A stretch of 64,000 nucleotides of DNA, taken from a virus. Positions 1 through 64,000 of the stretch are shown here, in pieces. The notes under the pieces were generated by a model. That model was not told the origin of the DNA and did not search any database. It saw nothing but the letters and a program-made list of their open reading frames with translations. The position numbers and the translations under genes were made by a program. Within the stretch, counting starts at the first letter, position 1. Each line of letters opens with the position of its first letter. The stretch lies in the IMG/VR virus record IMGVR_UViG_3300025648_000013; one strand, written 5' to 3'.

Positions 1-2
1 AT

Positions 3-1523
3 AGTAATGGACCTTCTGGCAATAACTTCGCTGACTTTGGTATGGTCGGTGTCAACTGGTCGAACTCTTCTTGGACGATCAGCCAGCCATCAGATGCTTA
101 TCTATATTCTGCTAATACAAACTTGTCAATCGGTGTTGCATCTCTAGGTGGTGGCACAAACTACGTTAACTTCTTTACTGGTGGTCAGTTGGCTTCCAAT
201 GAAAGAATGCGTATCACAAACAGCGGCAACGTTGGTATTGGCAATACTGCACCTAATGCTACACTTGCCGTCACTGGTACCGCAAACATCTCTGGTGCCG
301 TTAACTTTGGATCATCACTTACTGTTGGTTCATATCTAAACGTCACAAACCAAATCAATACAGCAACACTATACGTTACGACATCAGCTAATATAGCATC
401 ATCTAACGTTATTGCTAATACTTCTGGTGTGTTCGTTGCCAACACTTCTGGTGTTGTCCAAGCCAATCTACACTCTTCGGTTGGTTCTGCTGTTACTCCA
501 ACGACAAACGTATCTACTGCTGGCTATGTTTCTGGTAACTCAACAGTCACAGGTCCAACAAACATTGCGATTGCTAACACTCTTGGCAATACAACAATCA
601 ATACAACATCAGTTGCAACATCATACGGTTTCAACGTTAATAGTTCAGTTCTTCAGTTTACTGGCGGTAACGTTTCAGCTACATCAGCAAATCTTAGCGT
701 ACAGAATGCCATTATTTCTGGCAACTTATATGTCCAAGGCACACTTGCTTCAATCAATACTACCAATCTAAACGTCAATGACAATATCATTGGTCTTGCT
801 GATGAAAATAGCCCTAACTATGTTTCACCATCAGGTATAGCATATAATACCACAGCCGACGTAATAGACACTGGATTCATTTCAAGTGCGCCTATTCAGT
901 CTGCAACCAACATTACAGCGAATACAACATTAAACTCTGCTAACGTACAGATGACAACAACTGCTGGCTTCTATGTCGGTGAGTTGATCACTGGTACAAA
1001 CATTCCTGCGAACACATTTGTCACTGTGGTCAACTCGACCAACTTGATTATGTCTCAGGTTGCTTCTGGTACAAGTTCTGTTGGTACTGCGAATGCTTAT
1101 TATACAGCATTCTATGGCTTGGCTCGTGTTGCATCTTCAAATAGCTTCTCACTATTTGTTTCAAACAATCAGATTTCTAACCCATCATATCCAGCGAACA
1201 CAACGCCATTTGGCGCGACGATTGGTGCTACTCAGTCACCAATGCCATTGTCATTCCTTGGTGTCACATCAACTCAGTCTGGTGTTACGATCACAGCGAA
1301 TTCGACTGTCAATGTCAACATCACTGCTAACACACTATCGCTTGCCACTGCTCTTGGAGCAGGTTCTGGTGGTACTGGTCTACTGACACTAACTTCTGCT
1401 GCTGTTCTCTATGGTAACGGCTCTGGACCAGTTGGCCTAGCATCTGCTGGTGCTAACGGCACTGTTCTACAGATTCTAAATAATATCCCAGCATTCGGAG
1501 GTATCGACGGCGGGACATTTTAG
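3..1523 (+). CDS. Tail fibre/virion structural protein, 5'-truncated by the window edge
   Basis: Frame is open from base 3. N/T/S/G-rich, with 'ERMRITNSGNVGIGNTAP' fibre repeat and C-terminal 'IDGGTF'. Confidence 0.75.
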   Translation, partial: SNGPSGNNFADFGMVGVNWSNSSWTISQPSDAYLYSANTNLSIGVASLGGGTNYVNFFTGGQLASNERMRITNSGNVGIGNTAPNATLAVTGTANISGAVNFGSSLTVGSYLNVTNQINTATLYVTTSANIASSNVIANTSGVFVANTSGVVQANLHSSVGSAVTPTTNVSTAGYVSGNSTVTGPTNIAIANTLGNTTINTTSVATSYGFNVNSSVLQFTGGNVSATSANLSVQNAIISGNLYVQGTLASINTTNLNVNDNIIGLADENSPNYVSPSGIAYNTTADVIDTGFISSAPIQSATNITANTTLNSANVQMTTTAGFYVGELITGTNIPANTFVTVVNSTNLIMSQVASGTSSVGTANAYYTAFYGLARVASSNSFSLFVSNNQISNPSYPANTTPFGATIGATQSPMPLSFLGVTSTQSGVTITANSTVNVNITANTLSLATALGAGSGGTGLLTLTSAAVLYGNGSGPVGLASAGANGTVLQILNNIPAFGGIDGGTF

Positions 1524-1535
1524 ACACTCGGTTTA

Positions 1536-1576
1536 TATAAATACTCTAGAGATAATATCAAAGGAGTATTTGTATG
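1536..1576 (+). promoter_or_regulatory. T4-type late promoter overlapping an RBS-sequestering hairpin
   Basis: TATAAATA at 1536-1543; AAATACTC pairs with GAGTATTT over the GGAG RBS. Near-identical copy at 9944-9983. Confidence 0.75.
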
Positions 1577-2296
1577 CAGAAATATGGTTTCATTTATGTT
1601 TGGTTTGATATTAAACACAAGCGATATTATATAGGAAGACATTGGGGTTATGTTGATGATGGATATGTGTGTTCATCAAATATAATGAGAGATGCATACA
1701 GAAGAAGAAACCAAGATTTCAAACGGCGAATTGTATCTTATGTTTATACATCTAAAGAAGATTTGATTATTGAAGAGCAGAGATGGCTTGATATGATCAA
1801 AAAAGAAGAACTGGGTGTTAGATACTATAATAAAACCAAATCTGCCACAACACCATCTACGCTTGGATTCAAACATTCTGAAGAATCAAAAATAAAAAGT
1901 AGAATATCTAATATTGGCAAAAAAAGATCAGACAAGACAAGACAAGCGAATAGATTAGCATCACTGAGACAATTTTCTGATCCAGAACAAAGAAGTAAAC
2001 TGAGCACTAGTGTAAAGAAATTATGGGAAAATCCTGATTACAGACAAAAAGTTTCAGATGCGCACAAGGGCAAACCTTCTTCTAGAAAGGGCAAAATCCA
2101 CACAGAAGAAACAAAACAGAAGTTGCGCGATAAAAGAAAAATACAAGCGCCTATGTCCGAAGAAGCACGAGAAAAAATAAGACAATACAACTCAAACGCG
2201 ATTTGGATAACAAATGATAATATAAATAAAAAGATACATAAAGATGCTGATATTCCTATGGGATTTCGCAGAGGCAAAGTTAGAGTGAATAAATAA
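1574..2296 (+). CDS. GIY-YIG (Seg-like) homing endonuclease with NUMOD3 repeats
   Basis: 'GFIY...YYIG' N-terminus; 'HSEESK/HTEETKQK' repeats. Confidence 0.85.
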   Translation: MQKYGFIYVWFDIKHKRYYIGRHWGYVDDGYVCSSNIMRDAYRRRNQDFKRRIVSYVYTSKEDLIIEEQRWLDMIKKEELGVRYYNKTKSATTPSTLGFKHSEESKIKSRISNIGKKRSDKTRQANRLASLRQFSDPEQRSKLSTSVKKLWENPDYRQKVSDAHKGKPSSRKGKIHTEETKQKLRDKRKIQAPMSEEAREKIRQYNSNAIWITNDNINKKIHKDADIPMGFRRGKVRVNK

Positions 2297-2305
2297 GGAT
2301 ATATT

Positions 2306-2512
2306 ATGACTGAAGAGTTTATCACTGTTTATATTGAAAAGATGAAAGCTACATTAATCGACTTGCAAACGAGAGTCTTGTTTCTAGAGACGGACTCTCA
2401 TTTCAAAACAAAGGCGATTGAAGAACTAAATATTGAGAACGAAAAGCTTCGGATTGCTTTAGATAAAGCAGGAAAGAAGTCAGTAGCAAAGAAGACTGAA
2501 GAAGATTTTTAA
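2306..2512 (+). CDS. Small coiled-coil hypothetical protein
   Basis: ORF with AAGGA RBS. Confidence 0.6.
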   Translation: MTEEFITVYIEKMKATLIDLQTRVLFLETDSHFKTKAIEELNIENEKLRIALDKAGKKSVAKKTEEDF

Positions 2513-2546
2513 TACTGGTACATACCAGTTGACTTAGAGGTGCCAT

Positions 2547-3857
2547 ATGGCCAATACTGTTTTGCAAGTCTTCCGCACATCTGTTGCTGGTAGACAACCT
2601 AATACTACGGTTTCAACCAACAGTCAGTATATCAATGCTGGCGGTCTTGCGTTGAATATGCCAGATCAGATTCTCTATACGAGCAATGGCTCTACATTAA
2701 TCGTGGTCGGCGCAAATGCTCCATCATATAGCGTATCTGGTGGTAACGTATCGATCAACTCAGCCGGTGTCTTTGTATCCAATACAACTGGTGTAGTAAA
2801 CGCTGCTGTACATTCTGTCGGTACTTCATTTATTGCCAACTCAACAGGTATTACTGGCACTCTGTTGACAGTATCTCAGCCAAACATTACAGCTAACAAT
2901 GCCAACTACCTGGGTGGTACAGCTGCTGCTTCTTATCAGTTGAATAGCACGCTTGCAAGCAACGTTGCAACGCTTACAGCGAATAATACAACCTACGTAA
3001 ATGGTAAGACCGAAGGTAACTTGAACGTCAATAGTGCGACAAGTGCAACAAATGCCAACAACGCAGCATATTTGTCAGGGTATACATGGAGCGCACCTGC
3101 TGCTATTGGTGGCACCACTGCTAATACTGGCACATTCAGTAGCGCGACTATTAACGGCACACTAAACGTAGGCGCATCTGGTACTCTTGGTACTGGTGGT
3201 CAGTTGCAGATGGCTGGCTACAACTCAATAGGTGGTACAGGATATCACACTTTTCTTGCTCTTGAAAACACATATTCGTCAGCAACGAATCCATACAAGT
3301 ATATTCGTCTGAACCCTGCTGGTGGGCTAGAATATATCAATAGCGCATATAACTCAGTTATTTCTCAACTGACGGATGGTGGCGGTGCATTCTTCTTGGG
3401 TGGTCTTTCTGTTGGCACATCGTCAGTAGGCGGCACTGGTACTATTCAGGCAACTGGTAATATCACTGCATACTACTCAGATAAACGCCTAAAGAACATC
3501 ATTGGTCCTATTGAAAACGCAATTGATAAGGTCAAGAGAATATCAGGTATTCGTTACACAAACAATGAAGTAGCGAAAAAATATGGTTATGATGATGAAA
3601 AAACACAAGTAGGCGTCATTGCACAAGAACTAGAAGAAGTTCTACCAGAAGTTGTTGTTGCTGCTCCTTTTGATATTGCTGAAGATGGCACAAGCAAATC
3701 AGGTGAGAACTACAAGACTGTTCACTATGACAAGATTGTACCTCTTCTCATTGAAGCGATCAAAGAACAGCAAGCGATTATTGACGATCAAAACAGCAAA
3801 ATGAATAGAATGGAACAACAACTAAATGGCATTATGGCTAAACTAGAAGAAAAATGA
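2547..3857 (+). CDS. Tail fibre protein with C-terminal intramolecular chaperone (peptidase S74-like)
   Basis: 'YSDKRLKNII...GVIAQELEEVLPEVV...[14 protein letters not shown]'. Confidence 0.85.
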   Translation: MANTVLQVFRTSVAGRQPNTTVSTNSQYINAGGLALNMPDQILYTSNGSTLIVVGANAPSYSVSGGNVSINSAGVFVSNTTGVVNAAVHSVGTSFIANSTGITGTLLTVSQPNITANNANYLGGTAAASYQLNSTLASNVATLTANNTTYVNGKTEGNLNVNSATSATNANNAAYLSGYTWSAPAAIGGTTANTGTFSSATINGTLNVGASGTLGTGGQLQMAGYNSIGGTGYHTFLALENTYSSATNPYKYIRLNPAGGLEYINSAYNSVISQLTDGGGAFFLGGLSVGTSSVGGTGTIQATGNITAYYSDKRLKNIIGPIENAIDKVKRISGIRYTNNEVAKKYGYDDEKTQVGVIAQELEEVLPEVVVAAPFDIAEDGTSKSGENYKTVHYDKIVPLLIEAIKEQQAIIDDQNSKMNRMEQQLNGIMAKLEEK

Positions 3858-3858
3858 A

Positions 3859-4296
3859 ATGACTCTTTCATATAATTGGAATCTCACAGGCATCACAAAA
3901 CAAAACATCGCCGATCCAATTTCGGCAAATGACGTTGTAGTTCATGTCAGATGGGAATACACTGGAACTGATGCAGCAAACAATACAGGAACTTTCACAG
4001 GTGCAACTCCTCTTGATGTTACTGTATTGCAAGCGAACAATTTCATTCCATACGAACAATTGACCCAGAATACCGTTATCGGTTGGGTTAAAAATATTGT
4101 GACAAATGATACATTGTATATGTCACATATCAATGATCGCATTCAAGAACAGATAGATAGTATCATCAGTCCAAAGACGGAAGTTTCAGCAAATGATTTC
4201 CCTTGGATTGAAACGTCAAATACAGCAGCAAACACTGTTGTATCTAACACCGCCGCTAACACTGTCGTGTCGGCCAAAAAACCTATCTCAAAATAA
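3859..4296 (+). CDS. Tail-fibre-associated protein
   Basis: Follows S74 fibre gene; 'FIPYEQLTQNTVIGWV' and terminal 'PW' pattern. Confidence 0.55.
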   Translation: MTLSYNWNLTGITKQNIADPISANDVVVHVRWEYTGTDAANNTGTFTGATPLDVTVLQANNFIPYEQLTQNTVIGWVKNIVTNDTLYMSHINDRIQEQIDSIISPKTEVSANDFPWIETSNTAANTVVSNTAANTVVSAKKPISK

Positions 4297-4310
4297 TAAT
4301 GGAGTAAATT

Positions 4311-4514
4311 ATGACTACTGAAAATCATGAACTAGATCATCTTGTTGACACTGAGCAAACCGCTCTGCCAAGTGAAGATCCTGTTGTTACACTAGCACTT
4401 CCTGTAAGTGCTGTCAATATTATTTTTGGTTCATTGCAGGAACTACCACATCGTGTTGTTGATCCTGTAATTCGCAATATCTTTGAACAATGTCAGTCGC
4501 AACTACAGAGGTAA
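4311..4514 (+). CDS. Small tail-fibre-associated hypothetical protein
   Basis: GGAG RBS; 'LQELPHRVVDPVI' helix. Confidence 0.55.
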   Translation: MTTENHELDHLVDTEQTALPSEDPVVTLALPVSAVNIIFGSLQELPHRVVDPVIRNIFEQCQSQLQR

Positions 4515-4562
4515 TTTATTTTTATAAATAAGTAGAATATCAATCGGGGAGAGGGAACCGAA

Positions 4563-6923
4563 ATGTCTACAAGTAATTCAACATTCATCGCAAAGAATGG
4601 TATCATCGCTAATGGCAGTCTAATCTATGCTGTGGGTGGTACATCTAACGTAGGTATTAACAACACTTCTCCCGATGCTGCTCTTACTGTTACTGGTACA
4701 GCAAATGTCCAGGGCAATGTTGTTATTACTGGAACAGCCAATACAGGCAACATCACAGTCATCGGTTCTCTCACCAGTACAACAAATGTCAACACTGTAA
4801 ACGTTTATGCGACTACCGTTACATCAAATACGGTCGGTATCCATACAGGTAATGTGAACGCTACTGTAGTAAACGCTTCAGCTAATGTTTTCACAAATAG
4901 CGTATTTGCCACTAACGTTTCTGCAACATCAATTGTTGCTACAGCGAATGTCACAACAAATACCATGTTCGCTACAAATGTTGTAGCAACGACAATTTCT
5001 GCTACCACAGTAACCGCAAATGTTGTTGCTGTAGTGGTTAACACTGCTCAGGTAAATGCTACTGCTAATGTCACAGTCGGTGGTCTATTGAACGTCACAG
5101 GCAACTCTACGTTTTCTGCTAACGTAACTGTAACGGGCAATCTATACGTAACAGGTGCGGTCACATATTCAAATACCGTTATTGCCAACGGTAGTTTTAT
5201 TCCTGGCGCAAATAATGCATATACATTAGGAAACACAACATATGTGTGGGCAAATGCTTATGTTACAAATGTATTGGCAACAACTGTTACTGGCAATCTA
5301 AACGCTGGATTTGTCAATGCATCATCAAATGTTTATGTTGGCACATCAGCGAATAGTGTTGCCATAAACACAAACACTATTGTTATCGGCAATGCATCAG
5401 TTAATGCTACGATCAACTCTACCACGTTTACTGGCACATCAAACAACACAAGTTTTGTAGGTTCTGTATCAGCCGCTAATGTTGTCTCCAACGCACAACT
5501 ATCAGCAAATCTAGGAAACTATCAAACAACTGCTGGTCTATCTACAAACGTAGCAACACTTACTGCAAACAACTCAACCAACTTCAATGGTCAGCCAGCT
5601 AGTTATTATACCAATGCATCAAACATGTCATCTGGTACTTTGCCATATGCACAGCTTCCAACAAACATCGTAAACACAACAGCCGCTTTCACGATTGCAG
5701 GCAATACAACATTCACAGGCAATACCATTGCAAATGGATTTGTATTCAGCACAACATCAATCGTACTAGCAAACGGTGCATTGTCTGGTGCTTCTGGCAA
5801 AGTTCTAATGTCAAACGCGACTAGCGGTGTTTATTGGGGTACAGTCACTACCAGTCCAGGATCAGTCACATCTATTGCTTTTGCCAATGGATTGAATGGC
5901 GGTACTATCACATCATCGGGCACAGTTTATGTCGCGAATGCAGATAACAGTATAGCGGTTTCTGCTACAGGCGTTTCAGTTAACACAGCATACATTTCAA
6001 CAATAAATCCTGGATCATGGGCAAACTCGACAAATGGTTTCACGCTCAATAGTGCTGCTTGGGCTGCTCCAGGTTCTATTGGTGGTACTACCGCAAACTC
6101 TGGTATATTCACTACTGTTACGGCAACAGATCCCGGCTTTGCTACAGCTGGTGCGTTTGTCCTTAGAACAAATACTTCAAATACTGCTATTATTCAAGTT
6201 GTTAATAATAACAACCAAACGCAGTATTCATTCATGCAAGCCAACTCTTCTGGTTGGTGGAACTGGTCTGCAAACGCTTCATTCACAGGAAACGTTTCTG
6301 TATCTGGATCTTTTGTTGGTTCTGGTTCAGGGCTAACTGGTACAGGACTATCATTTACTGCTGGTACTGCAAACAATGCAACAAATCTCGGTGGTGTCTC
6401 AGCAGCTTCTTATCAACTAAACTCAACACTTGCTGCGAATGTAGCTACGTTGACATCAAACAATGCAACAAATCTCGGTGGTGTTGCAGCGGCGAACTAT
6501 GTCAACACATCAGGCAACTACACAATCTCTGGTAACCACGCATTCACTGGTACAGGCACAACAATTAACTATGGTGCTGGTGCATATGCAGTTGGCTACA
6601 GAGATATTCCACAGAATACTCAGAATACAAGCTATACAACCGCAGCATCAGATTCTGGTGGTCATATCTTCAATGCAGCCAATACAGGAACTTTGACATA
6701 CACTATTGCCAATAACGCCACAGTTGCTTGGGCAAATGGGGCTGCGATCAGCATAATCAATGGCAATACTGCCACACTTACGATTGCTGGTGCTGGTAAC
6801 GTTACAATCCAGTTGGCGGGAACTACAACAACAGGAAGCAGAACTCTAGTTGCTGGCGCAACTGCAACTTGTATTCGTGTTGCTGTTGATAGATGGTTTG
6901 TTGGTGGAGCAGGAGTATCATAA
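4563..6923 (+). CDS. Long tail fibre/adhesin protein
   Basis: Late promoter at 4523-4530; N/T/V-rich repeats; shares modules with 2547-3857. Confidence 0.75.
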   Translation: MSTSNSTFIAKNGIIANGSLIYAVGGTSNVGINNTSPDAALTVTGTANVQGNVVITGTANTGNITVIGSLTSTTNVNTVNVYATTVTSNTVGIHTGNVNATVVNASANVFTNSVFATNVSATSIVATANVTTNTMFATNVVATTISATTVTANVVAVVVNTAQVNATANVTVGGLLNVTGNSTFSANVTVTGNLYVTGAVTYSNTVIANGSFIPGANNAYTLGNTTYVWANAYVTNVLATTVTGNLNAGFVNASSNVYVGTSANSVAINTNTIVIGNASVNATINSTTFTGTSNNTSFVGSVSAANVVSNAQLSANLGNYQTTAGLSTNVATLTANNSTNFNGQPASYYTNASNMSSGTLPYAQLPTNIVNTTAAFTIAGNTTFTGNTIANGFVFSTTSIVLANGALSGASGKVLMSNATSGVYWGTVTTSPGSVTSIAFANGLNGGTITSSGTVYVANADNSIAVSATGVSVNTAYISTINPGSWANSTNGFTLNSAAWAAPGSIGGTTANSGIFTTVTATDPGFATAGAFVLRTNTSNTAIIQVVNNNNQTQYSFMQANSSGWWNWSANASFTGNVSVSGSFVGSGSGLTGTGLSFTAGTANNATNLGGVSAASYQLNSTLAANVATLTSNNATNLGGVAAANYVNTSGNYTISGNHAFTGTGTTINYGAGAYAVGYRDIPQNTQNTSYTTAASDSGGHIFNAANTGTLTYTIANNATVAWANGAAISIINGNTATLTIAGAGNVTIQLAGTTTTGSRTLVAGATATCIRVAVDRWFVGGAGVS

Positions 6924-6924
6924 T

Positions 6925-7530
6925 ATGAGTGGTATTCAGATGGCTTTGTTAGGATCACAAACTTTTATTCCTGTGTTGCGAGTATATTCAACACTTGGAT
7001 CTGGTACAGAAACTATACCAGTCGGGGCTAAAACTTTAGTAATTGAAGTTTGGGGAGGCGGCGGCGGCGCTGGTATTGGTACAAAAATAGCTGCTTCTTC
7101 TGCCGGCGGTGGTGCTGGTGGTTACTCTAGATCATCGTATAACGTGATAGGATATTCGGGACAAACCATAAATTATACTGTCGGGGCAGGCGGCACCGGA
7201 ATAACCGATGGTCTAGCATCTAACGTATCATCCAATTCTTATACATTAACAACTATGCAAGGATATGGTGGTAAACATTCTCCCAACAGCGCGACCGCGT
7301 CGACGTATGGTGCTGGAGGAAATGGTGGTTCAGCTACGGGTGGCAATCAAGCAAACTATAATGGTATGTTAGGTGATGACGCACAGGGCGCAGGTGGCTT
7401 GGGCGGCGTGGGTACAACAGGAACAGTTAGTGGAGATGGTTCTCCATATGGTGGAGGTGCAGATGGAAGCACATATCCAAGTCCAGCAACTTCTGGCTAC
7501 AATGGGGCAGTCGTGTTTTACTATACATAA
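6925..7530 (+). CDS. Glycine-rich adhesin-like protein (paralog 1)
   Basis: AGGAG RBS before ATG 6925; 'VIEVWGGGGG...VVFYYT'. Confidence 0.7.
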   Translation: MSGIQMALLGSQTFIPVLRVYSTLGSGTETIPVGAKTLVIEVWGGGGGAGIGTKIAASSAGGGAGGYSRSSYNVIGYSGQTINYTVGAGGTGITDGLASNVSSNSYTLTTMQGYGGKHSPNSATASTYGAGGNGGSATGGNQANYNGMLGDDAQGAGGLGGVGTTGTVSGDGSPYGGGADGSTYPSPATSGYNGAVVFYYT

Positions 7531-7557
7531 ATAACAATAAACAACAGGGAAAAAATA

Positions 7558-7720
7558 ATGGCAGTTCCAAATTCAAGAGAAAGTTTTACCAGAAATAGTT
7601 TTTCCTGCGCCGATAGATAATCAATATCTTACTGTTCAATATGATCGTTTGGTTCCTTTATTGATTGAAGCGATTAAAGAACTAAAAGCAGAAATTGATG
7701 AATTAAAAGGTTACAAATAA
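7558..7720 (+). pseudogene. Fusion relic: gp13 5' stub joined out of frame to an S74 chaperone C-terminus
   Basis: 29 nt identical to 8522 (MAVPNSRES...), then '[10 protein letters not shown]...[23 protein letters not shown]'. Confidence 0.75.
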
Positions 7721-8496
7721 TGACTTTGGTAGCATCAGGAACTATCAGTCTTGGAGGTAATGCCACTAGTGGTAGTGCAAACGTGTCTATTGAATATGAG
7801 TTAAGATCATCATATGGCAATACGACAACAGGAACATCCACAATTTCACTGAACGATAGTGCCGTAAGATCGCTTGCGGGTATAGCATCTGGCGCCATTT
7901 CATTTTCTAGTTTATATGGCAAGTCAGCATTCACTCTTATATTACATGTATATTCGACACCTGGATCTGGTACAGAGACTATTCCAGTCGGAGCTACAAA
8001 CTTAGTGATCGAAGTTTGGGGAGGCGGTGGCGGTGGCGGTACCGGCACAAAAGCTGGTGCATACGCTGGAGGTGGTGGTGCAGGTGGATATTCGAGATCA
8101 TCTTATAGCGTTTCAGGATATTCAGGCCAAACATTAAATTATACAGTAGGTTCTGGTGGCAACGGAGGTTCTACCGGAACTCAAGGGTCAAACGGCAGTT
8201 CATCTAGTGTTTCTAGCGGTTCATTTTCAATAACAGCTATGAGTAGTACTGGTGGAACAAGATCATTAAATAGCTCCGTATCAGGTAGTACTGGAGGCGC
8301 CGGTGGTACTGCTACAGGCGGAAATCAAGCTAATGTAACTGGTCAAGCCGGCGATAGCAGCGGAATACCTGGAACAGGAACCACAGGAACAGTTAGTGGA
8401 GATGGTTCTCCATATGGTGGAGGTGGAAATGGCGGTTCTTATCCAGGTGCTGGATCTAGCGGAAATGCCGGTGTAGTTGTATTTTATTATACATAA
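7720..8496 (+). CDS. Glycine-rich adhesin-like protein (paralog 2)
   Basis: 'MTLVASGTISL...ISFSSLYGKS' N-domain plus the same Gly-rich C-domain as 6925-7530. Confidence 0.75.
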   Translation: MTLVASGTISLGGNATSGSANVSIEYELRSSYGNTTTGTSTISLNDSAVRSLAGIASGAISFSSLYGKSAFTLILHVYSTPGSGTETIPVGATNLVIEVWGGGGGGGTGTKAGAYAGGGGAGGYSRSSYSVSGYSGQTLNYTVGSGGNGGSTGTQGSNGSSSSVSSGSFSITAMSSTGGTRSLNSSVSGSTGGAGGTATGGNQANVTGQAGDSSGIPGTGTTGTVSGDGSPYGGGGNGGSYPGAGSSGNAGVVVFYYT

Positions 8497-8521
8497 ATAA
8501 CCAAAATATTAGGAAAAAGAA

Positions 8522-8593
8522 ATGGCAGTTCCAAATTCAAGAGAAAGTTTCAAATACTATCTACTCAGAAGACTTGGCGCTCCTGTTATATGA
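8522..8593 (+). pseudogene. Orphaned gp13 5' end (23 aa), stop overlapping HEG start
   Basis: [23 protein letters not shown] vs gp13 MSIPTNRDEFKYYILRRLGAPVI; ATGA overlap at 8590-8593. Confidence 0.8.
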
Positions 8594-9207
8594 CAACACC
8601 ATATACATACTTACTACATCATATACCGACAAACATGTTTTATTATGGCGTAAGATATAAAGAAGGATGTCATCCTGAAGATTTCTGGAAAAATTACTTC
8701 ACATCTTCTAATGTCGTTAAATCACTAAGAAAAGAATATGGCGACGATTCTTTTGAGTTCGAGATAAGAAAAACGTTCAAAGATGCTAAAGATTCTATAG
8801 AATGGGAACATAAAGTTTTAAGAAGATTGAAAATTAGAGAAACCAATAATGTGTGGTTAAACAAACACGACGGTCGTGCTGTCATCTTTACAGAAGAAGT
8901 TAAAAGCAATATAAGTAAAACCAGAACAGGACAACACGTAGGTGAAAAGAATCCTATGTATGGAAGAAAAAGACCAGATACTGTAGAGTTCAATAAAAGA
9001 CCGGACATAATAGAAAAAAGAAGACAAAAAGCACTGACCAACAATCCTATGAAAGGAACAAAATGGTCAGAGGAAAGAAAACGTAAAATGTCTGAAAGAA
9101 TGTCTGGCGTTAATAATCCTATGCACGGAAAGATTAGACCAGAAGTTGGTGAAAACAACAAGAAGTATAAGACAAAGAGGAATATAGAAAATGTCAATAC
9201 CTACTAA
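8590..9207 (+). CDS. GIY-YIG-like homing endonuclease
   Basis: 'PYTY...FYYGVRY...YFTSS' and 'GEKNPMYG' motifs. Confidence 0.8.
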   Translation: MTTPYTYLLHHIPTNMFYYGVRYKEGCHPEDFWKNYFTSSNVVKSLRKEYGDDSFEFEIRKTFKDAKDSIEWEHKVLRRLKIRETNNVWLNKHDGRAVIFTEEVKSNISKTRTGQHVGEKNPMYGRKRPDTVEFNKRPDIIEKRRQKALTNNPMKGTKWSEERKRKMSERMSGVNNPMHGKIRPEVGENNKKYKTKRNIENVNTY

Positions 9208-9931
9208 TAGGGATGAATTTAAATACTACATTCTTCGTCGTTTAGGAGCTCCTGTAATCAATATCGATGTTGACGATGATCAAGTTTCTGATCGTATTGA
9301 TGAAGCTTTGACATTCTTCTGGGACTATCACTTCGAAGGTTCAGAAAAGACATATTACAAGTATCAGGTAACTCCAACTGATATTGAAAATCAGTATATC
9401 ACTCTACCATCGAACATCATTGGTGCAGTCAATCTATTCCCTGTTGGTGAATCATTGTCATCAAATAATCTGTTCAACATTCGTTATCAGATCACATTGA
9501 ACGATCTATATGACTTGACTGCTACAACGATGGTACCATACTATCTTGCTATGCAGCATATTCAGTTTCTTGAACAGCTTCTAGTTGGTCAACAGCCACT
9601 TCGCTTCAATCGTTACAACAACATTCTATATCTAGATATGGCTTGGGACATTGTACAACCAGGAAGCTTCTTAATCGTTGAAGCATATCAGATCATTGAT
9701 CCAAACGTATATGGTGGAGTATGGTCAGATCGTTGGTTGACACAATATGCTGCTGCACTAGTCAAGCGTCAATGGGGCGACAACTTAACGAAGTATACAG
9801 GTATCAATCTACCAGGTGGAAACAAGTTTAACGGTGATAAGATCAGAGATGATGCACAAAAAGAGATTGATAGGCTAGAACAAGAGATGTATACCACTTG
9901 GAGTCTTCCTGTTGGAGACATGATCGGTTAG
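9191..9931 (+). CDS. gp13: Neck protein gp13
   Basis: 'YILRRLGAPVINIDVDDDQVSDRIDEAL', 'KRQWGDNLTKY...LPGG'. Confidence 0.93.
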   Translation: MSIPTNRDEFKYYILRRLGAPVINIDVDDDQVSDRIDEALTFFWDYHFEGSEKTYYKYQVTPTDIENQYITLPSNIIGAVNLFPVGESLSSNNLFNIRYQITLNDLYDLTATTMVPYYLAMQHIQFLEQLLVGQQPLRFNRYNNILYLDMAWDIVQPGSFLIVEAYQIIDPNVYGGVWSDRWLTQYAAALVKRQWGDNLTKYTGINLPGGNKFNGDKIRDDAQKEIDRLEQEMYTTWSLPVGDMIG

Positions 9932-9943
9932 AAAATACACTTT

Positions 9944-9983
9944 TATAAATACTCTAGAGATAGCATCAAAGGAGTATTTTATG
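9944..9983 (+). promoter_or_regulatory. Late promoter with RBS-sequestering hairpin
   Basis: TATAAATACTC...GGAGTATTTT-ATG. Confidence 0.75.
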
Positions 9984-10640
9984 AAGTATGGTTTCGTTTA
10001 CATTTGGTTTGATCGTAAGCACAAAAGATATTACATTGGTTCTCATTGGGGAACCGAAGATGATGGATATATCTGTTCTTCAACTTGGATGAGAAACTCC
10101 TACAATAGGAGATACGAAGACTTCAAAAGAAGAATAATCTCACGCATCTATACCAATAGACAAGACCTTCTAGATGAAGAATATCGTTGGCTTTCTATGA
10201 TAAAGAAAGAAGAGTTGAAAACACGATATTATAACTTTTCTAATCATAGACAAGGTCACTGGACTGAAGGCAAAACAACAACCACAAAGCAGCGCATTTC
10301 TGAAAAAACCAAAGAAGCAATGCAAAGATCAGAAGTTCGCGAAAAGTATCTGAAAGGTTTGTCTATTCGTGATAATGGATCTTCAAGACCTGAAGTGAGA
10401 GATAAAAGAAGATTGTCTATGATAGGCAAAAACAAGGGTAAAGTTCGCACCGAAGCAGAGAAAGCGCATCTTAGAGAAATAAATACTGGCAAAAAGATGT
10501 CAGAAGAAACAAAGAGTAAGATAGCAGCCAAGTCTTATTTCAAAGTTGACAAGTGTATTCATTGTGGAACAGAAGCAAATGTAGCAACTTTAGGTAGGTA
10601 TCATAATGGTAGATGTAAATATATTGCAGCACATTACTGA
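9981..10640 (+). CDS. GIY-YIG (Seg-like) homing endonuclease
   Basis: Paralog of 1574-2296; C-terminal 'CIHCG...RYHNGRCK'. Confidence 0.85.
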   Translation: MKYGFVYIWFDRKHKRYYIGSHWGTEDDGYICSSTWMRNSYNRRYEDFKRRIISRIYTNRQDLLDEEYRWLSMIKKEELKTRYYNFSNHRQGHWTEGKTTTTKQRISEKTKEAMQRSEVREKYLKGLSIRDNGSSRPEVRDKRRLSMIGKNKGKVRTEAEKAHLREINTGKKMSEETKSKIAAKSYFKVDKCIHCGTEANVATLGRYHNGRCKYIAAHY

Positions 10641-10667
10641 TTATATACAAGTTGGTGGACAAGTCAA
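10640..10667 (-). promoter_or_regulatory. Sigma70-type promoter, antisense to the late operon
   Basis: TTGACT-N16-TATAAT on minus strand; similar copy at 34580-34607. Confidence 0.6.
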
Positions 10668-10711
10668 TAGATATTCTCGTATAAATATAGAAAATATCAA
10701 AGGAAAAGACC

Positions 10712-11431
10712 TTGCCCACCAACTTCTTCTTCAGGAACAGCGATTACAATCCTGAGCAGAATCTGCTACAGAATCTAGCAGACGAAATGATTCAGATTTT
10801 TGGTATCGATTGCTATTATCTTCCGAGAACAACAAACTATATTGATAAGTTATTTGATGAAGCACCAACGTCTTCATTCAACGTGGCTATTCCACTTGAA
10901 ATGTATATTAATGATTATGAAGGTTTCCAAGGTGAAGGCGATCTACTCAGCAAGTTCGGGCTAAACGTAGCAGACAAACTTACACTATCGGTGAGTCGTC
11001 GTAGGTTCGCACAAGACATCGGTAGCATATACAACTTGATTCGCCCACAAGAAGGTGATCTTGTTTACTTTCCATTCACAACTGGTATTTTTGAAATCAA
11101 GTTCGTTGAACATGAAAGATCCTTCTACCAGACTGGATCGCTACAATACTTTGAGTTGCAGCTAGAGAAGTTCAACTACGATTCGGAACAGTTCAACACT
11201 GGCATCGCAAATATCGATTCGATCCAGCAGAACTATTCAGTGGCAGACAGTAACTTCTGGTATCTCACCGAAGCAAGTTACGATCTTATTACCGAAGCTG
11301 GTTATGATATTGTCAACGAAACTTTTGTTCTAGATGAAATCGATCCGACAACACAGAATGAAGAGTTTGTAGCTTTGGCAAATACCTTCGTGGACTGGTC
11401 GGTTACTAATCCATTTGGGAACGACATTTAG
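10712..11431 (+). CDS. gp14: Neck protein gp14 (TTG start)
   Basis: 'EQNLLQNLADEMIQIFGIDCYYLPR', 'RPQEGDLVYFP', terminal 'NPFG'. Confidence 0.92.
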   Translation: MPTNFFFRNSDYNPEQNLLQNLADEMIQIFGIDCYYLPRTTNYIDKLFDEAPTSSFNVAIPLEMYINDYEGFQGEGDLLSKFGLNVADKLTLSVSRRRFAQDIGSIYNLIRPQEGDLVYFPFTTGIFEIKFVEHERSFYQTGSLQYFELQLEKFNYDSEQFNTGIANIDSIQQNYSVADSNFWYLTEASYDLITEAGYDIVNETFVLDEIDPTTQNEEFVALANTFVDWSVTNPFGNDI

Positions 11432-12156
11432 ATTTTGTGCTTTCTAGCAAAGTGCATAGGAAAGCCACATCTGGCCATTTCTTTTCTACACAAAACACAA
11501 GAGACTCTATGTTTGTTTCTATCTGCCGAAGCTGCTTTCCATTCGTCTGTGCATCTTGCCTTTGCTTTTTCTGACAAACGTTCGCGTAGTTCTTGATTAT
11601 TCATTGCTTCTTTTGTTTCTATAGATATACTATTCTTTTCGTCATTTGTTCTAGAAACTTTATATCTATCGTTTTCCTCTCGTGATTTGGGATTTACTCT
11701 ATATTTCATAAATCTTTTTCTGCAATTTTCCTTTTCTTCTTCTGATTTATTAGACCATCTGATTGAAGCTTCGCTTGACATCTTAGACAATCTTTCCGCA
11801 GTAAAACTATTTCTTTGGTTTTGTTTTGTTTTTTCTGAAAGTTTATAACCACCAGAATTTCTCCAACGAATGTTGGATATCGCTTCATTGATATACATAG
11901 GATTTACATCTACATTGAAGTGTTTGTGTAGATAAGATTCGTGATTTATAGCAGATTCTCTTGTATCAAATATTTTTATGATTTTGGTTTTGAAAAATGA
12001 AGGATTTCGCTTCATCTCTTCAATCCAAACTTTCTTGTGTTTTTTTGATGTAACGGTTCCATGATATCCTCTATTGATTTTGGATATCGTGCTGTAACCG
12101 ATATAGAACGGAGGAAGTTTGTTGCCAATATAAATAGTAATATATGTACAATACAT
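11428..12156 (-). CDS. GIY-YIG homing endonuclease
   Basis: 'YCTY...PFYIGYS'; ATG 12156 follows GGAG RBS in the conserved leader. Confidence 0.8.
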   Translation of the reverse strand: MYCTYITIYIGNKLPPFYIGYSTISKINRGYHGTVTSKKHKKVWIEEMKRNPSFFKTKIIKIFDTRESAINHESYLHKHFNVDVNPMYINEAISNIRWRNSGGYKLSEKTKQNQRNSFTAERLSKMSSEASIRWSNKSEEEKENCRKRFMKYRVNPKSREENDRYKVSRTNDEKNSISIETKEAMNNQELRERLSEKAKARCTDEWKAASADRNKHRVSCVLCRKEMARCGFPMHFARKHKI

Positions 12157-12227
12157 GCTGGAATCTCCTAAGTTTCTAGAGTAGATGGGTTTCGGCCAAG
12201 TCACCGCGATCTACAACTATATTTATA
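12154..12227. ncRNA. HEG-associated structured element, copy 1
   Basis: GTAGAT/ATCTAC stem, CRC/Y loop, second hairpin, late promoter (see findings). Confidence 0.7.
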
Positions 12228-12250
12228 TAAACCGATTCGGGAGAAGTATT

Positions 12251-13264
12251 ATTTTTGGCAACAACTTTTATTTTGGCAGTATCAGAAAGTATATTGTTCT
12301 GTTTGGTTCGTTGTTCAATGATATTCTCATTGATCGCGTCAATGAAGCAGGAGATGCTGTTGATACACTGAAAGTGCCACTATCATATGGTCCAAAAGAT
12401 CGTTATCTCGTTCGACTTCAAGAGAACCCAGACTTGCTACGCCAGGTCAATCAGGTTCTACCTAGAATGTCTTTTGAAATCAAAAGTGTTGAATACGATT
12501 CATCGCGTAAGTTAAACACCATTGGCAAAAATAGAAATCTGACCAATGCTTCGAATGTTCTTGAATATCAGTACAATCCTGTTCCGTACAACTTTAACAT
12601 CGATCTATCGATTCTTGCTAGAAACGCCGATGATGCTTGTCGCATTGTTGAACAGATTTTGCCATTCTTCAAGCCAGAGTGGACAACAGCAATCAATCTC
12701 ATTCCAGAAATGGGTATCGTGATGGATATTCCTGTTGTTTTAAAAAACATTCAGTATGAAGATACTTACGAAGCCAGTTTCAATGACCGGTATGCTATCA
12801 TCTGGGAACTTCAGTTCGTTCTCAAAGGCTATATCTTTGGTCCAATCTCAACACAGGGCGTCATCAATACTGTTGATATCAACTTCCGTGTATCTGGTGA
12901 TAACGATACTTTTGTTGGCACAATCAGTAACGGCAGTAACACAATCTTTACAAATGCCGATATTGATGCTATCGATGTTGGTTCTAGGATTACAGCAAAC
13001 GTTCAAGGATTGCCAGCAAATACAACAGTAACCGCGGTAAATACGACATCGGTTTCACTTAGCAACATATATACTGGTTTAAACTCTAACGTAACCTTTA
13101 CAACTTCTGGCAACTCTCCTATTGCAGAATATGTACAGATTACTCCTGGTCTGGATGCGAATGGAAATCCAACAAGCAATGCTTCCATTTCTATTCCTGT
13201 ATCAGAGATTGAAGCTAACAGCAACTATGGTTACATAAAAGATTGGTTTACAAACATCGGGTGA
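12251..13264 (+). CDS. gp15: Tail sheath stabiliser/terminator gp15 (start uncertain, possibly ATT)
   Basis: 'FYFGSIRKYIVLFGSLFNDI', 'KVPLSYGPK', 'LPRMSFE', 'VEQILPFFKP'. Confidence 0.9.
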   Translation: MFGNNFYFGSIRKYIVLFGSLFNDILIDRVNEAGDAVDTLKVPLSYGPKDRYLVRLQENPDLLRQVNQVLPRMSFEIKSVEYDSSRKLNTIGKNRNLTNASNVLEYQYNPVPYNFNIDLSILARNADDACRIVEQILPFFKPEWTTAINLIPEMGIVMDIPVVLKNIQYEDTYEASFNDRYAIIWELQFVLKGYIFGPISTQGVINTVDINFRVSGDNDTFVGTISNGSNTIFTNADIDAIDVGSRITANVQGLPANTTVTAVNTTSVSLSNIYTGLNSNVTFTTSGNSPIAEYVQITPGLDANGNPTSNASISIPVSEIEANSNYGYIKDWFTNIG

Positions 13265-13267
13265 TCT

Positions 13268-13705
13268 ATGAACATAGCGAATAATCAAATCATTTCACAA
13301 AAACTAGGCCTTAGCCCAATGAATGACTCGGTTGGGTTTCCGACAAAGAAGTTGCCTACACAGGCTATTCTTGTTCAAGACGAAACGCAAACCAATGCAG
13401 AGAACGATTACGACTTTGCACGTAAGAATCTTTATGACATCATCGAAGCTGGTCAGGAAGCACTCACCGACATGCTGGAGTTCGCAAAGCAGTCTCAGTC
13501 GGCATCTGCATACGAAGTTGTTGGTACGCTGGTAAACGGCTTGGTGACAGCTAACCAGAAGCTTTTGAATCTAAGCAAGCAAGTCAAAGAGATCCAGAAG
13601 ATGGACAAAACACCAGAAGAAGCAGAAAAGACTACTGGTAATGTAACTAACAACCTATTTGTGGGTTCTACAGCAGAACTTCATAAGTTGCTTAGAGGAG
13701 ATTAA
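13268..13705 (+). CDS. gp16: Terminase small subunit gp16
   Basis: 'DYDFARKNL...AYEV...VTNNLFVGSTAEL'. Confidence 0.92.
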   Translation: MNIANNQIISQKLGLSPMNDSVGFPTKKLPTQAILVQDETQTNAENDYDFARKNLYDIIEAGQEALTDMLEFAKQSQSASAYEVVGTLVNGLVTANQKLLNLSKQVKEIQKMDKTPEEAEKTTGNVTNNLFVGSTAELHKLLRGD

Positions 13706-13707
13706 AA

Positions 13708-13776
13708 CATAAGTATTATGTGGTTCACGAGACGGCAATCTCCAACCACTCTAACGCTAATAGGAGCATCAGCATG
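13708..13776. ncRNA. HEG-associated structured element, copy 2
   Basis: GTGGTT/AACCAC and GAGA/TCTC stems. Confidence 0.7.
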
Positions 13777-13988
13777 GAAATATTTAATCTACTTATAACC
13801 AAAAAACACAATCGTCATTATGTAATGAGGTATTACAGATATATAAAGTTGTGTCGAAAGACCTAGTAAAAAATGTTACTGGGATGGATTAAACAACAAA
13901 GTGATGAAAAAATATATTGTAGGACAACAACCTGAAGGTTGGTTATTAGGCAATCCTATGAATCCAAAGAAAAAAGTTTTAAATTGAT
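13774..13988 (+). pseudogene. Internally deleted endonuclease remnant (probably HNH-type)
   Basis: N-terminal 'KKHNRHYVMRYYRYIKLC' out of frame with C-terminal 'QQPEGWLLG' DNA-binding tail. Confidence 0.6.
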
Positions 13989-15605
13989 ATGTCACATTAT
14001 TATAACAACAATATCAACCTCAAAGCAATAAATGTTCCTATTCAATGGGACATAGAAAAAGTCAAGGAGTTTAAAAAATGCTCCGAAGATCAAATATATT
14101 TCATTAAAACTTATTGTAAAGTTGTTCATGTTGATCACGGTCTTATGAACTTTGGTCTTTGGCCATTTCAAGAGAACATGATTAATACATTTGAACAAAA
14201 TAGATTTGTAATTTCCAAAATGCCCCGTCAGGTCGGAAAAACAACAACAGTTTGTGCTTATATATTACATAAGATGCTTTTCAATCAAAATTATCAGGTT
14301 GCGATTCTTGCCAACAAAGATGCTCAAGCCCGAGAAATATTGAGTAGAGTTAAACTTATGTTTGAACATCTTCCTGATTGGATGCAACAGGGTGTTAAAC
14401 GCTGGAATGAAGGTGATATTGAATTAGAAAATGGATCGAAGGCTCTTGCGTCCGCAACTGGCGGTTCTGCTGTTCGCGGTAAAACATTCTCTCTACTCGT
14501 ACTTGATGAGTTTGCATTCGTTCCTAATAATATTCAAGAAGAGTTCTTCGCCTCGGTCTATCCTACAGTAACATCTGGTAAGACAACTAAAGTTATCATC
14601 ACATCAACACCAAATGGGATGAATCTGTTTTATAAGTTGTGGTCGGATTCAGAACAAGGGCGCAACACCTACGTTCGCTGCTCTGTTCATTGGAGTGATG
14701 TTCCAGGAAGAGATGAGGATTTCAAAGATGAATATATCAAAAACACCAGTGAACGTCAGTGGCGACAGGAGTTTTGTTGTGAGTTTCTAGGTTCATCTAA
14801 TACACTGATTGATGGCAACAAACTAGCACAACTTACGTATATTGATCCTATCCTAACAAACAATGATGTGGACATGTACGAAGATGTGGATGAGTCTCGT
14901 GTATATGCAACTGTGGTTGATACGTCTCGTGGTTCTGGTATTGACTATTCTGCTTTTATTGTTTTTGATATCACAGACGTACCGTATCGAGTAGTGGCAA
15001 AATATCGTAATAATGAAATCGAATCTCTCGTTTATCCTACAATCATCTATAACGTATCACGACATTACAATAATGCATATGTTCTAGTTGAAATCAATGA
15101 CGTCGGTCAACAGGTGGTGGACATTCTACAGCACGATCTAGAATATGAAAACGTACTGTCAACAAAGACTAAAGGTCGCGCTGGCCAGAAGATCGGCGGC
15201 ACTATGGGCGGTGTTCGTTTTGCTATGGGTGTTCGAACCACAACACAAGTCAAGCGTATTGGTTGTGCCAACTTTAAGAGTTTGGTTGAGAATGATAAAC
15301 TGATAATCAATGACTATGATCTTCTTCAAGAAATGTATCGCTTTGTTGAACACAATGCTAAGTACCAAGCAGAAGAGGGAAGTCATGATGACCTCGTAAT
15401 GTGTTGTGTTTTGTTTTCCTGGTTAGTACATCAAGACTATTTCAAAGAACTAAGCAACAACGATGCAAGACTTGAAGTTTTGGCCAACAACCAGAGACTT
15501 ATTGAAGAAAATCTTGTGCCATTTGGTTATGTTGATGAAGCATGGGAAGATCCCAATGCAGGTGATGATTTCGAATCGTCATTCAGACAGTGGTTGATGA
15601 TGTAG
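13989..15605 (+). CDS. gp17: Terminase large subunit gp17
   Basis: 'PRQVGKTT' Walker A, 'LVLDEFAF' Walker B, 'HDDLVM'. Confidence 0.97.
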   Translation: MSHYYNNNINLKAINVPIQWDIEKVKEFKKCSEDQIYFIKTYCKVVHVDHGLMNFGLWPFQENMINTFEQNRFVISKMPRQVGKTTTVCAYILHKMLFNQNYQVAILANKDAQAREILSRVKLMFEHLPDWMQQGVKRWNEGDIELENGSKALASATGGSAVRGKTFSLLVLDEFAFVPNNIQEEFFASVYPTVTSGKTTKVIITSTPNGMNLFYKLWSDSEQGRNTYVRCSVHWSDVPGRDEDFKDEYIKNTSERQWRQEFCCEFLGSSNTLIDGNKLAQLTYIDPILTNNDVDMYEDVDESRVYATVVDTSRGSGIDYSAFIVFDITDVPYRVVAKYRNNEIESLVYPTIIYNVSRHYNNAYVLVEINDVGQQVVDILQHDLEYENVLSTKTKGRAGQKIGGTMGGVRFAMGVRTTTQVKRIGCANFKSLVENDKLIINDYDLLQEMYRFVEHNAKYQAEEGSHDDLVMCCVLFSWLVHQDYFKELSNNDARLEVLANNQRLIEENLVPFGYVDEAWEDPNAGDDFESSFRQWLMM

Positions 15606-15682
15606 CATCTAGTATTAGTTTTTTATAAATACAATCAAAGCAATCATAATCATAACCTGTTTTTGCGATAAGGGAGATAACA

Positions 15683-17989
15683 ATGGCAATTCAAGTCAGT
15701 CCAGGCGTAAGCGTTACCGAATACGATGCAACCACAACAGTACCTGTCGTTTCGACCACAACTGGCGCTATTGCTGGTGTGTTTCGTTGGGGTCCAATCG
15801 GTCAGCTAGTTCTAGTTGATTCAGAAGTAACTCTATGGAAGCGTTTTGGTAAACCAACCAATCTAAACGCCGAAACATTTTTCACAGCCGCAAACTTCCT
15901 TGCTTATGGTAACTCACTATACGTAAGTCGCGCTGCTAACACAACAGATACTACAACTGACGGTTATGGTACATTTAGTGCTATCGCTGATACAAGTGGC
16001 GCTATTGTTGCTAACGTTGCTGGTAATACGTATTGGGGTTCGAACGTTAACGCAAACTTCAATATCACAAACCAGACAGCATATAATACTGCTGCAAACA
16101 ATGGTCAGTTTTCTTCAAATCCAACATACCTCTATACTGCAAAGTATCCAGGTGCAATCGGTAGCAGCCTTACAATCTCAACGGTTGATACTGCTAACGC
16201 ATATTCATCAAACTTGGTGAATATCTCAAATACAACATTCACATTCAACTCGAATACTGCTGTACTTTCATTCAACGATACTTCAGCCATCATCAATGCT
16301 GCTACTGCTGCTGCTAACCTAGCTTCATATGTTGCATATCAAGCATTAACAGTTGGTGACTGGATCACAATTGGTAATACAACAATCGGTACACAGACAC
16401 TACAGGTTGCTTCAAAGGGCACTGCTCCTGCACTAGTAATCAATGCTGGCGTAACATTCACTGCTTCGTCAAACACTGTTACTGGTCTAAGCGGAATGAC
16501 AAATGCTTACATTGGTTACTCTGTAAGTGCTTCTATTGCTGGTCTTGCTAACAACACCACAATCGTTTCTGTTCCAAGTTCAACATCAGTTGTTCTATCA
16601 AGCGCATTCACAGGATCAACCGGTTCAGCAACAATCAAAGCTGCACAAGAGTTCCTAAACCTTTCATTCTATACTCCATACACAATCTCAACACCTTGGA
16701 ACGTTTCAGGTAACGTTGGTCGTCTATGGCAGTATTACAGTTCTGTAACTGGTGCGCCGGCGGTTTCTTACTACGGTCAGAACTATGGCAATAGTGCTGC
16801 TGTTGATCAGATCCATGCTGTTGTCACAGATACACTAGGCAAGTTCACTGGCGTTCCAGGGCAGATCCTAGAAGTATTCCAGGGAATGTCACGCGCTACA
16901 GATTCTAAGACTGTTGATGGTGCAACCAACTACTATCTCAACATTCTAAATCAAAACTCAAACTATGTTTGGGTAACAAATCTACCAACTGCCTCATATG
17001 CAAACACTTCAGCGAATATGACAACATTGACCGATGTTGTTCCTACATCTATCGCATTTGCTGGTGGTCAAGACGGCTTCTCAGAAAGCAACGTTGGTAC
17101 AAACATCGGGGCAATCACTGCCGCTTATGACCTCTATAAGTCAACAGAGCGTGCTTCAATCTCGCTTCTATTGACTGGTAAGTCAGACGAAACAAATAGA
17201 ACGCTACTTGGCAACTATCTAATCCAGAACATTGCTCAGCCACGTATGGACTGCGTTGTGTTCATTTCACCAAATGCTTCATCAGTTGTCAACAACGTAG
17301 GTAATGAACTTGCTTCTGTTCAAAGCTTCCGTGCTGGCTTAACAGCATCTTCATATGGTGTCATGGATTCTGGCTACAAATATCAGTACGACAAGTACAA
17401 TGACGTATACCGTTATGTTCCACTAAATGGCGACATTGCTGGTCTATGCGTCTATACTGATACGACTAAAGATCCATGGTGGTCACCTGCTGGTTTCAAT
17501 CGTGGTCAGATCAAGAATATTGTCAAGCTTGCTTACAATCCAACCAAGACAGATCGCGATGTTCTATATCCACTAGGCGTTAATCCAGTTGTGACTTTTC
17601 CAGGTCAAGGAACAATCCTATACGGCGATAAGACATTAGCAAACCCATCAGCGTTTGATCGTATTAACGTTCGTCGTCTATTCATTATTCTTGAAAAGAC
17701 AATCGCACAGGCTGCACAGAACTTGCTATTCGAGTTCAACAACTCGTTTACACAAGCACAGTTCGTTTCGATTGTTACACCATTCTTGCAACAGGTACAA
17801 GGCCGCCAGGGCATTACTGCTTTCCAAGTTGTTTGTGACTCAACAAATAACACACCAGCAGTTATCGATGCTAATCAGTTTGTAGGCGACATCTATATCA
17901 AACCAGCACGTTCAATCAACTTTATCCAGTTGAACTTCGTTGCGGTAAGAACAGGTGTTGACTTCAATGAGATTACGGCTGCTATCTAA
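15683..17989 (+). CDS. gp18: Tail sheath protein gp18
   Basis: 'SPGVSVTEYD', 'PWWSPAGFNRG', 'FDRINVRRLF'; late promoter at 15624. Confidence 0.97.
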   Translation: MAIQVSPGVSVTEYDATTTVPVVSTTTGAIAGVFRWGPIGQLVLVDSEVTLWKRFGKPTNLNAETFFTAANFLAYGNSLYVSRAANTTDTTTDGYGTFSAIADTSGAIVANVAGNTYWGSNVNANFNITNQTAYNTAANNGQFSSNPTYLYTAKYPGAIGSSLTISTVDTANAYSSNLVNISNTTFTFNSNTAVLSFNDTSAIINAATAAANLASYVAYQALTVGDWITIGNTTIGTQTLQVASKGTAPALVINAGVTFTASSNTVTGLSGMTNAYIGYSVSASIAGLANNTTIVSVPSSTSVVLSSAFTGSTGSATIKAAQEFLNLSFYTPYTISTPWNVSGNVGRLWQYYSSVTGAPAVSYYGQNYGNSAAVDQIHAVVTDTLGKFTGVPGQILEVFQGMSRATDSKTVDGATNYYLNILNQNSNYVWVTNLPTASYANTSANMTTLTDVVPTSIAFAGGQDGFSESNVGTNIGAITAAYDLYKSTERASISLLLTGKSDETNRTLLGNYLIQNIAQPRMDCVVFISPNASSVVNNVGNELASVQSFRAGLTASSYGVMDSGYKYQYDKYNDVYRYVPLNGDIAGLCVYTDTTKDPWWSPAGFNRGQIKNIVKLAYNPTKTDRDVLYPLGVNPVVTFPGQGTILYGDKTLANPSAFDRINVRRLFIILEKTIAQAAQNLLFEFNNSFTQAQFVSIVTPFLQQVQGRQGITAFQVVCDSTNNTPAVIDANQFVGDIYIKPARSINFIQLNFVAVRTGVDFNEITAAI

Positions 17990-18019
17990 AGCTAACAAGA
18001 TAAAATAGGAGAATAATCA

Positions 18020-18571
18020 ATGACCTTTAGCGTTAACGATATTAAAGCACAACTGGTTGGTGGTGGCGCTCGTCAATCACTATTCAGTGTTCAGTTCAAC
18101 AATCCAGCTTTGTCTATTTCGAATACTAAGGTGCCTTACATGATAAAAGCATCTTCTATTCCGGAAGCAAGATTGGGAAACATTCAAGTTCCTTATTTTG
18201 GTCGTAAGATTAATCTTGCGGGTGACCGTACATATGCGGATTGGACAGTAACCGTAATCAATGATGAAGACTTTATTGTTCGTAATGCGATGGAACAGTG
18301 GTCAAATCAAATCAATAGCTTTCAGGGCAACCTAAGAACTATCGGTTCTTCATCACCGGCCGCATATAAATCAGATGCTACTGTGACACAATATAGCAAG
18401 ACAGGCGCGGCTATTCGCCAATATACTTTTCATGGTATCTATCCTGCTGATGTTTCTGCAATCGATCTAGATTGGAACACAACAGATCAGATCGAAGAGT
18501 TCCGCGTAACATTCATGTACGATTGGTGGGAAGTAACTGGCGGCACTACAGGTATTGCTGGCGGTAACTAA
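18020..18571 (+). CDS. gp19: Tail tube protein gp19
   Basis: 'GGGAR', 'PYFGRKINLAGDRTYADWTVTVINDEDF'. Confidence 0.96.
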   Translation: MTFSVNDIKAQLVGGGARQSLFSVQFNNPALSISNTKVPYMIKASSIPEARLGNIQVPYFGRKINLAGDRTYADWTVTVINDEDFIVRNAMEQWSNQINSFQGNLRTIGSSSPAAYKSDATVTQYSKTGAAIRQYTFHGIYPADVSAIDLDWNTTDQIEEFRVTFMYDWWEVTGGTTGIAGGN

Positions 18572-18607
18572 TATAAGTAGACTGTAAAGGTTTACTAAGG
18601 GATTGTT

Positions 18608-20209
18608 ATGGTAAAGTTATTTGGTTGGGAATTCAAGAGAGAAGAAGAACAACTAGACATCCCATCATTTGCTCCTAGAGAGACGGATGATGGGGCTCTA
18701 GTTGTTTCTGCTGGTGGTACTTACGGTACGTATCTCGACTTAGAAGGTTCTGCTAGGACTGAAGCCGAAATCGTTGCCAAGTATCGCGAAATGTCTATTC
18801 AGCCAGAAGTAGAACTGGCGGTTAATGATATCGTTTCGGAAGCGATTGTCAAAGAAGACAATAAAAAGATTGTCGAAATCAATCTAGACGATATAGAATA
18901 TGCCGACAATATCAAACAGCGTATCTCGGAAGAATGGGAAAAAGTTTCAGGGTTATTTGATTTTAATAACTACGGCTACGAAATCTTCAAGCGTTGGTAC
19001 GTTGATGGTCGTCTATACTACCATGTGATGATCGACATCAATGATCCTCGTTCAGGCATCAAAGAACTACGCTATATTGACCCACGTAAGATCAGAAAGA
19101 TCCGTCCAGTCAAGCGTGTTCGTAAAGGTCAGATTTACACCAACGTAACAGACTCAGAGTTCTACATGTATAATGAACGCGGCTTCAAAGGCGCTTCTGC
19201 TACGGGTATGGACAATCAGGGTCTACAGATCGCCAAGGACTCAATCGTTCACGTCACATCTGGTGTGGTCGATAAAGATAATAAAATCGTCCTTGGCTAT
19301 CTACACAAAGCAATCAAGCCACTTAACCAGCTTCGTATTCTAGAAGACGCTACCGTCATCTACCGTATCTCTCGTGCGCCAGAGCGTCGTATCTTCTCAA
19401 TCGATGTTGGCAATCTACCAAAAATGAAAGCCGAGCAGTATGTTCGCGACATCATGGTCAAGCACAAAAACCGCTTGATCTACGATGCCACGACAGGCAA
19501 CATTCGTGATGATCGTAAGTTCATGACGATGCTAGAAGACTTCTGGTTCCCTCGCCGTGCTGATGGTGGTGGTACTCAGGTTACTACATTGCCTTCAGGT
19601 CAGAACCTAGGCGAACTAGCCGACGTTGAATATTTTGAAAAGAAACTTTATCAGTCGTTAAACGTTCCTGTGTCTCGCATGATCAGCGACTCTGGATTCA
19701 ATCTAGGGCGTTCATCTGAAATCAGCCGCGATGAGTTGAAGTTTCAGAAGTTCATTCTTCGCCTTCGTACCAAGTTTGCAGAACTATTCTACAAGACACT
19801 TGAAAAGCAGCTTATTCTAACTGGTGTTATTTCAGATGTAGACTGGAAAGACATTCACAATAAGATTCACTTTGACTTTCAGGTTGACAACTACTTCGCA
19901 GAGTTGAAGCAAGCTGAAATCGTTACAAACAGAATCAATACACTTGCTCTAGTTGATCCATATGTTGGTAAGTATTACTCAGAAGAGTGGGTGCAGAAGC
20001 AGATCCTACAGCTATCAGATGATGATATTGCACAGATGCAGATTGAAATGCAAGAAGATGTAGAGAAGAACTTTGAGTTGCAGAAGCAGCAAATGGAACT
20101 TCAAGCACAACTTCCTCAGTCACAAATGCCTGATGACGGTTCTGGTGCACCAGCTGGACCTCCTGGACAACAACAAAGTGGGCCAGAAGAACCTCAGCTA
20201 AGTCAGTAA
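18608..20209 (+). CDS. gp20: Portal protein gp20
   Basis: 'WYVDGR', 'IYRISRAPERRIF', 'MLEDFWFPRR'. Confidence 0.97.
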   Translation: MVKLFGWEFKREEEQLDIPSFAPRETDDGALVVSAGGTYGTYLDLEGSARTEAEIVAKYREMSIQPEVELAVNDIVSEAIVKEDNKKIVEINLDDIEYADNIKQRISEEWEKVSGLFDFNNYGYEIFKRWYVDGRLYYHVMIDINDPRSGIKELRYIDPRKIRKIRPVKRVRKGQIYTNVTDSEFYMYNERGFKGASATGMDNQGLQIAKDSIVHVTSGVVDKDNKIVLGYLHKAIKPLNQLRILEDATVIYRISRAPERRIFSIDVGNLPKMKAEQYVRDIMVKHKNRLIYDATTGNIRDDRKFMTMLEDFWFPRRADGGGTQVTTLPSGQNLGELADVEYFEKKLYQSLNVPVSRMISDSGFNLGRSSEISRDELKFQKFILRLRTKFAELFYKTLEKQLILTGVISDVDWKDIHNKIHFDFQVDNYFAELKQAEIVTNRINTLALVDPYVGKYYSEEWVQKQILQLSDDDIAQMQIEMQEDVEKNFELQKQQMELQAQLPQSQMPDDGSGAPAGPPGQQQSGPEEPQLSQ

Positions 20210-20252
20210 TACTATAAATATAAATAAGAATAATCAAAAAGTGGAGAATATT

Positions 20253-20414
20253 ATGTCAGACTATGATTCATCAGATATCGTTAACTTTGCTATTGACGGT
20301 AATATCGTCGGAGTTCAAGCAGCCGTTGATTCTATTCTAAAGGATCGCGTTGCAGAAATCCTAGACGATAAGAAGATTGAAGTAGCAAAGAAGTTTTTTA
20401 ACACAGAGGACTAA
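20253..20414 (+). CDS. Small prohead core protein (gp67-like)
   Basis: 53-aa ORF not in the track, 'ILKDRVAEILDDKKIEVAKKFF', directly after gp20. Confidence 0.7.
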   Translation: MSDYDSSDIVNFAIDGNIVGVQAAVDSILKDRVAEILDDKKIEVAKKFFNTED

Positions 20415-20415
20415 T

Positions 20416-21675
20416 ATGGCTGACCAAGACAACAAATCAAAGATGGCGATTCCAAATCAGCCTAAGGACTTGGCTCGTAAACTAGTCAAGGCTCCTGCTG
20501 AAGACATTGCCAACTACGTTCTTGGTGATGCAGCTAAAGCTGGCATTAAGAAGTTTGGTGCAGCACATCCAACACTTAGAAGCAATCAGCCAAATATGTC
20601 TTCAAAAGAAAATGAAGACACTTTTGATGGTGGTAGCGTAAAAGATGATACAACTCGTCGCGCCGATTATGAAACTGGCCAAGACGAAGCTGCATATCGT
20701 AACGGACATGGCGAAACAAACAAAGAAAAAATCAAAAAGAAAGTTGCCGAATCTGTAGTTGCTATGGCTGCACGTAAGGTAAAGGTAGAACCAGTCAATG
20801 CACAAAAGAAAGGTGCAATGTCTACGCATGGTTCAGAGCATGAAACCTCAGAAGTTGCTGGTGATGATACATCAGAACCGCAACAAAAGAAGCATCATGT
20901 AAAGATTCCACCACAGGTTGTTACCAGTGAATCAACTAGTCCTGATTCACATTTTGAAAAACAATCATCAAAAATGCAATCTGCAATCAATCTTCATTTA
21001 CGTAATGGCAAAGACTACTGGGGTGCTGTAGAAGCTGCAAAGAAGCATGTAAAAGAAGAATATCTATCAGAACTAGGTGAGCCAATGGCTCCTGCTCCGG
21101 CAACCTCAGACAGCCCAGGTTGGTCAGGTCAATCATCTTCATCAGATCAGCCAGGAATGGGCAAAGACGGCAGCAACAAGAACACAGATTCAGATGCTGG
21201 CGACGATGACAGCGACGAAGGTTCAGACGAAACTGTAACTGCCGCTCGTGACAATCTTGAAGTGATTGCTACACAAGCCGCTGAACTATACGAAAACATT
21301 GAAGACAACGCAAAGCTTCCTGATTGGGTTCTAGAAAAACTAGAACTAGCCAAGAACTTTGTCAACTCAGTCGCAAAGCACATCTCGGACACTAAAGACG
21401 AAGATAGTGACGATGAAGACGATGACGGTTCAGAAAACAAAGACAACACCGATACAGCAAAGCCAACTGCTTTCAAAAACAACGGTGAGCAAGCACTAGC
21501 TAAAGAAGAAGTCCTATCAGCTAAAGCTGGTCGCGCAGGCAAAGACTTGGGCAAACCAGGCAAAAGCTTTGCTATGATTGCTGCTAAAGCTGGTAAGAAA
21601 TACGGTTCAAAAGAGAGCGGCGCAAAGGTTGCTGGTGCAATCCTCGCTAAGATTCGCAAAGCACACGGAGTATAA
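20416..21675 (+). CDS. Charged prohead core/internal head protein
   Basis: Between gp67-like and gp21; low complexity; several (L/V)-x-E protease-type sites. Confidence 0.6.
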   Translation: MADQDNKSKMAIPNQPKDLARKLVKAPAEDIANYVLGDAAKAGIKKFGAAHPTLRSNQPNMSSKENEDTFDGGSVKDDTTRRADYETGQDEAAYRNGHGETNKEKIKKKVAESVVAMAARKVKVEPVNAQKKGAMSTHGSEHETSEVAGDDTSEPQQKKHHVKIPPQVVTSESTSPDSHFEKQSSKMQSAINLHLRNGKDYWGAVEAAKKHVKEEYLSELGEPMAPAPATSDSPGWSGQSSSSDQPGMGKDGSNKNTDSDAGDDDSDEGSDETVTAARDNLEVIATQAAELYENIEDNAKLPDWVLEKLELAKNFVNSVAKHISDTKDEDSDDEDDDGSENKDNTDTAKPTAFKNNGEQALAKEEVLSAKAGRAGKDLGKPGKSFAMIAAKAGKKYGSKESGAKVAGAILAKIRKAHGV

Positions 21676-21679
21676 TCAG

Positions 21680-22357
21680 ATGAAACTCATTTGCGAAATG
21701 CTAGACAGCAAGATTGACGTTCTAAAAGAAGCCACTGAAGGTGGTAAGAAGCAGTATCATATCGAAGGTGTTTTCCTCATGGGTGACCGCCCTAACAAGA
21801 ACGGTCGTATCTATGAGTCGAAGGTACTTGCCAAAGAAGTTGCTCGTTACACAAAAGAACTTATTGAAACAAACCGCGCTTATGGCGAACTAGGGCATCC
21901 TGCTGGTCCATCAATCAATCTAGATCGCGCTTGTATGATGATCAAGTCACTTCGTCAAGAGGGCTCAGATTTCATCGGTAAAGCAAAGATTCTTGGTACA
22001 CCAATGGGTGATATTGTCAAGAACCTTTTAGATGAAGGTGCTAATCTTGGTGTCTCATCACGCGGTATGGGAACACTGAAATCGATTGATGGTGTCATGC
22101 GCGTTCAAGATGACTTTATGCTTGCTACTGCTGCTGATATTGTTGCCGATCCTTCTGCACACAACGCATTCGTTCGTGGCGTTATGGAGAACGTTGAATG
22201 GGTTTATGACGTTGCTTCTGGTTCTTGGAGAGCCGCAGAGCAGCTAGAAGAAACCAAGAAAGAACTAAAGAGAATGTCGATGACGGAGATTTCTAATAAT
22301 CAAATGCGTCTTTTCGAAAACTATCTAAGTTCTCTCGCGACGAAAACATTTTTATAA
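21680..22357 (+). CDS. gp21: Prohead protease gp21
   Basis: 'NKNGRIY', 'GELGHP', 'LGVSSRGMG', 'DIVADPSA'. Confidence 0.96.
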   Translation: MKLICEMLDSKIDVLKEATEGGKKQYHIEGVFLMGDRPNKNGRIYESKVLAKEVARYTKELIETNRAYGELGHPAGPSINLDRACMMIKSLRQEGSDFIGKAKILGTPMGDIVKNLLDEGANLGVSSRGMGTLKSIDGVMRVQDDFMLATAADIVADPSAHNAFVRGVMENVEWVYDVASGSWRAAEQLEETKKELKRMSMTEISNNQMRLFENYLSSLATKTFL

Positions 22358-22390
22358 ATAGCACATAGTAAATAAAAGGAAGCAACAGTT

Positions 22391-23683
22391 ATGGAAAAGT
22401 CGATTCAAGATAAGGATCTTCGCGATATCGCAGAGAAAGCAGCCCGACATGCACATAAATGTGGCATGTCAAAGGAAGAAGCCCATCAGTATATCTATGA
22501 TGAAGTAGAAGATGCTAATGAAGGTCATCCACACGCTGCTGCTGTTGCTCACGGAAAACGCCACTACGCAAAGGTATGTTCAATGAAAGAAGAAAATCTA
22601 AACGAGTTCGCCTCTTCTGACGGTATCAGCCACACAGCCGATCCACTAGGTAAGGATGGTCATAAAGGTCGTGATGCTGATAAGCTATCAGGTGGCCAAG
22701 AAGCAATGCCACAGTTTGCTACTAAAGCAGAAGCTATCAATGCTCTTATGGCACACGTTTCAGGTATGCCAACACAGAAGATCGGTGATATCTTCAAGGG
22801 TCTAACCGACGACAACTTCAAGCACGATGCATCAAAAGCCAAAGCTACTCGCCGTAATCCTGGTGCAATGGCCAAGGACGATATGTCAGACGGCGAAACT
22901 ATCGCACAAATGCATATCTCACCAACATCAGCTAAGGGTTCATCAGCCGCTACTATCGCTGCTGAAGACCTAGACATCATGTTTGGTGGTGAAGAACTAT
23001 CAGAAGAAGTACGTGAAAAAGCACGTACCATTTTTGAAGCGGCTGTTAATGCGCGTCTATACGCTGAAGTTGCCCGCATCGAAGAAGAGTTTGAATCAAA
23101 TCTAGTTGAAGCCCTAGCATACAAGATTGAACAACTATCAGAGAACGTTGACAAGTATCTCTCATATGCCGTCGAACAATGGGTTGTAGATAATGAGATT
23201 GCTATTGAATCAGGTCTAAAGGCTGAAGTCGTTGAAGGCTTCATTCATGGTCTTAAGGATCTATTTGAACAAAACTATGTTGATATTCCAGAAGACAAAG
23301 TTGATGTTATCGAAGAACTATCACAGCAAGTGATTGATCTTGAAAGCCGCGTCAACTCAGTTGTTAAAGAAAATGTTGAGTTGAAGGATTATGTCGATTC
23401 TCTAGAAGTTGATAGAGTATTCGCAGAAGCAGTTGATACACTTCCTCTAACACAACAAGAAAAGCTTCGTTCACTTGTTGAAGGCATCGAATATTCAGAC
23501 GTGACTGAGTTCACTAAGAAGCTTGGTGTAATCAAAGAGACCTACTTCCCAACTGAAGGTGGAAAGAAAACAGTCGCTTTGACCGAAGCAACAGACTATG
23601 AAACTGATGACGATGATCATTCAGACGTATCTGGACCAATGTCAGTATACATGAGAGCAATTTCGCAATCTGCAAAAAAGTAA
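22391..23683 (+). CDS. gp22: Prohead scaffold gp22
   Basis: 'LSEEVREKARTIFEAAV', 'VDKYLSYAVEQW'. Confidence 0.93.
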   Translation: MEKSIQDKDLRDIAEKAARHAHKCGMSKEEAHQYIYDEVEDANEGHPHAAAVAHGKRHYAKVCSMKEENLNEFASSDGISHTADPLGKDGHKGRDADKLSGGQEAMPQFATKAEAINALMAHVSGMPTQKIGDIFKGLTDDNFKHDASKAKATRRNPGAMAKDDMSDGETIAQMHISPTSAKGSSAATIAAEDLDIMFGGEELSEEVREKARTIFEAAVNARLYAEVARIEEEFESNLVEALAYKIEQLSENVDKYLSYAVEQWVVDNEIAIESGLKAEVVEGFIHGLKDLFEQNYVDIPEDKVDVIEELSQQVIDLESRVNSVVKENVELKDYVDSLEVDRVFAEAVDTLPLTQQEKLRSLVEGIEYSDVTEFTKKLGVIKETYFPTEGGKKTVALTEATDYETDDDDHSDVSGPMSVYMRAISQSAKK

Positions 23684-23730
23684 AAATATAAATAACTGTA
23701 ACCCAAATAGAAAGAAAAAGGGAGAACACA

Positions 23731-25119
23731 ATGTTACTCAACGAACAGATCCAATCAAAGTGGGGCCCAGTGCTTGAACATCCTGATCTTCCAAAGATCC
23801 AAGATGCACACAAGCGTTCGGTTGTTGCACAGCTACTTGAAAACACCGAAACCGCTCTACGCGAAGCTGGTGCCCAAGGCTCAATGCAGTCACTTCTAGA
23901 AACTTCAGACTCAGCCCCAACTAACGTTTCAGGTGGTTCACTCAACTACGATCCAGTGCTTATCTCACTAGTTCGTCGTGCGATGCCTAACCTAATCGCT
24001 TATGACATCTGCGGTGTTCAGCCAATGACTGGTCCAACTGGGCTAATCTTCGCTCTACGTCCACAGTATTCAAACCAGGCTGGTCAGGACGCATTCTACT
24101 ACGAACCAAACACTGCGCAGTCATCATACTACGGCTCAAACGCTTCTATCACTGCTAATACGACTGTTGGTAACACACAGGTTGTCGGTGGTGCTTCAAG
24201 CGATCTTGGTGGCGTCTATGGCGTTTCAAACACTGTCATTGTTTCAGGTAACTCACAGACCTACAACTTTGAAGGTGGTATGCAGACCTCATATGCTGAA
24301 CAGCTAGGTTCAACCACACTAGGCAACGATTTTGCTCAGATGGCCTTCTCAATCGATAAGGTTACTGTTACTGCAAACTCACGCGCTCTAAAGGCTGAAT
24401 ATTCAATCGAACTAGCCCAGGATCTAAAAGCAATCCATGGTCTAGATGCAGAAACAGAACTTTCAACCATTCTTTCTGCTGAAATCCTTGCTGAAATCAA
24501 CCGTGAAGTCGTTCGTACAGTTGTTCTAACTTCAGCCCCAGGTGCTGTTGATACTACTAACCCAGGCGTATTCGACCTTGACGTTGACTCAAACGGCCGT
24601 TGGTCAGTTGAAAAGTTCAAGGGCCTAATGTTCCAGATCGAACGTGAAGCTAACGCTATTGCCAAGGCAACTCGTCGTGGTAAAGGTAACATCCTAATCT
24701 GTTCATCAGACGTTGCTTCTGCTCTACAGATGGCCGGTGTTCTTGACTACGCTCCTGCTCTAAACAGCAACAACCTCCAGGTTGACGATACAGGCAACAC
24801 CTTTGCTGGTGTCCTAAATGGTCGCATTCGCGTCTATATCGATCCATATGCTGGTGGTAACTACGCCGTTGTCGGTTACAAGGGTTCATCAGCATTTGAT
24901 GCTGGTGTGTTCTACTGCCCATACGTTCCACTACAGATGGTTCGTGCGGTTGGTCAAGATACCTTCCAGCCAAAGATCGGGTTCAAGACACGCTACGGCA
25001 TGGTCTCTAACCCATTCGCTGCTGGTGCAATCAACGGTGCTGCTTCAACTACAACTGGTGCACTCGTTCAAAACCAGAACGTGTTCTATCGCCGCTTTAC
25101 CGTTGCAAACATCATTTAA
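23731..25119 (+). CDS. gp23: Major capsid protein gp23
   Basis: 'LVRRAMPNLIAYDICGVQPMTGPTGLIFA', 'FQPKIGFKTRYG'; late promoter at 23687. Confidence 0.98.
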   Translation: MLLNEQIQSKWGPVLEHPDLPKIQDAHKRSVVAQLLENTETALREAGAQGSMQSLLETSDSAPTNVSGGSLNYDPVLISLVRRAMPNLIAYDICGVQPMTGPTGLIFALRPQYSNQAGQDAFYYEPNTAQSSYYGSNASITANTTVGNTQVVGGASSDLGGVYGVSNTVIVSGNSQTYNFEGGMQTSYAEQLGSTTLGNDFAQMAFSIDKVTVTANSRALKAEYSIELAQDLKAIHGLDAETELSTILSAEILAEINREVVRTVVLTSAPGAVDTTNPGVFDLDVDSNGRWSVEKFKGLMFQIEREANAIAKATRRGKGNILICSSDVASALQMAGVLDYAPALNSNNLQVDDTGNTFAGVLNGRIRVYIDPYAGGNYAVVGYKGSSAFDAGVFYCPYVPLQMVRAVGQDTFQPKIGFKTRYGMVSNPFAAGAINGAASTTTGALVQNQNVFYRRFTVANII

Positions 25120-25146
25120 AAAATAATAAAAGTGATGTTAAACTGT

Positions 25147-25180
25147 GGGGGGAGAATCGAAAGGTTCTCCCCCTTTCTTT
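25147..25180 (+). terminator. Intrinsic terminator after gp23
   Basis: GGGGGAGAA...TTCTCCCCC followed by TTTCTTT. Confidence 0.85.
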
Positions 25181-25245
25181 ATGTCTAATGATCTGTTGAT
25201 ATAAATACAGTATCAAATGACTTATGCGTGTATTAGGAGATTTTC

Positions 25246-27459
25246 ATGACATTTAAAACACCAGCAAACAATTCTGTAATTCAGCCAGTAGGTATCTCAT
25301 CTAAACCAACTTTTGGTTCGATGGACAATCTAGGTCGCGTTCGCACTTCGCGTCACCAGAATATTTACGAAGCAGACTTTGAATATGGCGCGCAGCCAAT
25401 GCGCTGGGAAAACTATGTTATTAGTCCATCTAGCAACTCTTCTATTCAGCAACTACCAGGATCTGGTGGTGTTCGTATGCGCCTTGGTACAGCAAGTGGT
25501 GATGTAACTATTCGTCAGACAAGACCATATCATCGTTATCAGCCAGGCAAGACTATGATCATGTCAACTGCTTTGAACTTTGGTACAGCACAAACAAATC
25601 AGCGCCAGCGCGTAGGTTTCTTCGATGATGGCAATGGTGTGTTCCTGGAACAAGGTGATCCTGTGTATGCAAACTCTATTACGGCATTTACCGGTAACAG
25701 TACAGCAAACTCAAATCTTATTACTGGTTTGTCAAGCACTGCTACTATGTACATTGGTATGCCAGTAACTGGACCAAACATCAATCCAAGTGTTACTGTT
25801 AAAGATACTAATGGAACATTAAACATTCCATATACAACAGTTGTGCAAAATATCATCAATAGTACCGCAGTTGCTATCAGTTCACCAACAACTTCAACGA
25901 CAACTGGTACCAGCTATCAGTTTACAACACAAGCCAATCCATTTGGTATGTTTTGTGTCGTTCGCTCAGATGTCAATCAAGCAGGTGTAGTAAATCACGG
26001 CACCAACTCAGGTGTTCCAACAGACTATCGCGTTCCTCTTCCAGCATGGAATGGTGATCAGGCTACAATCAACTCTCTTGATTGGTCACGTATTCAGATG
26101 ATCTGGCAAGAATATACTTGGTATGGTGCTGGTATGGTACGCTGGGGCGTAGTCATCAATGGTGAATGGATTGTTCTACATTACATCGGTTTCGGTAATA
26201 AAGGTCCGATCAATACGACAAATCCACAAATTGGAAACATTGTTATTCCAGCACAAGAAAGCCCATGGTCACGTACTGGTAACCTTCCAGTTCGTTATGA
26301 ACAGCGCAATATTGGCGTAACTGCTTCACAGAACGATATGTTCCACTATGGTGTTTCTGTTGTTATTGAAGGCGGACAAGATGACCAACGCGGATTTACT
26401 TATCCGTATGGTATGTCAAACACTTCACCTAAGAGAACGGTTTCTGGATCTACTGCTCGTTATCCTGTTCTTACTATGGCCAGTCGCCCTATGGCAACTA
26501 TTGAAATGAGCGGCAACGGAACATACAATGCCATCAACTCAACAAGCACAAACTCAACACTTTATTTTACAACAGCAAATACCTCATTTGATGGTGTTCA
26601 AACATCATCATTGATTGGTAACTATACTTCTGGTAATAATATTGTTGTTATCACTTCTGGTAGTACAGCAAACGTTTATGTTGGGCAAACTGTTACATCA
26701 AACTTAACGGGCATTCCTGCTACTACAGTAACATCTTTTGTGAACACAACAGCATATACAATATCTGCTCCTGCTACAGTAACACAGACTGGCGCTCAGG
26801 TCAATACGTATACTAATAATACACTTACTGGTCGTCATATTTACTTCCCTGCACAAGGAACAAGTAACACAGGGTTAACTGGACGTATCACTTCAAGTAA
26901 CTCAACAGTCATTACATATGGCAATATTATCACTGGTGCACCTATTGCAAATACTGCATCCATGACTGGTACTCCTTTCCAGATTGGTCTAATCAATCGT
27001 GGTCAGCTACTACCAAAGAAGATGTATCTATCAGCCGATGCTCAGTGTATTGTTGAGTTGATTACGTCAACAACTTCAAGCCCTATTCTATTGACTGGTG
27101 CGCAGTTCTACACACTAGCAAACACCACAACATCAAACACAACTGCTGGTACAATCACACAGGCAAATGGTATTACATTCGCTAATGGTGCTACTGTAAA
27201 CTCTATCGGTCTTGGGTCAAACTACTCGTTTGCAATGAGAGACGTTTCGGCTACAGCGATGACAGGTGGTGAAGTTGTGTTTGCATTCACTGCTCCTGCT
27301 GGTGGTTCTGGTCTACAAGAAATCGATCTATCATATTTCTTCCCACTCTATAACACTGTTGCTGGTAACCTAACTGACCAGTTGACTGTTGCTATTACAA
27401 CAGGATCTAACGCAGCAAACGTTGGTGTTCACATCATCGCACAGGAAGCGATGTCATAA
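25246..27459 (+). CDS. Virion structural protein
   Basis: Late promoter upstream; 'RQTRPYHRYQPGK', 'WYGAGMVRWG', 'NLPVRYE' motifs. Confidence 0.7.
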   Translation: MTFKTPANNSVIQPVGISSKPTFGSMDNLGRVRTSRHQNIYEADFEYGAQPMRWENYVISPSSNSSIQQLPGSGGVRMRLGTASGDVTIRQTRPYHRYQPGKTMIMSTALNFGTAQTNQRQRVGFFDDGNGVFLEQGDPVYANSITAFTGNSTANSNLITGLSSTATMYIGMPVTGPNINPSVTVKDTNGTLNIPYTTVVQNIINSTAVAISSPTTSTTTGTSYQFTTQANPFGMFCVVRSDVNQAGVVNHGTNSGVPTDYRVPLPAWNGDQATINSLDWSRIQMIWQEYTWYGAGMVRWGVVINGEWIVLHYIGFGNKGPINTTNPQIGNIVIPAQESPWSRTGNLPVRYEQRNIGVTASQNDMFHYGVSVVIEGGQDDQRGFTYPYGMSNTSPKRTVSGSTARYPVLTMASRPMATIEMSGNGTYNAINSTSTNSTLYFTTANTSFDGVQTSSLIGNYTSGNNIVVITSGSTANVYVGQTVTSNLTGIPATTVTSFVNTTAYTISAPATVTQTGAQVNTYTNNTLTGRHIYFPAQGTSNTGLTGRITSSNSTVITYGNIITGAPIANTASMTGTPFQIGLINRGQLLPKKMYLSADAQCIVELITSTTSSPILLTGAQFYTLANTTTSNTTAGTITQANGITFANGATVNSIGLGSNYSFAMRDVSATAMTGGEVVFAFTAPAGGSGLQEIDLSYFFPLYNTVAGNLTDQLTVAITTGSNAANVGVHIIAQEAMS

Positions 27460-27473
27460 GAAAAGGAAAGCAC

Positions 27474-28253
27474 ATGCCTACCAGAAAATATGGTTACATT
27501 AAAGACCCATATGATCCTAGAGACTGGAAGTTTAGTGCGATTCATGCTCCTAAAGCTGCACCTTTACCAGATAAGGTCAGTCTTCGAAGCAAGTTTAAAG
27601 AAAAGCCATACGATCAAGGCGAACTAGGTTCTTGTTCTGCACAAGCAGCCACAGCAGCCTTTACCTTTGTTCATGATGGTGGTCCATATTCAAGACTAGC
27701 ACTTTATTATCAAGAGCGAGTTCTAGAAGGCACAGTCGAGCATGACTCTGGTGCATTTCTTCGCGATGCAATCAAGGTTCTAAATCTACAAGGTGTTGGT
27801 CTAGAAAAAGATTGGCCATACGATATCTCAAAGTTCGCTGTTGCTCCTCCTGCAATCGAAGTTCAAGAAGCATTGGAGAACAAGATTTCTGCTTACTCAT
27901 CTCTAGCAGATGGTAGTGGTATCGAATATCGTCAATGTCTATCTGATGGATTCCCATTCATTATTGGCATTCAAATCTATCAAGACTTTGAATCGCCAGA
28001 AGTTGCACAATCTGGTGTTATTTCAATGCCAGAATACTGGACACAGTGCTTAGGTGGTCATGCTGTTACAGTCATTGGTTATGATAATAACTTTGATCCT
28101 AGTGCGAATGGTGCAGATGGTAAAGTAGAACCATACTACGAAGTACGCAACTCTTGGGGAACAGACTGGGGCGACGATGGCCACTTCTGGATTCCAGCAA
28201 GATATCTAGAAGATCCCAAGTTAGCTACAGACGCTTGGACAATCCGTAAATAA
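27474..28253 (+). CDS. Papain-like (C1) cysteine protease
   Basis: 'DQGELGSCSA', 'GGHAV', 'RNSWGTDWG'. Confidence 0.92.
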   Translation: MPTRKYGYIKDPYDPRDWKFSAIHAPKAAPLPDKVSLRSKFKEKPYDQGELGSCSAQAATAAFTFVHDGGPYSRLALYYQERVLEGTVEHDSGAFLRDAIKVLNLQGVGLEKDWPYDISKFAVAPPAIEVQEALENKISAYSSLADGSGIEYRQCLSDGFPFIIGIQIYQDFESPEVAQSGVISMPEYWTQCLGGHAVTVIGYDNNFDPSANGADGKVEPYYEVRNSWGTDWGDDGHFWIPARYLEDPKLATDAWTIRK

Positions 28254-28286
28254 AAAAAGGGGGAGTAGTTTTGCTACTCCCCTTTA
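28252..28286. terminator. Bidirectional terminator
   Basis: A-run, GGGGAGTAG-tttg-CTACTCCCC, T-run, between convergent units. Confidence 0.85.
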
Positions 28287-28291
28287 AACTT

Positions 28292-28366
28292 TGGATTCCC
28301 GGGTTGGCCCCGCCCCAACATTAACGCCTTCAAAGGGCGTGGTCCTACTCATTAGACGACCGGGAA
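28292..28366 (-). tRNA. tRNA-Gln(TTG), atypical T-loop
   Basis: TTCCCGG/CCGGGAA acceptor; ACGCC-CT TTG AA-GGCGT; T-loop GGCGGGG; CCA encoded. Confidence 0.8.
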
Positions 28367-28396
28367 TCAAAAGAGCATTGCGCTCTACTTATTATT

Positions 28397-28482
28397 TGGT
28401 ACGGCTGGTGGGACTCGAACCCACACTAACAAAGTTAACCGAAGCTTAAATCCGGCGGGTCTACCAATTCCCCCACGCCCGC
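28397..28482 (-). tRNA. tRNA-Leu(TAA)
   Basis: CCGGA-TT TAA GC-TTCGG; long variable arm; TTCGAGT T-loop; CCA; two acceptor mismatches. Confidence 0.8.
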
Positions 28483-28527
28483 ACAAACTCTCTAAATCAT
28501 AAATAATAATAAAAAGGGAGTATAATC

Positions 28528-28890
28528 ATGTCTATCAAAGATAACATCACTAAGTTCAACGACATGGTTGCAGTGAACCTTACAGATACAGTAGGAACCA
28601 TGTGGTGTGCTTATGCGTTTGCTTTGTTGGCTCTAATCAGTCTACCAGACGCTATTCACGCTGGGCTTGCAGCTACAATCTCATGGATCGCACAGACATT
28701 TCTTCAACTAGTTCTACTTAGTGTGATCATGGTAGGTCAAGAAGTTCAAGCCAGAAAGACAGAAGCTAGAAGCCAGCAAGATCACGAAACGATCTTGGCC
28801 GAGTTTGCTGAAATCAAAGCAATGCATGCCGAACTAACATCACTCCATGAGGACAAAGAAGGATGTGGATACGTAGAACAAAAGCAGTAA
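28528..28890 (+). CDS. Membrane protein (DUF1003-like)
   Basis: 'VGTMWCAYAFALLAL', 'WIAQTFLQLVLLSVIMVGQ'. Confidence 0.65.
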   Translation: MSIKDNITKFNDMVAVNLTDTVGTMWCAYAFALLALISLPDAIHAGLAATISWIAQTFLQLVLLSVIMVGQEVQARKTEARSQQDHETILAEFAEIKAMHAELTSLHEDKEGCGYVEQKQ

Positions 28891-29444
28891 TAGTAGCACT
28901 AACACTTCTGTTCTCTGCTCCAGCACTCGCGGAAGATCAACAGATCAATGCTGATAGACCAGGCGTAGGTATCGATGCTGACGTCATTCCACTTAAAACC
29001 TTTCAGGCTGAAGTAGGTGTTGATGGTTATGAGTTTAGAATGGCAATTGCAAAGGACTTAGAAGTATTCAAAGATAACACCAGCTTTGGTGCAAAGTATG
29101 CTATCATTTATAATCACAAGTTTGAATTATCAGCCAAGCTAGGATATGATAATAACAATGGTGTTTTCATTGAAGTGCCATCAAAGTATATTTTTAACAA
29201 ATACTTTTACTTGGGTACAGATGTTCAGATTGCTAAACATTCACAGACATATGTGACTGAATACAACTTTACACCAACAGATACACTTACAATCATGCCT
29301 TCTGTCTACTATGACACAAAGGTCAAAACTGGCATCTATGTTTCATGGATTCCACCTAAGAAACAGAATCTACAGTTTGACATTGGTTATAGCGAACACA
29401 AGTTTACCTTGGGTGTAAGTTCTGCATTTAGAGTTTTACAATAA
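28863..29444 (+). CDS. Exported, probable beta-barrel protein
   Basis: Signal peptide ending 'APALA', 'INADRPG...FQAEVG', alternating beta-strands. Confidence 0.55.
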   Translation: MWIRRTKAVIVALTLLFSAPALAEDQQINADRPGVGIDADVIPLKTFQAEVGVDGYEFRMAIAKDLEVFKDNTSFGAKYAIIYNHKFELSAKLGYDNNNGVFIEVPSKYIFNKYFYLGTDVQIAKHSQTYVTEYNFTPTDTLTIMPSVYYDTKVKTGIYVSWIPPKKQNLQFDIGYSEHKFTLGVSSAFRVLQ

Positions 29445-29447
29445 TAT

Positions 29448-29524
29448 TGGTACCCCTGGAGGGTCTCGAACCCCCAGCCGAGCCGTTATGAGCGGCCAGC
29501 TCTAACCAGTTGAGCTACAGGGGT
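29448..29524 (-). tRNA. tRNA with CAT anticodon, probably Ile2
   Basis: ACCCCTG/CAGGGGT; GGCCG-CT CAT AA-CGGCT; lacks initiator features. Confidence 0.85.
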
Positions 29525-29525
29525 A

Positions 29526-29599
29526 TGGCGAAGGTGCACGGTACCGCCCCGTGTTCTTCGGTTTTGGAGACCGACACATCACTTTAATGCTTCACCGAC
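29526..29599 (-). tRNA. tRNA-Trp(CCA), atypical T-loop
   Basis: TCGGT-CT CCA AA-ACCGA; T-loop GGCGGTA; two acceptor mismatches. Confidence 0.7.
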
Positions 29600-29605
29600 A
29601 TGAAA

Positions 29606-29684
29606 TGGCGCGCTGGGAGGGATTCGAACCCCCATGTGTCCAGTTAGCTTTCTCCTGATTAGAAGTCAGGCGGCATACCAGCGC
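29606..29684 (-). tRNA. Non-canonical D-armless tRNA-Arg(TCT)-like RNA
   Basis: Perfect acceptor and anticodon stems, canonical T arm and CCA, but only 7 nt where the D arm belongs and a 20-nt variable region. Confidence 0.7.
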
Positions 29685-29691
29685 ATAAAGC

Positions 29692-29856
29692 TTATCTAGT
29701 TTGATCTAGCGCGATATCAGACCAGTCCAGCCAGTCTTTCTCTTCGACATCCAACTTCTGACCAGAGCGATATCGTTTGATAAGTTCGCTTCGCATATTG
29801 GAGATAGCACGATACCCATGCCTGAAAGTAGGTAGATAATACTGCTTAACCAACAT
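29692..29856 (-). CDS. Small hypothetical protein (54 aa)
   Basis: AGGA RBS; MLVKQYYLPTF...; not in the track. Confidence 0.5.
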   Translation of the reverse strand: MLVKQYYLPTFRHGYRAISNMRSELIKRYRSGQKLDVEEKDWLDWSDIALDQTR

Positions 29857-29883
29857 CATAACATCCTAACAAATGTGTATTAC

Positions 29884-30099
29884 TTATTCGCCATATTCAC
29901 TGGTCACAGCAAAGAAACCAATGACCATAAGAATAAGACCAACAAACATTCCATATACCATATGGATTACGCTTGGAGGATCACCTGCAACACAATCTAC
30001 TGCGCGATGACACGCTTCCCAATAGTCATCAGCACTGGCTGAACTTGCGAGTACCAAGATACCGACGATCATCAGACCAAAACCAAAAAACTTGCTCAT
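29884..30099 (-). CDS. Small two-helix membrane protein
   Basis: GGAGA RBS; two hydrophobic segments. Confidence 0.6.
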   Translation of the reverse strand: MSKFFGFGLMIVGILVLASSASADDYWEACHRAVDCVAGDPPSVIHMVYGMFVGLILMVIGFFAVTSEYGE

Positions 30100-30184
30100 A
30101 GTGAATCTCCAAAAAAAGGAGAGCGAGGTCCACTTAGGCGACTGCCAATTTGCGAAAGACCACTCGTTCGCTCTCTATATTCCC

Positions 30185-30212
30185 ACTATATACGATTCGC
30201 TAAAAATGTCAA
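30185..30212 (-). promoter_or_regulatory. Early promoter with GANTC, driving the tRNA cluster
   Basis: TTGACA-tttttagc-GAATC-gta-TATAGT. Confidence 0.75.
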
Positions 30213-30281
30213 GCATAAAACTCTAGACTTTTGACGGTGAATTTGATATAAATAGTGAAGTAAAAACAGATAGGTAACAGC

Positions 30282-30905
30282 ATGGCAATACATCTTTATG
30301 TGAAAAAATGCACACACTGCGAACTGAGATATTTCGGTAAAACAATGGGATCCGATCCCACATCATATACGGGTTCTGGAATCTACTGGAAAGATCATCT
30401 AAAAAAACACAATTCTAAACAAGAAACGTTAGAGTTGTTCTCGTTTTATGACGAGGAAGAAGCTAGAGATTTTGCAATCAAGTTTTCCGAAGATAATAAT
30501 ATAGTAGAATCTAAAGAATGGGCCAATCTGATCGTAGAGAATATAAGCGGCGGCAGAATATCAGGATGGCAACACACCGAAGAGACCAGGCAGAAGATGA
30601 GGAAGCCTAAATCTAATAGCGCAAAAATGGGCAAATACGAGCGTACTCAGGAATGGAAAGATAATAAATCTAAAATCCTACTTGGTAAAGAGCCCTGGAA
30701 TAAAGGAAAAACTGGAGTGTATTCGGAAGCTACTCTATGCGCGTTTAGGGAAAATGCAAGAAATAGGGGTGATGTTTGGAAAGAAAAACAGTCTATCGCA
30801 CAAAAATCTAGACCAAAAGAATTGATGAAGGAAGCAGGAAGAAAAAGCGGATTAGCGCGAACTGGAATCAAACGAGGTCCATACAAAAAGAAAGATGTTT
30901 TATGA
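30282..30905 (+). CDS. GIY-YIG homing endonuclease
   Basis: 'HLYVKKC...RYFGKT...YTGSG', 'WANL', NUMOD3. Confidence 0.85.
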   Translation: MAIHLYVKKCTHCELRYFGKTMGSDPTSYTGSGIYWKDHLKKHNSKQETLELFSFYDEEEARDFAIKFSEDNNIVESKEWANLIVENISGGRISGWQHTEETRQKMRKPKSNSAKMGKYERTQEWKDNKSKILLGKEPWNKGKTGVYSEATLCAFRENARNRGDVWKEKQSIAQKSRPKELMKEAGRKSGLARTGIKRGPYKKKDVL

Positions 30906-31417
30906 CAAATCCAACTCAACCTGTATCAATCGACTTTCTCAGCCCGCTTGGATATAAGTTTAATCTCACCAAGAATCCAAATGTTGACTACTTTGCCCAA
31001 AGCTTTGATTTTCCTCGCATCAGTCTAAGCACTAGCAGAAATCAACAGACACCTTTCGGTAAGATACAGTTGCCAGGTACTCCATTGACGTTTGATACAT
31101 TCTCGTTGACATTCAAGATTGACGAAGACATGTACAACTACTTTGAAATCTATGACTGGATGACTGGTATTGGTACTCCAGAGAGTTTCAATCAGTATGC
31201 AGCATTGAATGCACAGCCAAACGGTTTCGGTGTTCTGGTAGACGCGGACTTGATTGTATTGAATGGTACAATGAATCCAAATCTTAAGATCACATTTAGT
31301 GATGTCAACCCTATTTCACTGTCGGGTTTCAGATTTGATTCCACTGAAACTGATGTAAACTACGTTACGGCTACAGCAGAGTTTTCATATAGAGAGTATA
31401 CCTACACCAGATTATAA
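30902..31417 (+). CDS. gp3: Tail completion/tube terminator gp3
   Basis: 'FLSPLGYKF', 'FKIDEDMYNYFEIYDWM'; precedes uvsY. Confidence 0.85.
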   Translation: MTNPTQPVSIDFLSPLGYKFNLTKNPNVDYFAQSFDFPRISLSTSRNQQTPFGKIQLPGTPLTFDTFSLTFKIDEDMYNYFEIYDWMTGIGTPESFNQYAALNAQPNGFGVLVDADLIVLNGTMNPNLKITFSDVNPISLSGFRFDSTETDVNYVTATAEFSYREYTYTRL

Positions 31418-31466
31418 TGACTGATACCTAAGTCATAAAATGTATTTGTGACTGATATATCAGTCA
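31418..31466. repeat. Two 18-bp palindromes (operator-like)
   Basis: TGACTGATACCTAAGTCA and perfect TGACTGATATATCAGTCA, 31 bp apart. Confidence 0.6.
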
Positions 31467-31485
31467 TTTGTAATAAGGAAGTGAA

Positions 31486-31920
31486 ATGAAGCTTGAAGAA
31501 ATCTATGACCTCTGGGCAAAAGACTCAGAGATTGATACCACTGCGATTGATCAGGTTGCAGTAAATATCCCAAAACTACATCATAAATATATGCAGATAC
31601 TTTCTAAGGAAAGACTACAGCTTCGAAAACTAGAAACAGATTACAAGCAGTTGTATCATCTGAAGTTTGAATACTTCATGGGTACACTTGATCGCGAAAC
31701 ACTAGAAGAACGTGAATGGAAACCTAATCCTCGCGCTATTCTTAAGTCTGATATTCCGATGCATATCGAGTCAGACCAAGACATCATCAATCTAACACTG
31801 AAGATTTCATATCAAAAAGAAAAATCAACTGTACTAGAATCTATCATTAAGATTATTAGTGAAAGAGGCTGGCAGGTTCGGAACTATATTGATTGGCAGA
31901 GATTTAAGAACGGGACATAA
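31486..31920 (+). CDS. uvsY: Recombination mediator UvsY
   Basis: 'WAKDSEID', 'IPKLHHKY', 'RGWQVRNYIDWQRF'. Confidence 0.92.
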   Translation: MKLEEIYDLWAKDSEIDTTAIDQVAVNIPKLHHKYMQILSKERLQLRKLETDYKQLYHLKFEYFMGTLDRETLEEREWKPNPRAILKSDIPMHIESDQDIINLTLKISYQKEKSTVLESIIKIISERGWQVRNYIDWQRFKNGT

Positions 31921-33278
31921 TGACAGATACTTTATACATCACAAAGATAAACGAGGTACACATTCGTATAGATTGTGAACGAAATATAAAAATGGAATTA
32001 TCCGAATATTTTACTTTCGAGGTACCCGGCGCAAAGTTTAGTCCAGCTTACCGAAACAGAACCTGGGACGGCCGCATTAGACTCTACCATCTAATGTCGG
32101 GCACGTTGTATGCAGGATTGTTTCAAAACGTCCTAGCATTCGCTCGTAATCGTGGATATGATGTCCAGTTTAGTGATGAGTTTAACGAAACACCATTTTC
32201 ACTAAGGGAAGCTGAAGATTTTGCTCAATCCTTAAGCCTCCCGTTCGCACCACGCGATTACCAGTTAGCGGCGCTGGCACATGCGGTAAGAAAGACAAGA
32301 TCGCTCCTGCTGTCTCCTACCGCTTCTGGTAAGTCATTGATCATTTATATGATCGCACAGTATTACGCTAAAAGAACTCTAATCATTGTACCAACTATTT
32401 CTTTGGTTCATCAGTTAGCAGATGATTTTAAGTCTTATGGCTATGATGAACTAGTACACAAGATCACTGCTGGTGCTGACAAGAAAACAAATGCAATGAT
32501 AACAGTAAGCACTTGGCAGAGTATTGTCAAGCAATCCAAAGATTGGTTTTCACAATATGATGTTGTAATGGGGGATGAAGCACACTTATTCAAAGCAAAG
32601 TCTCTTACAACAATCATGGACAAAATGGTGAATTGCAAACACCGATTTGGATTCACAGGCACATTAGATGGTATTGAAACAAACAAACTTGTATTAGAAG
32701 GGTTATTTGGTACAGCAAAGCGAGTTGCATCAACGGCCGATCTTATCGACCAAAAGCATTTAGCGGAACTGAAAATCAAGATTCTTGTTTTGAAGTATGC
32801 AGAAGAAGTCCGCAAGGTCAACAAGGACAATGACTATAAACAAGAGATGGATTTTATCGTTGGTCATCAAGGGCGCAACAAGTTTGTTAAAAACCTTGCT
32901 CTATCTCTAAAAGGTAATACTCTACTTCTTTTTCAATACGTGGAGAAGCACGGAAAAGAGTTGTATAAATCTATACAGGATGCTGCTGGCGATAGACCTA
33001 TACATTTCATTTATGGCGGTGTTGATGGTGACGTTCGCGAAGAAATACGTAAGCTGGTAGAAACGCAGACAAACACCGTGATATCATTACACTTTGATGA
33101 CTTCATTCTCAAAATAAAAGATGGCCAAAACGTACCTCTAATGGATGGTACAACGAAAAAAGTTGACAACATTACAGAAAATGATGATGTTGACACCAGT
33201 AAATGTATAAGTAATATACAGGCGTCAACATTGATAGGCAAAGTTATATGGACTACACGAGAATCTACGGAGAGTTAG
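31920..33278 (+). CDS. uvsW: UvsW helicase, N-terminal fragment with foreign C-terminal extension
   Basis: 'SPTASGKS', 'DEAH', 'GFTGT'; homology stops at 'ETQTN' (about 33075). Confidence 0.92.
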   Translation: MTDTLYITKINEVHIRIDCERNIKMELSEYFTFEVPGAKFSPAYRNRTWDGRIRLYHLMSGTLYAGLFQNVLAFARNRGYDVQFSDEFNETPFSLREAEDFAQSLSLPFAPRDYQLAALAHAVRKTRSLLLSPTASGKSLIIYMIAQYYAKRTLIIVPTISLVHQLADDFKSYGYDELVHKITAGADKKTNAMITVSTWQSIVKQSKDWFSQYDVVMGDEAHLFKAKSLTTIMDKMVNCKHRFGFTGTLDGIETNKLVLEGLFGTAKRVASTADLIDQKHLAELKIKILVLKYAEEVRKVNKDNDYKQEMDFIVGHQGRNKFVKNLALSLKGNTLLLFQYVEKHGKELYKSIQDAAGDRPIHFIYGGVDGDVREEIRKLVETQTNTVISLHFDDFILKIKDGQNVPLMDGTTKKVDNITENDDVDTSKCISNIQASTLIGKVIWTTRESTES

Positions 33279-33919
33279 TACAACGTGGAAAGACTAGATG
33301 CATCAATGTAGATGATTATTATGAAAAACACCACATTGTTCCTAAATGTTTAGGTGGCACTGATGATTCCAGCAATCTTGTGAAGCTAACACCAGAAGAA
33401 CACTATGTTGCCCATCAGCTTTTGATAAAAATGCACCCAAATAATCCTAAGCTGATATATGCGACAACAATGCTAATGTATCATAATAGTGATAGACGTT
33501 TGTGTAATAAAGAGTATGGATGGATCAAAAGATTGCACAGCAAAAATCTTAGTGTATTTTTTAGAGAACAATGGATGAATCTAACACCAGAAGAATATGA
33601 CGTTAGAGTGCATAATATGAGTTGGTCGGAAGAGAGACATAAGCAACACACAGAATATATGAAAAACCGATACTCAGACGAAGTTTTTTATAGTAGATTT
33701 GTCACAACCATGTCGGAAGTGAATGGTGATATAGATAAGAGACAAGACGCTAGCTATAAGTTGAAAGAAAAATGGAAAGATCCTGAATATCTAGAAAAAA
33801 TGAAAAATAGACCAAAAAGAGGTTCTGACGGTAGCAAACTAAAAGAGCGTTGGAAAGATCCTGCATTCAAAGCAATGATGCTAGAGAGAAGAAAGAATAA
33901 GAAAAATGAAACCAAATAA
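33248..33919 (+). CDS. HNH homing endonuclease splitting uvsW
   Basis: 'EKHHIVPKCLGGTDDSSNLVKLTPEEHYVAHQLL'. Confidence 0.92.
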   Translation: MDYTRIYGELVQRGKTRCINVDDYYEKHHIVPKCLGGTDDSSNLVKLTPEEHYVAHQLLIKMHPNNPKLIYATTMLMYHNSDRRLCNKEYGWIKRLHSKNLSVFFREQWMNLTPEEYDVRVHNMSWSEERHKQHTEYMKNRYSDEVFYSRFVTTMSEVNGDIDKRQDASYKLKEKWKDPEYLEKMKNRPKRGSDGSKLKERWKDPAFKAMMLERRKNKKNETK

Positions 33920-34230
33920 AGTGGGACAGGAGGTTGAACATGGCGCGATTATCGTAGCCAGTTCTGGTACGTTTCTCCACGGGTGTTAATATCAAGAACA
34001 TTCACAATATCATCTTTGCTTCACCAGGCAAGTCCAAGATCAAAACACTTCAGTCTATTGGTCGAGGGTTAAGAAAGTCAAACATAAAAGATTCTGTTAC
34101 TCTTTTTGATATAGCAGATGACCTTTCATGGAAGTCCAAACAGAACTATACTATGCAACATCTCAAAGAGAGAAAGAAGATTTATGAAGAAGAAGAGTTT
34201 GCTTTCAAGATTTATGACATCGACATCTAA
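33906..34230 (+). CDS. uvsW: UvsW C-terminal fragment (contains a +1 frame break near 33974)
   Basis: 'AIIVASSGTF' then, after a 1-nt shift, 'STGVNIKNIHNIIFASP...LQSIGRGLR...LFDIADD'. Confidence 0.85.
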
Positions 34231-34567
34231 AGAACCTGTTCCAACACACATTCTATTAAAGTTGGTAACAGGAGAGTTGGTAATGTCTAGGTTCGATACC
34301 GAGACTGAAACTGGATATGTTGTTGAGTATCCAATGGTCGCGAATCGCTATTACGACGAAGACACTGGTAAGTTTCAAGCTTATCTTACCTCATTGAATC
34401 CTTTCGATGATGTCAATATTCTCTTTACTTTAGATAAGAAACATGTTATATTCGTATCTAATCTAGAGCAAGAAGTAGTTACATTCTATGAGAAGAATGT
34501 AACAATGAGATATCAATCTGAAGATGATGATCAATCTCTAATACCACTAAGTTCTAGTATTCATTAA
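34214..34567 (+). CDS. Conserved hypothetical protein between uvsW and gp55
   Basis: 'LLKLVTGELV' pattern and synteny; start uncertain. Confidence 0.6.
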   Translation: MTSTSKEPVPTHILLKLVTGELVMSRFDTETETGYVVEYPMVANRYYDEDTGKFQAYLTSLNPFDDVNILFTLDKKHVIFVSNLEQEVVTFYEKNVTMRYQSEDDDQSLIPLSSSIH

Positions 34568-34579
34568 AGCACATTGCTT

Positions 34580-34607
34580 ATTATATACAAGCTGTGGAAA
34601 AAGTCAA
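34580..34607 (-). promoter_or_regulatory. Sigma70-type antisense promoter
   Basis: TTGACT-N16-TATAAT. Confidence 0.6.
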
Positions 34608-34625
34608 GAGAAAAGGGAATATATT

Positions 34626-35195
34626 ATGGCACGACCTAAAGATACCAGCAGACATTATGTTGACAACAAATCATTCTACAATGCACTGATTGATTATCGT
34701 AAGAAAAAGCAAGATGCGCTAGAAGCAGGGTTACCAGTACCAAGAATCCCTGAGTATATTGGTGTGTGTATCTTCAAGATCGCAACTAAGCTAGCCACCA
34801 AGGGTAACTTTGTCAACTATTCTTATAAAGAAGAAATGATTTCAGATGGCATTGAAAACTGCATCAGCTACATGCACAACTTCAATCCAGACAAGTCGAA
34901 CAATCCCTTCGCATACTTTACTCGTATCATATATAATGCCTACGTCCTTCGTATTCAGAAAGAGAAGAAGCAAACGTACATTAAGTATAAGGCCTTTGAG
35001 AATGCGGTGTTAGTCGGTGCTGCTACAGAGTATGGAGATTCGGATAATCCTAACTCTACAGAAATGAATAACACTGATAACATGACCAGCTTTGTGTCTG
35101 ATTATGAAAAGAAAATAGCAGAACGCAAAGCTGAGACCGCAGAGAAAAAGCCAAAGGTGAAAAAAGGTATTGACAAGTTCATAGAAAGTGACTAA
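34626..35195 (+). CDS. gp55: Late sigma factor gp55
   Basis: 'HYVDNK', 'EEMISDGIENC', 'NPFAYFTRIIYNA'. Confidence 0.96.
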   Translation: MARPKDTSRHYVDNKSFYNALIDYRKKKQDALEAGLPVPRIPEYIGVCIFKIATKLATKGNFVNYSYKEEMISDGIENCISYMHNFNPDKSNNPFAYFTRIIYNAYVLRIQKEKKQTYIKYKAFENAVLVGAATEYGDSDNPNSTEMNNTDNMTSFVSDYEKKIAERKAETAEKKPKVKKGIDKFIESD

Positions 35196-35196
35196 G

Positions 35197-35403
35197 ATGA
35201 AGACAGACAAAAATAACATTCCCGCAGGCGTAGAAGCCGTTGTGAAGAACCTGTTTGATCCAACGAACAATGTTTATATTCGTGACAACTTCAAGCGCAC
35301 CTTGATGAATATCAGAGACTACTGCGATGATGCGGTAAAGTTCTATGACAAGAAACAAGCACAAGAAGAGTTGGCAAAGCCAAAGAAACGAAAGATTGCA
35401 TAA
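35197..35403 (+). CDS. Hypothetical protein
   Basis: ORF following gp55; start uncertain. Confidence 0.5.
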   Translation: MKTDKNNIPAGVEAVVKNLFDPTNNVYIRDNFKRTLMNIRDYCDDAVKFYDKKQAQEELAKPKKRKIA

Positions 35404-35480
35404 TATGGCAAACTGGTTTTATCTTGCTGGTAGCGTAATGTTTGCTATAGGTACAATCATTAATATGTGGAGGTGAGTAT

Positions 35481-35849
35481 ATGAGCTTTTTTGATAGTGA
35501 TAAATGGCGAGAATCGATTCAAATTCAGCAAGAAGCCGAAGATAAGTACGAAGAAGAATGTGACTTGTATTGGGACAATATCTCATATGATGAAAAAATC
35601 AAGTCTTTCTATTCTGTATGTAAACGCATCCGCAAAGGTGATATTAAAGATCAAGGGACATATCGGTATGTTCTTTATGATGTGTTTGGTTTTGGACCTG
35701 ATGCCTATGCAATAGGTATGCAGTGTGGATATATGGCGCTTCATAATTGTATTCTTCCCCCTGAAGATGTGGAAGAATTGTTCAGACTGCGGAGAGAAAA
35801 CGCAGAGATGAAGAAGCTATTGTCTAAACTTGATGATGATGGAAAGTAA
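35481..35849 (+). CDS. Hypothetical protein
   Basis: GGAGG RBS; 'GTYRYVLYDVFGF'. Confidence 0.6.
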   Translation: MSFFDSDKWRESIQIQQEAEDKYEEECDLYWDNISYDEKIKSFYSVCKRIRKGDIKDQGTYRYVLYDVFGFGPDAYAIGMQCGYMALHNCILPPEDVEELFRLRRENAEMKKLLSKLDDDGK

Positions 35850-35852
35850 TAC

Positions 35853-36914
35853 ATGAAGTTTGCTATTATTACAGACCAACATTTCGGTGTACGTGGTGAC
35901 AGTGTTGTGTTTCATGATATGATGGAGAAGTTCTATTCTGAGTTCTTCTTTCCATATCTCATGAAACACAACATCAACCTCATTCTAGATACGGGTGATA
36001 CGTTTGATCGCCGCAAGTACGTCAGTTTCTATACGCTCTCGCGCGCGCGATCATATTGGTTTGACAAGATTCGTGACAACAATATGTCTCTGGTCACACT
36101 GGTTGGCAACCATGTAATTCCTTACAAGAACACTCTGGAAATGAATGCTCTAGACCTTCTGCTATCAGACTATGACAACATCAAAGTGATTTCTAAGCCT
36201 AGCGAAGTAGACTTTGGTTCAATGAAGACGCTGCTGCTTCCTTGGATCTGCGAAGACAATCAGAAGCAAACAATGGATCTGATTAAATCGACTGATGCAC
36301 AAGTTGCATTTGGTCACCTAGAACTTGGTGGTTTCTCCATGTACAAAGGTGATACTGGTCATGAAGGTATGGATGCCAGTATCTTCCAGAAGTTTGACTT
36401 CGTTGGTTCTGGTCACTTTCATCATCGCTCAACAAAAGGCAATGTAACATACTTTGGTTGCCCATATGAAATGACTTGGAGCGACTTCAACGATCCTAAA
36501 GGTTTTCATATCTTTGATACTGAGACTCGCAAGGCGACTTTTGTAGAGAATCCTTTTCGTATGTTCTACAAGTTTGTCTATGATGACTCAAACGCAAAGT
36601 TGACAGACTTTACCGACATTGACTATAGCCCATACAGAAACACATACGTAAAAGTGATCGTCAAGAACAAGAACACTCCCTATTGGTTTGATATGTTCAT
36701 TGATACGATGGAGAAATCTAGCCCAGCAAACATCCAAGTTGTTGATGATAACTTGAATCTCAATCTCGAAACAGATGAAGACATTGTGGATGAAGCAGAA
36801 GATACTTTGACGATTCTGCGGAAATACACAGACAATCTTGAACTGGATGTGGACAAGAAATCTCTTGACAATCTAATACGTTCCTTGTATGATGAAGCCA
36901 TGAGCATCGATTGA
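35853..36914 (+). CDS. gp47: Recombination nuclease gp47 (Mre11/SbcD-like)
   Basis: 'TDQHFG', 'GDTFDRRK', 'GNH', 'SGHFH'. Confidence 0.96.
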   Translation: MKFAIITDQHFGVRGDSVVFHDMMEKFYSEFFFPYLMKHNINLILDTGDTFDRRKYVSFYTLSRARSYWFDKIRDNNMSLVTLVGNHVIPYKNTLEMNALDLLLSDYDNIKVISKPSEVDFGSMKTLLLPWICEDNQKQTMDLIKSTDAQVAFGHLELGGFSMYKGDTGHEGMDASIFQKFDFVGSGHFHHRSTKGNVTYFGCPYEMTWSDFNDPKGFHIFDTETRKATFVENPFRMFYKFVYDDSNAKLTDFTDIDYSPYRNTYVKVIVKNKNTPYWFDMFIDTMEKSSPANIQVVDDNLNLNLETDEDIVDEAEDTLTILRKYTDNLELDVDKKSLDNLIRSLYDEAMSID

Positions 36915-36920
36915 GGTAAT

Positions 36921-38639
36921 ATGATTCTATTCAAAGTAGTACGTTGGAGGAACCTGCTTTCAACGGGCAATACCTTTACAGAAGTCAAACTAAATGAAGC
37001 CGCGTCAACTCTGATTGTCGGTGAAAATGGCGCTGGTAAGTCTACCTTTATCGAAGCGATTTCGTTTGCTCTTTATGGTAAACCCTTTCGCAAGATCAAT
37101 AAGCCACAACTCTTGAATGCGATCAACGGCAAGAACTTGCTTGTTGAAATCGAGTTCGCTATTGGTAAGAAAGAGTATCTGGTTAGACGTGGCATCAAGC
37201 CAAACGTCTTTGAAATCTTTGTTGATGGTTCTCTACTGAATCAAGAAGCGAAGTCTGGTGACTATCAGGACGTTCTGGAGAAGAATATCCTAAAGCTGTC
37301 GCATAAGTCATTCTCACAGATCATCACGCTCGGTGCTTCTACCTTTGTTCCTTTCATGCAGTTGCCAGCACAGGCTCGGCGTGACTTCATTGAAGACCTT
37401 CTGGATATCCAGATTTTCTCAACGATGAACAACCTACTGAAGACACGTATTCAAGACAACAAAGATGCACTAAAGGATGCCAACACACAACTGGCTCTTT
37501 GTGAACAAAAGATTGATTTGAATAAGAAGCATATCGAATCACTTCGGCAAAACAATGAAGACTTGATCGACATCAAGCACGGCAAGATTTACGAACATGA
37601 AACTCTGATCGAGACTGCAAATGCCGAGATTGACAAAATCTCCGAACAGATTGACGATTTGAAACTCAATATTGGAGATGAGCAATCTATTACGGATAGA
37701 TTGAACAAGGTCACTACGCTTCACTCTGAGTTGAAGTTCAAACTGACCGATCATAACAAGCATATCAAGTTTCTTCATACTCACGATCACTGCCCGACTT
37801 GTACACAAGACATTGATCCTGTTTTCAAGGAAGAAAATCTAAACACAAAGATTGCCAGTGCAGAAGAGTTAGACACAGCCTTAACTAAACTATCAGAAGA
37901 ACAGGCGAAGATCAATGCACGAATGAAAGAGATTGTTGATATTAGCAATCAAATCTCAGAATATAATGCAGAGATAATAGACCGCAACAACAAGATTCGT
38001 ATGTACCAGAAGTATAACAGCGAGTTGCAGAAAGAGATTGAAGCACTTCGTAATAAGCAGACTAAGGTAGAGACGGATGCTGTTGATCTAAACAAAGCCA
38101 AGAAAGAACTGAAAGACGTTCACACACTTATTGAAGAACTAACCGAAAATCGTTCTTTGTTGGGTACTGCTGCTGTTCTGCTGAAAGATGGTGGTATCAA
38201 GACCAAGATCATCAAGCAATATGTTCCTGTCATGAACAAGCTAATCAACAAGTATCTTGCGGCTATGGACTTCTTTGTCCAGTTTGAACTTGATGAAAGT
38301 TTTGATGAAAAGATTAAGTCGCGGTTTCGTGATGAGTTCTCTTATGCGTCATTCTCTGAAGGTGAAAAGATGAGAATAAATCTGGCTTTACTTTTCTCAT
38401 GGAGAGCAGTGGCAAAACTTCGTAACAGCGCAAGCACAAATCTCTTGATTATGGACGAGGTTTTTGATAGTTCTTTGGATACAAGTGGTACGGACGAGTT
38501 CTTCAAGATTCTAAGCAGCGTAACGGCTGACACCAATGTGTTCATCATTTCACATAAGGGAGCATCACTGATGGACAAATTCACTAACATCATTCGTTTT
38601 GAGAAGCAGAGAAATTTCAGTGTTATGGTTGTCGAGTAG
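36921..38639 (+). CDS. gp46: Recombination ATPase gp46 (Rad50/SbcC-like)
   Basis: 'GENGAGKST', 'CPTC' hook, 'FSEGEK', '[10 protein letters not shown]'. Confidence 0.97.
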
Positions 38640-39201
38640 CTTGTTTACATTTATCCAAGTGCCATCTAAGAATATTACCCTTAGACGCAATTATTAAACA
38701 ATGTGGACATAACTCTTTAGGTCTATTTTTGTTTGATATCGAGTTTTTTAGTTTGCTTTCGTCGGACACCTTTGTGCCTATCCTGGGCCCTGTTCGTTTT
38801 CTTACTAATTCTAAACTTTGCGGAATGCCTCTTAGTTTCGCTGCTCTTTTTTCTATAGTTTCGGCAGAATGTTTTTTGCCTTTATTTTTCTTGCCAGTTA
38901 TAGAGACTTTGATTTTGTGTTCTTCGCTCATAATTCTTCCGGAACATCCTTCTCCTCCGTCCGTTCTATTGCGAAGAATGCCTGTTCCTAAATCTTTTCT
39001 GCCATACCATCTAATAAATCGACGTTCTAATGCGAATGCCCCAATCTCTGAAAGATTTGTTTCTAGAAAAACTATTTTAGATTTGTCTTTGGGAATAGAA
39101 ACAGAATGTTTTTCGTACATTCTTCTTGATTTCCCTTTACCTATGTAGTAAGGTGTGTTGTCAGATTTTCTGATATATGCATAGACGTAATAAGTATTCA
39201 T
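38623..39201 (-). CDS. GIY-YIG homing endonuclease
   Basis: 'YYVYAY...PYYIGKG', '[10 protein letters not shown]'. Confidence 0.88.
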
Positions 39202-39271
39202 GGCTGGACTCCTTGTACGAGGACTAGAGTGGTTGGATACTGGTAATATCGTGAACCACAATATACTTATA
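39199..39271. ncRNA. HEG-associated structured element, copy 3
   Basis: GTGGTT/AACCAC and GATA/TATC stems. Confidence 0.7.
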
Positions 39272-39295
39272 TAAATTTTAATGTGAGGATTAACA

Positions 39296-39673
39296 ATGAC
39301 TAACTACGAAAAAGTAAAAGAGTTTCATACGGTGTTTGGTCAAGATGCTCCAGATACTCCAGGGTTTCCTGCAAAAGACGTTATTAAACTTCGCATAGAA
39401 CTGATTCGTGAAGAGTTTCAAGAGCTAAAGGATGCTATCAAGGATAAGGATCTTGTAGAAGTTGCCGATGCTCTGACTGACATTCTATATGTCACATATG
39501 GTGCTGGTATTGCTTTTGGCATCGATCTGGATGCTTGTCTAGCAGAAGTGCATCGTAGCAACATGACAAAGCTTGGTAAAGATGGTAAGCCTGTTCATCG
39601 CGAAGATGGCAAGATCATCAAAGGACCTCATTACGAAAAGCCAAATCTTAAGCCAATCCTAGGAGTAAACTGA
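39296..39673 (+). CDS. MazG-like NTP pyrophosphohydrolase
   Basis: 'LIREEFQEL', '[15 protein letters not shown]', 'EVHRSNMTK'. Confidence 0.9.
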
Positions 39674-40188
39674 TGGCTATTCTACCTCTTGTAGATAAGA
39701 ACGATCTTATTCTCAAAACAGAACTTGAATATTTTGATTTCAGCAATCCACCTACTGATCCTATTCAGTTGGCTCGTGATCTAGCTGAGACTATGATTGA
39801 GAACAAAGGCTTGGGGCTTGCTGCGAATCAGGTCGGTCTGCCCTATCGTGCATTTGTCATCAATGGCGAACAGATTCTTGCATGTTTCAACCCAAAAATC
39901 GTTGACTCTTCCGCCGATCAAGTGTATATGTTAGAAGGCTGCTTAAGTCATCCTGGGCTATCTGTAAAGATCAAACGTCCAGCTGTGATCAAAGTTCGCT
40001 TTACTGTGCCTAATGGTGAGACTAGAACAGAAAAGTTTGAAGGGCTAACGGCTCGTGTATTTCAACATGAACTAGATCATCTAAACGGCATTGTCCATAT
40101 CAATCGTGCTAGTGTGATTCATAAAGAACAAGCTTTCAAGCAAATGAAAGCGTTCAACAGAATCAATAAGAAGCTAGCCATCGCATAA
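39673..40188 (+). CDS. def: Peptide deformylase
   Basis: 'GLGLAANQVG', 'EGCLS', 'QHELDHLNG'. Confidence 0.95.
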   Translation: MAILPLVDKNDLILKTELEYFDFSNPPTDPIQLARDLAETMIENKGLGLAANQVGLPYRAFVINGEQILACFNPKIVDSSADQVYMLEGCLSHPGLSVKIKRPAVIKVRFTVPNGETRTEKFEGLTARVFQHELDHLNGIVHINRASVIHKEQAFKQMKAFNRINKKLAIA

Positions 40189-40201
40189 TACGGAGTACAT
40201 T

Positions 40202-40552
40202 ATGGAAGACAATAAGTCTGTAGTTGATGAGTCTACTGAGTACGAAAGTCTGATTGACTCAAAAGATATCTCTTACGGTGTGTCTACTCTAGATGCATTC
40301 TTATCTGAAGATGAAACTTTGGAACAAGATGATGTGAAGTGGAAGAAGCATTGGGTAGGAATGCCTGAGTTTAAGCAAGAGACTAATCCACCATACAAGC
40401 AGATTTATGTAAGCTTCCGTAACAAGGAAGACTATGAAGAGTTTGCCAAGTTGATCGATCAGCATCTTACTATCAAAACAAAAAGTATCTGGCATCCAAA
40501 GCTAGATCGCGATGCAAACGCGCTTCGTCGATGGATTGAAACTGATGACTAA
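40202..40552 (+). CDS. Small partner protein of the glycosyltransferase
   Basis: 'WVGMPEF...VSFRNKEDY...KTKSIWHP'; overlaps the next gene. Confidence 0.55.
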   Translation: MEDNKSVVDESTEYESLIDSKDISYGVSTLDAFLSEDETLEQDDVKWKKHWVGMPEFKQETNPPYKQIYVSFRNKEDYEEFAKLIDQHLTIKTKSIWHPKLDRDANALRRWIETDD

Positions 40553-41459
40553 TCCAAAATATCCTGTTTATATCATTAGTAAAGGTCGGCATGAATCAAT
40601 GCTGACCTCTCGCTCATTGGCACGAATGAAAGTGCCACATTACATTGCGATTGAACCACAAGACGAAGCGCTATACGAACAAGCACTAGACAACTTTGGT
40701 ATTCGCGAATATGTAACTCTGCTTGTTGCACCTTTCAGTAATCATGGTGACGGACCAGGGCGTGCTAGAAACTGGTGCTGGGATCATTCTATCTCTATTG
40801 GTGCAACTAGCCACTGGGTAATGGATGACAACATTACAGACTTCTATCGCCTTCATGAAAACAGCCGCATTCGTGTTGAATCTGGTGTAATCTTCAAAGC
40901 TGCTGAAGACTTTGTTGATCGGTATGAAAATGTTCCTATCTCTGGTTTTCAATATCGTTTCTTTATTGCTCCTAATCAGAAGTATCCACCGTTTGTTACA
41001 AACACTCGTATCTACTCCACGTTGCTTATCCGAAATGATTGTAAGCATCGCTGGCGTGGTCGTTACAACGAAGATACTGATATCTGCCTTCGTGTATTGA
41101 AAGATGGTGATTGCACCATTCAGTTCAATGCCTTTCTTCAAGGCAAAGCTGCAACACAGACTGTCAAAGGTGGTAACACTGCTGAGTTTTATCATGCTGA
41201 AGGCACACAAGACAAGGCTCAATGGAGAGATGGCCAGCTTAATCCAGAGGGAACAATCAACAAGTCACAAATGCTCGTAGACATGCATCCAGACGTGGCC
41301 CGCATGGTATTTCGCTACGGTAGATGGCATCATTACGTTGACTATGGTCCATTCAAGAAGAATCAACTAAAACTTAAGTCAGATGTTGATCTAAAGTCTA
41401 TGCCTAAAGTCAACAACTATGGTATGAAACTAGTTCGTTTGAAGAAAGAAGATATATAA
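40545..41459 (+). CDS. GT-A fold glycosyltransferase, GREB1/TET-associated (TAGT)-like
   Basis: 'YPVYIISKGR', 'ARNWCWDH', 'HWVMDDNI', 'RYNEDTDICLR', 'KGGN'. Confidence 0.75.
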   Translation: MTNPKYPVYIISKGRHESMLTSRSLARMKVPHYIAIEPQDEALYEQALDNFGIREYVTLLVAPFSNHGDGPGRARNWCWDHSISIGATSHWVMDDNITDFYRLHENSRIRVESGVIFKAAEDFVDRYENVPISGFQYRFFIAPNQKYPPFVTNTRIYSTLLIRNDCKHRWRGRYNEDTDICLRVLKDGDCTIQFNAFLQGKAATQTVKGGNTAEFYHAEGTQDKAQWRDGQLNPEGTINKSQMLVDMHPDVARMVFRYGRWHHYVDYGPFKKNQLKLKSDVDLKSMPKVNNYGMKLVRLKKEDI

Positions 41460-41911
41460 TGCATAAGTGGACTCGGCGTCATTTGGATACGGCTAAGAAT
41501 ATCTCAACTTGGTCAAAAGATCAATCTAAACAGATTGGTGTTGTTGCTATTGGAAAAAACAACAATGTTCTAGCCACAGGCTATAATGGATTTCCAAGAG
41601 GCATCAAAGATGATCATCGTTTGAACGATCGTGAGACGAAGTATAAGTATGTCGTTCACGGAGAAATGAACTGCATCTATAATGCTTGCTTGAATGGCAT
41701 TTCTCTTGACGGAGCCAAACTATACGTGTATGGTTTACCTGTATGCTCTGAATGTTGCAAAGGTATCATTCAAGTTGGCATCAGAACTGTTATTGCAGAA
41801 GTTCCTAAGAATCTGCCTGAATACTGGAAAGAATCCACAAAACTCGCTAAAGACATTCTTGAAGAAGCGGGTGTGATTTATCTGCAATATGAAATGGAAG
41901 GTGAAGAATGA
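41459..41911 (+). CDS. dCMP deaminase
   Basis: 'TGYNGFPRG', 'HGEMN', 'PVCSEC'. Confidence 0.92.
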   Translation: MHKWTRRHLDTAKNISTWSKDQSKQIGVVAIGKNNNVLATGYNGFPRGIKDDHRLNDRETKYKYVVHGEMNCIYNACLNGISLDGAKLYVYGLPVCSECCKGIIQVGIRTVIAEVPKNLPEYWKESTKLAKDILEEAGVIYLQYEMEGEE

Positions 41912-42399
41912 GTGAAAGTGATGGATTAAATCCAGTTGGTCTTGGAATAGAAACTTGGGAGGACTTTGTAAGACGGCAGGTAGCAGACAGCCCGTATAAA
42001 CGCCCAATCGACACATATTTGGCAGATGAACTTAATCGTAAAGAAATGGAAAAACACCATAATCAATATACTGAAGAAACTAATGAAGAGTTTTTTCGTA
42101 GAATACAACCATCAAAAATCGATTATAAATACAATGAAGACAAAGCGCTTCAAGAAATCGCCGATTATATCGATAAGACATACGGTGAGCATTACTCCCA
42201 GAACAAGTATCAAGCTACAGAGTTCATCATTGATGGCGGTCACGGAACAGGTTTCTGTATCGGCAATGTGTTGAAGTATGCACAACGATACGGCAACAAA
42301 GGAGGATCACAAGATTGGCGTAAAGATTTGATGAAAGTGATCCATTACGCTATTATACAACTACATGTACATGATCTAGAATATGGAGAAAATCACTAG
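41908..42399 (+). CDS. DUF3310-like nucleotide-metabolism-associated protein
   Basis: 'HY...GFCIGNVLKYAQRYGNK...DLMKVIHY'. Confidence 0.7.
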   Translation: MSESDGLNPVGLGIETWEDFVRRQVADSPYKRPIDTYLADELNRKEMEKHHNQYTEETNEEFFRRIQPSKIDYKYNEDKALQEIADYIDKTYGEHYSQNKYQATEFIIDGGHGTGFCIGNVLKYAQRYGNKGGSQDWRKDLMKVIHYAIIQLHVHDLEYGENH

Positions 42400-42410
42400 T
42401 CTAGTCTTTA

Positions 42411-42485
42411 TATAAGTAATAGTGTAGGTCGCGGAGACTCCCCAGAATCCCACCTACTCTATTGCTAATATGGAGCAACAGCATG
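42411..42485. ncRNA. HEG-associated structured element, copy 4
   Basis: GTAGGT/ACCTAC, GGA/TCC and TTGCT/AGCAA stems. Confidence 0.7.
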
Positions 42486-43175
42486 ATTACATATACGCCC
42501 TATACATATCTAATAGGATGGTCTAAACAAGACAGATGGTACTATGGTGTTCGCTACGCCAGAGGATGTCATCCAAATGAACTTTGGATTAAATATTTTA
42601 CTTCTTCTAAGCATGTGAAGAAGTTTAGAATAGAACACGGCGAACCCGATGTTATTCAGATCAGAAAAATCTTCGATTCAAAAGAATCTGCTGGCATATG
42701 GGAACACCGTGTCATAAGAAGAATGAATATGGTGAAATCCAATAGATGGCTAAACAAATCTGACACTAAAATACATGACAGAACTGGATGTAATCATAGT
42801 GTTGAAACAAAAGAAAAACTGTCTATCAAAAGAAGACAGAGAGAATCTAGTGGAATGCTTGGACACAAGCACTCAGATGAAACTAAAAGACAATATAGTT
42901 TAGTTAGAAGTTCTGCTATGCGGAATAAAACTAAACAAGAACGTAATGATATGCTTAATGCGGCAAGATCAAAGGTTCAAGAGATGATTATTCCAGGCAA
43001 AGGATTACCTTGGCAGGATAAAGTGAATAAGAACCCAGATAAGATTCGAAAGTCTACTCTTTCAAATACTGGAAAGAAAAGGACTCCAGAACAAAAACAA
43101 AGAATGAGTGAAGCAAGAAAGCTTTATTTAATGAAAAGGAAAGAAATAATGACAACTGAAATGGAGAATAAATAA
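42483..43175 (+). CDS. GIY-YIG-like homing endonuclease
   Basis: 'PYTYLIGWS...WYYGVRYA...YFTSS'; NUMOD3 repeats. Confidence 0.82.
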   Translation: MITYTPYTYLIGWSKQDRWYYGVRYARGCHPNELWIKYFTSSKHVKKFRIEHGEPDVIQIRKIFDSKESAGIWEHRVIRRMNMVKSNRWLNKSDTKIHDRTGCNHSVETKEKLSIKRRQRESSGMLGHKHSDETKRQYSLVRSSAMRNKTKQERNDMLNAARSKVQEMIIPGKGLPWQDKVNKNPDKIRKSTLSNTGKKRTPEQKQRMSEARKLYLMKRKEIMTTEMENK

Positions 43176-44137
43176 TGGACGTCCGTGTACCTATTGAAGA
43201 ACTACGTAAGAGGAAGCTTTTTGTAAGTACTCCAATGTATGGTGGTGCATGTGCAGGCATGTTCTGTCGTTCGACTAATGATCTATCAGCACTAGCCGTA
43301 CATTATGGTGTTGAAGTCAAGTACTACTATCTGTTCAACGAATCACTTATCACTCGCGCTCGTAACTACTGCGTTGATGAGTTCCTTCGGTCAGACTGCA
43401 CACACTTGATGTTCATCGACTCAGATATCGGCTTCAACTCGAATGATGTTATGACTATGCTTGCTCTAATGAGTGACGAGTCAGAGTATGACATCCTTTG
43501 TGGTCCATATCCTAAGAAGTGTATCTCATGGGAAAAGATCAAGATGGCTGTTGATAAAGGCTTTGCAGATCAAGATCCAGGCATTCTAGAAAAGTTTGTT
43601 GGTGATTATGTTTTCAATCCTGCGAACGGCAAGAACGAAATCAAGATTGCTGAACCAGCCGAAGTTCTAGAATCTGGCACTGGCTTCATGATGATCAAGC
43701 GATCAGCGCTACAGAAGATGACAGAAGCATATCCACATCTAATGTATCGCCCAGACCACGTTCGTACCGCAGCGTTCGATGGCTCACGCGAAATCCCTTG
43801 CTTGTTTGATGCTCTCATTGATAACAAGCACGCCCGTATTGGCGAAGAAATCCGTGAGTACTATAAGAAGAATCCTAAGGCTACACAGGAACAAGTCATT
43901 GCGTTCGTTGATGATACTAAGCATTCTGCTTTCGGTCATGAATACTCAAATCGTTACTTGTCAGAAGATTATATGTTCTGTCAGTGGGCTCGTCATGCTG
44001 GTCTAAAGGTATGGCTTGCTCCTTGGATCCAACTACAGCATGTTGGTTCATACGTGTTTGGTGGTTCACTCGCTGATCTAGCAGCCGTTGGTGCTGCTGC
44101 TACTGCTGACCCATCAAAGTTGGGCAAAAAGTCTTGA
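43175..44137 (+). CDS. GT-A fold (GT2-like) glycosyltransferase
   Basis: 'TPMYGG', 'ESLITRARN', 'FIDSDIGF' DxD, 'GTGFMMI', 'SEDYMFC'. Confidence 0.8.
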   Translation: MDVRVPIEELRKRKLFVSTPMYGGACAGMFCRSTNDLSALAVHYGVEVKYYYLFNESLITRARNYCVDEFLRSDCTHLMFIDSDIGFNSNDVMTMLALMSDESEYDILCGPYPKKCISWEKIKMAVDKGFADQDPGILEKFVGDYVFNPANGKNEIKIAEPAEVLESGTGFMMIKRSALQKMTEAYPHLMYRPDHVRTAAFDGSREIPCLFDALIDNKHARIGEEIREYYKKNPKATQEQVIAFVDDTKHSAFGHEYSNRYLSEDYMFCQWARHAGLKVWLAPWIQLQHVGSYVFGGSLADLAAVGAAATADPSKLGKKS

Positions 44138-44212
44138 TTTAATCCCTGCTGTTTGTTATAACGGTGTTTCCAGAGTGATCTTTGGAAACACCACATTGAA
44201 AAGGATGATACT

Positions 44213-44869
44213 ATGAAGCTAAGTGAAAATACCCTTACTATCCTCAAGAACTTTTCGTCAATCAATCATGGTATTCTGTTTCGCTCGGGTAACATGATTC
44301 GCACTATCTCACCACAAAAGACTGTGATGGCGAGTGCAGAAGTTCAAGAGACGTTCGACCGCGACTTTGCAATCTATGATCTATCAAAGTTTCTCGGCGC
44401 CCTAATGCTGTTCGATCAGCCAGAAATCCACTTTGGCGAAACACAGGCTACTATTGCCTCAGATAAGCGTAAGCTAGTATACACCTACGCTGATCCATCA
44501 ACGTTTGTGACTTCGCCTGCAAAGGATCTAAACTTTCCTGCTGCTGAAATCAATCTCAACATCACACAGGAAGACCTTACTAAGGTTCAAAAGGCTGCTG
44601 GTGTTCTTGGTCTTCCAGAAACAATCATTTCTGGTGACGGCGAAAACATCTATCTATCGGCTGATGATAGCAGAAATCCAACCAACGACAAGTATAGCAT
44701 TATCGTAGGTACTACTGATCTTGTATTCAAGGCTATCTTTAAGAACGAAAACATCAAGCTTCTACCTAATGACTATGACGTTTCAATCTCTAAGGCAGGT
44801 ATCTCAAAGTTTACTGCTCCTAGCATCACATACTTCATTGCGACAGAGAAAGATTCGACCTTCAACTGA
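44213..44869 (+). CDS. gp45: Sliding clamp gp45
   Basis: 'MKLSENTLTILKNFSSIN', 'FAIYDLSKFL'. Confidence 0.95.
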   Translation: MKLSENTLTILKNFSSINHGILFRSGNMIRTISPQKTVMASAEVQETFDRDFAIYDLSKFLGALMLFDQPEIHFGETQATIASDKRKLVYTYADPSTFVTSPAKDLNFPAAEINLNITQEDLTKVQKAAGVLGLPETIISGDGENIYLSADDSRNPTNDKYSIIVGTTDLVFKAIFKNENIKLLPNDYDVSISKAGISKFTAPSITYFIATEKDSTFN

Positions 44870-44915
44870 CATTGATACTATGTTTTAACTGATGTTACAT
44901 TGAAAGGTTTATATT

Positions 44916-45854
44916 ATGCTGACTGATTATTTGTGGTGCGAAAAGTATCGCCCAAAGTCGATTGAAGATTGTATTCTTCCTGCTGATCTAAAGACAACAT
45001 TCCAACAGTTTGTTGATCAAAAGAACATTCCAAATCTACTGCTCACAGGTGGTCCTGGTGTAGGCAAGACCACCGTTGCTCGTGCGATGCTAGAGCAACT
45101 AGACTGTGATTATATCATCATCAATGGTTCATTGAATGCTGGTATTGATGTCCTGCGAAATGAAATCACTGGCTTTGCATCGTCTGTTTCGTTCAAGGGT
45201 GGTCGTAAATACGTCATCATTGACGAAGCAGACTATCTGTCCGCTGACAAAGTGCAGCCAGCGTTTCGTAACTTCATGGAAGAGTTTAGCCGTAACTGTG
45301 GTTTCATTCTGACATGTAACTTTAAGAATCGGCTTATCGCGCCTCTACATTCTCGGTGTTCTGTTGTCGAGTTCAACATCGCCAAGAAAGATAAGCCTGT
45401 TCTTGCGGTTCAGTTTATGAAACGTATCTCTGGCATTCTAGATGCAGAGGGTGTTACGTATGAAAAGCCTGTAATCGCTGAGTTGATCAATCGTCACTTC
45501 CCAGATTGGAGGAGAGTTCTAAATGAGCTTCAAAGGCATTCCGCGACAGGCAATATCGACAAGAGTATTCTTGGTGGTGATTCTAGTGGTAACTATGCTC
45601 CACTACTTGTCGCACTAAAAGAAAAGAACTTTAGCGCTGCTCGTAGATGGGTAGGTGAAAATCAGGACATTGATAGTTCGACTTTGTTTCGTGATCTGTA
45701 TGACAACATTTCGGATATCGTCAAAGACAATTCTGTTGGTCAGTTGATTCTACATCTAGCCGAGTTTCAGTATAAGGCAGCATTTGTCGCCGATCAGGAA
45801 ATCAACACCGCCGCGTTCGTACTATCGATCATGGCAGATTGCGATTTCAAATGA
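44916..45854 (+). CDS. gp44: Clamp loader large subunit gp44
   Basis: 'WCEKYRP', 'GPGVGKTT', 'IIDEAD', 'LHSRC'. Confidence 0.97.
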   Translation: MLTDYLWCEKYRPKSIEDCILPADLKTTFQQFVDQKNIPNLLLTGGPGVGKTTVARAMLEQLDCDYIIINGSLNAGIDVLRNEITGFASSVSFKGGRKYVIIDEADYLSADKVQPAFRNFMEEFSRNCGFILTCNFKNRLIAPLHSRCSVVEFNIAKKDKPVLAVQFMKRISGILDAEGVTYEKPVIAELINRHFPDWRRVLNELQRHSATGNIDKSILGGDSSGNYAPLLVALKEKNFSAARRWVGENQDIDSSTLFRDLYDNISDIVKDNSVGQLILHLAEFQYKAAFVADQEINTAAFVLSIMADCDFK

Positions 45855-46381
45855 CCAGTGTATTCGATGTAATGAATCTTGCCAGTGATGTTGTAGAAGT
45901 AGAAGAAGAGGACTTTAGAACTAAAACGATCTACAGCCCATTTGACTTCATTGACAGCATCAATACACATAAGAACCTATTCAACGGACCACACGATCCA
46001 GCGCAAGTGGAGAAAGAGTACAATCCTTGGATTGTCAATCGCGGGCTATCTTTGTTTCAAGATACCGCAACATTAGCAAACATTGTTAATCAATACTATC
46101 ACCTTGACAAGAAACTTCAATACGATTTTTTACTAAATACTGTTAGACCAAAGTTTCGGAAGTCGAAATGGCCTAAGAAAGAAAAGGATGCCGATTTAGA
46201 CATTATCAAAGAAGCATTCGGTTACTCAGATCGAAAGGCTGAAGTTGCTTTGTCTATATTGTCATCCGAACAGGTAAAAACGATAAAGAAAAGATTAAGT
46301 AAGGGTGGCACAAATGAAACTGACAGTAGAGGCTCTAGTAGAGGTAACCCTAAAAGAGCCAGACGATTTCTTAAAGATTAA
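45851..46381 (+). CDS. gp62: Clamp loader small subunit gp62
   Basis: 'YNPWIVNRGLS', 'LQYDFLLN'. Confidence 0.92.
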   Translation: MTSVFDVMNLASDVVEVEEEDFRTKTIYSPFDFIDSINTHKNLFNGPHDPAQVEKEYNPWIVNRGLSLFQDTATLANIVNQYYHLDKKLQYDFLLNTVRPKFRKSKWPKKEKDADLDIIKEAFGYSDRKAEVALSILSSEQVKTIKKRLSKGGTNETDSRGSSRGNPKRARRFLKD

Positions 46382-46709
46382 AGAAACGTTGACTCGTATT
46401 GGGATCGCTTCACGCAAGGACAAGATCCTGTATCAGTCCTGTCATATTCTGCATAAACAGAAGAAATACTATATTGTTCACTTTAAAGAGTTGTTCGCTC
46501 TTGATGGCAAACCAACTGATTTCTCGGATACAGATGAAGGTCGTAGAAACACAATCATCAATCTTTTGTCAGAGTGGGGTTTACTCACTATTGTTGAACC
46601 AAAGAAAACAGAAGAACCAATCACTCCACTAAATCAAATCAAGATTTTGTCATACAAAGAAAAGCATGATTGGAATATGGTTGCGAAATACAACATAGGA
46701 CGGTCCTAA
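46314..46709 (+). CDS. regA: Translational repressor RegA
   Basis: 'DDFLKIKETLTRIGIAS', 'LYQSCHILHK...YYIVHFKELFALDG'. Confidence 0.97.
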   Translation: MKLTVEALVEVTLKEPDDFLKIKETLTRIGIASRKDKILYQSCHILHKQKKYYIVHFKELFALDGKPTDFSDTDEGRRNTIINLLSEWGLLTIVEPKKTEEPITPLNQIKILSYKEKHDWNMVAKYNIGRS

Positions 46710-46722
46710 GGACGTAAATGAA

Positions 46723-47349
46723 CTATATGAATGTGGCTCCAAAGGACTTCAACTTATAGACTGAGATGCCCGTTGACCTGGACGCACTTTTCATACTGTA
46801 ATATCTAACTCCCGCATACAACACCTCCCTAGAGTTAGATAATCCTAGTTTAGACACTCTTTCTAGTTGACTAGAAGTAAAGGTTCTCTTGAGATTAGAT
46901 CGACCAGTGTGCCATTCTTTAGGAATATGATCATACTGGTCGATTCTTTTGTTCTCATTACCATTAGTGATCCATATCTTCTTACACATCGCCGTTGATC
47001 TTTTGTTGTTTGCGATGGGAGTATGTGATGCTGCTAACATATATCTGTCGTTTATTACGGATCTATTGTCTGTCTTGTTCAGCCATGTGTCTTTAGTAGA
47101 CACATTCATTCTACGCAAAACTTTATGTTCCCAATCTAATGCTTGGATGCGATCAGAAAATGTTCTTCTAATCAAAATCACATCGGGTTCACCATTTTCT
47201 TCACGAAACATCTTGACATACTTGGATGATGTGTAGTATGATGTCCATAGATCGTTCGGATGACAACCTTTCGCAAAGCGAACACCATAGTACCATTTGT
47301 TGAGTTTAGACCAACCAATGAGATATGTATAGGGCGTATAAGTAGTCAT
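46723..47349 (-). CDS. GIY-YIG-like homing endonuclease
   Basis: Paralog of 42483; 'PYTYLIGWS...WYYGVRFA'. Confidence 0.82.
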   Translation of the reverse strand: MTTYTPYTYLIGWSKLNKWYYGVRFAKGCHPNDLWTSYYTSSKYVKMFREENGEPDVILIRRTFSDRIQALDWEHKVLRRMNVSTKDTWLNKTDNRSVINDRYMLAASHTPIANNKRSTAMCKKIWITNGNENKRIDQYDHIPKEWHTGRSNLKRTFTSSQLERVSKLGLSNSREVLYAGVRYYSMKSASRSTGISVYKLKSFGATFI

Positions 47350-47420
47350 GCTGGAATCTCCCAAGTTTCTAGAGTAGATGGGTTTCTTGGTCGTCACCGC
47401 GATCTACATTAGTATTTATA
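47347..47420. ncRNA. HEG-associated structured element, copy 5
   Basis: Nearly identical to copy 1 except the loop. Confidence 0.7.
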
Positions 47421-47448
47421 TAAAGACAAACTTTCAGGATGATACATT

Positions 47449-47622
47449 ATGCAACCATGGGAACCAGTATGGACACCTACACCGAAGCTACCACCCTTCA
47501 TATGGGAGTGGGTTGTATTTGGTGATCCTAATGCAATCGTGTTAAAGTTTAGAGAAGAGAAATCCTGGTGGTTCAGAATGAAGACCAGGATTCTTCTCGG
47601 CAGTAAGTGGAAACGTTTATAA
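47449..47622 (+). CDS. Small Trp-rich hypothetical protein (57 aa)
   Basis: AGGA RBS; not in the track. Confidence 0.45.
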   Translation: MQPWEPVWTPTPKLPPFIWEWVVFGDPNAIVLKFREEKSWWFRMKTRILLGSKWKRL

Positions 47623-47628
47623 ATAACT

Positions 47629-47688
47629 CGTCTATGCCAAATGGGTAGACATTACATCAACTCTCGCTTAAATAGGAGAACTAATATG
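47629..47688 (+). promoter_or_regulatory. ROSE-like RNA thermometer leader
   Basis: 5' hairpin plus TCTCGCT-taaat-AGGAGA (UYGCU opposite the SD). Confidence 0.6.
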
Positions 47689-48231
47689 GCTAACACTTTT
47701 TACGGCTCAAGCTTTGCTTTTACCCCAGAAATAGATAAGTTTTTTGTTGGATTTGATCCTCTAGTACAGAAACTAGCATCAGCGGCAGAGCAGACAGCAA
47801 AGCTTTCTACGAACTATCCACCATACAACATCAAAAAGATTGATGGAAACAAGTATGTCATTGAAGTGGCAGTTGCGGGGTTCGCGCGCGAAGACATTGA
47901 CGTTGAACTCTCTGATGGTAAACTAACTATTAAGGGTAATGTCAAGTCGGGTGAACCTGCTGAAAAAGACTCAAAAGGCGAATGGACTTGGCCACTATTT
48001 CTACATCAAGGATTGGCAATGCGTCCATTTACGCGCCAGTTCACACTTGCTGATCATGTTGAAATCACTGGCGCAGAACTTCTAAATGGGATTCTTCGCG
48101 TTGGTTTGGAGTATGTCATTCCAGAACATAAGAAACCGAAGAAGATTGACATTCAAGACAAACATGATATCCATACAACAAAAAAATCTTCTTCTACCGC
48201 AGAATATCTGGCTGAAAGAGAAAGAAAATAA
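47686..48231 (+). CDS. Small heat-shock protein Hsp20 (IbpA-like)
   Basis: 'NYPPYNI', 'IEVAVAGF', 'FTRQFTLADHVEI', 'NGILRVGL', 'KPKKIDI'. Confidence 0.95.
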   Translation: MANTFYGSSFAFTPEIDKFFVGFDPLVQKLASAAEQTAKLSTNYPPYNIKKIDGNKYVIEVAVAGFAREDIDVELSDGKLTIKGNVKSGEPAEKDSKGEWTWPLFLHQGLAMRPFTRQFTLADHVEITGAELLNGILRVGLEYVIPEHKKPKKIDIQDKHDIHTTKKSSSTAEYLAERERK

Positions 48232-48436
48232 ATGCTAGAAAAATACATCGTCCCTGTATCAAGAGTTGCAGGGTTTACCATTGCAGGTCTATGTTTGATC
48301 ACTATGTATAATCTTCTTGCACTATAAGGAGATTGTCTATGTGGCCTTATACTGAGGACGAATGGGATTATCTAGGATAATCTATAAATAGAGAGGGGCA
48401 TATTGTCCCTCTCTTTTTGTTTCAAGGACTATAGCG

Positions 48437-48919
48437 ATGAGTTTCTACACAGATGTAATCCAAAAGAGCCCATTGTTTCATACAACAAACATGGTAAACT
48501 CTTTAGACTTGTTATTCCCAGCGTTCAAAGCCAAAGTCGAAGCACTTATGGCAGAATCTGCTGCTGCTGGTCAACCACTAAAAGTTCTAGAGACATATCG
48601 CTCAAATGAACGTCAGTTGCAGCTATTCAATCAACATGCAACCAAACTGAAGAATGTTGGTGTGCATCATTATGGGCTGGCTTGCGATATCGTAAAGCTG
48701 ATCAACGGTCAACCTTCGTTTGAGGGAGACTATACGTTTCTTTGCAGACTAGCAACAAAGCACGGTCTTATCTCTGGTGCAGATTGGGGCTCTCCTAAAG
48801 CAGTACATACATTCAAGGACATGGATCATGTCCAGTTTGTTTCTGTAAAAGATCAAAACAAACTCTTCAATGGTTCATGGTACCCAGATGCCAACTATGA
48901 TCCTTATCAAAATCTATAA
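48437..48919 (+). CDS. Peptidase M15-family endolysin
   Basis: 'ETYRSNERQ', 'HHYGLACD', 'WG...DMDHVQ'. Confidence 0.8.
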   Translation: MSFYTDVIQKSPLFHTTNMVNSLDLLFPAFKAKVEALMAESAAAGQPLKVLETYRSNERQLQLFNQHATKLKNVGVHHYGLACDIVKLINGQPSFEGDYTFLCRLATKHGLISGADWGSPKAVHTFKDMDHVQFVSVKDQNKLFNGSWYPDANYDPYQNL

Positions 48920-48922
48920 GGA

Positions 48923-49672
48923 ATGTCAATGCACAAGTTTGGTCACTTTCTAAGAGAAGATATCTCTCTTACGTTTCAGTATCATGATGAGTTGAATCCT
49001 CTTATCTGGGATGGTGATGAACTAAAGCAGAACATCAAAGAACGTCTTCTATTGATTGGTAGAATGTTTGCTGTGTTTGCCAATATTCCAGAAGATGCTA
49101 TCAAAGACATCGTGTTCACTGGTGGCAATGCAAACTATAACTATACACCACATTCCGATCTAGACGTTCATCTACTGATCAACATTCCAAAGATTCCAGG
49201 TATCAACCGCGTGTATCTTGATGATTATCTTTATGATAAGAAACTGTTATGGGGATACAAACATCCATCGCTGACTGTCATGGGATATCCTGTTGAACTA
49301 TATGCGCAGAGTTATAGAGAGAAGTTGGTGTCACCTAAAGCAAATCGTGGTGTCTACTCTCTAATGCAAGACAAGTGGCTGTTCAAGCCAAGAAAAGAGA
49401 AGCCAGGTGACTTTCACAATGACACAGGCTTTAAGAATAGACTTGAACATCTAATCAAACAGATCGAAGATGTTCTCACAAAGACTGGTGACCATAGCGA
49501 AGACATTAAGCGCCTCAAGATCAAGATCCGCAATATGAGAACTGCCGGCATCCATAAAGCAGGCGAGTTGTCAACAGAGAATCTTCTGTTCAAAGAACTT
49601 AGAAATAAAGGATTTATATCTAAACTAAACGACTATATACAACAAGCCGAAGATTCTAGTCTGTCTTTATAA
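48923..49672 (+). CDS. Pol-beta-superfamily nucleotidyltransferase-like protein
   Basis: 'TGGNANYNYTPHSDLDVH', 'VELYAQ'. Confidence 0.75.
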   Translation: MSMHKFGHFLREDISLTFQYHDELNPLIWDGDELKQNIKERLLLIGRMFAVFANIPEDAIKDIVFTGGNANYNYTPHSDLDVHLLINIPKIPGINRVYLDDYLYDKKLLWGYKHPSLTVMGYPVELYAQSYREKLVSPKANRGVYSLMQDKWLFKPRKEKPGDFHNDTGFKNRLEHLIKQIEDVLTKTGDHSEDIKRLKIKIRNMRTAGIHKAGELSTENLLFKELRNKGFISKLNDYIQQAEDSSLSL

Positions 49673-50414
49673 TTTTTGGTATCAGTTTACTGTTTACTCC
49701 ACAGAAACGATCTTTATTTGCATAAAAGACATCTTTCTTGATACGAACCATTTTGTTTTCGTGTAAATCGTATGCAGTTATTCTGTCTTTTTGATTGTCT
49801 GACATTTTTTTCTTTGATTCGTCTGTGTGGATTTTTCCTAATTTTGCCTGTCTACATTTTTCCCGATGTTCGATCGATAATGTTTTACCTATACGAGATT
49901 TCAACTGTTCTTGCGTTAGTTTTCTTCCTTTTAATTTCTCAGAATGTTCTGGTCTCTTTTTTCCATACCAATAATGAAGTTCTCCCTTTTGACATTCGGA
50001 CATTTTGCATCTAGTTTCTTCTGTTATATTTTTTTTACTTTTAGATATTTTTTCTTTACATTCTTTAGACCGTTTGCTTCCATAATTTGGAGATAAATTT
50101 CCCTTTTTGCCAAACATAGGATGATTGTTTCCCGATGTTTGGCCAGTTGATGCATCTTCCATTATAAGATTTGCCCAGTTTGTAGATTCAACAATGTTGT
50201 TTTCTTTTGAGAATTTAAGTGCAAATTCTGTAGCAAGCTTTTGGCAATCAAATCCAAAAATTTCGACCGTTTTAGGATGTCCTTTGTGCTTTGTTATATG
50301 TCTTAGCCACAACTTTCCAGATCCTTTATATCTAAAAGGATCTTTCTTTTCTGTTTTGCCAAAATATTTAAGACCACAATGGTTACATTGTTTAATATAA
50401 AGATAAATAGTCAT
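49656..50414 (-). CDS. GIY-YIG homing endonuclease
   Basis: Paralog of 30282; 'YLYIKQC...KYFGKT...YKGSG'. Confidence 0.85.
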   Translation of the reverse strand: MTIYLYIKQCNHCGLKYFGKTEKKDPFRYKGSGKLWLRHITKHKGHPKTVEIFGFDCQKLATEFALKFSKENNIVESTNWANLIMEDASTGQTSGNNHPMFGKKGNLSPNYGSKRSKECKEKISKSKKNITEETRCKMSECQKGELHYWYGKKRPEHSEKLKGRKLTQEQLKSRIGKTLSIEHREKCRQAKLGKIHTDESKKKMSDNQKDRITAYDLHENKMVRIKKDVFYANKDRFCGVNSKLIPKIIKTD

Positions 50415-50479
50415 GCTGGAATCTCCTAAGTTTCTAGAGTCAGTAGGATGGCACTCCGTGACTGACACTTTTATTTATA
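50412..50479. ncRNA. HEG-associated structured element, copy 6
   Basis: GTCAGT/ACTGAC and GGA/TCC stems. Confidence 0.7.
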
Positions 50480-50487
50480 AAAACGAA

Positions 50488-50568
50488 GAACTTCGTAATA
50501 TGGGCTACATTGATAAGCTAAACGAATATCTGATAAAAACGCAAGATCGACATTTATCTGTTTACTAA
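50488..50568 (+). pseudogene. Orphaned original 3' end of the nucleotidyltransferase gene
   Basis: ELRNMGYIDKLNEYLIKTQDRHLSVY* vs ELRNKGFISKLNDYIQQAEDSSLSL*. Confidence 0.8.
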
Positions 50569-50623
50569 TCTCTCGCTTTGGTGTAAGATGAGCCATTGAG
50601 AGATTCTAAACAGTTGAGGTGAT

Positions 50624-52108
50624 ATGGATTATTATACAAACACATTCATGCAACGCGGCAAGATGTATGTACGCGGCATTCAAAACGGCAAACAAGTAAA
50701 GCAAGTTGTCAACTATAAGCCATATCTGTTTATTCCTACAACAGAACGTACGAAGTATAAAAACATCCATGGTTCTCCTGTGGGTAAGATCGACTTCGAT
50801 TCGGTTGATGATGCAAAAGAGTTTCAGAAAAAATATGAAAACATCGATGGAATGCCAATCTATGGCATGACTCATTTCATCTATCCATTCATGTATGACA
50901 CATTTCCAGGTGAAATCAAGTACGATCCTTCTGCAATCTCTGTTGTCAGTCTTGATATCGAAACTGTGGTTGGCGATGTAGATATTGCTACTGCCATTCA
51001 AACAACTCCAAATGAAGTGACTGCTATTACCATTTCGCGCAATGGTAAGAAAGCGGTGTTTGGTTGTGGAGATTATACACCACACGAAGACAACATCATC
51101 TACTACAAATGCAAAAATGAATACCAACTGTTTCAGAAGTTTCTAGATATCTGGAACTCCTATGATTATAGCCCAGATGTGCTGACTGGTTGGAACGTAG
51201 AGTTTTTTGACGTTCCCTATCTTGTTGGTCGCATTCGGATGGTTCTAGGAGAAGATGCTGCGAAGCGTCTTAGCCCATGGCAAATGCTTCGCGAGTATGA
51301 TGTTGAAATCAAGGGACGTAAGATGACATCATACTACATGATGGGCATCACTGTACTTGACTGGATGGCACTTTACAAGAAGTTTACATACACATCACAG
51401 GAATCCTATCGTTTGGATCATATTGCCAAGATCGAACTTGGTGATCAGAAGCTAGACTATAAATCACAAGGTTACACAAGTCTACAAGATTTGTATGAAA
51501 GAAACTTTCAGCTTTACGTTGAATACAACATCCATGACGTTCATATCGTTGATCGGCTAGAAGATAAGATGAAACTGATTGAACTGGTGTTTGCTATTGC
51601 TTATGACGCAAAGGTAAACTATCAGGATACACTAGCATCTGTGCGCCAGTGGGACGTAATCATCCACAACTATCTGATGCAACGAAATATCGTTGTAGAC
51701 AATCAGAAGAAATCTGGTCGTAGTGATGATAGTCTTGTTGGTGGTTATGTTAAAGATCCAAAAACAGGTATGCATCGTTGGATGGTTTCATTCGACCTTA
51801 ACTCTCTGTACCCACATTTGATTCAACAATACAACATCTCACCCGAGACGTTTGTTGAAAAGATGTGGGACTTCTTAAGCATCGATCAACTGTTGAGAGT
51901 TAGAGACACTGGGTTGCAAGGCTCTGAATACTCTTATGCAGCCAATGGTTGTGTATATCGCAAAGACAAGCAGGGCTTTCTTGGTGCTATCATGGCCAAG
52001 ATGTATGATGATCGTGTTATCTATAAGAAGCAGATGATCAAAAATAAAAAACTTCTAGAACAAATTGATTCTGAATTAAAATCAAGAAATCTACTACATA
52101 TGAACTAA
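50624..52108 (+). CDS. gp43: DNA polymerase gp43, N-terminal part (exonuclease, palm A, first finger helix)
   Basis: 'LDIET', 'GWNVEFFDVPY', 'YNIHDV', 'SFDLNSLYPH'. Confidence 0.95.
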   Translation: MDYYTNTFMQRGKMYVRGIQNGKQVKQVVNYKPYLFIPTTERTKYKNIHGSPVGKIDFDSVDDAKEFQKKYENIDGMPIYGMTHFIYPFMYDTFPGEIKYDPSAISVVSLDIETVVGDVDIATAIQTTPNEVTAITISRNGKKAVFGCGDYTPHEDNIIYYKCKNEYQLFQKFLDIWNSYDYSPDVLTGWNVEFFDVPYLVGRIRMVLGEDAAKRLSPWQMLREYDVEIKGRKMTSYYMMGITVLDWMALYKKFTYTSQESYRLDHIAKIELGDQKLDYKSQGYTSLQDLYERNFQLYVEYNIHDVHIVDRLEDKMKLIELVFAIAYDAKVNYQDTLASVRQWDVIIHNYLMQRNIVVDNQKKSGRSDDSLVGGYVKDPKTGMHRWMVSFDLNSLYPHLIQQYNISPETFVEKMWDFLSIDQLLRVRDTGLQGSEYSYAANGCVYRKDKQGFLGAIMAKMYDDRVIYKKQMIKNKKLLEQIDSELKSRNLLHMN

Positions 52109-52266
52109 CTTCGCCTGAAGGTGAGATATTCATTACAAATATATTGACAAATTTCTGTGAACAATATAAATTGGCATTTACAACACTATGGATAAACTCT
52201 GAAACTGGTCGAATTCCAGTTAAAGGTAGAAACAAAGGTTGGAAGTGTATTAAAATTAAGGATTAA
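52087..52266 (+). pseudogene. Homing endonuclease C-terminal DNA-binding remnant between the gp43 halves
   Basis: 'TYELTSPEGEIFITNILTNFCEQYKL...KGWKCIK*', no start codon or nuclease domain. Confidence 0.65.
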
Positions 52267-52268
52267 AT

Positions 52269-53376
52269 ATGGATTTAACTACATTGACAAATGAGGAGAT
52301 CGCAGCGCTCCGTATGTCAACTGTTAAGGAGATCTCTCGCCTTGATAATCTTCAAATGGCGAAGAAGATTCAACTTAACAGTGCATACGGCGCGCTGGGT
52401 TAGCAACAAATACTTCCGTTGGTATGACATCAACCACGCTGAAGCTATTACTATGTCTGGCCAGCTTTCCATCCGCTGGATTGCTGATCGTATGAATGAA
52501 TACTTGAACAAGCTATGTGGTACGACAGACTATGATTATATCATTGCATCAGATACAGATTCTATCTATGTGACACTAGCACCTCTGGTCGACAAGATCA
52601 TGCCAGATGAAACGGACACAAAGAAGATCGTTGAAGTTCTAGATAAGTTTTGCCTTAGTAAGATTGAACCATTCATCGATAAAGCATATCTGGAACTATC
52701 TGTTCGGATGAATGCATATGCACAAAAGATGTTCATGAAGCGTGAAGCTATTGCCGATAAAGCAATCTGGACAGCAAAGAAGCGATACATCCTAAACGTC
52801 TGGAATCAAGAAGGGGTTGCATACGATTCGGCAAAGCTGAAGATGTCTGGCATTGAAGCGGTCAAATCATCAACACCACAATCTTGTCGTGATAACATTA
52901 AGAAGGCATTAAATCTTGTCATGAACGAAAGTGAAACGACACTGCAAACGTTCATCGCAGATTTCCGTAAAATGTTTACACAGTTGCCTTTTGAGGAAGT
53001 GGCATTCCCTCGTGGTGTCAGTGATCTAGACAAGTATGAAACCAAAGACATTGAAACGTATGCTTCTGGTACTCCTATTCATGTTCGTGGCAGTATTCTG
53101 TACAATCGTATGCTAGAGCGTCATGGACTAGGTAATAAATACGAGCAGATAACAAACGGTGATAAGGTGAAGTTCTGTTACATGAAAACACCTAATCCCG
53201 CTAGAACAAATGTCATCTCCTGTCCATCTGAGTTGCCATCAGAGTTTGATTTGGAGAAGTACATCGACTATCCAATGCAGTTTGATAAAGCGTTCATTGC
53301 ACCACTACAGGGCATTCTGGATGTGATTGGTTGGAAGTCAGAGAAGATCGCAACACTAGAGGACTTTTTCAGCTAA
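52269..53376 (+). CDS. gp43: DNA polymerase gp43, C-terminal part (frame break at 52401)
   Basis: AAGGA RBS, ATG 52269 'MDLTT...KKIQLNSAYGALG' TAG, then +1 frame 'NKYFRWYD...SDTDS...KKRY'. Confidence 0.9.
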
Positions 53377-53627
53377 TGGACGAAGATTTTGATTTTGGAT
53401 TTACATACACCACAACCGAAGATATTGCAGCACCAATCATTGTCTCTAAGACAACAAAGAATGAGGAAACGATTGACAAGCTACTCAAAGCTATCACACC
53501 ACTACTAGACAATCTAGCCAAGGATGCAGACAAAGATGTCATCCATTGGCCAAATCGTGCTGCAAAGATTGAAGAGTTTCGCAAGAAACTATACAAAATC
53601 GCTGGAAAAACATTGACTAAGAAGTGA
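53376..53627 (+). CDS. Small conserved hypothetical protein
   Basis: 'DFDFGF', 'PLLDNLAK...IHWPNR'. Confidence 0.65.
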   Translation: MDEDFDFGFTYTTTEDIAAPIIVSKTTKNEETIDKLLKAITPLLDNLAKDADKDVIHWPNRAAKIEEFRKKLYKIAGKTLTKK

Positions 53628-53681
53628 TTTTGTGATACAGTGAATACTGGTTTAAACCAAGGAGAAAACCAAGGAGATTAT

Positions 53682-54797
53682 ATGAGCATTCTAGACAAAC
53701 TACGTAAAGCAAGCACAATCAAGGAAGCAGATGTGCTATCGGATTCCAAGTTCTTTAATAAGAAGGACATGATTCAGACTTCCATTCCCATGCTCAATGT
53801 TGCACTATCAGGTAGTCTAGACGGTGGTATTACACCAGGTCTAACTCTCTGGTGTGGTCCATCAAAGCACTTCAAGTCATTCTTCTGTCTTCTAGAAGTC
53901 AAAGCGTACCTTGACAAATATCCTGAAGCTATCTGTCTCTTTTACGACTCGGAGTTTGGTGCTGGTAAGAAGTATTTTGAAACCATTGGCATTGATACTA
54001 CTCGTGTTATTCATAGTCCAATCACCGACGTTGAACAGTTCAAGTTTGATGTTATGCAGCAACTTGAAGTGATTTCTCGTGGCGACAAGGTAATCATCTT
54101 TGTTGACTCTGTTGGTAACTTGGCTTCTAAGAAAGAAGTTGATGATGCCAAGGATGGCAAGTCTGTTTCAGATATGTCACGGGCGAAGCAGATCAAGTCT
54201 GTGTTTCGTATGATTACGCCACATCTAAACATCAAAGACATTCCAATGGTCGTTGTGAATCACACATATCAGACACAAGAAATGTACTCAAAGGCCGTCG
54301 TATCTGGTGGTACTGGTATCTACTATTCTGCTGATTCAATCTTCATCATTGGTCGTCAACAAGAGAAAGATGGCACCGAAGTCACTGGTTACAACTTCAT
54401 CATCAATGTTGAAAAGTCACGCCATGTTCGTGAAAAGTCCAAGATTCCTATTGAAGTTCGTTTTGAAGGTGGTATCTCAACATGGTCTGGTCTACTAGAT
54501 GTTGCTCTAGATTCTGGTCATATATTGAAATCTGGATCTTGGTATCAGATGGTGGATTTCGATACTGGAGAGATTTCAGATAAGAAAATCCGTGGAGGTG
54601 ATATTGAGAAGTCTGGATTTTACAAAAGACTCATCAAGGATTCGCGTTTCAAAGAGTTTATCGAAAAGAAATATATGCTTTCAAATGAAACAATGATAAC
54701 AGATGAAGAGATTGACGATTTTATAGACGATTATTGTTTATTAGGTGGGATGGCAGTCCGTGACCTACACTCTATTTATAAGAAAGACTTGATATGA
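53682..54797 (+). CDS. uvsX: RecA-like recombinase UvsX
   Basis: 'NVALSG', 'GPSKHFKS', 'YDSEFG', 'DSVGNLASKKE'. Confidence 0.96.
   Translation: MSILDKLRKASTIKEADVLSDSKFFNKKDMIQTSIPMLNVALSGSLDGGITPGLTLWCGPSKHFKSFFCLLEVKAYLDKYPEAICLFYDSEFGAGKKYFETIGIDTTRVIHSPITDVEQFKFDVMQQLEVISRGDKVIIFVDSVGNLASKKEVDDAKDGKSVSDMSRAKQIKSVFRMITPHLNIKDIPMVVVNHTYQTQEMYSKAVVSGGTGIYYSADSIFIIGRQQEKDGTEVTGYNFIINVEKSRHVREKSKIPIEVRFEGGISTWSGLLDVALDSGHILKSGSWYQMVDFDTGEISDKKIRGGDIEKSGFYKRLIKDSRFKEFIEKKYMLSNETMITDEEIDDFIDDYCLLGGMAVRDLHSIYKKDLI
54742..54780. ncRNA. Truncated HEG-associated element, copy 7 (no HEG attached)
   Basis: Minus strand TATAAATA-gagt-GTAGGT CAC GGA ctgcca TCC C ACCTA. Confidence 0.65.
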
Positions 54798-56239
54798 TTG
54801 AAGAACATGTAATCTTTTCACATCTACTTTATAATGAAGAATATTGCAGAAAGGTGATCCCATTCCTGAAGACCGAATACTTCCAAACACGACCTAACAA
54901 GATCGTGTTTGGACTTATTGACAAGTATGTCAAGACTTATTACAGGGTGCCTACAAAGGAAGCTTTGCAGTCTGAAATCTTGTCTCTCACAAACATTAGT
55001 GAAGATGAGTATTCAATCTGCAAAGATACTGTACAGACATTCAATGCAGACTTGGCTACGTCCATTGATTGGTTGTTTAACGAAACGGAGAAGTTCTGCC
55101 AAGAACGGGCTGTGTATAATGCAATCATGGATTCCATCAAGATTATTGATGGTAAAGATGACAAGCGTGGTAAAGGAGCATTGCCAGAGATTCTAACTGA
55201 GGCTCTAGCAGTGTCTTTTGACACTAACATCGGGCATGACTTTCTTGGTGATGCTGAACAGCGATATGAGTTCTACCATCTTCGCGAGGAGAAGCTGGAG
55301 TTCGATCTGAAGTATTTCAACAAGATCACCAAGGGTGGTGTATCAAAGAAGACTTTGACCTGTATCCTAGCGTCCACGGGCGTTGGTAAGACAATGTTTA
55401 TGACCCACTGTGCAGCCAATCACTTGAACATGGGCAAGAACGTTCTCTATATCACCATGGAAATGTCTGAAGAGCGGATTGCAGAACGTATTGACGCCAA
55501 CTTGATGAATATCACGATGGACGAACTTCGTGATCTACCGAAAGATTCTTTCAACAAGAAGACCAATCGAATCAAGTCGTCAACACAAGGCAAGTTGATT
55601 ATCAAGGAGTATCCAACATCATCTGCTGGTGCTGCACACTTCCGGCATCTATTGCAAGAACTTCGTATTAAGAAGAACTTCAAGCCAGATGTGATCTATA
55701 TTGACTATATAAACATCTGTGCGTCTACACGTATGAAGATGGGTGGTTCTGTTAATAGCTACATGTATATCAAGTCTATTGCAGAAGAACTGCGTGGGCT
55801 TGCTGTTGAGTTTGATCTACCAATCATCACGGCTACACAGTCAAATCGTGATGGTTATAACTCTTCTGATCTTGGGCTAGACAACACCTCAGAGTCGTTT
55901 GGTTTGCCAGCAACAGTAGACTTTATGTTTGCTCTGATGTCAACCGACGAGCTAGCTGATATGAACCAGATCCTTGTCAAGCAGTTGAAGAATCGCTACA
56001 GTGATATCAACGAAAACAAGAGGTTTGTTATCGGTGTCAACAAGTCTAAGATGCGTTTTCATGATGTGGATGATTCTGAGCAAGAGAATATTCTAGAAGG
56101 TCCTAAGAAAGATAAGTATCAGGACAAGCCGGTAATGGACAACACTCAGGTCGGTATTCGTGCCAACGAAGAAGACAATATGAAGTGGATGACTAAGGCT
56201 GCCGGCCGTAAAGATTTTAGCGGATTGAGAATGACTTGA
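54794..56239 (+). CDS. gp41: Replicative helicase gp41
   Basis: 'ASTGVGKT', 'YITMEM', 'IKEYPT', 'IAEELRGLAVE', 'SESFGLP'. Confidence 0.97.
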   Translation: MIEEHVIFSHLLYNEEYCRKVIPFLKTEYFQTRPNKIVFGLIDKYVKTYYRVPTKEALQSEILSLTNISEDEYSICKDTVQTFNADLATSIDWLFNETEKFCQERAVYNAIMDSIKIIDGKDDKRGKGALPEILTEALAVSFDTNIGHDFLGDAEQRYEFYHLREEKLEFDLKYFNKITKGGVSKKTLTCILASTGVGKTMFMTHCAANHLNMGKNVLYITMEMSEERIAERIDANLMNITMDELRDLPKDSFNKKTNRIKSSTQGKLIIKEYPTSSAGAAHFRHLLQELRIKKNFKPDVIYIDYINICASTRMKMGGSVNSYMYIKSIAEELRGLAVEFDLPIITATQSNRDGYNSSDLGLDNTSESFGLPATVDFMFALMSTDELADMNQILVKQLKNRYSDINENKRFVIGVNKSKMRFHDVDDSEQENILEGPKKDKYQDKPVMDNTQVGIRANEEDNMKWMTKAAGRKDFSGLRMT

Positions 56240-56421
56240 TATACAGAATCAGAACGTTCGATGGTAAGTACCACATTTTTGAGACAACCACTGGGTTTAC
56301 CATCTATTCCTCAGCCGAGGAAGACAAGGTGAAATCTATCTGTCGTTTCTTAAACTCAGGAGGTGGTTTCAATGGAGCCACCCCTGCATTTTTTTGCCAC
56401 AAAGTTGACATTACCGATTGA
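56236..56421 (+). CDS. Small hypothetical protein
   Basis: 'LNSGGGFNGATPAFF'; follows gp41. Confidence 0.55.
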   Translation: MIYRIRTFDGKYHIFETTTGFTIYSSAEEDKVKSICRFLNSGGGFNGATPAFFCHKVDITD

Positions 56422-56445
56422 CATTTTTTCAGAATCAGCTACATT
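56418..56445 (+). promoter_or_regulatory. Early promoter with GANTC
   Basis: TTGACA-ttttttca-GAATC-agc-TACATT. Confidence 0.7.
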
Positions 56446-56477
56446 GAGAATGTAGTTAGTGAGAAAGGTGATTCGTT

Positions 56478-56669
56478 ATGATTAAGATTTTTGCTATTGC
56501 ATTCGCTCTGGTTGCCCTAGAACTCTTTGGGTTCAAGGAACTCGTTAGTTTTATGCATCCCATTGCGTTGATTAAGTTTTTCATCGCTATTCCGTTCGTT
56601 GCCATTGCTGCGATTACCGCTTGGTATCCCTTTGCGGTCGGCATCTGTGGCGGTCCTGAACGCTTCTGA
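56478..56669 (+). CDS. Small membrane protein
   Basis: Two hydrophobic segments; AAGGTG RBS. Confidence 0.55.
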   Translation: MIKIFAIAFALVALELFGFKELVSFMHPIALIKFFIAIPFVAIAAITAWYPFAVGICGGPERF

Positions 56670-56675
56670 TATCTC

Positions 56676-56704
56676 TTGACATTTATCCCGAATCGTGCTA
56701 GGTT
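56676..56704 (+). promoter_or_regulatory. Early promoter with GANTC
   Basis: TTGACA-tttatccc-GAATC-gtgc-TAGGTT. Confidence 0.65.
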
Positions 56705-56753
56705 CAGAACCTAGCACGCGTGCTAGGTTCAGAACATAGACGATGGAGATGAA

Positions 56754-57224
56754 ATGGAAGTTCACGTATCAGGTATCAATGCGCGCAAAGCTGAGGAACT
56801 CACCGAAGCGGCAGAGTTTTTTGCGCGCCAGTTGATGGACCCTCGCATGGTTCGTAATCTATCCATTGATCTGGAAATTGAAACAAACCTAGACGTTCAT
56901 GGCGAATGTGTAGACGAAGAGGGCACAAGGAATCCACGGTGGTTCACGATTCGCCTCAAGCGCCAGAAGATAGAAGATATGATCAGAACGCTAGCGCATG
57001 AAATGGTTCATGTCAAGCAATACGCTAAGAATGAACTGAAAAGCGGCATTGTGATTGTGTCTAGAGGCAAGCTAAAGATGACCAGCAAATGGCACGGCGA
57101 AATCTGGAAACCTAAGCGCAATGAAGATTTGTATTTTGATTCGCCTTGGGAATGTCAGGCATATGGAATGGAAGTTGGTCTCTATCACAAGTGGTTTGCG
57201 TTCATCAACGAGCGTTATAAGTAG
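56754..57224 (+). CDS. HExxH zinc metallopeptidase-like protein
   Basis: 'TLAHEMVHVKQY', 'PWECQAY'. Confidence 0.75.
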   Translation: MEVHVSGINARKAEELTEAAEFFARQLMDPRMVRNLSIDLEIETNLDVHGECVDEEGTRNPRWFTIRLKRQKIEDMIRTLAHEMVHVKQYAKNELKSGIVIVSRGKLKMTSKWHGEIWKPKRNEDLYFDSPWECQAYGMEVGLYHKWFAFINERYK

Positions 57225-57232
57225 AGTTATAT

Positions 57233-57309
57233 TCCCTTCGAGCGAGCAGGCGAACGCAACTGGCTGTTAACCAGTAAAATGCTAGGATCGATACCTAGGA
57301 AGGGAGCCA
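57233..57309 (+). tRNA. tRNA-Asn(GTT)
   Basis: TCCCTTC/GAAGGGA; ACTGG-CT GTT AA-CCAGT; CCA. Confidence 0.85.
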
Positions 57310-57328
57310 CATATCAAAGGAAACTACC

Positions 57329-57490
57329 ATGTTTCATGTATATGCATTGAACGCAGAATATGAAATGGTTGTTGAGTGTCTGGTCGAAGATTATAAAGCT
57401 GCTGTAAAACTTGCTGAAAGTCTAGACGCTATCTATAATAAAGACAATGTTTGTCTTGAAGTGGTGATTGATGACACTGAAAAGGTCTAA
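57329..57490 (+). CDS. Small hypothetical protein
   Basis: AAGGA RBS; 53 aa; not in the track. Confidence 0.45.
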   Translation: MFHVYALNAEYEMVVECLVEDYKAAVKLAESLDAIYNKDNVCLEVVIDDTEKV

Positions 57491-57508
57491 GTGAAATAAA
57501 GGATTGTT

Positions 57509-57907
57509 ATGAAGATTGGTATTACATGTTCCTGCTTTGATCTGTTTCATTCGGGTCATGTTCTTATGCTTGAAGAAGCTAAAGAACACTGTGATTTTCT
57601 TATCGCAGCACTTCAGACTGATCCTACGATTGATCGTCCAGAAAAGAATAAGCCAGTTCAGGATGTATATGAACGTTGGTCACAGTTAAATGCCTGTAAA
57701 TATGTAGACAAAATCATTCCATACTCCACTGAAGGAGACCTATATAATCTTCTACTCACCCAGAAGATTGATATTCGGTTTGTAGGAGAAGAGTATGTGT
57801 CTAAAACTTTTACTGGCAAATATATGCCAGGCATTGAGATTTATTATAACAGACGCGAACATAACTATAGTTCTTCTGGGCTACGTGAACGTATTATGAA
57901 AGGATAA
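57509..57907 (+). CDS. Cytidylyltransferase (TagD-like)
   Basis: 'FDLFHSGH' HxGH, 'YSSS' motif. Confidence 0.9.
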   Translation: MKIGITCSCFDLFHSGHVLMLEEAKEHCDFLIAALQTDPTIDRPEKNKPVQDVYERWSQLNACKYVDKIIPYSTEGDLYNLLLTQKIDIRFVGEEYVSKTFTGKYMPGIEIYYNRREHNYSSSGLRERIMKG

Positions 57908-57910
57908 AAT

Positions 57911-58471
57911 ATGTACCAGACACATCTGTATGATCCCACAGAATATCTACCAGAAGTCGTTCCAAACGTAGTCTTCAAAACTCGTGTGCGTGACGATTCG
58001 ATTGAAGGACCAAATCCTTATCGTTGGGAAAAAAGGACTTCGTTTGACTATTTTGCAAACAAGCGCGTAGTTATTTTTTCTCTTCCTGGTGCCTTTACAC
58101 CTACTTGTTCGACATATCAGCTTCCTGGTTTCGAAGAAAACTATAAAGACTTCAAGGCACTAGGCATTGATGATGTATATTGCATCTCAGTCAATGATGC
58201 CTTTGTAATGAACGCTTGGGCCAAGTCACAACAGCTTCAGAAGGTCAAGGTCATTCCAGACGGTTCTGGTACATTTACCAGTGGTATGTCGATGCTAGTG
58301 AATAAGGAAAATCTTGGCTTTGGCACACGTTCCTGGCGTTATGCTGTAGTGGTAAACAACGGCAAGATCGAAAAGTGGTTCATTGAACCTGGCTTTGGTC
58401 ACAATGTCGATGATGATCCATACGGCGAGACTGCACCTGAAAACATTATGAAATGGCTCAAAACTGCTTGA
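57911..58471 (+). CDS. Peroxiredoxin (Prx5 type)
   Basis: 'PGAFTPTCS', 'SVNDAFVMNAW', 'RSWRYA'. Confidence 0.93.
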   Translation: MYQTHLYDPTEYLPEVVPNVVFKTRVRDDSIEGPNPYRWEKRTSFDYFANKRVVIFSLPGAFTPTCSTYQLPGFEENYKDFKALGIDDVYCISVNDAFVMNAWAKSQQLQKVKVIPDGSGTFTSGMSMLVNKENLGFGTRSWRYAVVVNNGKIEKWFIEPGFGHNVDDDPYGETAPENIMKWLKTA

Positions 58472-58522
58472 CATATTCCACGAATCCGCTATGATGGGAA
58501 TATAGAGAGACAAAGCTTCTCT
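58468..58522 (+). promoter_or_regulatory. Early promoter with GANTC plus leader stem-loop
   Basis: TTGACA-tattccac-GAATC-cgc-TATGAT, then AGAGAGA/TCTCTCT hairpin. Confidence 0.7.
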
Positions 58523-58545
58523 CTGATACAAAATGGAGATTGATT

Positions 58546-58935
58546 ATGTTTAATGTTGGTGATCGAGTTAAGCTTACCAGTTCGGCAACGGGCTATATTG
58601 ACGAACCTGATAATGGACTTGATGTCGGTAGTCTGGGTACTGTCACTGAACAAATCGATCCATATGGACGTCCATATGGACCATATGGACAAACTGATGG
58701 GATATATTGGCGGGTACAGTTTGATTCTGGTTATTTTGGTCGTCATGACCATTCGGTTTGTATCTTTAAAGATGAAATCGAGTTGGTAAAAGAGACAGTG
58801 CAAGATGACATTATCAAACTACTGAAGCTTGCACAGGCTGCTATTATTCATTATTCTCAAGATCCAGATGCATCTCGATATCCAGATGAAACAATCGCCT
58901 TGCGTATTGAAAAGTTTCTTGCAAGCAATACTTGA
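58546..58935 (+). CDS. Hypothetical protein with SH3-like N-terminus
   Basis: 'MFNVGDRVKL'; GGAGA RBS. Confidence 0.55.
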   Translation: MFNVGDRVKLTSSATGYIDEPDNGLDVGSLGTVTEQIDPYGRPYGPYGQTDGIYWRVQFDSGYFGRHDHSVCIFKDEIELVKETVQDDIIKLLKLAQAAIIHYSQDPDASRYPDETIALRIEKFLASNT

Positions 58936-58962
58936 TACATAAACATGTTTTATAAGTAGAAC

Positions 58963-59589
58963 ATGAACAACGTAACGAACTTTAAAAACTTCATTGTCGA
59001 GTCACAAAACACACTCCATGCCTTTGACATGGATGAAACTTTGTTTACTCACGATCCAGGATCACTCGCTATTCATGTAAACGATGAACATGGCAAGCGA
59101 GTGAAGTCTTTAAGTAATCAACAGTTCAATACGCATAAGTTAGATCCAGGTCATTCATATGATTTCTCTGATTTCAAATCATCGAGCAAATTGCATCAAA
59201 CGGGTAAACCTATTCGTAAGATGCTTGCTAAGATGAAAGCCATTCATAATAACGGCGGCAAGGTAGAGATACTAACTGCTCGGTCTGACTTTGACGATCA
59301 ACCTAAGTTTGCCGAGTTTATGAAGAAGTATGGAGTAGATATAAATAAAGTGCATGTTCGTAGGGCTGGTAACATTCCTGGTGATCCTGCCGTAAGAAAA
59401 CGTGATATTTTACACAATCTCATTAATCAGAATGGATATAAAAACGTCCATCTCTATGATGATTCTAAAGACAATCTAGCACAGTTTCTTTCATTGAAAC
59501 AACAACATCCTGGTGTTAACTTCAATGCTCATCACGTAAGTCATAACGATGACACTGGTGAGACTACGATACGCACAACGAAAGTTTAA
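58963..59589 (+). CDS. HAD-family phosphatase
   Basis: 'FDMDETL' DxD, 'ILTAR', 'LYDDSKDNL'. Confidence 0.8.
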   Translation: MNNVTNFKNFIVESQNTLHAFDMDETLFTHDPGSLAIHVNDEHGKRVKSLSNQQFNTHKLDPGHSYDFSDFKSSSKLHQTGKPIRKMLAKMKAIHNNGGKVEILTARSDFDDQPKFAEFMKKYGVDINKVHVRRAGNIPGDPAVRKRDILHNLINQNGYKNVHLYDDSKDNLAQFLSLKQQHPGVNFNAHHVSHNDDTGETTIRTTKV

Positions 59590-59590
59590 T

Positions 59591-59664
59591 GCCGATATAG
59601 TATAGTGGTATTACCGTGGATTTGTAACCCTCTGACAGGAGTTCGATTCTTCTTATCGGCACCA
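59591..59664 (+). tRNA. tRNA-Thr(TGT)
   Basis: GCCGATA/TATCGGC; TT TGT AA loop; mismatched anticodon stem. Confidence 0.8.
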
Positions 59665-59692
59665 GACTATTTTGATGATCAAAATAGTTAAT

Positions 59693-59770
59693 GGAGCATA
59701 CGGCTAACGGGTTGGGTCACCTGATTTTCAGTCAGGAATAAAGTCGGTTCGAGTCCGACATGCTTCACCA
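59693..59770 (+). tRNA. tRNA-Glu(TTC)
   Basis: GGAGCAT/ATGCTTC; CCTGA-TT TTC AG-TCAGG. Confidence 0.85.
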
Positions 59771-59780
59771 AGTTTATTGT

Positions 59781-59857
59781 CTACCATTAGCACAGCCTGG
59801 TAGCGCATCTGCTTTGGGAGCAGAGGGTCGGGAGTTCGAATCTCTCATGGTAGACCA
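59781..59857 (+). tRNA. tRNA-Pro(TGG)
   Basis: CTACCAT/ATGGTAG; TCTGC-TT TGG GA-GCAGA. Confidence 0.9.
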
Positions 59858-59875
59858 CTCCATATAAATAAGAGC

Positions 59876-60106
59876 ATGAAAATGAAAATATTCAAAGCTT
59901 TCAAAGAATCGACCACAGAGACACCAGAGAACATTCAGATTGAAGTTCTAGGTGTTGATGATACATGGCGTAGAGTTGAAGGTGGTGTTCCTAATCGTGC
60001 GCAGTCTATTGCTCGTGCATTAGAGTATACCAAAAAGAGATATCCTAAGAACCGAGTTCGTGCTGTTGGACAGAAAACGGGCAGGTTCTACGATCTTTTG
60101 CCTTGA
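59876..60106 (+). CDS. Small late hypothetical protein
   Basis: TATAAATA directly upstream. Confidence 0.55.
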   Translation: MKMKIFKAFKESTTETPENIQIEVLGVDDTWRRVEGGVPNRAQSIARALEYTKKRYPKNRVRAVGQKTGRFYDLLP

Positions 60107-60195
60107 TGTTTATTTTTTAATGTTTCGCTTATTTTTTTCTTAGTCTCTTCACTTGGAACTTTACCAAGTTGAGCAAGTCTCATTTTTTCTTTATG
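60088..60195 (-). pseudogene. HEG C-terminal NUMOD3 remnant
   Basis: Minus strand reads HKEKMRLAQLGKVPSEETKKKISETLKNKHQGKRS*. Confidence 0.65.
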
Positions 60196-60206
60196 AAAGG
60201 TAAATA

Positions 60207-60476
60207 ATGGCAGTTAGTACACGTAAGACTAAGGTCTCAAAAGGTATTCACTCAAACGTTTCCAGAGCAACTACAAAGCTTGTGAAGCGTGATCGTTGCA
60301 CACTAACGCATGAACTTGATCTTGTTAAAGCATGGCGCGCTGGTCGTAATCCTTGGATCACTATTGCTAATCCTAATAAGAACCAAACAAACATGCTGAA
60401 TATCCGTGTTCGTGCAAATGAGTATTGGGGCAAATACAAGCGTAGTTCGAACGCAACACTGGCTCAAGAAGACTAA
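60207..60476 (+). CDS. Basic hypothetical protein
   Basis: AAGGT RBS; 'AWRAGRNPWITIANPN'. Confidence 0.6.
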   Translation: MAVSTRKTKVSKGIHSNVSRATTKLVKRDRCTLTHELDLVKAWRAGRNPWITIANPNKNQTNMLNIRVRANEYWGKYKRSSNATLAQED

Positions 60477-60513
60477 ATAATAAATAGAGTGTAATCTAAC
60501 ACTCAAGGAAATA

Positions 60514-61188
60514 ATGATGCAGCGGTTGCTATCTATCCCTAGGATGTTAGCTTCCGCTGCATTTTCTTTTCTAGCAAAGCGGAAGCTGCCTCCATCGTTA
60601 CCTGCAAATCAAGTCTGGCCTTACGGTCAGGCTATTGTCGTGCCTGGTACCACAGTGCTTTGCAACTCGTTCTATCTCGTTCTTTATGATGAAAAGAACA
60701 TGAGAGCGATTCTTTCTGCTGAAGTAACACAGCCACCACATGATCATGTAGAAAGAGACGATGCATTCTGCTCCGATCCTCGCCTGAAACGATCACCAAC
60801 ACCCGATGACTATACAGACAGTGGATATGATCGTGGGCATTTAACACCTGCGGCTGACGCTGGAAACGAAGTCCAGATGCGTGATACGTTTCTGATCACA
60901 AACGTTGTACCTCAGACACCTAAACTGAATAGAGTTCTTTGGAAAGAACTGGAAGCGATGGTGAGAGGGATGGAGACGCAATACGTGGTGACTGGTGCAA
61001 TCTATACTGATACATCTACTTGTATTGGAGAACGTAGGATTCCCGTTCCATCGGCGTATTACAAAGTTGTCTATCTCAAAGATCGCTCTATCAAAGTTTA
61101 TATGGCGGACAACGCTGAAGGATCTGTGGTGGTAGAAAAATCTTTATCAGAGTTAGAATCTTTGGTGGGATACACATTTCCCTCTTGA
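60514..61188 (+). CDS. DNA/RNA non-specific endonuclease
   Basis: 'YDRGHLTPAAD', 'TNVVPQ...LNRVLW', 'VPSAYYKV'. Confidence 0.92.
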   Translation: MMQRLLSIPRMLASAAFSFLAKRKLPPSLPANQVWPYGQAIVVPGTTVLCNSFYLVLYDEKNMRAILSAEVTQPPHDHVERDDAFCSDPRLKRSPTPDDYTDSGYDRGHLTPAADAGNEVQMRDTFLITNVVPQTPKLNRVLWKELEAMVRGMETQYVVTGAIYTDTSTCIGERRIPVPSAYYKVVYLKDRSIKVYMADNAEGSVVVEKSLSELESLVGYTFPS

Positions 61189-61212
61189 CATTATTCCCGA
61201 GTCGTGTATTAT
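61185..61212 (+). promoter_or_regulatory. Early promoter with GANTC
   Basis: TTGACA-ttattccc-GAGTC-gtg-TATTAT. Confidence 0.7.
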
Positions 61213-61248
61213 CAGTAATGTAGTCAGTGAGATATAAGGTGATTCGTT

Positions 61249-61559
61249 ATGACTGTTTCTGAGTTGATTGAAGAACTGATGCAGTCCGATCCTGATGCTG
61301 AGGTTGTGCGTGAGGCGATATGCGCCACCAACATCAAGCGCGATATTATCCGTCAAACCCAGAGCGCGCGCCCCACCACCGTCAACCTCTATAGAACTGC
61401 CGAGCAGCGTGCGGATGCGGTGCGGGTGGCCGCCAATCGCCAAGTGATGCAAAATGGGCAATGGACCGATGCACCCGTGCAGGCCGCGACCGTTCAGAAA
61501 ATTGAGGATATTATCCTGATCGAGTGCGCGATCTGCGCCGGTCGGGTTTCACTGGCTAG
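61249..61559 (+). other. Phage/bacterial junction: phage ORF start fused to a bacterial DUF3576-like 3' end
   Basis: 'MTVSELIEELMQSDPDAEV' (AT-rich) then GC-rich 'RADAVRVAANRQV...APVQAATVQKIEDIIL' and frameshifted 'RVRDLRR'. Confidence 0.7.
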
Positions 61560-61571
61560 GGTTTTCATTTC

Positions 61572-64000
<2,429 letters not shown>

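Follow-up and report, generated by a model that had tools for sequence, protein, structure and literature searches.

The element and its copies

A cassette of about 90 bases is shared by the starts of six nuclease genes in a T4-like phage window (the whole stretch analysed, 64,000 nt), and the question is what this leader does and on which strand. It consists of a late promoter TATAA(A/G)TA, about 5 nt, the hairpin P1/P2 with a CRC/Y internal loop, one U, the hairpin P3 containing the Shine-Dalgarno sequence, CAGC and the ATG. A sequence-only reading of the window had counted seven copies, six full and one truncated, with four versions each of the outer stem (P1) and inner stem (P2) and with an invariant CRC/Y loop, U-CUA linker and CAGC. 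That description holds throughout, with CAGCC in copy D, and the sequences are as first written for the full copies (ATGs at 12156, 47349, 50414 and 39201 on the minus strand, and at 13774 and 42483 on the plus strand). The pattern CTCTA-N12-22-CAGCATG occurs 5 times in the window against 0.12 expected. In the window, a covariance model built on 59 distinct copies recovers the six full copies and no others, at 46.7-66.7 bits, and matches the truncated P1/P2 hairpin at 54742-54767 (minus strand) with 13.8 bits; TATAAATA lies at 54773-54780 on the same strand.

12220-12227, minus: copy A, sense late promoter TATAAATA, 5 nt ahead of P1
12181-12214, minus: copy A, hairpin P1/P2 with CGC/C internal loop
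12158-12179, minus: copy A, hairpin P3 (CUA...CAG), contains AGGAG; ATG 12154-12156
12129-12136, plus: copy A, antisense, inward-facing TATAAATA in nuclease codons 7-10
11428-12156, minus: copy A, Seg-like GIY-YIG endonuclease, 242 aa, reversed between gp14-like and gp15-like genes
47337-47420, minus: copy B, element (promoter 47413-47420; P1/P2 47374-47407; P3 47351-47372; ATG 47347-47349)
47337-47344, plus: copy B, antisense promoter motif TATAAGTA
46723-47349, minus: copy B, GIY-YIG endonuclease, 208 aa
50402-50479, minus: copy C, element (promoter 50472-50479; P1/P2 50439-50466; P3 50416-50437; ATG 50412-50414)
50402-50409, plus: copy C, antisense promoter motif GATAAATA
49637-50493, minus: copy C, whole cassette (recoded phage-gene 3' end, GIY-YIG/NUMOD3 endonuclease at 49656-50414, element)
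39189-39271, minus: copy D, element (promoter TATAAGTA 39264-39271; P1/P2 39229-39259; P3 39204-39227; ATG 39199-39201)
39189-39196, plus: copy D, antisense promoter motif AATAAGTA
38623-39201, minus: copy D, GIY-YIG endonuclease, 192 aa
13708-13866, plus: copy E, element and stub (promoter CATAAGTA 13708-13715; P1/P2 13720-13749; P3 13751-13772)
13774-13866, plus: copy E, HNH-type endonuclease stub, 30 aa, between small and large terminase genes
42411-42495, plus: copy F, element (promoter TATAAGTA 42411-42418; P1/P2 42424-42457; P3 42459-42481; ATG 42483)
42488-42495, minus: copy F, degenerate antisense motif TATATGTA (relative L045 has TATAAGTA at that position)
42483-43175, plus: copy F, GIY-YIG/NUMOD3 endonuclease, 230 aa
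54742-54780, minus: orphan copy, TATAAATA and P1/P2 hairpin only, within the last uvsX codons

The orphan copy is what remains of a cassette that has been lost. The element had been described as attached to unrelated endonucleases, which overstates the case within the window, where the five intact open reading frames behind it are all Seg-like GIY-YIG (phrog_314). Across the family the description is correct, since the genes behind the element encode GIY-YIG, HNH_3, HNH and DUF7487/PD-(D/E)XK-like proteins, and the leader is indeed a portable module. The suspected HNH remnant at 13774 also stands: its 30 residues resemble the N-terminus of an HNH-type endonuclease in another sequence (L012). 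The cassettes contain a nuclease reading frame and expression signals only.

The late promoter of this phage is TATAAATA, which has 22 sites, against 3.3 expected, upstream of plus-strand late genes. All four minus-strand sites are parts of element copies. The variant CATAAATA is also found before late genes, and so the first promoter base is free.

Structure and strand

A search with the covariance model returned 110 copies from 95 sources, and Rfam holds no match to the element. The structure is real, and all three helices covary. Among 59 sequences, which are related by descent so that counts overstate the number of independent events, both-sided changes occur in 12 of 18 pairs. The covariation score is 0.508, against 0.144 in shuffled alignments (none of 500 shuffles reaches 0.508) and at most 0.088 in slid controls. 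Pairing is canonical in 99% of cases in P1 and 94% in P2.

One account is a sense leader only: P1/P2 would make the late nuclease mRNA more stable, and P3 would mask translation weakly, in the manner of I-TevI, segB and mobE. It is favoured by the late promoter 5 nt upstream, by the position of the Shine-Dalgarno sequence and AUG within or beside P3 and by the precedents in T-even phages and Aeh1, together with the seg43(25) hairpin (PMC2988022). However, all the helices lie downstream of the promoter; late transcripts therefore keep them, and the logic of late-promoter bypass fails. In addition, P3 averages merely -1.6 kcal/mol in the sense strand, versus -5.2 in the antisense strand. One-sided changes, written in gene sense, are A.C 64 times and G.U twice, a count that excludes one pair forced by the search pattern. 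On this account both the antisense bias and the ATAAATA in codons 2-4, described below, would be side effects of mutation bias and of gene-start codon preference. The account is unlikely, and the earlier view that the element is more than an RBS hairpin of the I-TevI/mobE type gains support.

The earlier observation that A.C mismatches become G.U on the opposite strand holds and extends from the window to the family. Canonical pairs make up 86.0% of the total in sense and 95.6% in antisense, and the antisense strand gives the more stable fold in all 59 copies. Within the internal loop, the pair is, in gene sense, G-C in 32 sequences, A-U in 8, A.C in 19 and G.U in none; at three variable pairs the intermediates are all A.C (19, 10 and 13), never G.U. 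The A.C to G.U ratio is 28:1 in cassettes directed against their neighbours and 13:1 in those directed with them, arguing that the cause is intrinsic to the cassette. Strand-asymmetric deamination could contribute to the A.C excess. As had been proposed, the fold under selection is evidently that of the strand antisense to the nuclease gene.

A second promoter motif inside the nuclease genes

In codons 2-4 of the nuclease genes (NNT ATT TAT) conservation extends to the nucleotides themselves, synonymous sites included, and the other strand of these codons reads ATAAATA. Among 66 distinct ORF starts, M-x-I-Y occurs in 46. Codon 2 ends in T in all 46, in 10 different codons (23.5 expected from codon usage); the Ile codon is ATT in 41 (background 37%), and the Tyr codon TAT in 45 (background 76%). 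A second start class, M-x-Y-L, keeps TATTTAT in a different reading frame. This retention in another frame argues against the sense leader, as does the preference for NNT, ATT and TAT over the equally A/U-rich NNA and ATA. The start with the inner motif is common to the HNH_3, HNH and DUF7487/PD-(D/E)XK-like genes; the window has three further endonuclease-like genes, of which two match phrog_314, and these have neither the element nor the inner motif.

The ATAAATA opposite codons 2-4, separated by 5 nt from the base of P3, is a candidate for a further late promoter that faces inward. Against it, the first base of this inner 8-mer is unconserved, and the motif of copy F is degenerate. By sequence, the motif is inseparable from complementarity to the outer promoter, because convergent identical promoters are inherently an inverted repeat. 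The earlier reading had missed this motif, which would provide a natural source of antisense RNA.

Cassette boundaries and exchange between copies

The element had been suggested to mark one end of the cassette, and comparison of nuclease-plus with nuclease-minus alleles supports this, placing the promoter within about 3-15 nt of the boundary. The copy C cassette is missing from the close relative G001; in the window, the phage gene's original 3' end is still present immediately beyond the cassette's promoter. At the position of the copy F nuclease, G001 carries a vWA-like gene.

Leader and reading frame are uncoupled. The leaders of copies A and B are 92% identical, and their proteins have no significant similarity. 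Compared with L105, a relative that is 98% identical, copy A has a 17-nt patch of difference in P3; this P3 matches that of copy C in the same genome exactly and that of copy B in all but one loop base.

Such patch-wise exchange of P3 would also suit a folded single-stranded DNA site, formed by the antisense strand and used for mobility or capture of the cassette, like attC or HUH-recognised hairpins. The site would lie at the cassette end, is attached to three unrelated nuclease families, has a P1/P2 that is nearly all Watson-Crick and includes extrahelical bases; G.T is the best-tolerated mismatch in DNA. A promoter-first cassette, however, would have the element at the boundary as well. Homing by double-strand-break repair requires no end-specific site, the cassettes carry no recombinase, each conserved block coincides with an expression signal (two promoters, Shine-Dalgarno sequence, AUG), and ordinary homologous exchange between copies explains the shuffling of leaders. 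This part of the sequence-only reading, which overall is partly supported, found no positive support and is very improbable. G.T pairs are tolerated in DNA too, yet nothing in the data calls for single-stranded DNA.

A proposed antisense late transcript

The best reading, with a probability of about 0.5, is that the element yields a cis-antisense late transcript, like RNA-OUT of IS10, that restrains the nuclease. The element would be the overlap, about 60-65 nt, of two convergent T4-type late transcripts that belong to a portable expression cassette for homing endonuclease genes. The outer promoter TATAA(A/G)TA would start the nuclease mRNA near the first base of P1, with P1/P2 as its 5' hairpin; P3 would be weak in this mRNA through its A.C mismatches, leaving the Shine-Dalgarno sequence and AUG usable. 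Should the inner promoter NATAA(A/G)TA, on the opposite strand of nuclease codons 2-5, also fire, the antisense RNA would start near the base of P3' and form two stable hairpins separated by a single A. In the first, P3', one G.U pair would be invariant and the loop would be the complement of the Shine-Dalgarno sequence; the second, P1'/P2', would have two bulged G residues. This RNA would be the species whose structure is under selection. Being fully complementary to the translation-initiation region of the nuclease mRNA, it could pair in cis, and in trans with copies of the same P3, and pairing would reduce nuclease translation or mRNA stability, as RNA-OUT does to RNA-IN. In reversed cassettes, the antisense RNA would probably continue into the neighbouring phage gene.

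That continuation invites another account, in which the transcript is the 5' leader of an outward promoter for the neighbouring gene and damping of the nuclease is a by-product. The leader might serve as a 5' stabiliser or, in the manner of put RNA, work in cis on RNA polymerase, and would offset the polar effect of a reversed insert of about 700 nt within a late operon. In its favour, cassettes run against their neighbours about 2:1 (40 to 19). Of 38 reversed cassettes, 16 have the start of a phage ORF no more than 100 nt beyond P1', and the Shine-Dalgarno sequence of that ORF is often immediately 3' of the U-rich tail UAUUUAUA; a short discrete antisense RNA is doubtful there. A simple scan flagged no canonical terminator after P1', where the tail is merely U-rich. 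At copy A, the stop-start coupling of alleles without the nuclease gene is broken, and the antisense TATAAATA at 12129 is the sole exact plus-strand TATAAATA between the gp14-like promoter (10680) and the tail-sheath-stabiliser (gp15-like) gene. The architecture also recalls the put RNA of phage HK022, about 70 nt with bulges and two stem-loops that meet at one nucleotide, right after a promoter (putL; PMC9378689); the element has two stem-loops in about 60-70 nt, one unpaired base between them and conserved bulges, likewise after a promoter. This likeness is purely architectural, with no sequence similarity. Against this account, the bias between strands is just as strong in the third of the cassettes that share their neighbours' direction, where the transcript would be antisense into the upstream phage gene, and a plain 5' stabiliser has no need for invariant junction and bulge nucleotides. 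The outward leader is possible but doubtful.

Comparison with known systems

Hairpins that sequester the RBS, with bypass from a late promoter, are known from I-TevI, I-TevII, I-TevIII and segB of T4 and mobE of Aeh1 (PMC2988022). There, as here, a late promoter adjoins RNA structure around the endonuclease RBS, and expression is, or here would be, limited. The present element differs in that its promoter precedes all helices, leaving late transcripts structured, in that its RBS helix is weak in the mRNA and selection for the fold acts on the opposite strand, and in its putative second, inward-facing promoter. In Aeromonas phage 25, a stable hairpin lies just upstream of the RBS of the segD-like GIY-YIG gene seg43(25) without sequestering it (PMC2988022). 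Compared by description only, P1/P2 has the same position; neither a second hairpin nor an antisense promoter is described for seg43(25).

An antisense RNA of a T4-like phage, CfrI of cyanophage S-PM2, has been seen experimentally (Millard et al. 2010, cited in PMC2984593). Its annotated start lies 58 nt inside the homing endonuclease gene F-CphI, and it crosses the start region and the late promoter. Unlike the RNA proposed here, it is given as about 200-225 nt and extends into psbA, and F-CphI is of the endo VII type. S-PM2 has no match to the covariance model, and a clear NATAAATA was not found upstream of the CfrI 5' end.

A close parallel to the proposed antisense late transcript is IS10. 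There, transcription from pOUT, which lies inside the transposase gene, yields RNA-OUT, and this RNA pairs with RNA-IN at its translation-initiation region (PMC5006887). IS10 uses sigma-70 promoters and a single stem-loop to control a transposase; the element has a pair of phage late-promoter motifs, two hairpins with conserved bulges, an overlap that covers the whole leader, no defined 3' end seen and a homing endonuclease as its presumed target. The proposed arrangement nonetheless matches that of IS10, with convergent promoters of which the antisense one lies within the 5' end of the selfish element's own gene. RNA-OUT (69 nt), like the predicted RNA, is complementary to the translation-initiation region and is the stably folded partner. 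Through multicopy inhibition it can also affect further copies in trans (PMC5006887), as the antisense RNA of the element may do.

Late promoters and genomic setting

The window belongs to the genome of a T4-like myovirus (41% G+C). Its genes, nearly all on the + strand, include those for a gp14-like neck protein, a gp15-like tail-sheath stabiliser, both terminase subunits (small and large), a gp41-type helicase and UvsX; no close relative was found among 50,697 deposited phage genomes. The consensus of T4 late promoters is well established, and late transcription in T4 starts about 6 nt past TATAAATA. This sequence occurs 22 times in the window versus 3.3 expected, and on the + strand it is positioned 35-60 nt upstream of late-gene starts, with CATAAATA used likewise. 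Given this excess and placement, NATAAATA is the late promoter of the window phage, as in T4. At 48383-48424 a late promoter abuts a terminator-like site, TATAAATA leading straight into a G+C-rich hairpin of 11 bp and a T run. The six tRNA genes of the window form two clusters on opposite strands, at 28400-29684 (-) and 59591-59854 (+).

Anatomy and distribution of the element

The element is a cassette of about 90 bases at the head of nuclease genes. The six full copies and one truncated copy have the positions and readings that the sequence-only reading gave them:

ATG 12156, - strand: copy A
ATG 47349, - strand: copy B
ATG 50414, - strand: copy C
ATG 39201, - strand: copy D
ATG 13774, + strand: copy E
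ATG 42483, + strand: copy F
54742-54780, - strand: orphan hairpin (truncated copy)

Each full copy consists, in order, of TATAA(A/G)TA, 4-5 nt, the 6-bp stem P1, an internal loop (5'-CRC / 3'-Y), the stem P2 (3-4 bp and a variable top), one U and the hairpin P3, in which CUA...CAG encloses a loop with GGAG; a C and the AUG follow. Five copies stand ahead of intact Seg-like GIY-YIG genes, and the sixth heads a stub of 30 amino acids resembling the start of an HNH-type endonuclease.

A text-pattern search of IMG/VR gave 94 stretches, and a covariance model built on 59 distinct copies found 110 matches in 95 sources (74 distinct), some of them without the fixed words of the text pattern. The carriers are uncultured T4-like phages and Variovorax phage V45v66, which has one copy at 86005-86061; for Acidovorax phage ACP17 and Stenotrophomonas phage Ps15 the model gave no match or only a marginal one. 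Against 50,697 phage records, blastn gave only chance matches to the element. At the gathering threshold Rfam 15 recognizes only tRNAs in the window, the best match at a lenient E-value scoring 16.9 bits against a threshold of 86, and the element is described neither in Rfam nor in the searchable papers.

Both sides change in 12 of the 18 pairs, and the covariation score is 0.508 versus 0.144 in shuffles (0 of 500 reach 0.508), with slid controls at 0.088 or below. P1 occurs in 18 versions, P2 in 20 and P3 in 34. The sequence-only reading had taken the repeats for a covarying structured element, and the covariance model bears this out, with strong covariation and no Rfam family. The element is common to GIY-YIG, HNH and PD-(D/E)XK-like nuclease genes. 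It is a real, widespread and undescribed RNA/promoter module, whose anatomy is solid and whose function we infer. In one subfamily of the element-bearing sequences (L009, L011, L017, L028, L044, L053-L055, L059, L062 and L085), an extra A/U-rich hairpin (ATATGTT...AACATAT) lies between the late promoter and P1.

The strand that folds

Three pairs of the element switch between G-C and A-U; in gene sense every one-step intermediate at these pairs is A.C (19, 10 and 13), and none is G.U. The third pair of P3 never varies from A.C in gene sense. Overall, leaving out the pair fixed by the search pattern, gene sense shows 64 A.C and 2 G.U, a bias toward the antisense strand that agrees with the sequence-only reading. 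Canonical pairs make up 95.6% on the antisense strand versus 86.0% on the sense strand, and the antisense strand is the more stable in all 59 copies. Most of this gap comes from P3 (-1.6 kcal/mol on the sense strand versus -5.2 on the antisense strand); P1 and P2 are nearly all Watson-Crick, and so can fold on either strand.

Read-through from neighbouring genes was considered as the sole reason for an antisense fold and rejected, because the A.C:G.U bias is alike in both orientations, at 28:1 in cassettes that run against their neighbours and 13:1 in those that run with them. Another way to account for the structure is that it serves in sense only, as a mask of the nuclease mRNA. This is unlikely, since such a mask fails the logic of I-TevI: all helices are downstream of the promoter (PMC2988022).

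A promoter motif in the first codons

A second promoter motif lies within the first nuclease codons and faces back into the element. Among 66 distinct ORFs, 46 begin M-x-I-Y, and in these the third base of codon 2 is T without exception (46/46, with 23.5 expected), over ten different codons; the Ile codon is ATT in 41 (background 37%) and the Tyr codon TAT in 45 (background 76%). A smaller class begins M-x-Y-L and keeps TATTTAT in another reading frame. The opposite strand of the gene start reads NATAA(A/G)TA-NN-CAU-G. Here NATAA(A/G)TA is the late-promoter consensus, 5 nt off the base of P3' (primes denote antisense-strand versions), which mirrors the 5 nt between the outer promoter and P1. 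This candidate antisense promoter stands at a constant offset in 53 of the 76 starts and shows synonymous-site conservation. Starts of the M-x-I-Y type also head HNH_3, HNH and DUF7487/PD-(D/E)XK-like ORFs; a mere GIY-YIG motif was therefore rejected as the explanation, and the "IY" belongs to the module and not to the GIY-YIG fold.

With late starts taken to fall as in T4, the element would be the exact overlap of two convergent late transcripts, each starting flush with a hairpin. Sequence alone cannot separate a second promoter from the complement of the first. An outer helix, P0, in which UAUAAAUA pairs with UAUUUAUA beyond the AUG, is likewise not told from a second promoter by the sequence, and is kept as a caveat rather than a finding. 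P0 would be weak, with eight A-U pairs closing a multiloop, and its two outer positions are non-complementary where the promoters read xxTAAATA on both sides (element-bearing sequence L036 and phage V45v66). The G/C co-variation table for P0 gives 4/5 versus 8/59 and rests on about three independent lineages.

The inner motif is missing from three more endonuclease-like genes of the window, two of which match phrog_314; their leaders are of other kinds. Two GIY-YIG genes that match phrog_314 (1574-2296 and 9981-10640) have a distinct leader in common (1536-1573 and 9944-9980), in which TATAAATA runs directly into the palindrome CTCTAGAG and AAAGGAG; the P1/P2 hairpin is absent there. The ORF at 30282-30905, for which there is no PHROG match, begins MAIHLYVKKC; ahead of it stand TATAAATA and AACAGCATG (30247-30284), giving it the CAGC-ATG context of the element without the hairpins.

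Cassette boundaries and exchange between copies

The guess that the element marks a cassette end is upheld by comparisons of alleles with and without the nuclease gene, in which it is the outermost part of the mobile unit. Comparison with G001, a close relative that lacks copy C, defines two insertions:

~49637-50493: copy C insert, in which the nuclease gene, in reverse, and the element are accompanied by a recoded version of the 3' end of the upstream phage gene
44864-44900: reversed cassette of G001, absent from the window, with its promoter end ~27 nt ahead of the AUG of the next gene

At copy C, the displaced original 3' end of the phage gene begins at most ~5 nt from the promoter. The stop and start codons at the gp14/gp15 junction overlap in alleles without a nuclease gene, and at this junction in the window the promoter is at most 3 nt from a retained remnant of the gp14 tail. 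Copy F has replaced a vWA-like gene. A boundary position is also expected of any promoter-first cassette. The sequence-only reading had further raised the idea of a single-stranded DNA recombination or mobility site, resembling attC or HUH hairpins; this gained no positive support and is highly improbable, the cassettes delimited by allele comparison holding only a homing endonuclease ORF.

Leaders A and B are 92% identical, and the proteins that they head have no significant similarity. P3 of copy A differs from that of a 98%-identical relative in a clean 17-nt patch and is the same as that of copy C, which lies in one genome with it; P3 of copy B departs from that of copies A and C by one loop base. 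Exchange between copies explains how one module heads unrelated nucleases.

In the gp15-like gene (window 12185-12253), the ancestral ATG reads ATT (12251) in this nuclease-bearing allele; in L111-L121, related sequences without the nuclease gene, the gp15-like ATG overlaps the gp14 stop (TAATG/TGATG). Because the frame is open back to ATG 12185, within the antisense P1 arm, the gp15-like protein may start within the element. At 54742-54797, the last ~18 uvsX codons are the antisense of the orphan P1/P2 hairpin and its promoter; the orphan is a cassette scar that now serves as coding sequence, and an exact search found it at no other locus. Finally, the related sequence L045 (465-800) is near-identical to window 42424-43175 and retains, besides the element, the 3' third of endonuclease F, with ~490 nt of the ORF gone, a case of internal-deletion decay of an endonuclease gene with its leader intact.

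A proposed antisense RNA

The reading that we prefer, with a probability of roughly 0.5, is modelled on the IS10 arrangement (PMC5006887): the inner promoter would make an antisense late RNA that damps translation of the nuclease. The predicted RNA would have a stable, selected fold and, being complementary to the Shine-Dalgarno sequence and AUG, would damp nuclease translation; G.U pairs of the antisense strand are A.C on the mRNA, whose own ribosome site would thereby stay open.

On the 3' side of P1' there is only a U-rich tail, often with phage genes directly next, and a simple terminator scan flagged no terminator-like site at the element on either strand. The same antisense transcript could thus serve as leader for an outward promoter, which would make good the polar effect of the insertion: besides the absence of a terminator, reversed cassettes are in 2:1 excess, 16 of 38 of them have a phage gene that begins no more than 100 nt past P1', and the inner TATAAATA of copy A is the only exact + strand TATAAATA between the promoter of the gp14-like gene and the gp15-like gene. 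Two stems with one joining base right past a promoter are also like put RNA (PMC9378689), by resemblance only. We regard an outward leader as the main rival of the IS10-like reading, and as rather improbable. More doubtful still is a cis-acting role, in which the antisense two-hairpin RNA, with its predicted start at the helix base, would do more than pair with the mRNA: it would bind a phage protein or, like put, the RNA polymerase engaged in late transcription, as a universal "anti-polarity plus self-restraint" device that enables cassettes of three unrelated nuclease families to settle in essential late operons in either orientation. If that were true, the M-x-I-Y that unrelated proteins share would be the trace left by a promoter in their coding sequence.

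Only for a few genes, of T4 and Aeh1, is it known how a free-standing homing endonuclease is kept from harming the phage that carries it. If the antisense transcript is real, the element would be a general, portable brake on selfish nucleases, a clear example of how a promoter can constrain the opening codons of proteins unrelated to each other, and, with its 34 P3 versions, a natural set of orthogonal sense/antisense pairs. In the annotation of metagenomic phage genomes, the element can also mark homing endonuclease cassettes and where they end.

Comparison with known systems

Stable hairpins of the I-TevI type sequester the Shine-Dalgarno sequence and/or AUG, and a bypass promoter gives late transcripts without the 5' arm. 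The element differs on both counts: GGAG is mostly in the P3 loop of a sense hairpin that is weak and has an invariant A.C, and TATAAATA ends 3-8 nt (mostly 5) ahead of P1, the spacing being longer where the extra hairpin is present, with the expected start upstream of all helices. An attC or HUH hairpin has a cognate recombinase or HUH nuclease, unlike the endonuclease-only cassettes. The architecture of HK022 put RNA (two stem-loops at one unpaired base, ~70 nt, just past the promoter) is matched by P3'-A-P1'/P2', at 61 model positions. CfrI of S-PM2 is an example, from a T4-like phage, of an antisense RNA that starts within an endonuclease ORF; the covariance model has no match in S-PM2, and CfrI and the element are not the same element. 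In control of the IS10 type, an antisense RNA matches the translation-initiation region by complementarity and is itself the stably folded partner: the geometry of the element, the greater antisense stability in every copy, and the A.C excess in gene sense all agree with this arrangement.

What the first reader, a model, noticed from the sequence alone, without database searches (positions are those of the whole stretch)
29606..29684. D-armless tRNA-Arg(UCU) with a D-loop-like sequence moved to the variable region
Seen (minus strand): GCGCTGG TATGCCG CCTGA CT TCT AA TCAGG AGAAAGCTAACTGGACACAT GGGGG TTCGAAT CCCTC CCAGCGC G CCA. Acceptor and anticodon stems are perfect and the T arm is canonical, in better condition than neighbouring tRNAs. 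Only 7 nt replace the D arm, and the 20-nt variable region holds AACTGGA, a typical D-loop with the GG that contacts the T-loop. ATG/CAT or GC/GC could pair across the two linkers. Established: D-armless tRNAs are known mainly from mitochondria. Inference: a topologically rewired tRNA that rebuilds the elbow from the 3' side, either decoding AGA (frequent in this phage, rare in GC-rich hosts) or acting as a tRNA mimic/decoy. Standard scanners would probably miss it.
Basis: partly seen in the sequence, partly recalled or inferred. Interest (0 to 1): 0.8.

Follow-up and report, generated by a model that had tools for sequence, protein, structure and literature searches.

The report
Phage arginine tRNA with rewired D-arm
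This 79-base phage gene is very probably a working arginine tRNA (anticodon UCU) that has every part of a normal tRNA, but half of the D-stem and the whole D-loop lie after the anticodon arm instead of before it. More than a hundred phage sequences share this non-cloverleaf layout, and I found no paper describing it.

Summary
It is not a one-off.

About 116 of them carry arginine anticodons (UCU, ACG, UCG, CCU, GCG). Seven carry isoleucine-type anticodons.

Comparative evidence shows the D-arm is re-strung, not lost:
- Two bases of the 5' linker covary with two bases just before the displaced D-loop motif.
- The base at the position-15 equivalent covaries with the last base before the T stem, like the Levitt 15-48 pair.
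- The base after GG is A in the arginine members and U in all seven isoleucine-type members, matching the known position-20 identity rules.

In phage tRNA arrays the rewired gene usually fills an arginine anticodon that no ordinary tRNA there covers. AGA is this phage's commonest arginine codon. A host-derived gene in the same window uses it 0 times in 53.

ARAGORN misses 96 of 98 instances. Rfam's tRNA model does find this one. Most deposited records of cultured phages that I opened leave the gene unannotated.

Expression, charging and 3D fold are untested. This scan has reported the same class repeatedly on other DNA. Nine paper searches and one review found no description.

The parts
29606..29684 (-). 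Whole gene: rewired tRNA-Arg(UCU), 76 nt plus encoded CCA
   Evidence: Sequence. Rfam tRNA 40.9 bits. Family model R1 87.4 bits, the top hit, but it is a training member.
29678..29684 (-). Acceptor stem, 5' strand (GCGCUGG). Pairs with 29610-29616.
   Evidence: 7/7 Watson-Crick in the window. In the family 98.2% of cells pair, and all 7 pairs show two-sided changes.
29676..29677 (-). U8 A9
   Evidence: Invariant in 57 class A and 30 class B sequences.
29671..29675 (-). 5' linker UGCCG, equivalent to canonical positions 22-26 (the 3' strand of the D-stem plus position 26)
   Evidence: G29674 and C29673 pair with C29647 and G29648. The corresponding alignment columns 11-39 and 12-37 covary.
29654..29670 (-). 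Anticodon arm: 5-bp stem CCUGA/UCAGG, loop CUUCUAA, anticodon UCU at 29661-29663
   Evidence: Sequence. U33 and A37 present. Stem columns covary.
29647..29653 (-). AGAAAGC. The final GC is the displaced 5' strand of the D-stem (positions 11-12). A29653 faces G29671 (like 26.44). G29652 may pair with C29672 across an AAA bulge.
   Evidence: Columns 37 and 39 of A1. The A.G and C-G contacts are inference from subtype comparison.
29639..29646 (-). Displaced D-loop UAACUGGA, read as U13 A14 A15 C16 U17 G18 G19 A20
   Evidence: Columns for UAA and GGA are conserved in at least 90% of sequences. The base after GG is A in arginine members and U in the 7 isoleucine-type members.
29634..29638 (-). Connector CACAU. 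The last U acts as position 48, partner of A15 (29644).
   Evidence: Columns 42-56: AU in 55 and GC in 2 sequences, no exception, in class A. AU 23, GC 4, UG 1, other 2 in class B.
29617..29633 (-). T arm: GGGGG / UUCGAAU / CCCUC
   Evidence: Sequence. 100% paired across the family.
29606..29616 (-). Acceptor 3' strand CCAGCGC, discriminator G73, encoded CCA
   Evidence: Sequence. The discriminator is A in 3 of 6 closely related contigs.
28260..30212 (-). Probable transcription unit. Order: promoter-like site 30212-30185, two small ORFs (30099-29884, 29859-29692), this tRNA, Trp-like tRNA 29599-29529, tRNA-Met 29524-29448, tRNA-Leu 28482-28397, terminator-like hairpin 28282-28260.
   Evidence: Consensus scans only. 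tRNA calls. ORFs. Inference, not shown.

Best explanation
The gene encodes a translating tRNA-Arg(UCU) that reads AGA, the phage's commonest arginine codon.

It belongs to a widespread phage class in which canonical segment 10-21 (the 5' strand of the D-stem plus the D-loop) has changed places with segment 22-44 (the 3' strand of the D-stem, position 26 and the anticodon arm).

The chain runs: acceptor, U8 A9, strand 22-25, position 26, anticodon arm, a short linker, strand 10-13, D-loop, connector ending in position 48, T arm.

The D-stem therefore forms across the anticodon arm and extends it as one stack. The D-loop still offers A14, R15, G18 G19 and A20 to U8, Y48, the T-loop and ArgRS.

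Shown here: the layout, its conservation, the covarying pairs, the restriction to arginine (plus a few isoleucine) anticodons, and the codon demand.

Inferred: the L-shape, charging by host ArgRS through A20, C35, U36 and G73, processing by RNase P, and use on the ribosome.
For: Rewired hits score 45 bits or more; ordinary tRNAs score 39 or less.

2. In the class A alignment of 57 sequences, column 11 pairs with 39 (CG 40, UA 8, GC 5, AU 2, other 1) and column 12 with 37 (GC 27, CG 22, AU 1, UG 1, other 5). An all-against-all mutual-information scan picks exactly these partners. The whole structure is 94.7% paired against 63.5% in shuffles, 0 of 500 shuffles as high, and 37-47% when partners are slid.

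3. The Levitt-like pair has A.U in 55 and G.C in 2 sequences with no exception in class A; 28 of 30 class B sequences pair there.

4. The window's own linker subtype (UAUGCCG and AGAAAGC before the D-loop motif) is identical in five sequences whose acceptor, anticodon and T stems all differ and stay paired.

5. In the anticodon-agnostic scan every rewired hit had an arginine anticodon.

6. The base after GG is A in arginine members and U in 7 of 7 isoleucine-type members, which also all have A73. This matches bacterial identity sets: Arg A20, C35, U/G36, A/G73; Ile U20, A73 (PMC9976931).

7. In 28 of 34 loci that also hold ordinary phage tRNA-Arg genes, the rewired gene has a different anticodon. 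In MAG tRNA arrays it supplies the missing UCU.

8. AGA is 34.6% of arginine codons in the phage genes. It is 0 of 53 in the 60%-GC, Sphingomonadales-like LeuRS gene in the same window.

9. All six closely related contigs keep the gene identical up to the discriminator, while the DNA directly after CCA is replaced.
Against: There is no expression, end-mapping, charging or structural data.

The window's own swapped D-stem has only two certain Watson-Crick pairs.

The third pair is subtype-dependent: only 22 of 57 sequences pair in the simple register.

Energy-based folding predicts only the three ordinary helices, both for the single sequence (z = -0.69) and for the alignment. The rewired stem therefore rests on covariation alone.

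The sequences are related, so the counts are not independent events. The G15-C48 support in class A comes from two sequences.

Confidence: 0.78

Rival explanations
1. It is a working tRNA, but it is functionally D-armless. The linkers merely lengthen the anticodon stem, as in mitochondrial tRNA-Ser(AGY), and the displaced UAACUGGA does not rebuild the D-loop/T-loop elbow.
For: There is no hairpin between the acceptor and anticodon stems. Energy models do not predict the linker helix. Only 2-3 pairs are involved.
Against: The GG and the fully canonical UUCGAAU T-loop are conserved together. The 15-48 equivalent covaries. The base after GG tracks amino-acid identity. None of this is expected if the loop were a passive linker.
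Confidence: 0.08
2. It is a tRNA mimic or decoy that is not used in translation. For example, it could soak up a host tRNA-Arg-cleaving or tRNA-modifying defence enzyme.
For: Six of 34 loci carry an ordinary tRNA-Arg with the same anticodon next to the rewired one, for example phage Zooman. Phages are known to carry tRNAs that counter anticodon nucleases (own knowledge).
Against: A decoy needs only the targeted part. Here the acceptor stem, discriminator, CCA, T arm, U33, A37 and A20 are all maintained. The anticodons mostly complement the ordinary phage set. Codon demand for AGA is high.
Confidence: 0.08
3. It is a decayed or recombinant tRNA pseudogene, for example a tRNA fragment left at a recombination joint.
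For: Homology with related contigs breaks exactly after CCA. tRNA fragments are a known annotation problem (PMC9897764, title and abstract only).
Against: More than 100 diverse homologues keep all helices through compensatory changes and keep the linkers. The gene is identical up to the discriminator in contigs that are 83-94% identical in the flanks.
Confidence: 0.02

Closest known systems
Canonical class I bacterial and phage tRNA-Arg(UCU) (Rfam RF00005). Example: the annotated tRNA-Arg-TCT of Caulobacter phage Ccr10, KY555142 51961-52038.
   Same: 7-bp acceptor stem, 5-bp anticodon arm with a CUUCUA(A/C) loop, 5-bp T arm, G73, encoded CCA, and a D-loop of the A-R-Y-Y-G-G-A type. The last 29 nt (T arm 3' part, acceptor strand, G73, CCA) are 96.6% identical to the Ccr10 gene.
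   Different: In the canonical gene the D hairpin (10-25) precedes the anticodon arm. Here strand 22-26 comes first, then the anticodon arm, then strand 10-13 and the D-loop. The RNA cannot be drawn as a cloverleaf.
D-armless mitochondrial tRNAs (mammalian mt-tRNA-Ser(AGY), nematode mt-tRNAs; reviews PMC7609411, PMC4394434)
   Same: No hairpin between the acceptor stem and the anticodon stem. The anticodon helix is extended.
   Different: Those RNAs are short, have lost the G18 G19 / T-psi-C elbow motifs, and work with adapted organellar factors. This one is 76 nt and keeps GG, A14, R15-Y48 and a textbook T-loop. It sits in a phage of bacteria.
Permuted tRNA genes of the red alga Cyanidioschyzon merolae (own knowledge, not checked here)
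   Same: The gene order of tRNA segments differs from the standard order.
   Different: There the 3' half precedes the 5' half, and processing through a circular intermediate yields an ordinary cloverleaf. Here both ends are in the ordinary place, and the swap is internal and presumably stays in the mature RNA.
allo-tRNAs and other 8/4 or 9/3 tRNAs from metagenomes and phages (PMC5389517)
   Same: Natural non-standard tRNA architectures, found by mining metagenomes and partly phage-borne.
   Different: Those change helix lengths but keep the cloverleaf order of arms. This class changes the order.
Earlier notes of this scan on other genomes (for example e1-118661, e1-152826, e1-5345453, e1-5753613)
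   Same: The same class: phage arginine tRNAs with the D-loop after the anticodon arm.
   Different: Those are AI notes, not publications. This report adds three things: position 20 tracks identity in isoleucine-type members, the host-derived LeuRS codon contrast, and the cultured carrier PAK_P2.

Membership tests
tRNA (Rfam RF00005) | Score at or above the curated gathering score | tested here: met
   40.9 bits against 29.
tRNA (Rfam RF00005) | 7-bp acceptor stem, discriminator, 3' CCA | tested here: met
   7/7 pairs, G73, CCA encoded. Covaries in the family.
tRNA (Rfam RF00005) | 5-bp anticodon stem, 7-nt loop with U33 and purine 37 | tested here: met
   CCUGA / CUUCUAA / UCAGG.
tRNA (Rfam RF00005) | 5-bp T stem with a UUCRANY loop | tested here: met
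   GGGGG / UUCGAAU / CCCUC.
tRNA (Rfam RF00005) | D hairpin between position 9 and position 26 (cloverleaf order of arms) | tested here: not met
   15 model positions are replaced by 4 nt, and there is a 17-nt insertion after the anticodon arm.
Bacterial arginine identity set (PMC9976931, Table 1) | C35 and U/G36 | tested here: met
   Anticodon UCU.
Bacterial arginine identity set (PMC9976931, Table 1) | A/G73 (U73 also listed) | tested here: met
   G73 in the window; A73 in three relatives.
Bacterial arginine identity set (PMC9976931, Table 1) | [quoted passage not shown] | tested here: inconclusive
   An A follows GG in the displaced loop, as in nearly all arginine-type members, and it is U in 7 of 7 isoleucine-type members. 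Whether it sits in the position-20 pocket is a 3D question that I could not test.
Bacterial arginine identity set (PMC9976931, Table 1) | Aminoacylation by ArgRS | not testable with these tools
   Needs a charging assay.
   The window has G-C and C-G at these pairs.
   UAACUGGA, with A15 and U48 equivalents.
D-armless mitochondrial tRNAs | Loss of D-stem pairing and of the G18 G19 / T-loop elbow motifs; organellar origin | tested here: not met
   Cross-linker pairs covary. GG and the T-loop are conserved. The context is a phage.
Permuted tRNA genes (C. merolae type) | The 3' half lies upstream of the 5' half in the gene, so the acceptor strands lie in the middle | tested here: not met
   The acceptor 5' strand is at the 5' end of the gene, and the 3' strand plus CCA are at its 3' end.
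Class II tRNAs (long variable arm) | The variable region folds into its own stem-loop | tested here: not met
   No conserved helix inside the 20-nt region.

The most novel reading that the evidence does not exclude
The rewired core is an adaptation, not a neutral oddity. On this reading it is a fully functional tRNA, the first natural non-cloverleaf tRNA class used by bacterial ribosomes. Its changed strand order would hide it from host enzymes that read the ordinary D-arm region (tRNA-cleaving defence nucleases or other tRNA-targeting factors). ArgRS, which mainly needs A20 and C35, would still charge it. This would explain why the design is almost confined to arginine, with a few isoleucine cases, and to phages.
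Probability: 0.2. Interest if true: 0.9.

Novelty: new variant of a known kind. Interest (0 to 1): 0.8.

Why it matters
The cloverleaf order of arms is treated as universal for tRNAs outside organelles. A large natural family that keeps the parts but re-strings them would show three things. First, the L-shape can be reached by another chain topology. Second, bacterial processing, charging and decoding machinery tolerates that topology. Third, phage tRNA sets, and therefore codon-usage and host-takeover analyses, are systematically under-annotated. It would also offer a natural scaffold for tRNA engineering. If the adaptive reading holds, it would be a new route by which phages protect their translation from host defence.

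Tried and rejected
- The window's own assembly is not held, and relatives cannot be drawn for a virus record.
- Megablast of the 2.2-kb region against cultured phages found only a 34-nt tRNA-Leu match.
- Single-sequence folding is uninformative: z = -0.69.
- RNAalifold on 57 sequences returns only the three ordinary helices.
- A simple third D-stem pair (columns 13-36) holds in only 22 of 57 sequences. An alternative partner across an AAA bulge fits the window's subtype but is not general.
- I looked for published RNA-seq of a carrier phage. PAK_P3 and PAK_P4, which have RNA-seq, have no class A hit to model R1 (best 22 and 26 bits). PAK_P2, which has the gene, has no RNA-seq that I could find.
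- PAK_P3 sRNA1 and sRNA2 are not members of this class.
- Nine full-text searches found no description of the layout.
- The 2020 review of non-canonical tRNAs does not mention phages at all.

Full report
**Observation.**
- The order is: acceptor GCGCUGG, UA, UGCCG, anticodon arm CCUGA-CUUCUAA-UCAGG, then AGAAAGC-UAACUGGA-CACAU, T arm GGGGG-UUCGAAU-CCCUC, CCAGCGC, G, CCA.
- Rfam's tRNA model finds it at 40.9 bits (gathering score 29). The D-arm is deleted (15 model positions against 4 nt) and there is a 17-nt insertion after the anticodon arm.
- ARAGORN does not report it.

**Setting.**
- The window is about 40% GC and carries T4-like phage genes: virion proteins, scaffold, tail tube, helicases, UvsX-like recombinase.
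- The gene heads a minus-strand tRNA cluster, followed by a weak Trp-like tRNA, tRNA-Met and tRNA-Leu.
- A strong promoter-like site lies upstream (11 of 12 matches) and a terminator-like hairpin lies downstream. These are consensus matches only.

**It is not a one-off.**
- Six viral contigs from freshwater metagenomes carry the same gene. It is identical except for G73 or A73, in flanks that are 83-94% identical. The DNA directly after CCA is replaced in them.
- One pattern required only the UCU anticodon loop, a long gap and the common T-loop.
- About 60 distinct sequences from that scan share the layout: acceptor, UA plus 5-6 nt, anticodon arm, 18-26 nt holding a UAAYUGGA-like motif, T arm.
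- A second pattern did not fix the anticodon (D-loop-like motif close to the T arm). Every hit with the rewired layout had an arginine anticodon: UCU, ACG, UCG, CCU or GCG.
- Model R1, built from 57 class A sequences, was searched over all 238 fetched loci and the window. It separates rewired genes (45 bits or more) from ordinary tRNAs (39 or less) and gives 124 distinct members.
- The window's gene scores 87.4 bits, but it is a training sequence.

**Structure from comparison.** There are two layouts.

*Class A (the window's class; 66 distinct sequences by my parser).* The 5' linker has 7 nt.
- In a MAFFT alignment of 57 sequences, linker column 11 pairs with column 39, the base just before the UAA motif: CG 40, UA 8, GC 5, AU 2, other 1.
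- Column 12 pairs with column 37: GC 27, CG 22, AU 1, UG 1, other 5.
- A blind mutual-information scan of these columns against all others returns the same partners: 1.16 and 0.81 bits.
- The second base of the UAR motif pairs with the last base before the T stem: A.U 55, G.C 2, none unpaired. Canonical R15 and Y48 (the Levitt pair) behave the same way.
- The whole structure is 94.7% paired against 63.5% in shuffles. No shuffle of 500 is as high, and pairing drops to 37-47% when partners are slid.

*Class B (30 sequences).* The linker has 8 nt and there is an extra 3-bp helix.
- The extra helix joins A9-N10-N11 to the three bases after the D-loop. It is 96.7% paired, with GC 20 / AU 10 and CG 20 / UA 7.

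*Mapping to canonical numbering.*
- The 5' linker is U8, A9, 22-25, 26.
- The stretch after the anticodon arm is a short spacer, then 10-13, the D-loop (A14 R15 Y16 Y17 G18 G19 N20), a connector, and Y48.
- So segments 10-21 and 22-44 have changed places.
- In an ordinary tRNA, strand 39-44 continues helically into strand 10-13. The new connection therefore simply makes the anticodon/D stack a continuous hairpin. This last step is geometric inference.

**The window's own version.**
- G29674-C29647 and C29673-G29648 are the two covarying pairs.
- C29672 may pair with G29652 across an AAA bulge, and G29671 faces A29653 like G26.A44 (inference).
- The same linkers (UAUGCCG and AGAAAGC before the loop motif) occur unchanged in four other sequences, two with anticodon UCU and two with UCG. 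Their acceptor, anticodon and T stems all differ yet stay paired. This points to selection on the linkers.

**Function.**
- The anticodon loops are ordinary for arginine tRNAs: U33, C35, A37.
- 58 of 96 genes encode CCA.
- Discriminators are G, U or A. These fit the bacterial arginine set of A20, C35, U/G36, A/G73 or U73 (PMC9976931).
- The base after GG is A in nearly all arginine members. The exceptions listed are mostly parser slips; two are real.
- Model R1 also found seven rewired genes with isoleucine-type anticodons (UAU five times, CAU, GAU). All seven have U after GG and A73. These are the bacterial isoleucine elements U20 and A73.
- The displaced loop therefore behaves like a real D-loop, with an identity-bearing position 20.

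**Distribution among arginine anticodons.**
- Rewired genes mostly sit in phage tRNA arrays of up to 29 tRNAs per locus.
- In 28 of 34 loci that also hold ordinary phage tRNA-Arg genes, the rewired one has a different anticodon. Some phages cover three arginine anticodons with rewired genes.

**Codon demand.**
- In the window no ordinary tRNA-Arg is found.
- AGA is the most used arginine codon: 260 of 751, or 15 per thousand codons.
- The end of the window holds a 60%-GC leucyl-tRNA synthetase gene, 75-78% identical to Sphingomonadales enzymes.
- On longer contigs this gene is embedded among phage genes.
- It uses AGA 0 times in 53 arginine codons.
- If that gene reflects the host, AGA is rare there and the phage has reason to bring its own reader.

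**Distribution among genomes.**
- A strict pattern found only 7 matches in one genome each of 185,579 prokaryote species. All 7 were in MAG contigs with 15-25 tRNAs in 8 kb, that is, phage-like arrays.
- Cultured carriers include the following:
  - Pseudomonas phage PAK_P2 and relatives
  - Limnohabitans phage DC31
  - Agrobacterium phage Atu_ph04
  - Stenotrophomonas phage SOVA965
  - many Streptomyces and Microbacterium phages
  - Caulobacter phage Ccr10
  - T5-like Vibrio phages
- In most of these records nothing is annotated under the match.
- Mildred21 labels its UCG member tRNA-Phe(gaa), which is a frame slip of the anticodon.
- ARAGORN misses 96 of 98 instances.

**Limits.**
- Nothing here shows the RNA exists, is charged or is L-shaped.
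- Energy models do not predict the short cross-linker helix.
- The sequences are related, so the counts overstate independent events.
- The G15-C48 support in class A rests on two sequences.

**Earlier notes of this scan.** They describe the same class on other DNA. One carries the remark that part of a similar claim fell on later checking, with no detail. I reached the reading before opening them and tested the claims myself.

**Prior knowledge.** Nine full-text searches and two reviews gave no description of this layout. The 2020 review of natural non-canonical tRNAs does not mention phages. The library lacks most subscription journals, so a published description cannot be excluded.

**Verdict.**
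- This is a real member of a widespread phage tRNA class with a re-strung D-arm, most likely a working tRNA-Arg(UCU) for AGA.
- It is a new variant of a known kind.
- Interest is high because it breaks the cloverleaf rule in a bacterial translation setting and can be tested directly in cultured phages.

Noticed in passing
window 61572-63998 (+), running off the window end; full gene at L252:10001-12514: A full-length (837 aa) leucyl-tRNA synthetase gene sits inside the phage. It is about 60% GC against about 40% for the phage and is 75-78% identical to Sphingomonadales LeuRS. On longer contigs it is flanked by phage genes: DNA polymerase B, UvsX-like, RNase H, PhoH, an ADP-ribosyltransferase. 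It looks like a recent capture from the host lineage and points to a Sphingomonadales host.
   Followed up: partly
window 29529-29599 (-): A Trp-like tRNA (anticodon CCA) with a G-rich, non-standard T-loop. It scores 24.8 bits, below Rfam's gathering score, and ARAGORN misses it.
   Followed up: no
L038:2134-2212, L073:2050-2130, L104:518-599, L156:5506-5582, L200:2533-2609, L047:4321-4397, L110:6041-6121: Seven rewired tRNAs with isoleucine-type anticodons (UAU five times, CAU, GAU). All have GGU instead of GGA in the displaced loop, and all have A73. So the layout is not exclusive to arginine.
   Followed up: partly
L023, L033, L059, L119, L031, L038, L048, L055, L062, L092 (coordinates): Phage tRNAs with a UCU anticodon, an ordinary D-arm and a long (14-20 nt) variable arm. 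This is a class II shape with an arginine anticodon. Their amino-acid identity is unclear.
   Followed up: no
L248:2808-2925 (Pseudomonas phage PAK_P3, KC862299 about 86307-86424): The abundant late 'sRNA2' reported from RNA-seq (PMC4933390) overlaps a tRNA-like gene of about 115 nt. It has acceptor strands GCUGUGU/ACACAGC, a T arm and CCA, directly after tRNA-Tyr. It looks like another unrecognised odd tRNA, not a regulatory sRNA. It is not a member of the rewired arginine class.
   Followed up: partly
L241:295-370 (Streptomyces phage Mildred21, MF155946 91367-91442): A rewired tRNA-Arg(UCG) is annotated as tRNA-Phe(gaa). The anticodon was read two bases out of register.
   Followed up: yes
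window 29452-29605 compared with G001 24633-25251 (L001, L002): In the closest relatives the Trp-like and Met tRNA genes are replaced by about 620 nt of unrelated sequence. The homology break falls exactly after the CCA of the rewired tRNA.
   Followed up: partly
L232:4827-4918, L233:5450-5544, L235:5090-5181, L238:3951-4045: ARAGORN calls tRNA-Ile(UAU) genes of 92-95 nt in the MAG tRNA arrays. This may be the two-hairpin isoleucine tRNA described in note e1-121598.
   Followed up: no
window 57233-57309 (+): ARAGORN calls a tRNA-Asn(GUU) that Rfam's tRNA model does not report at its gathering score.
   Followed up: no
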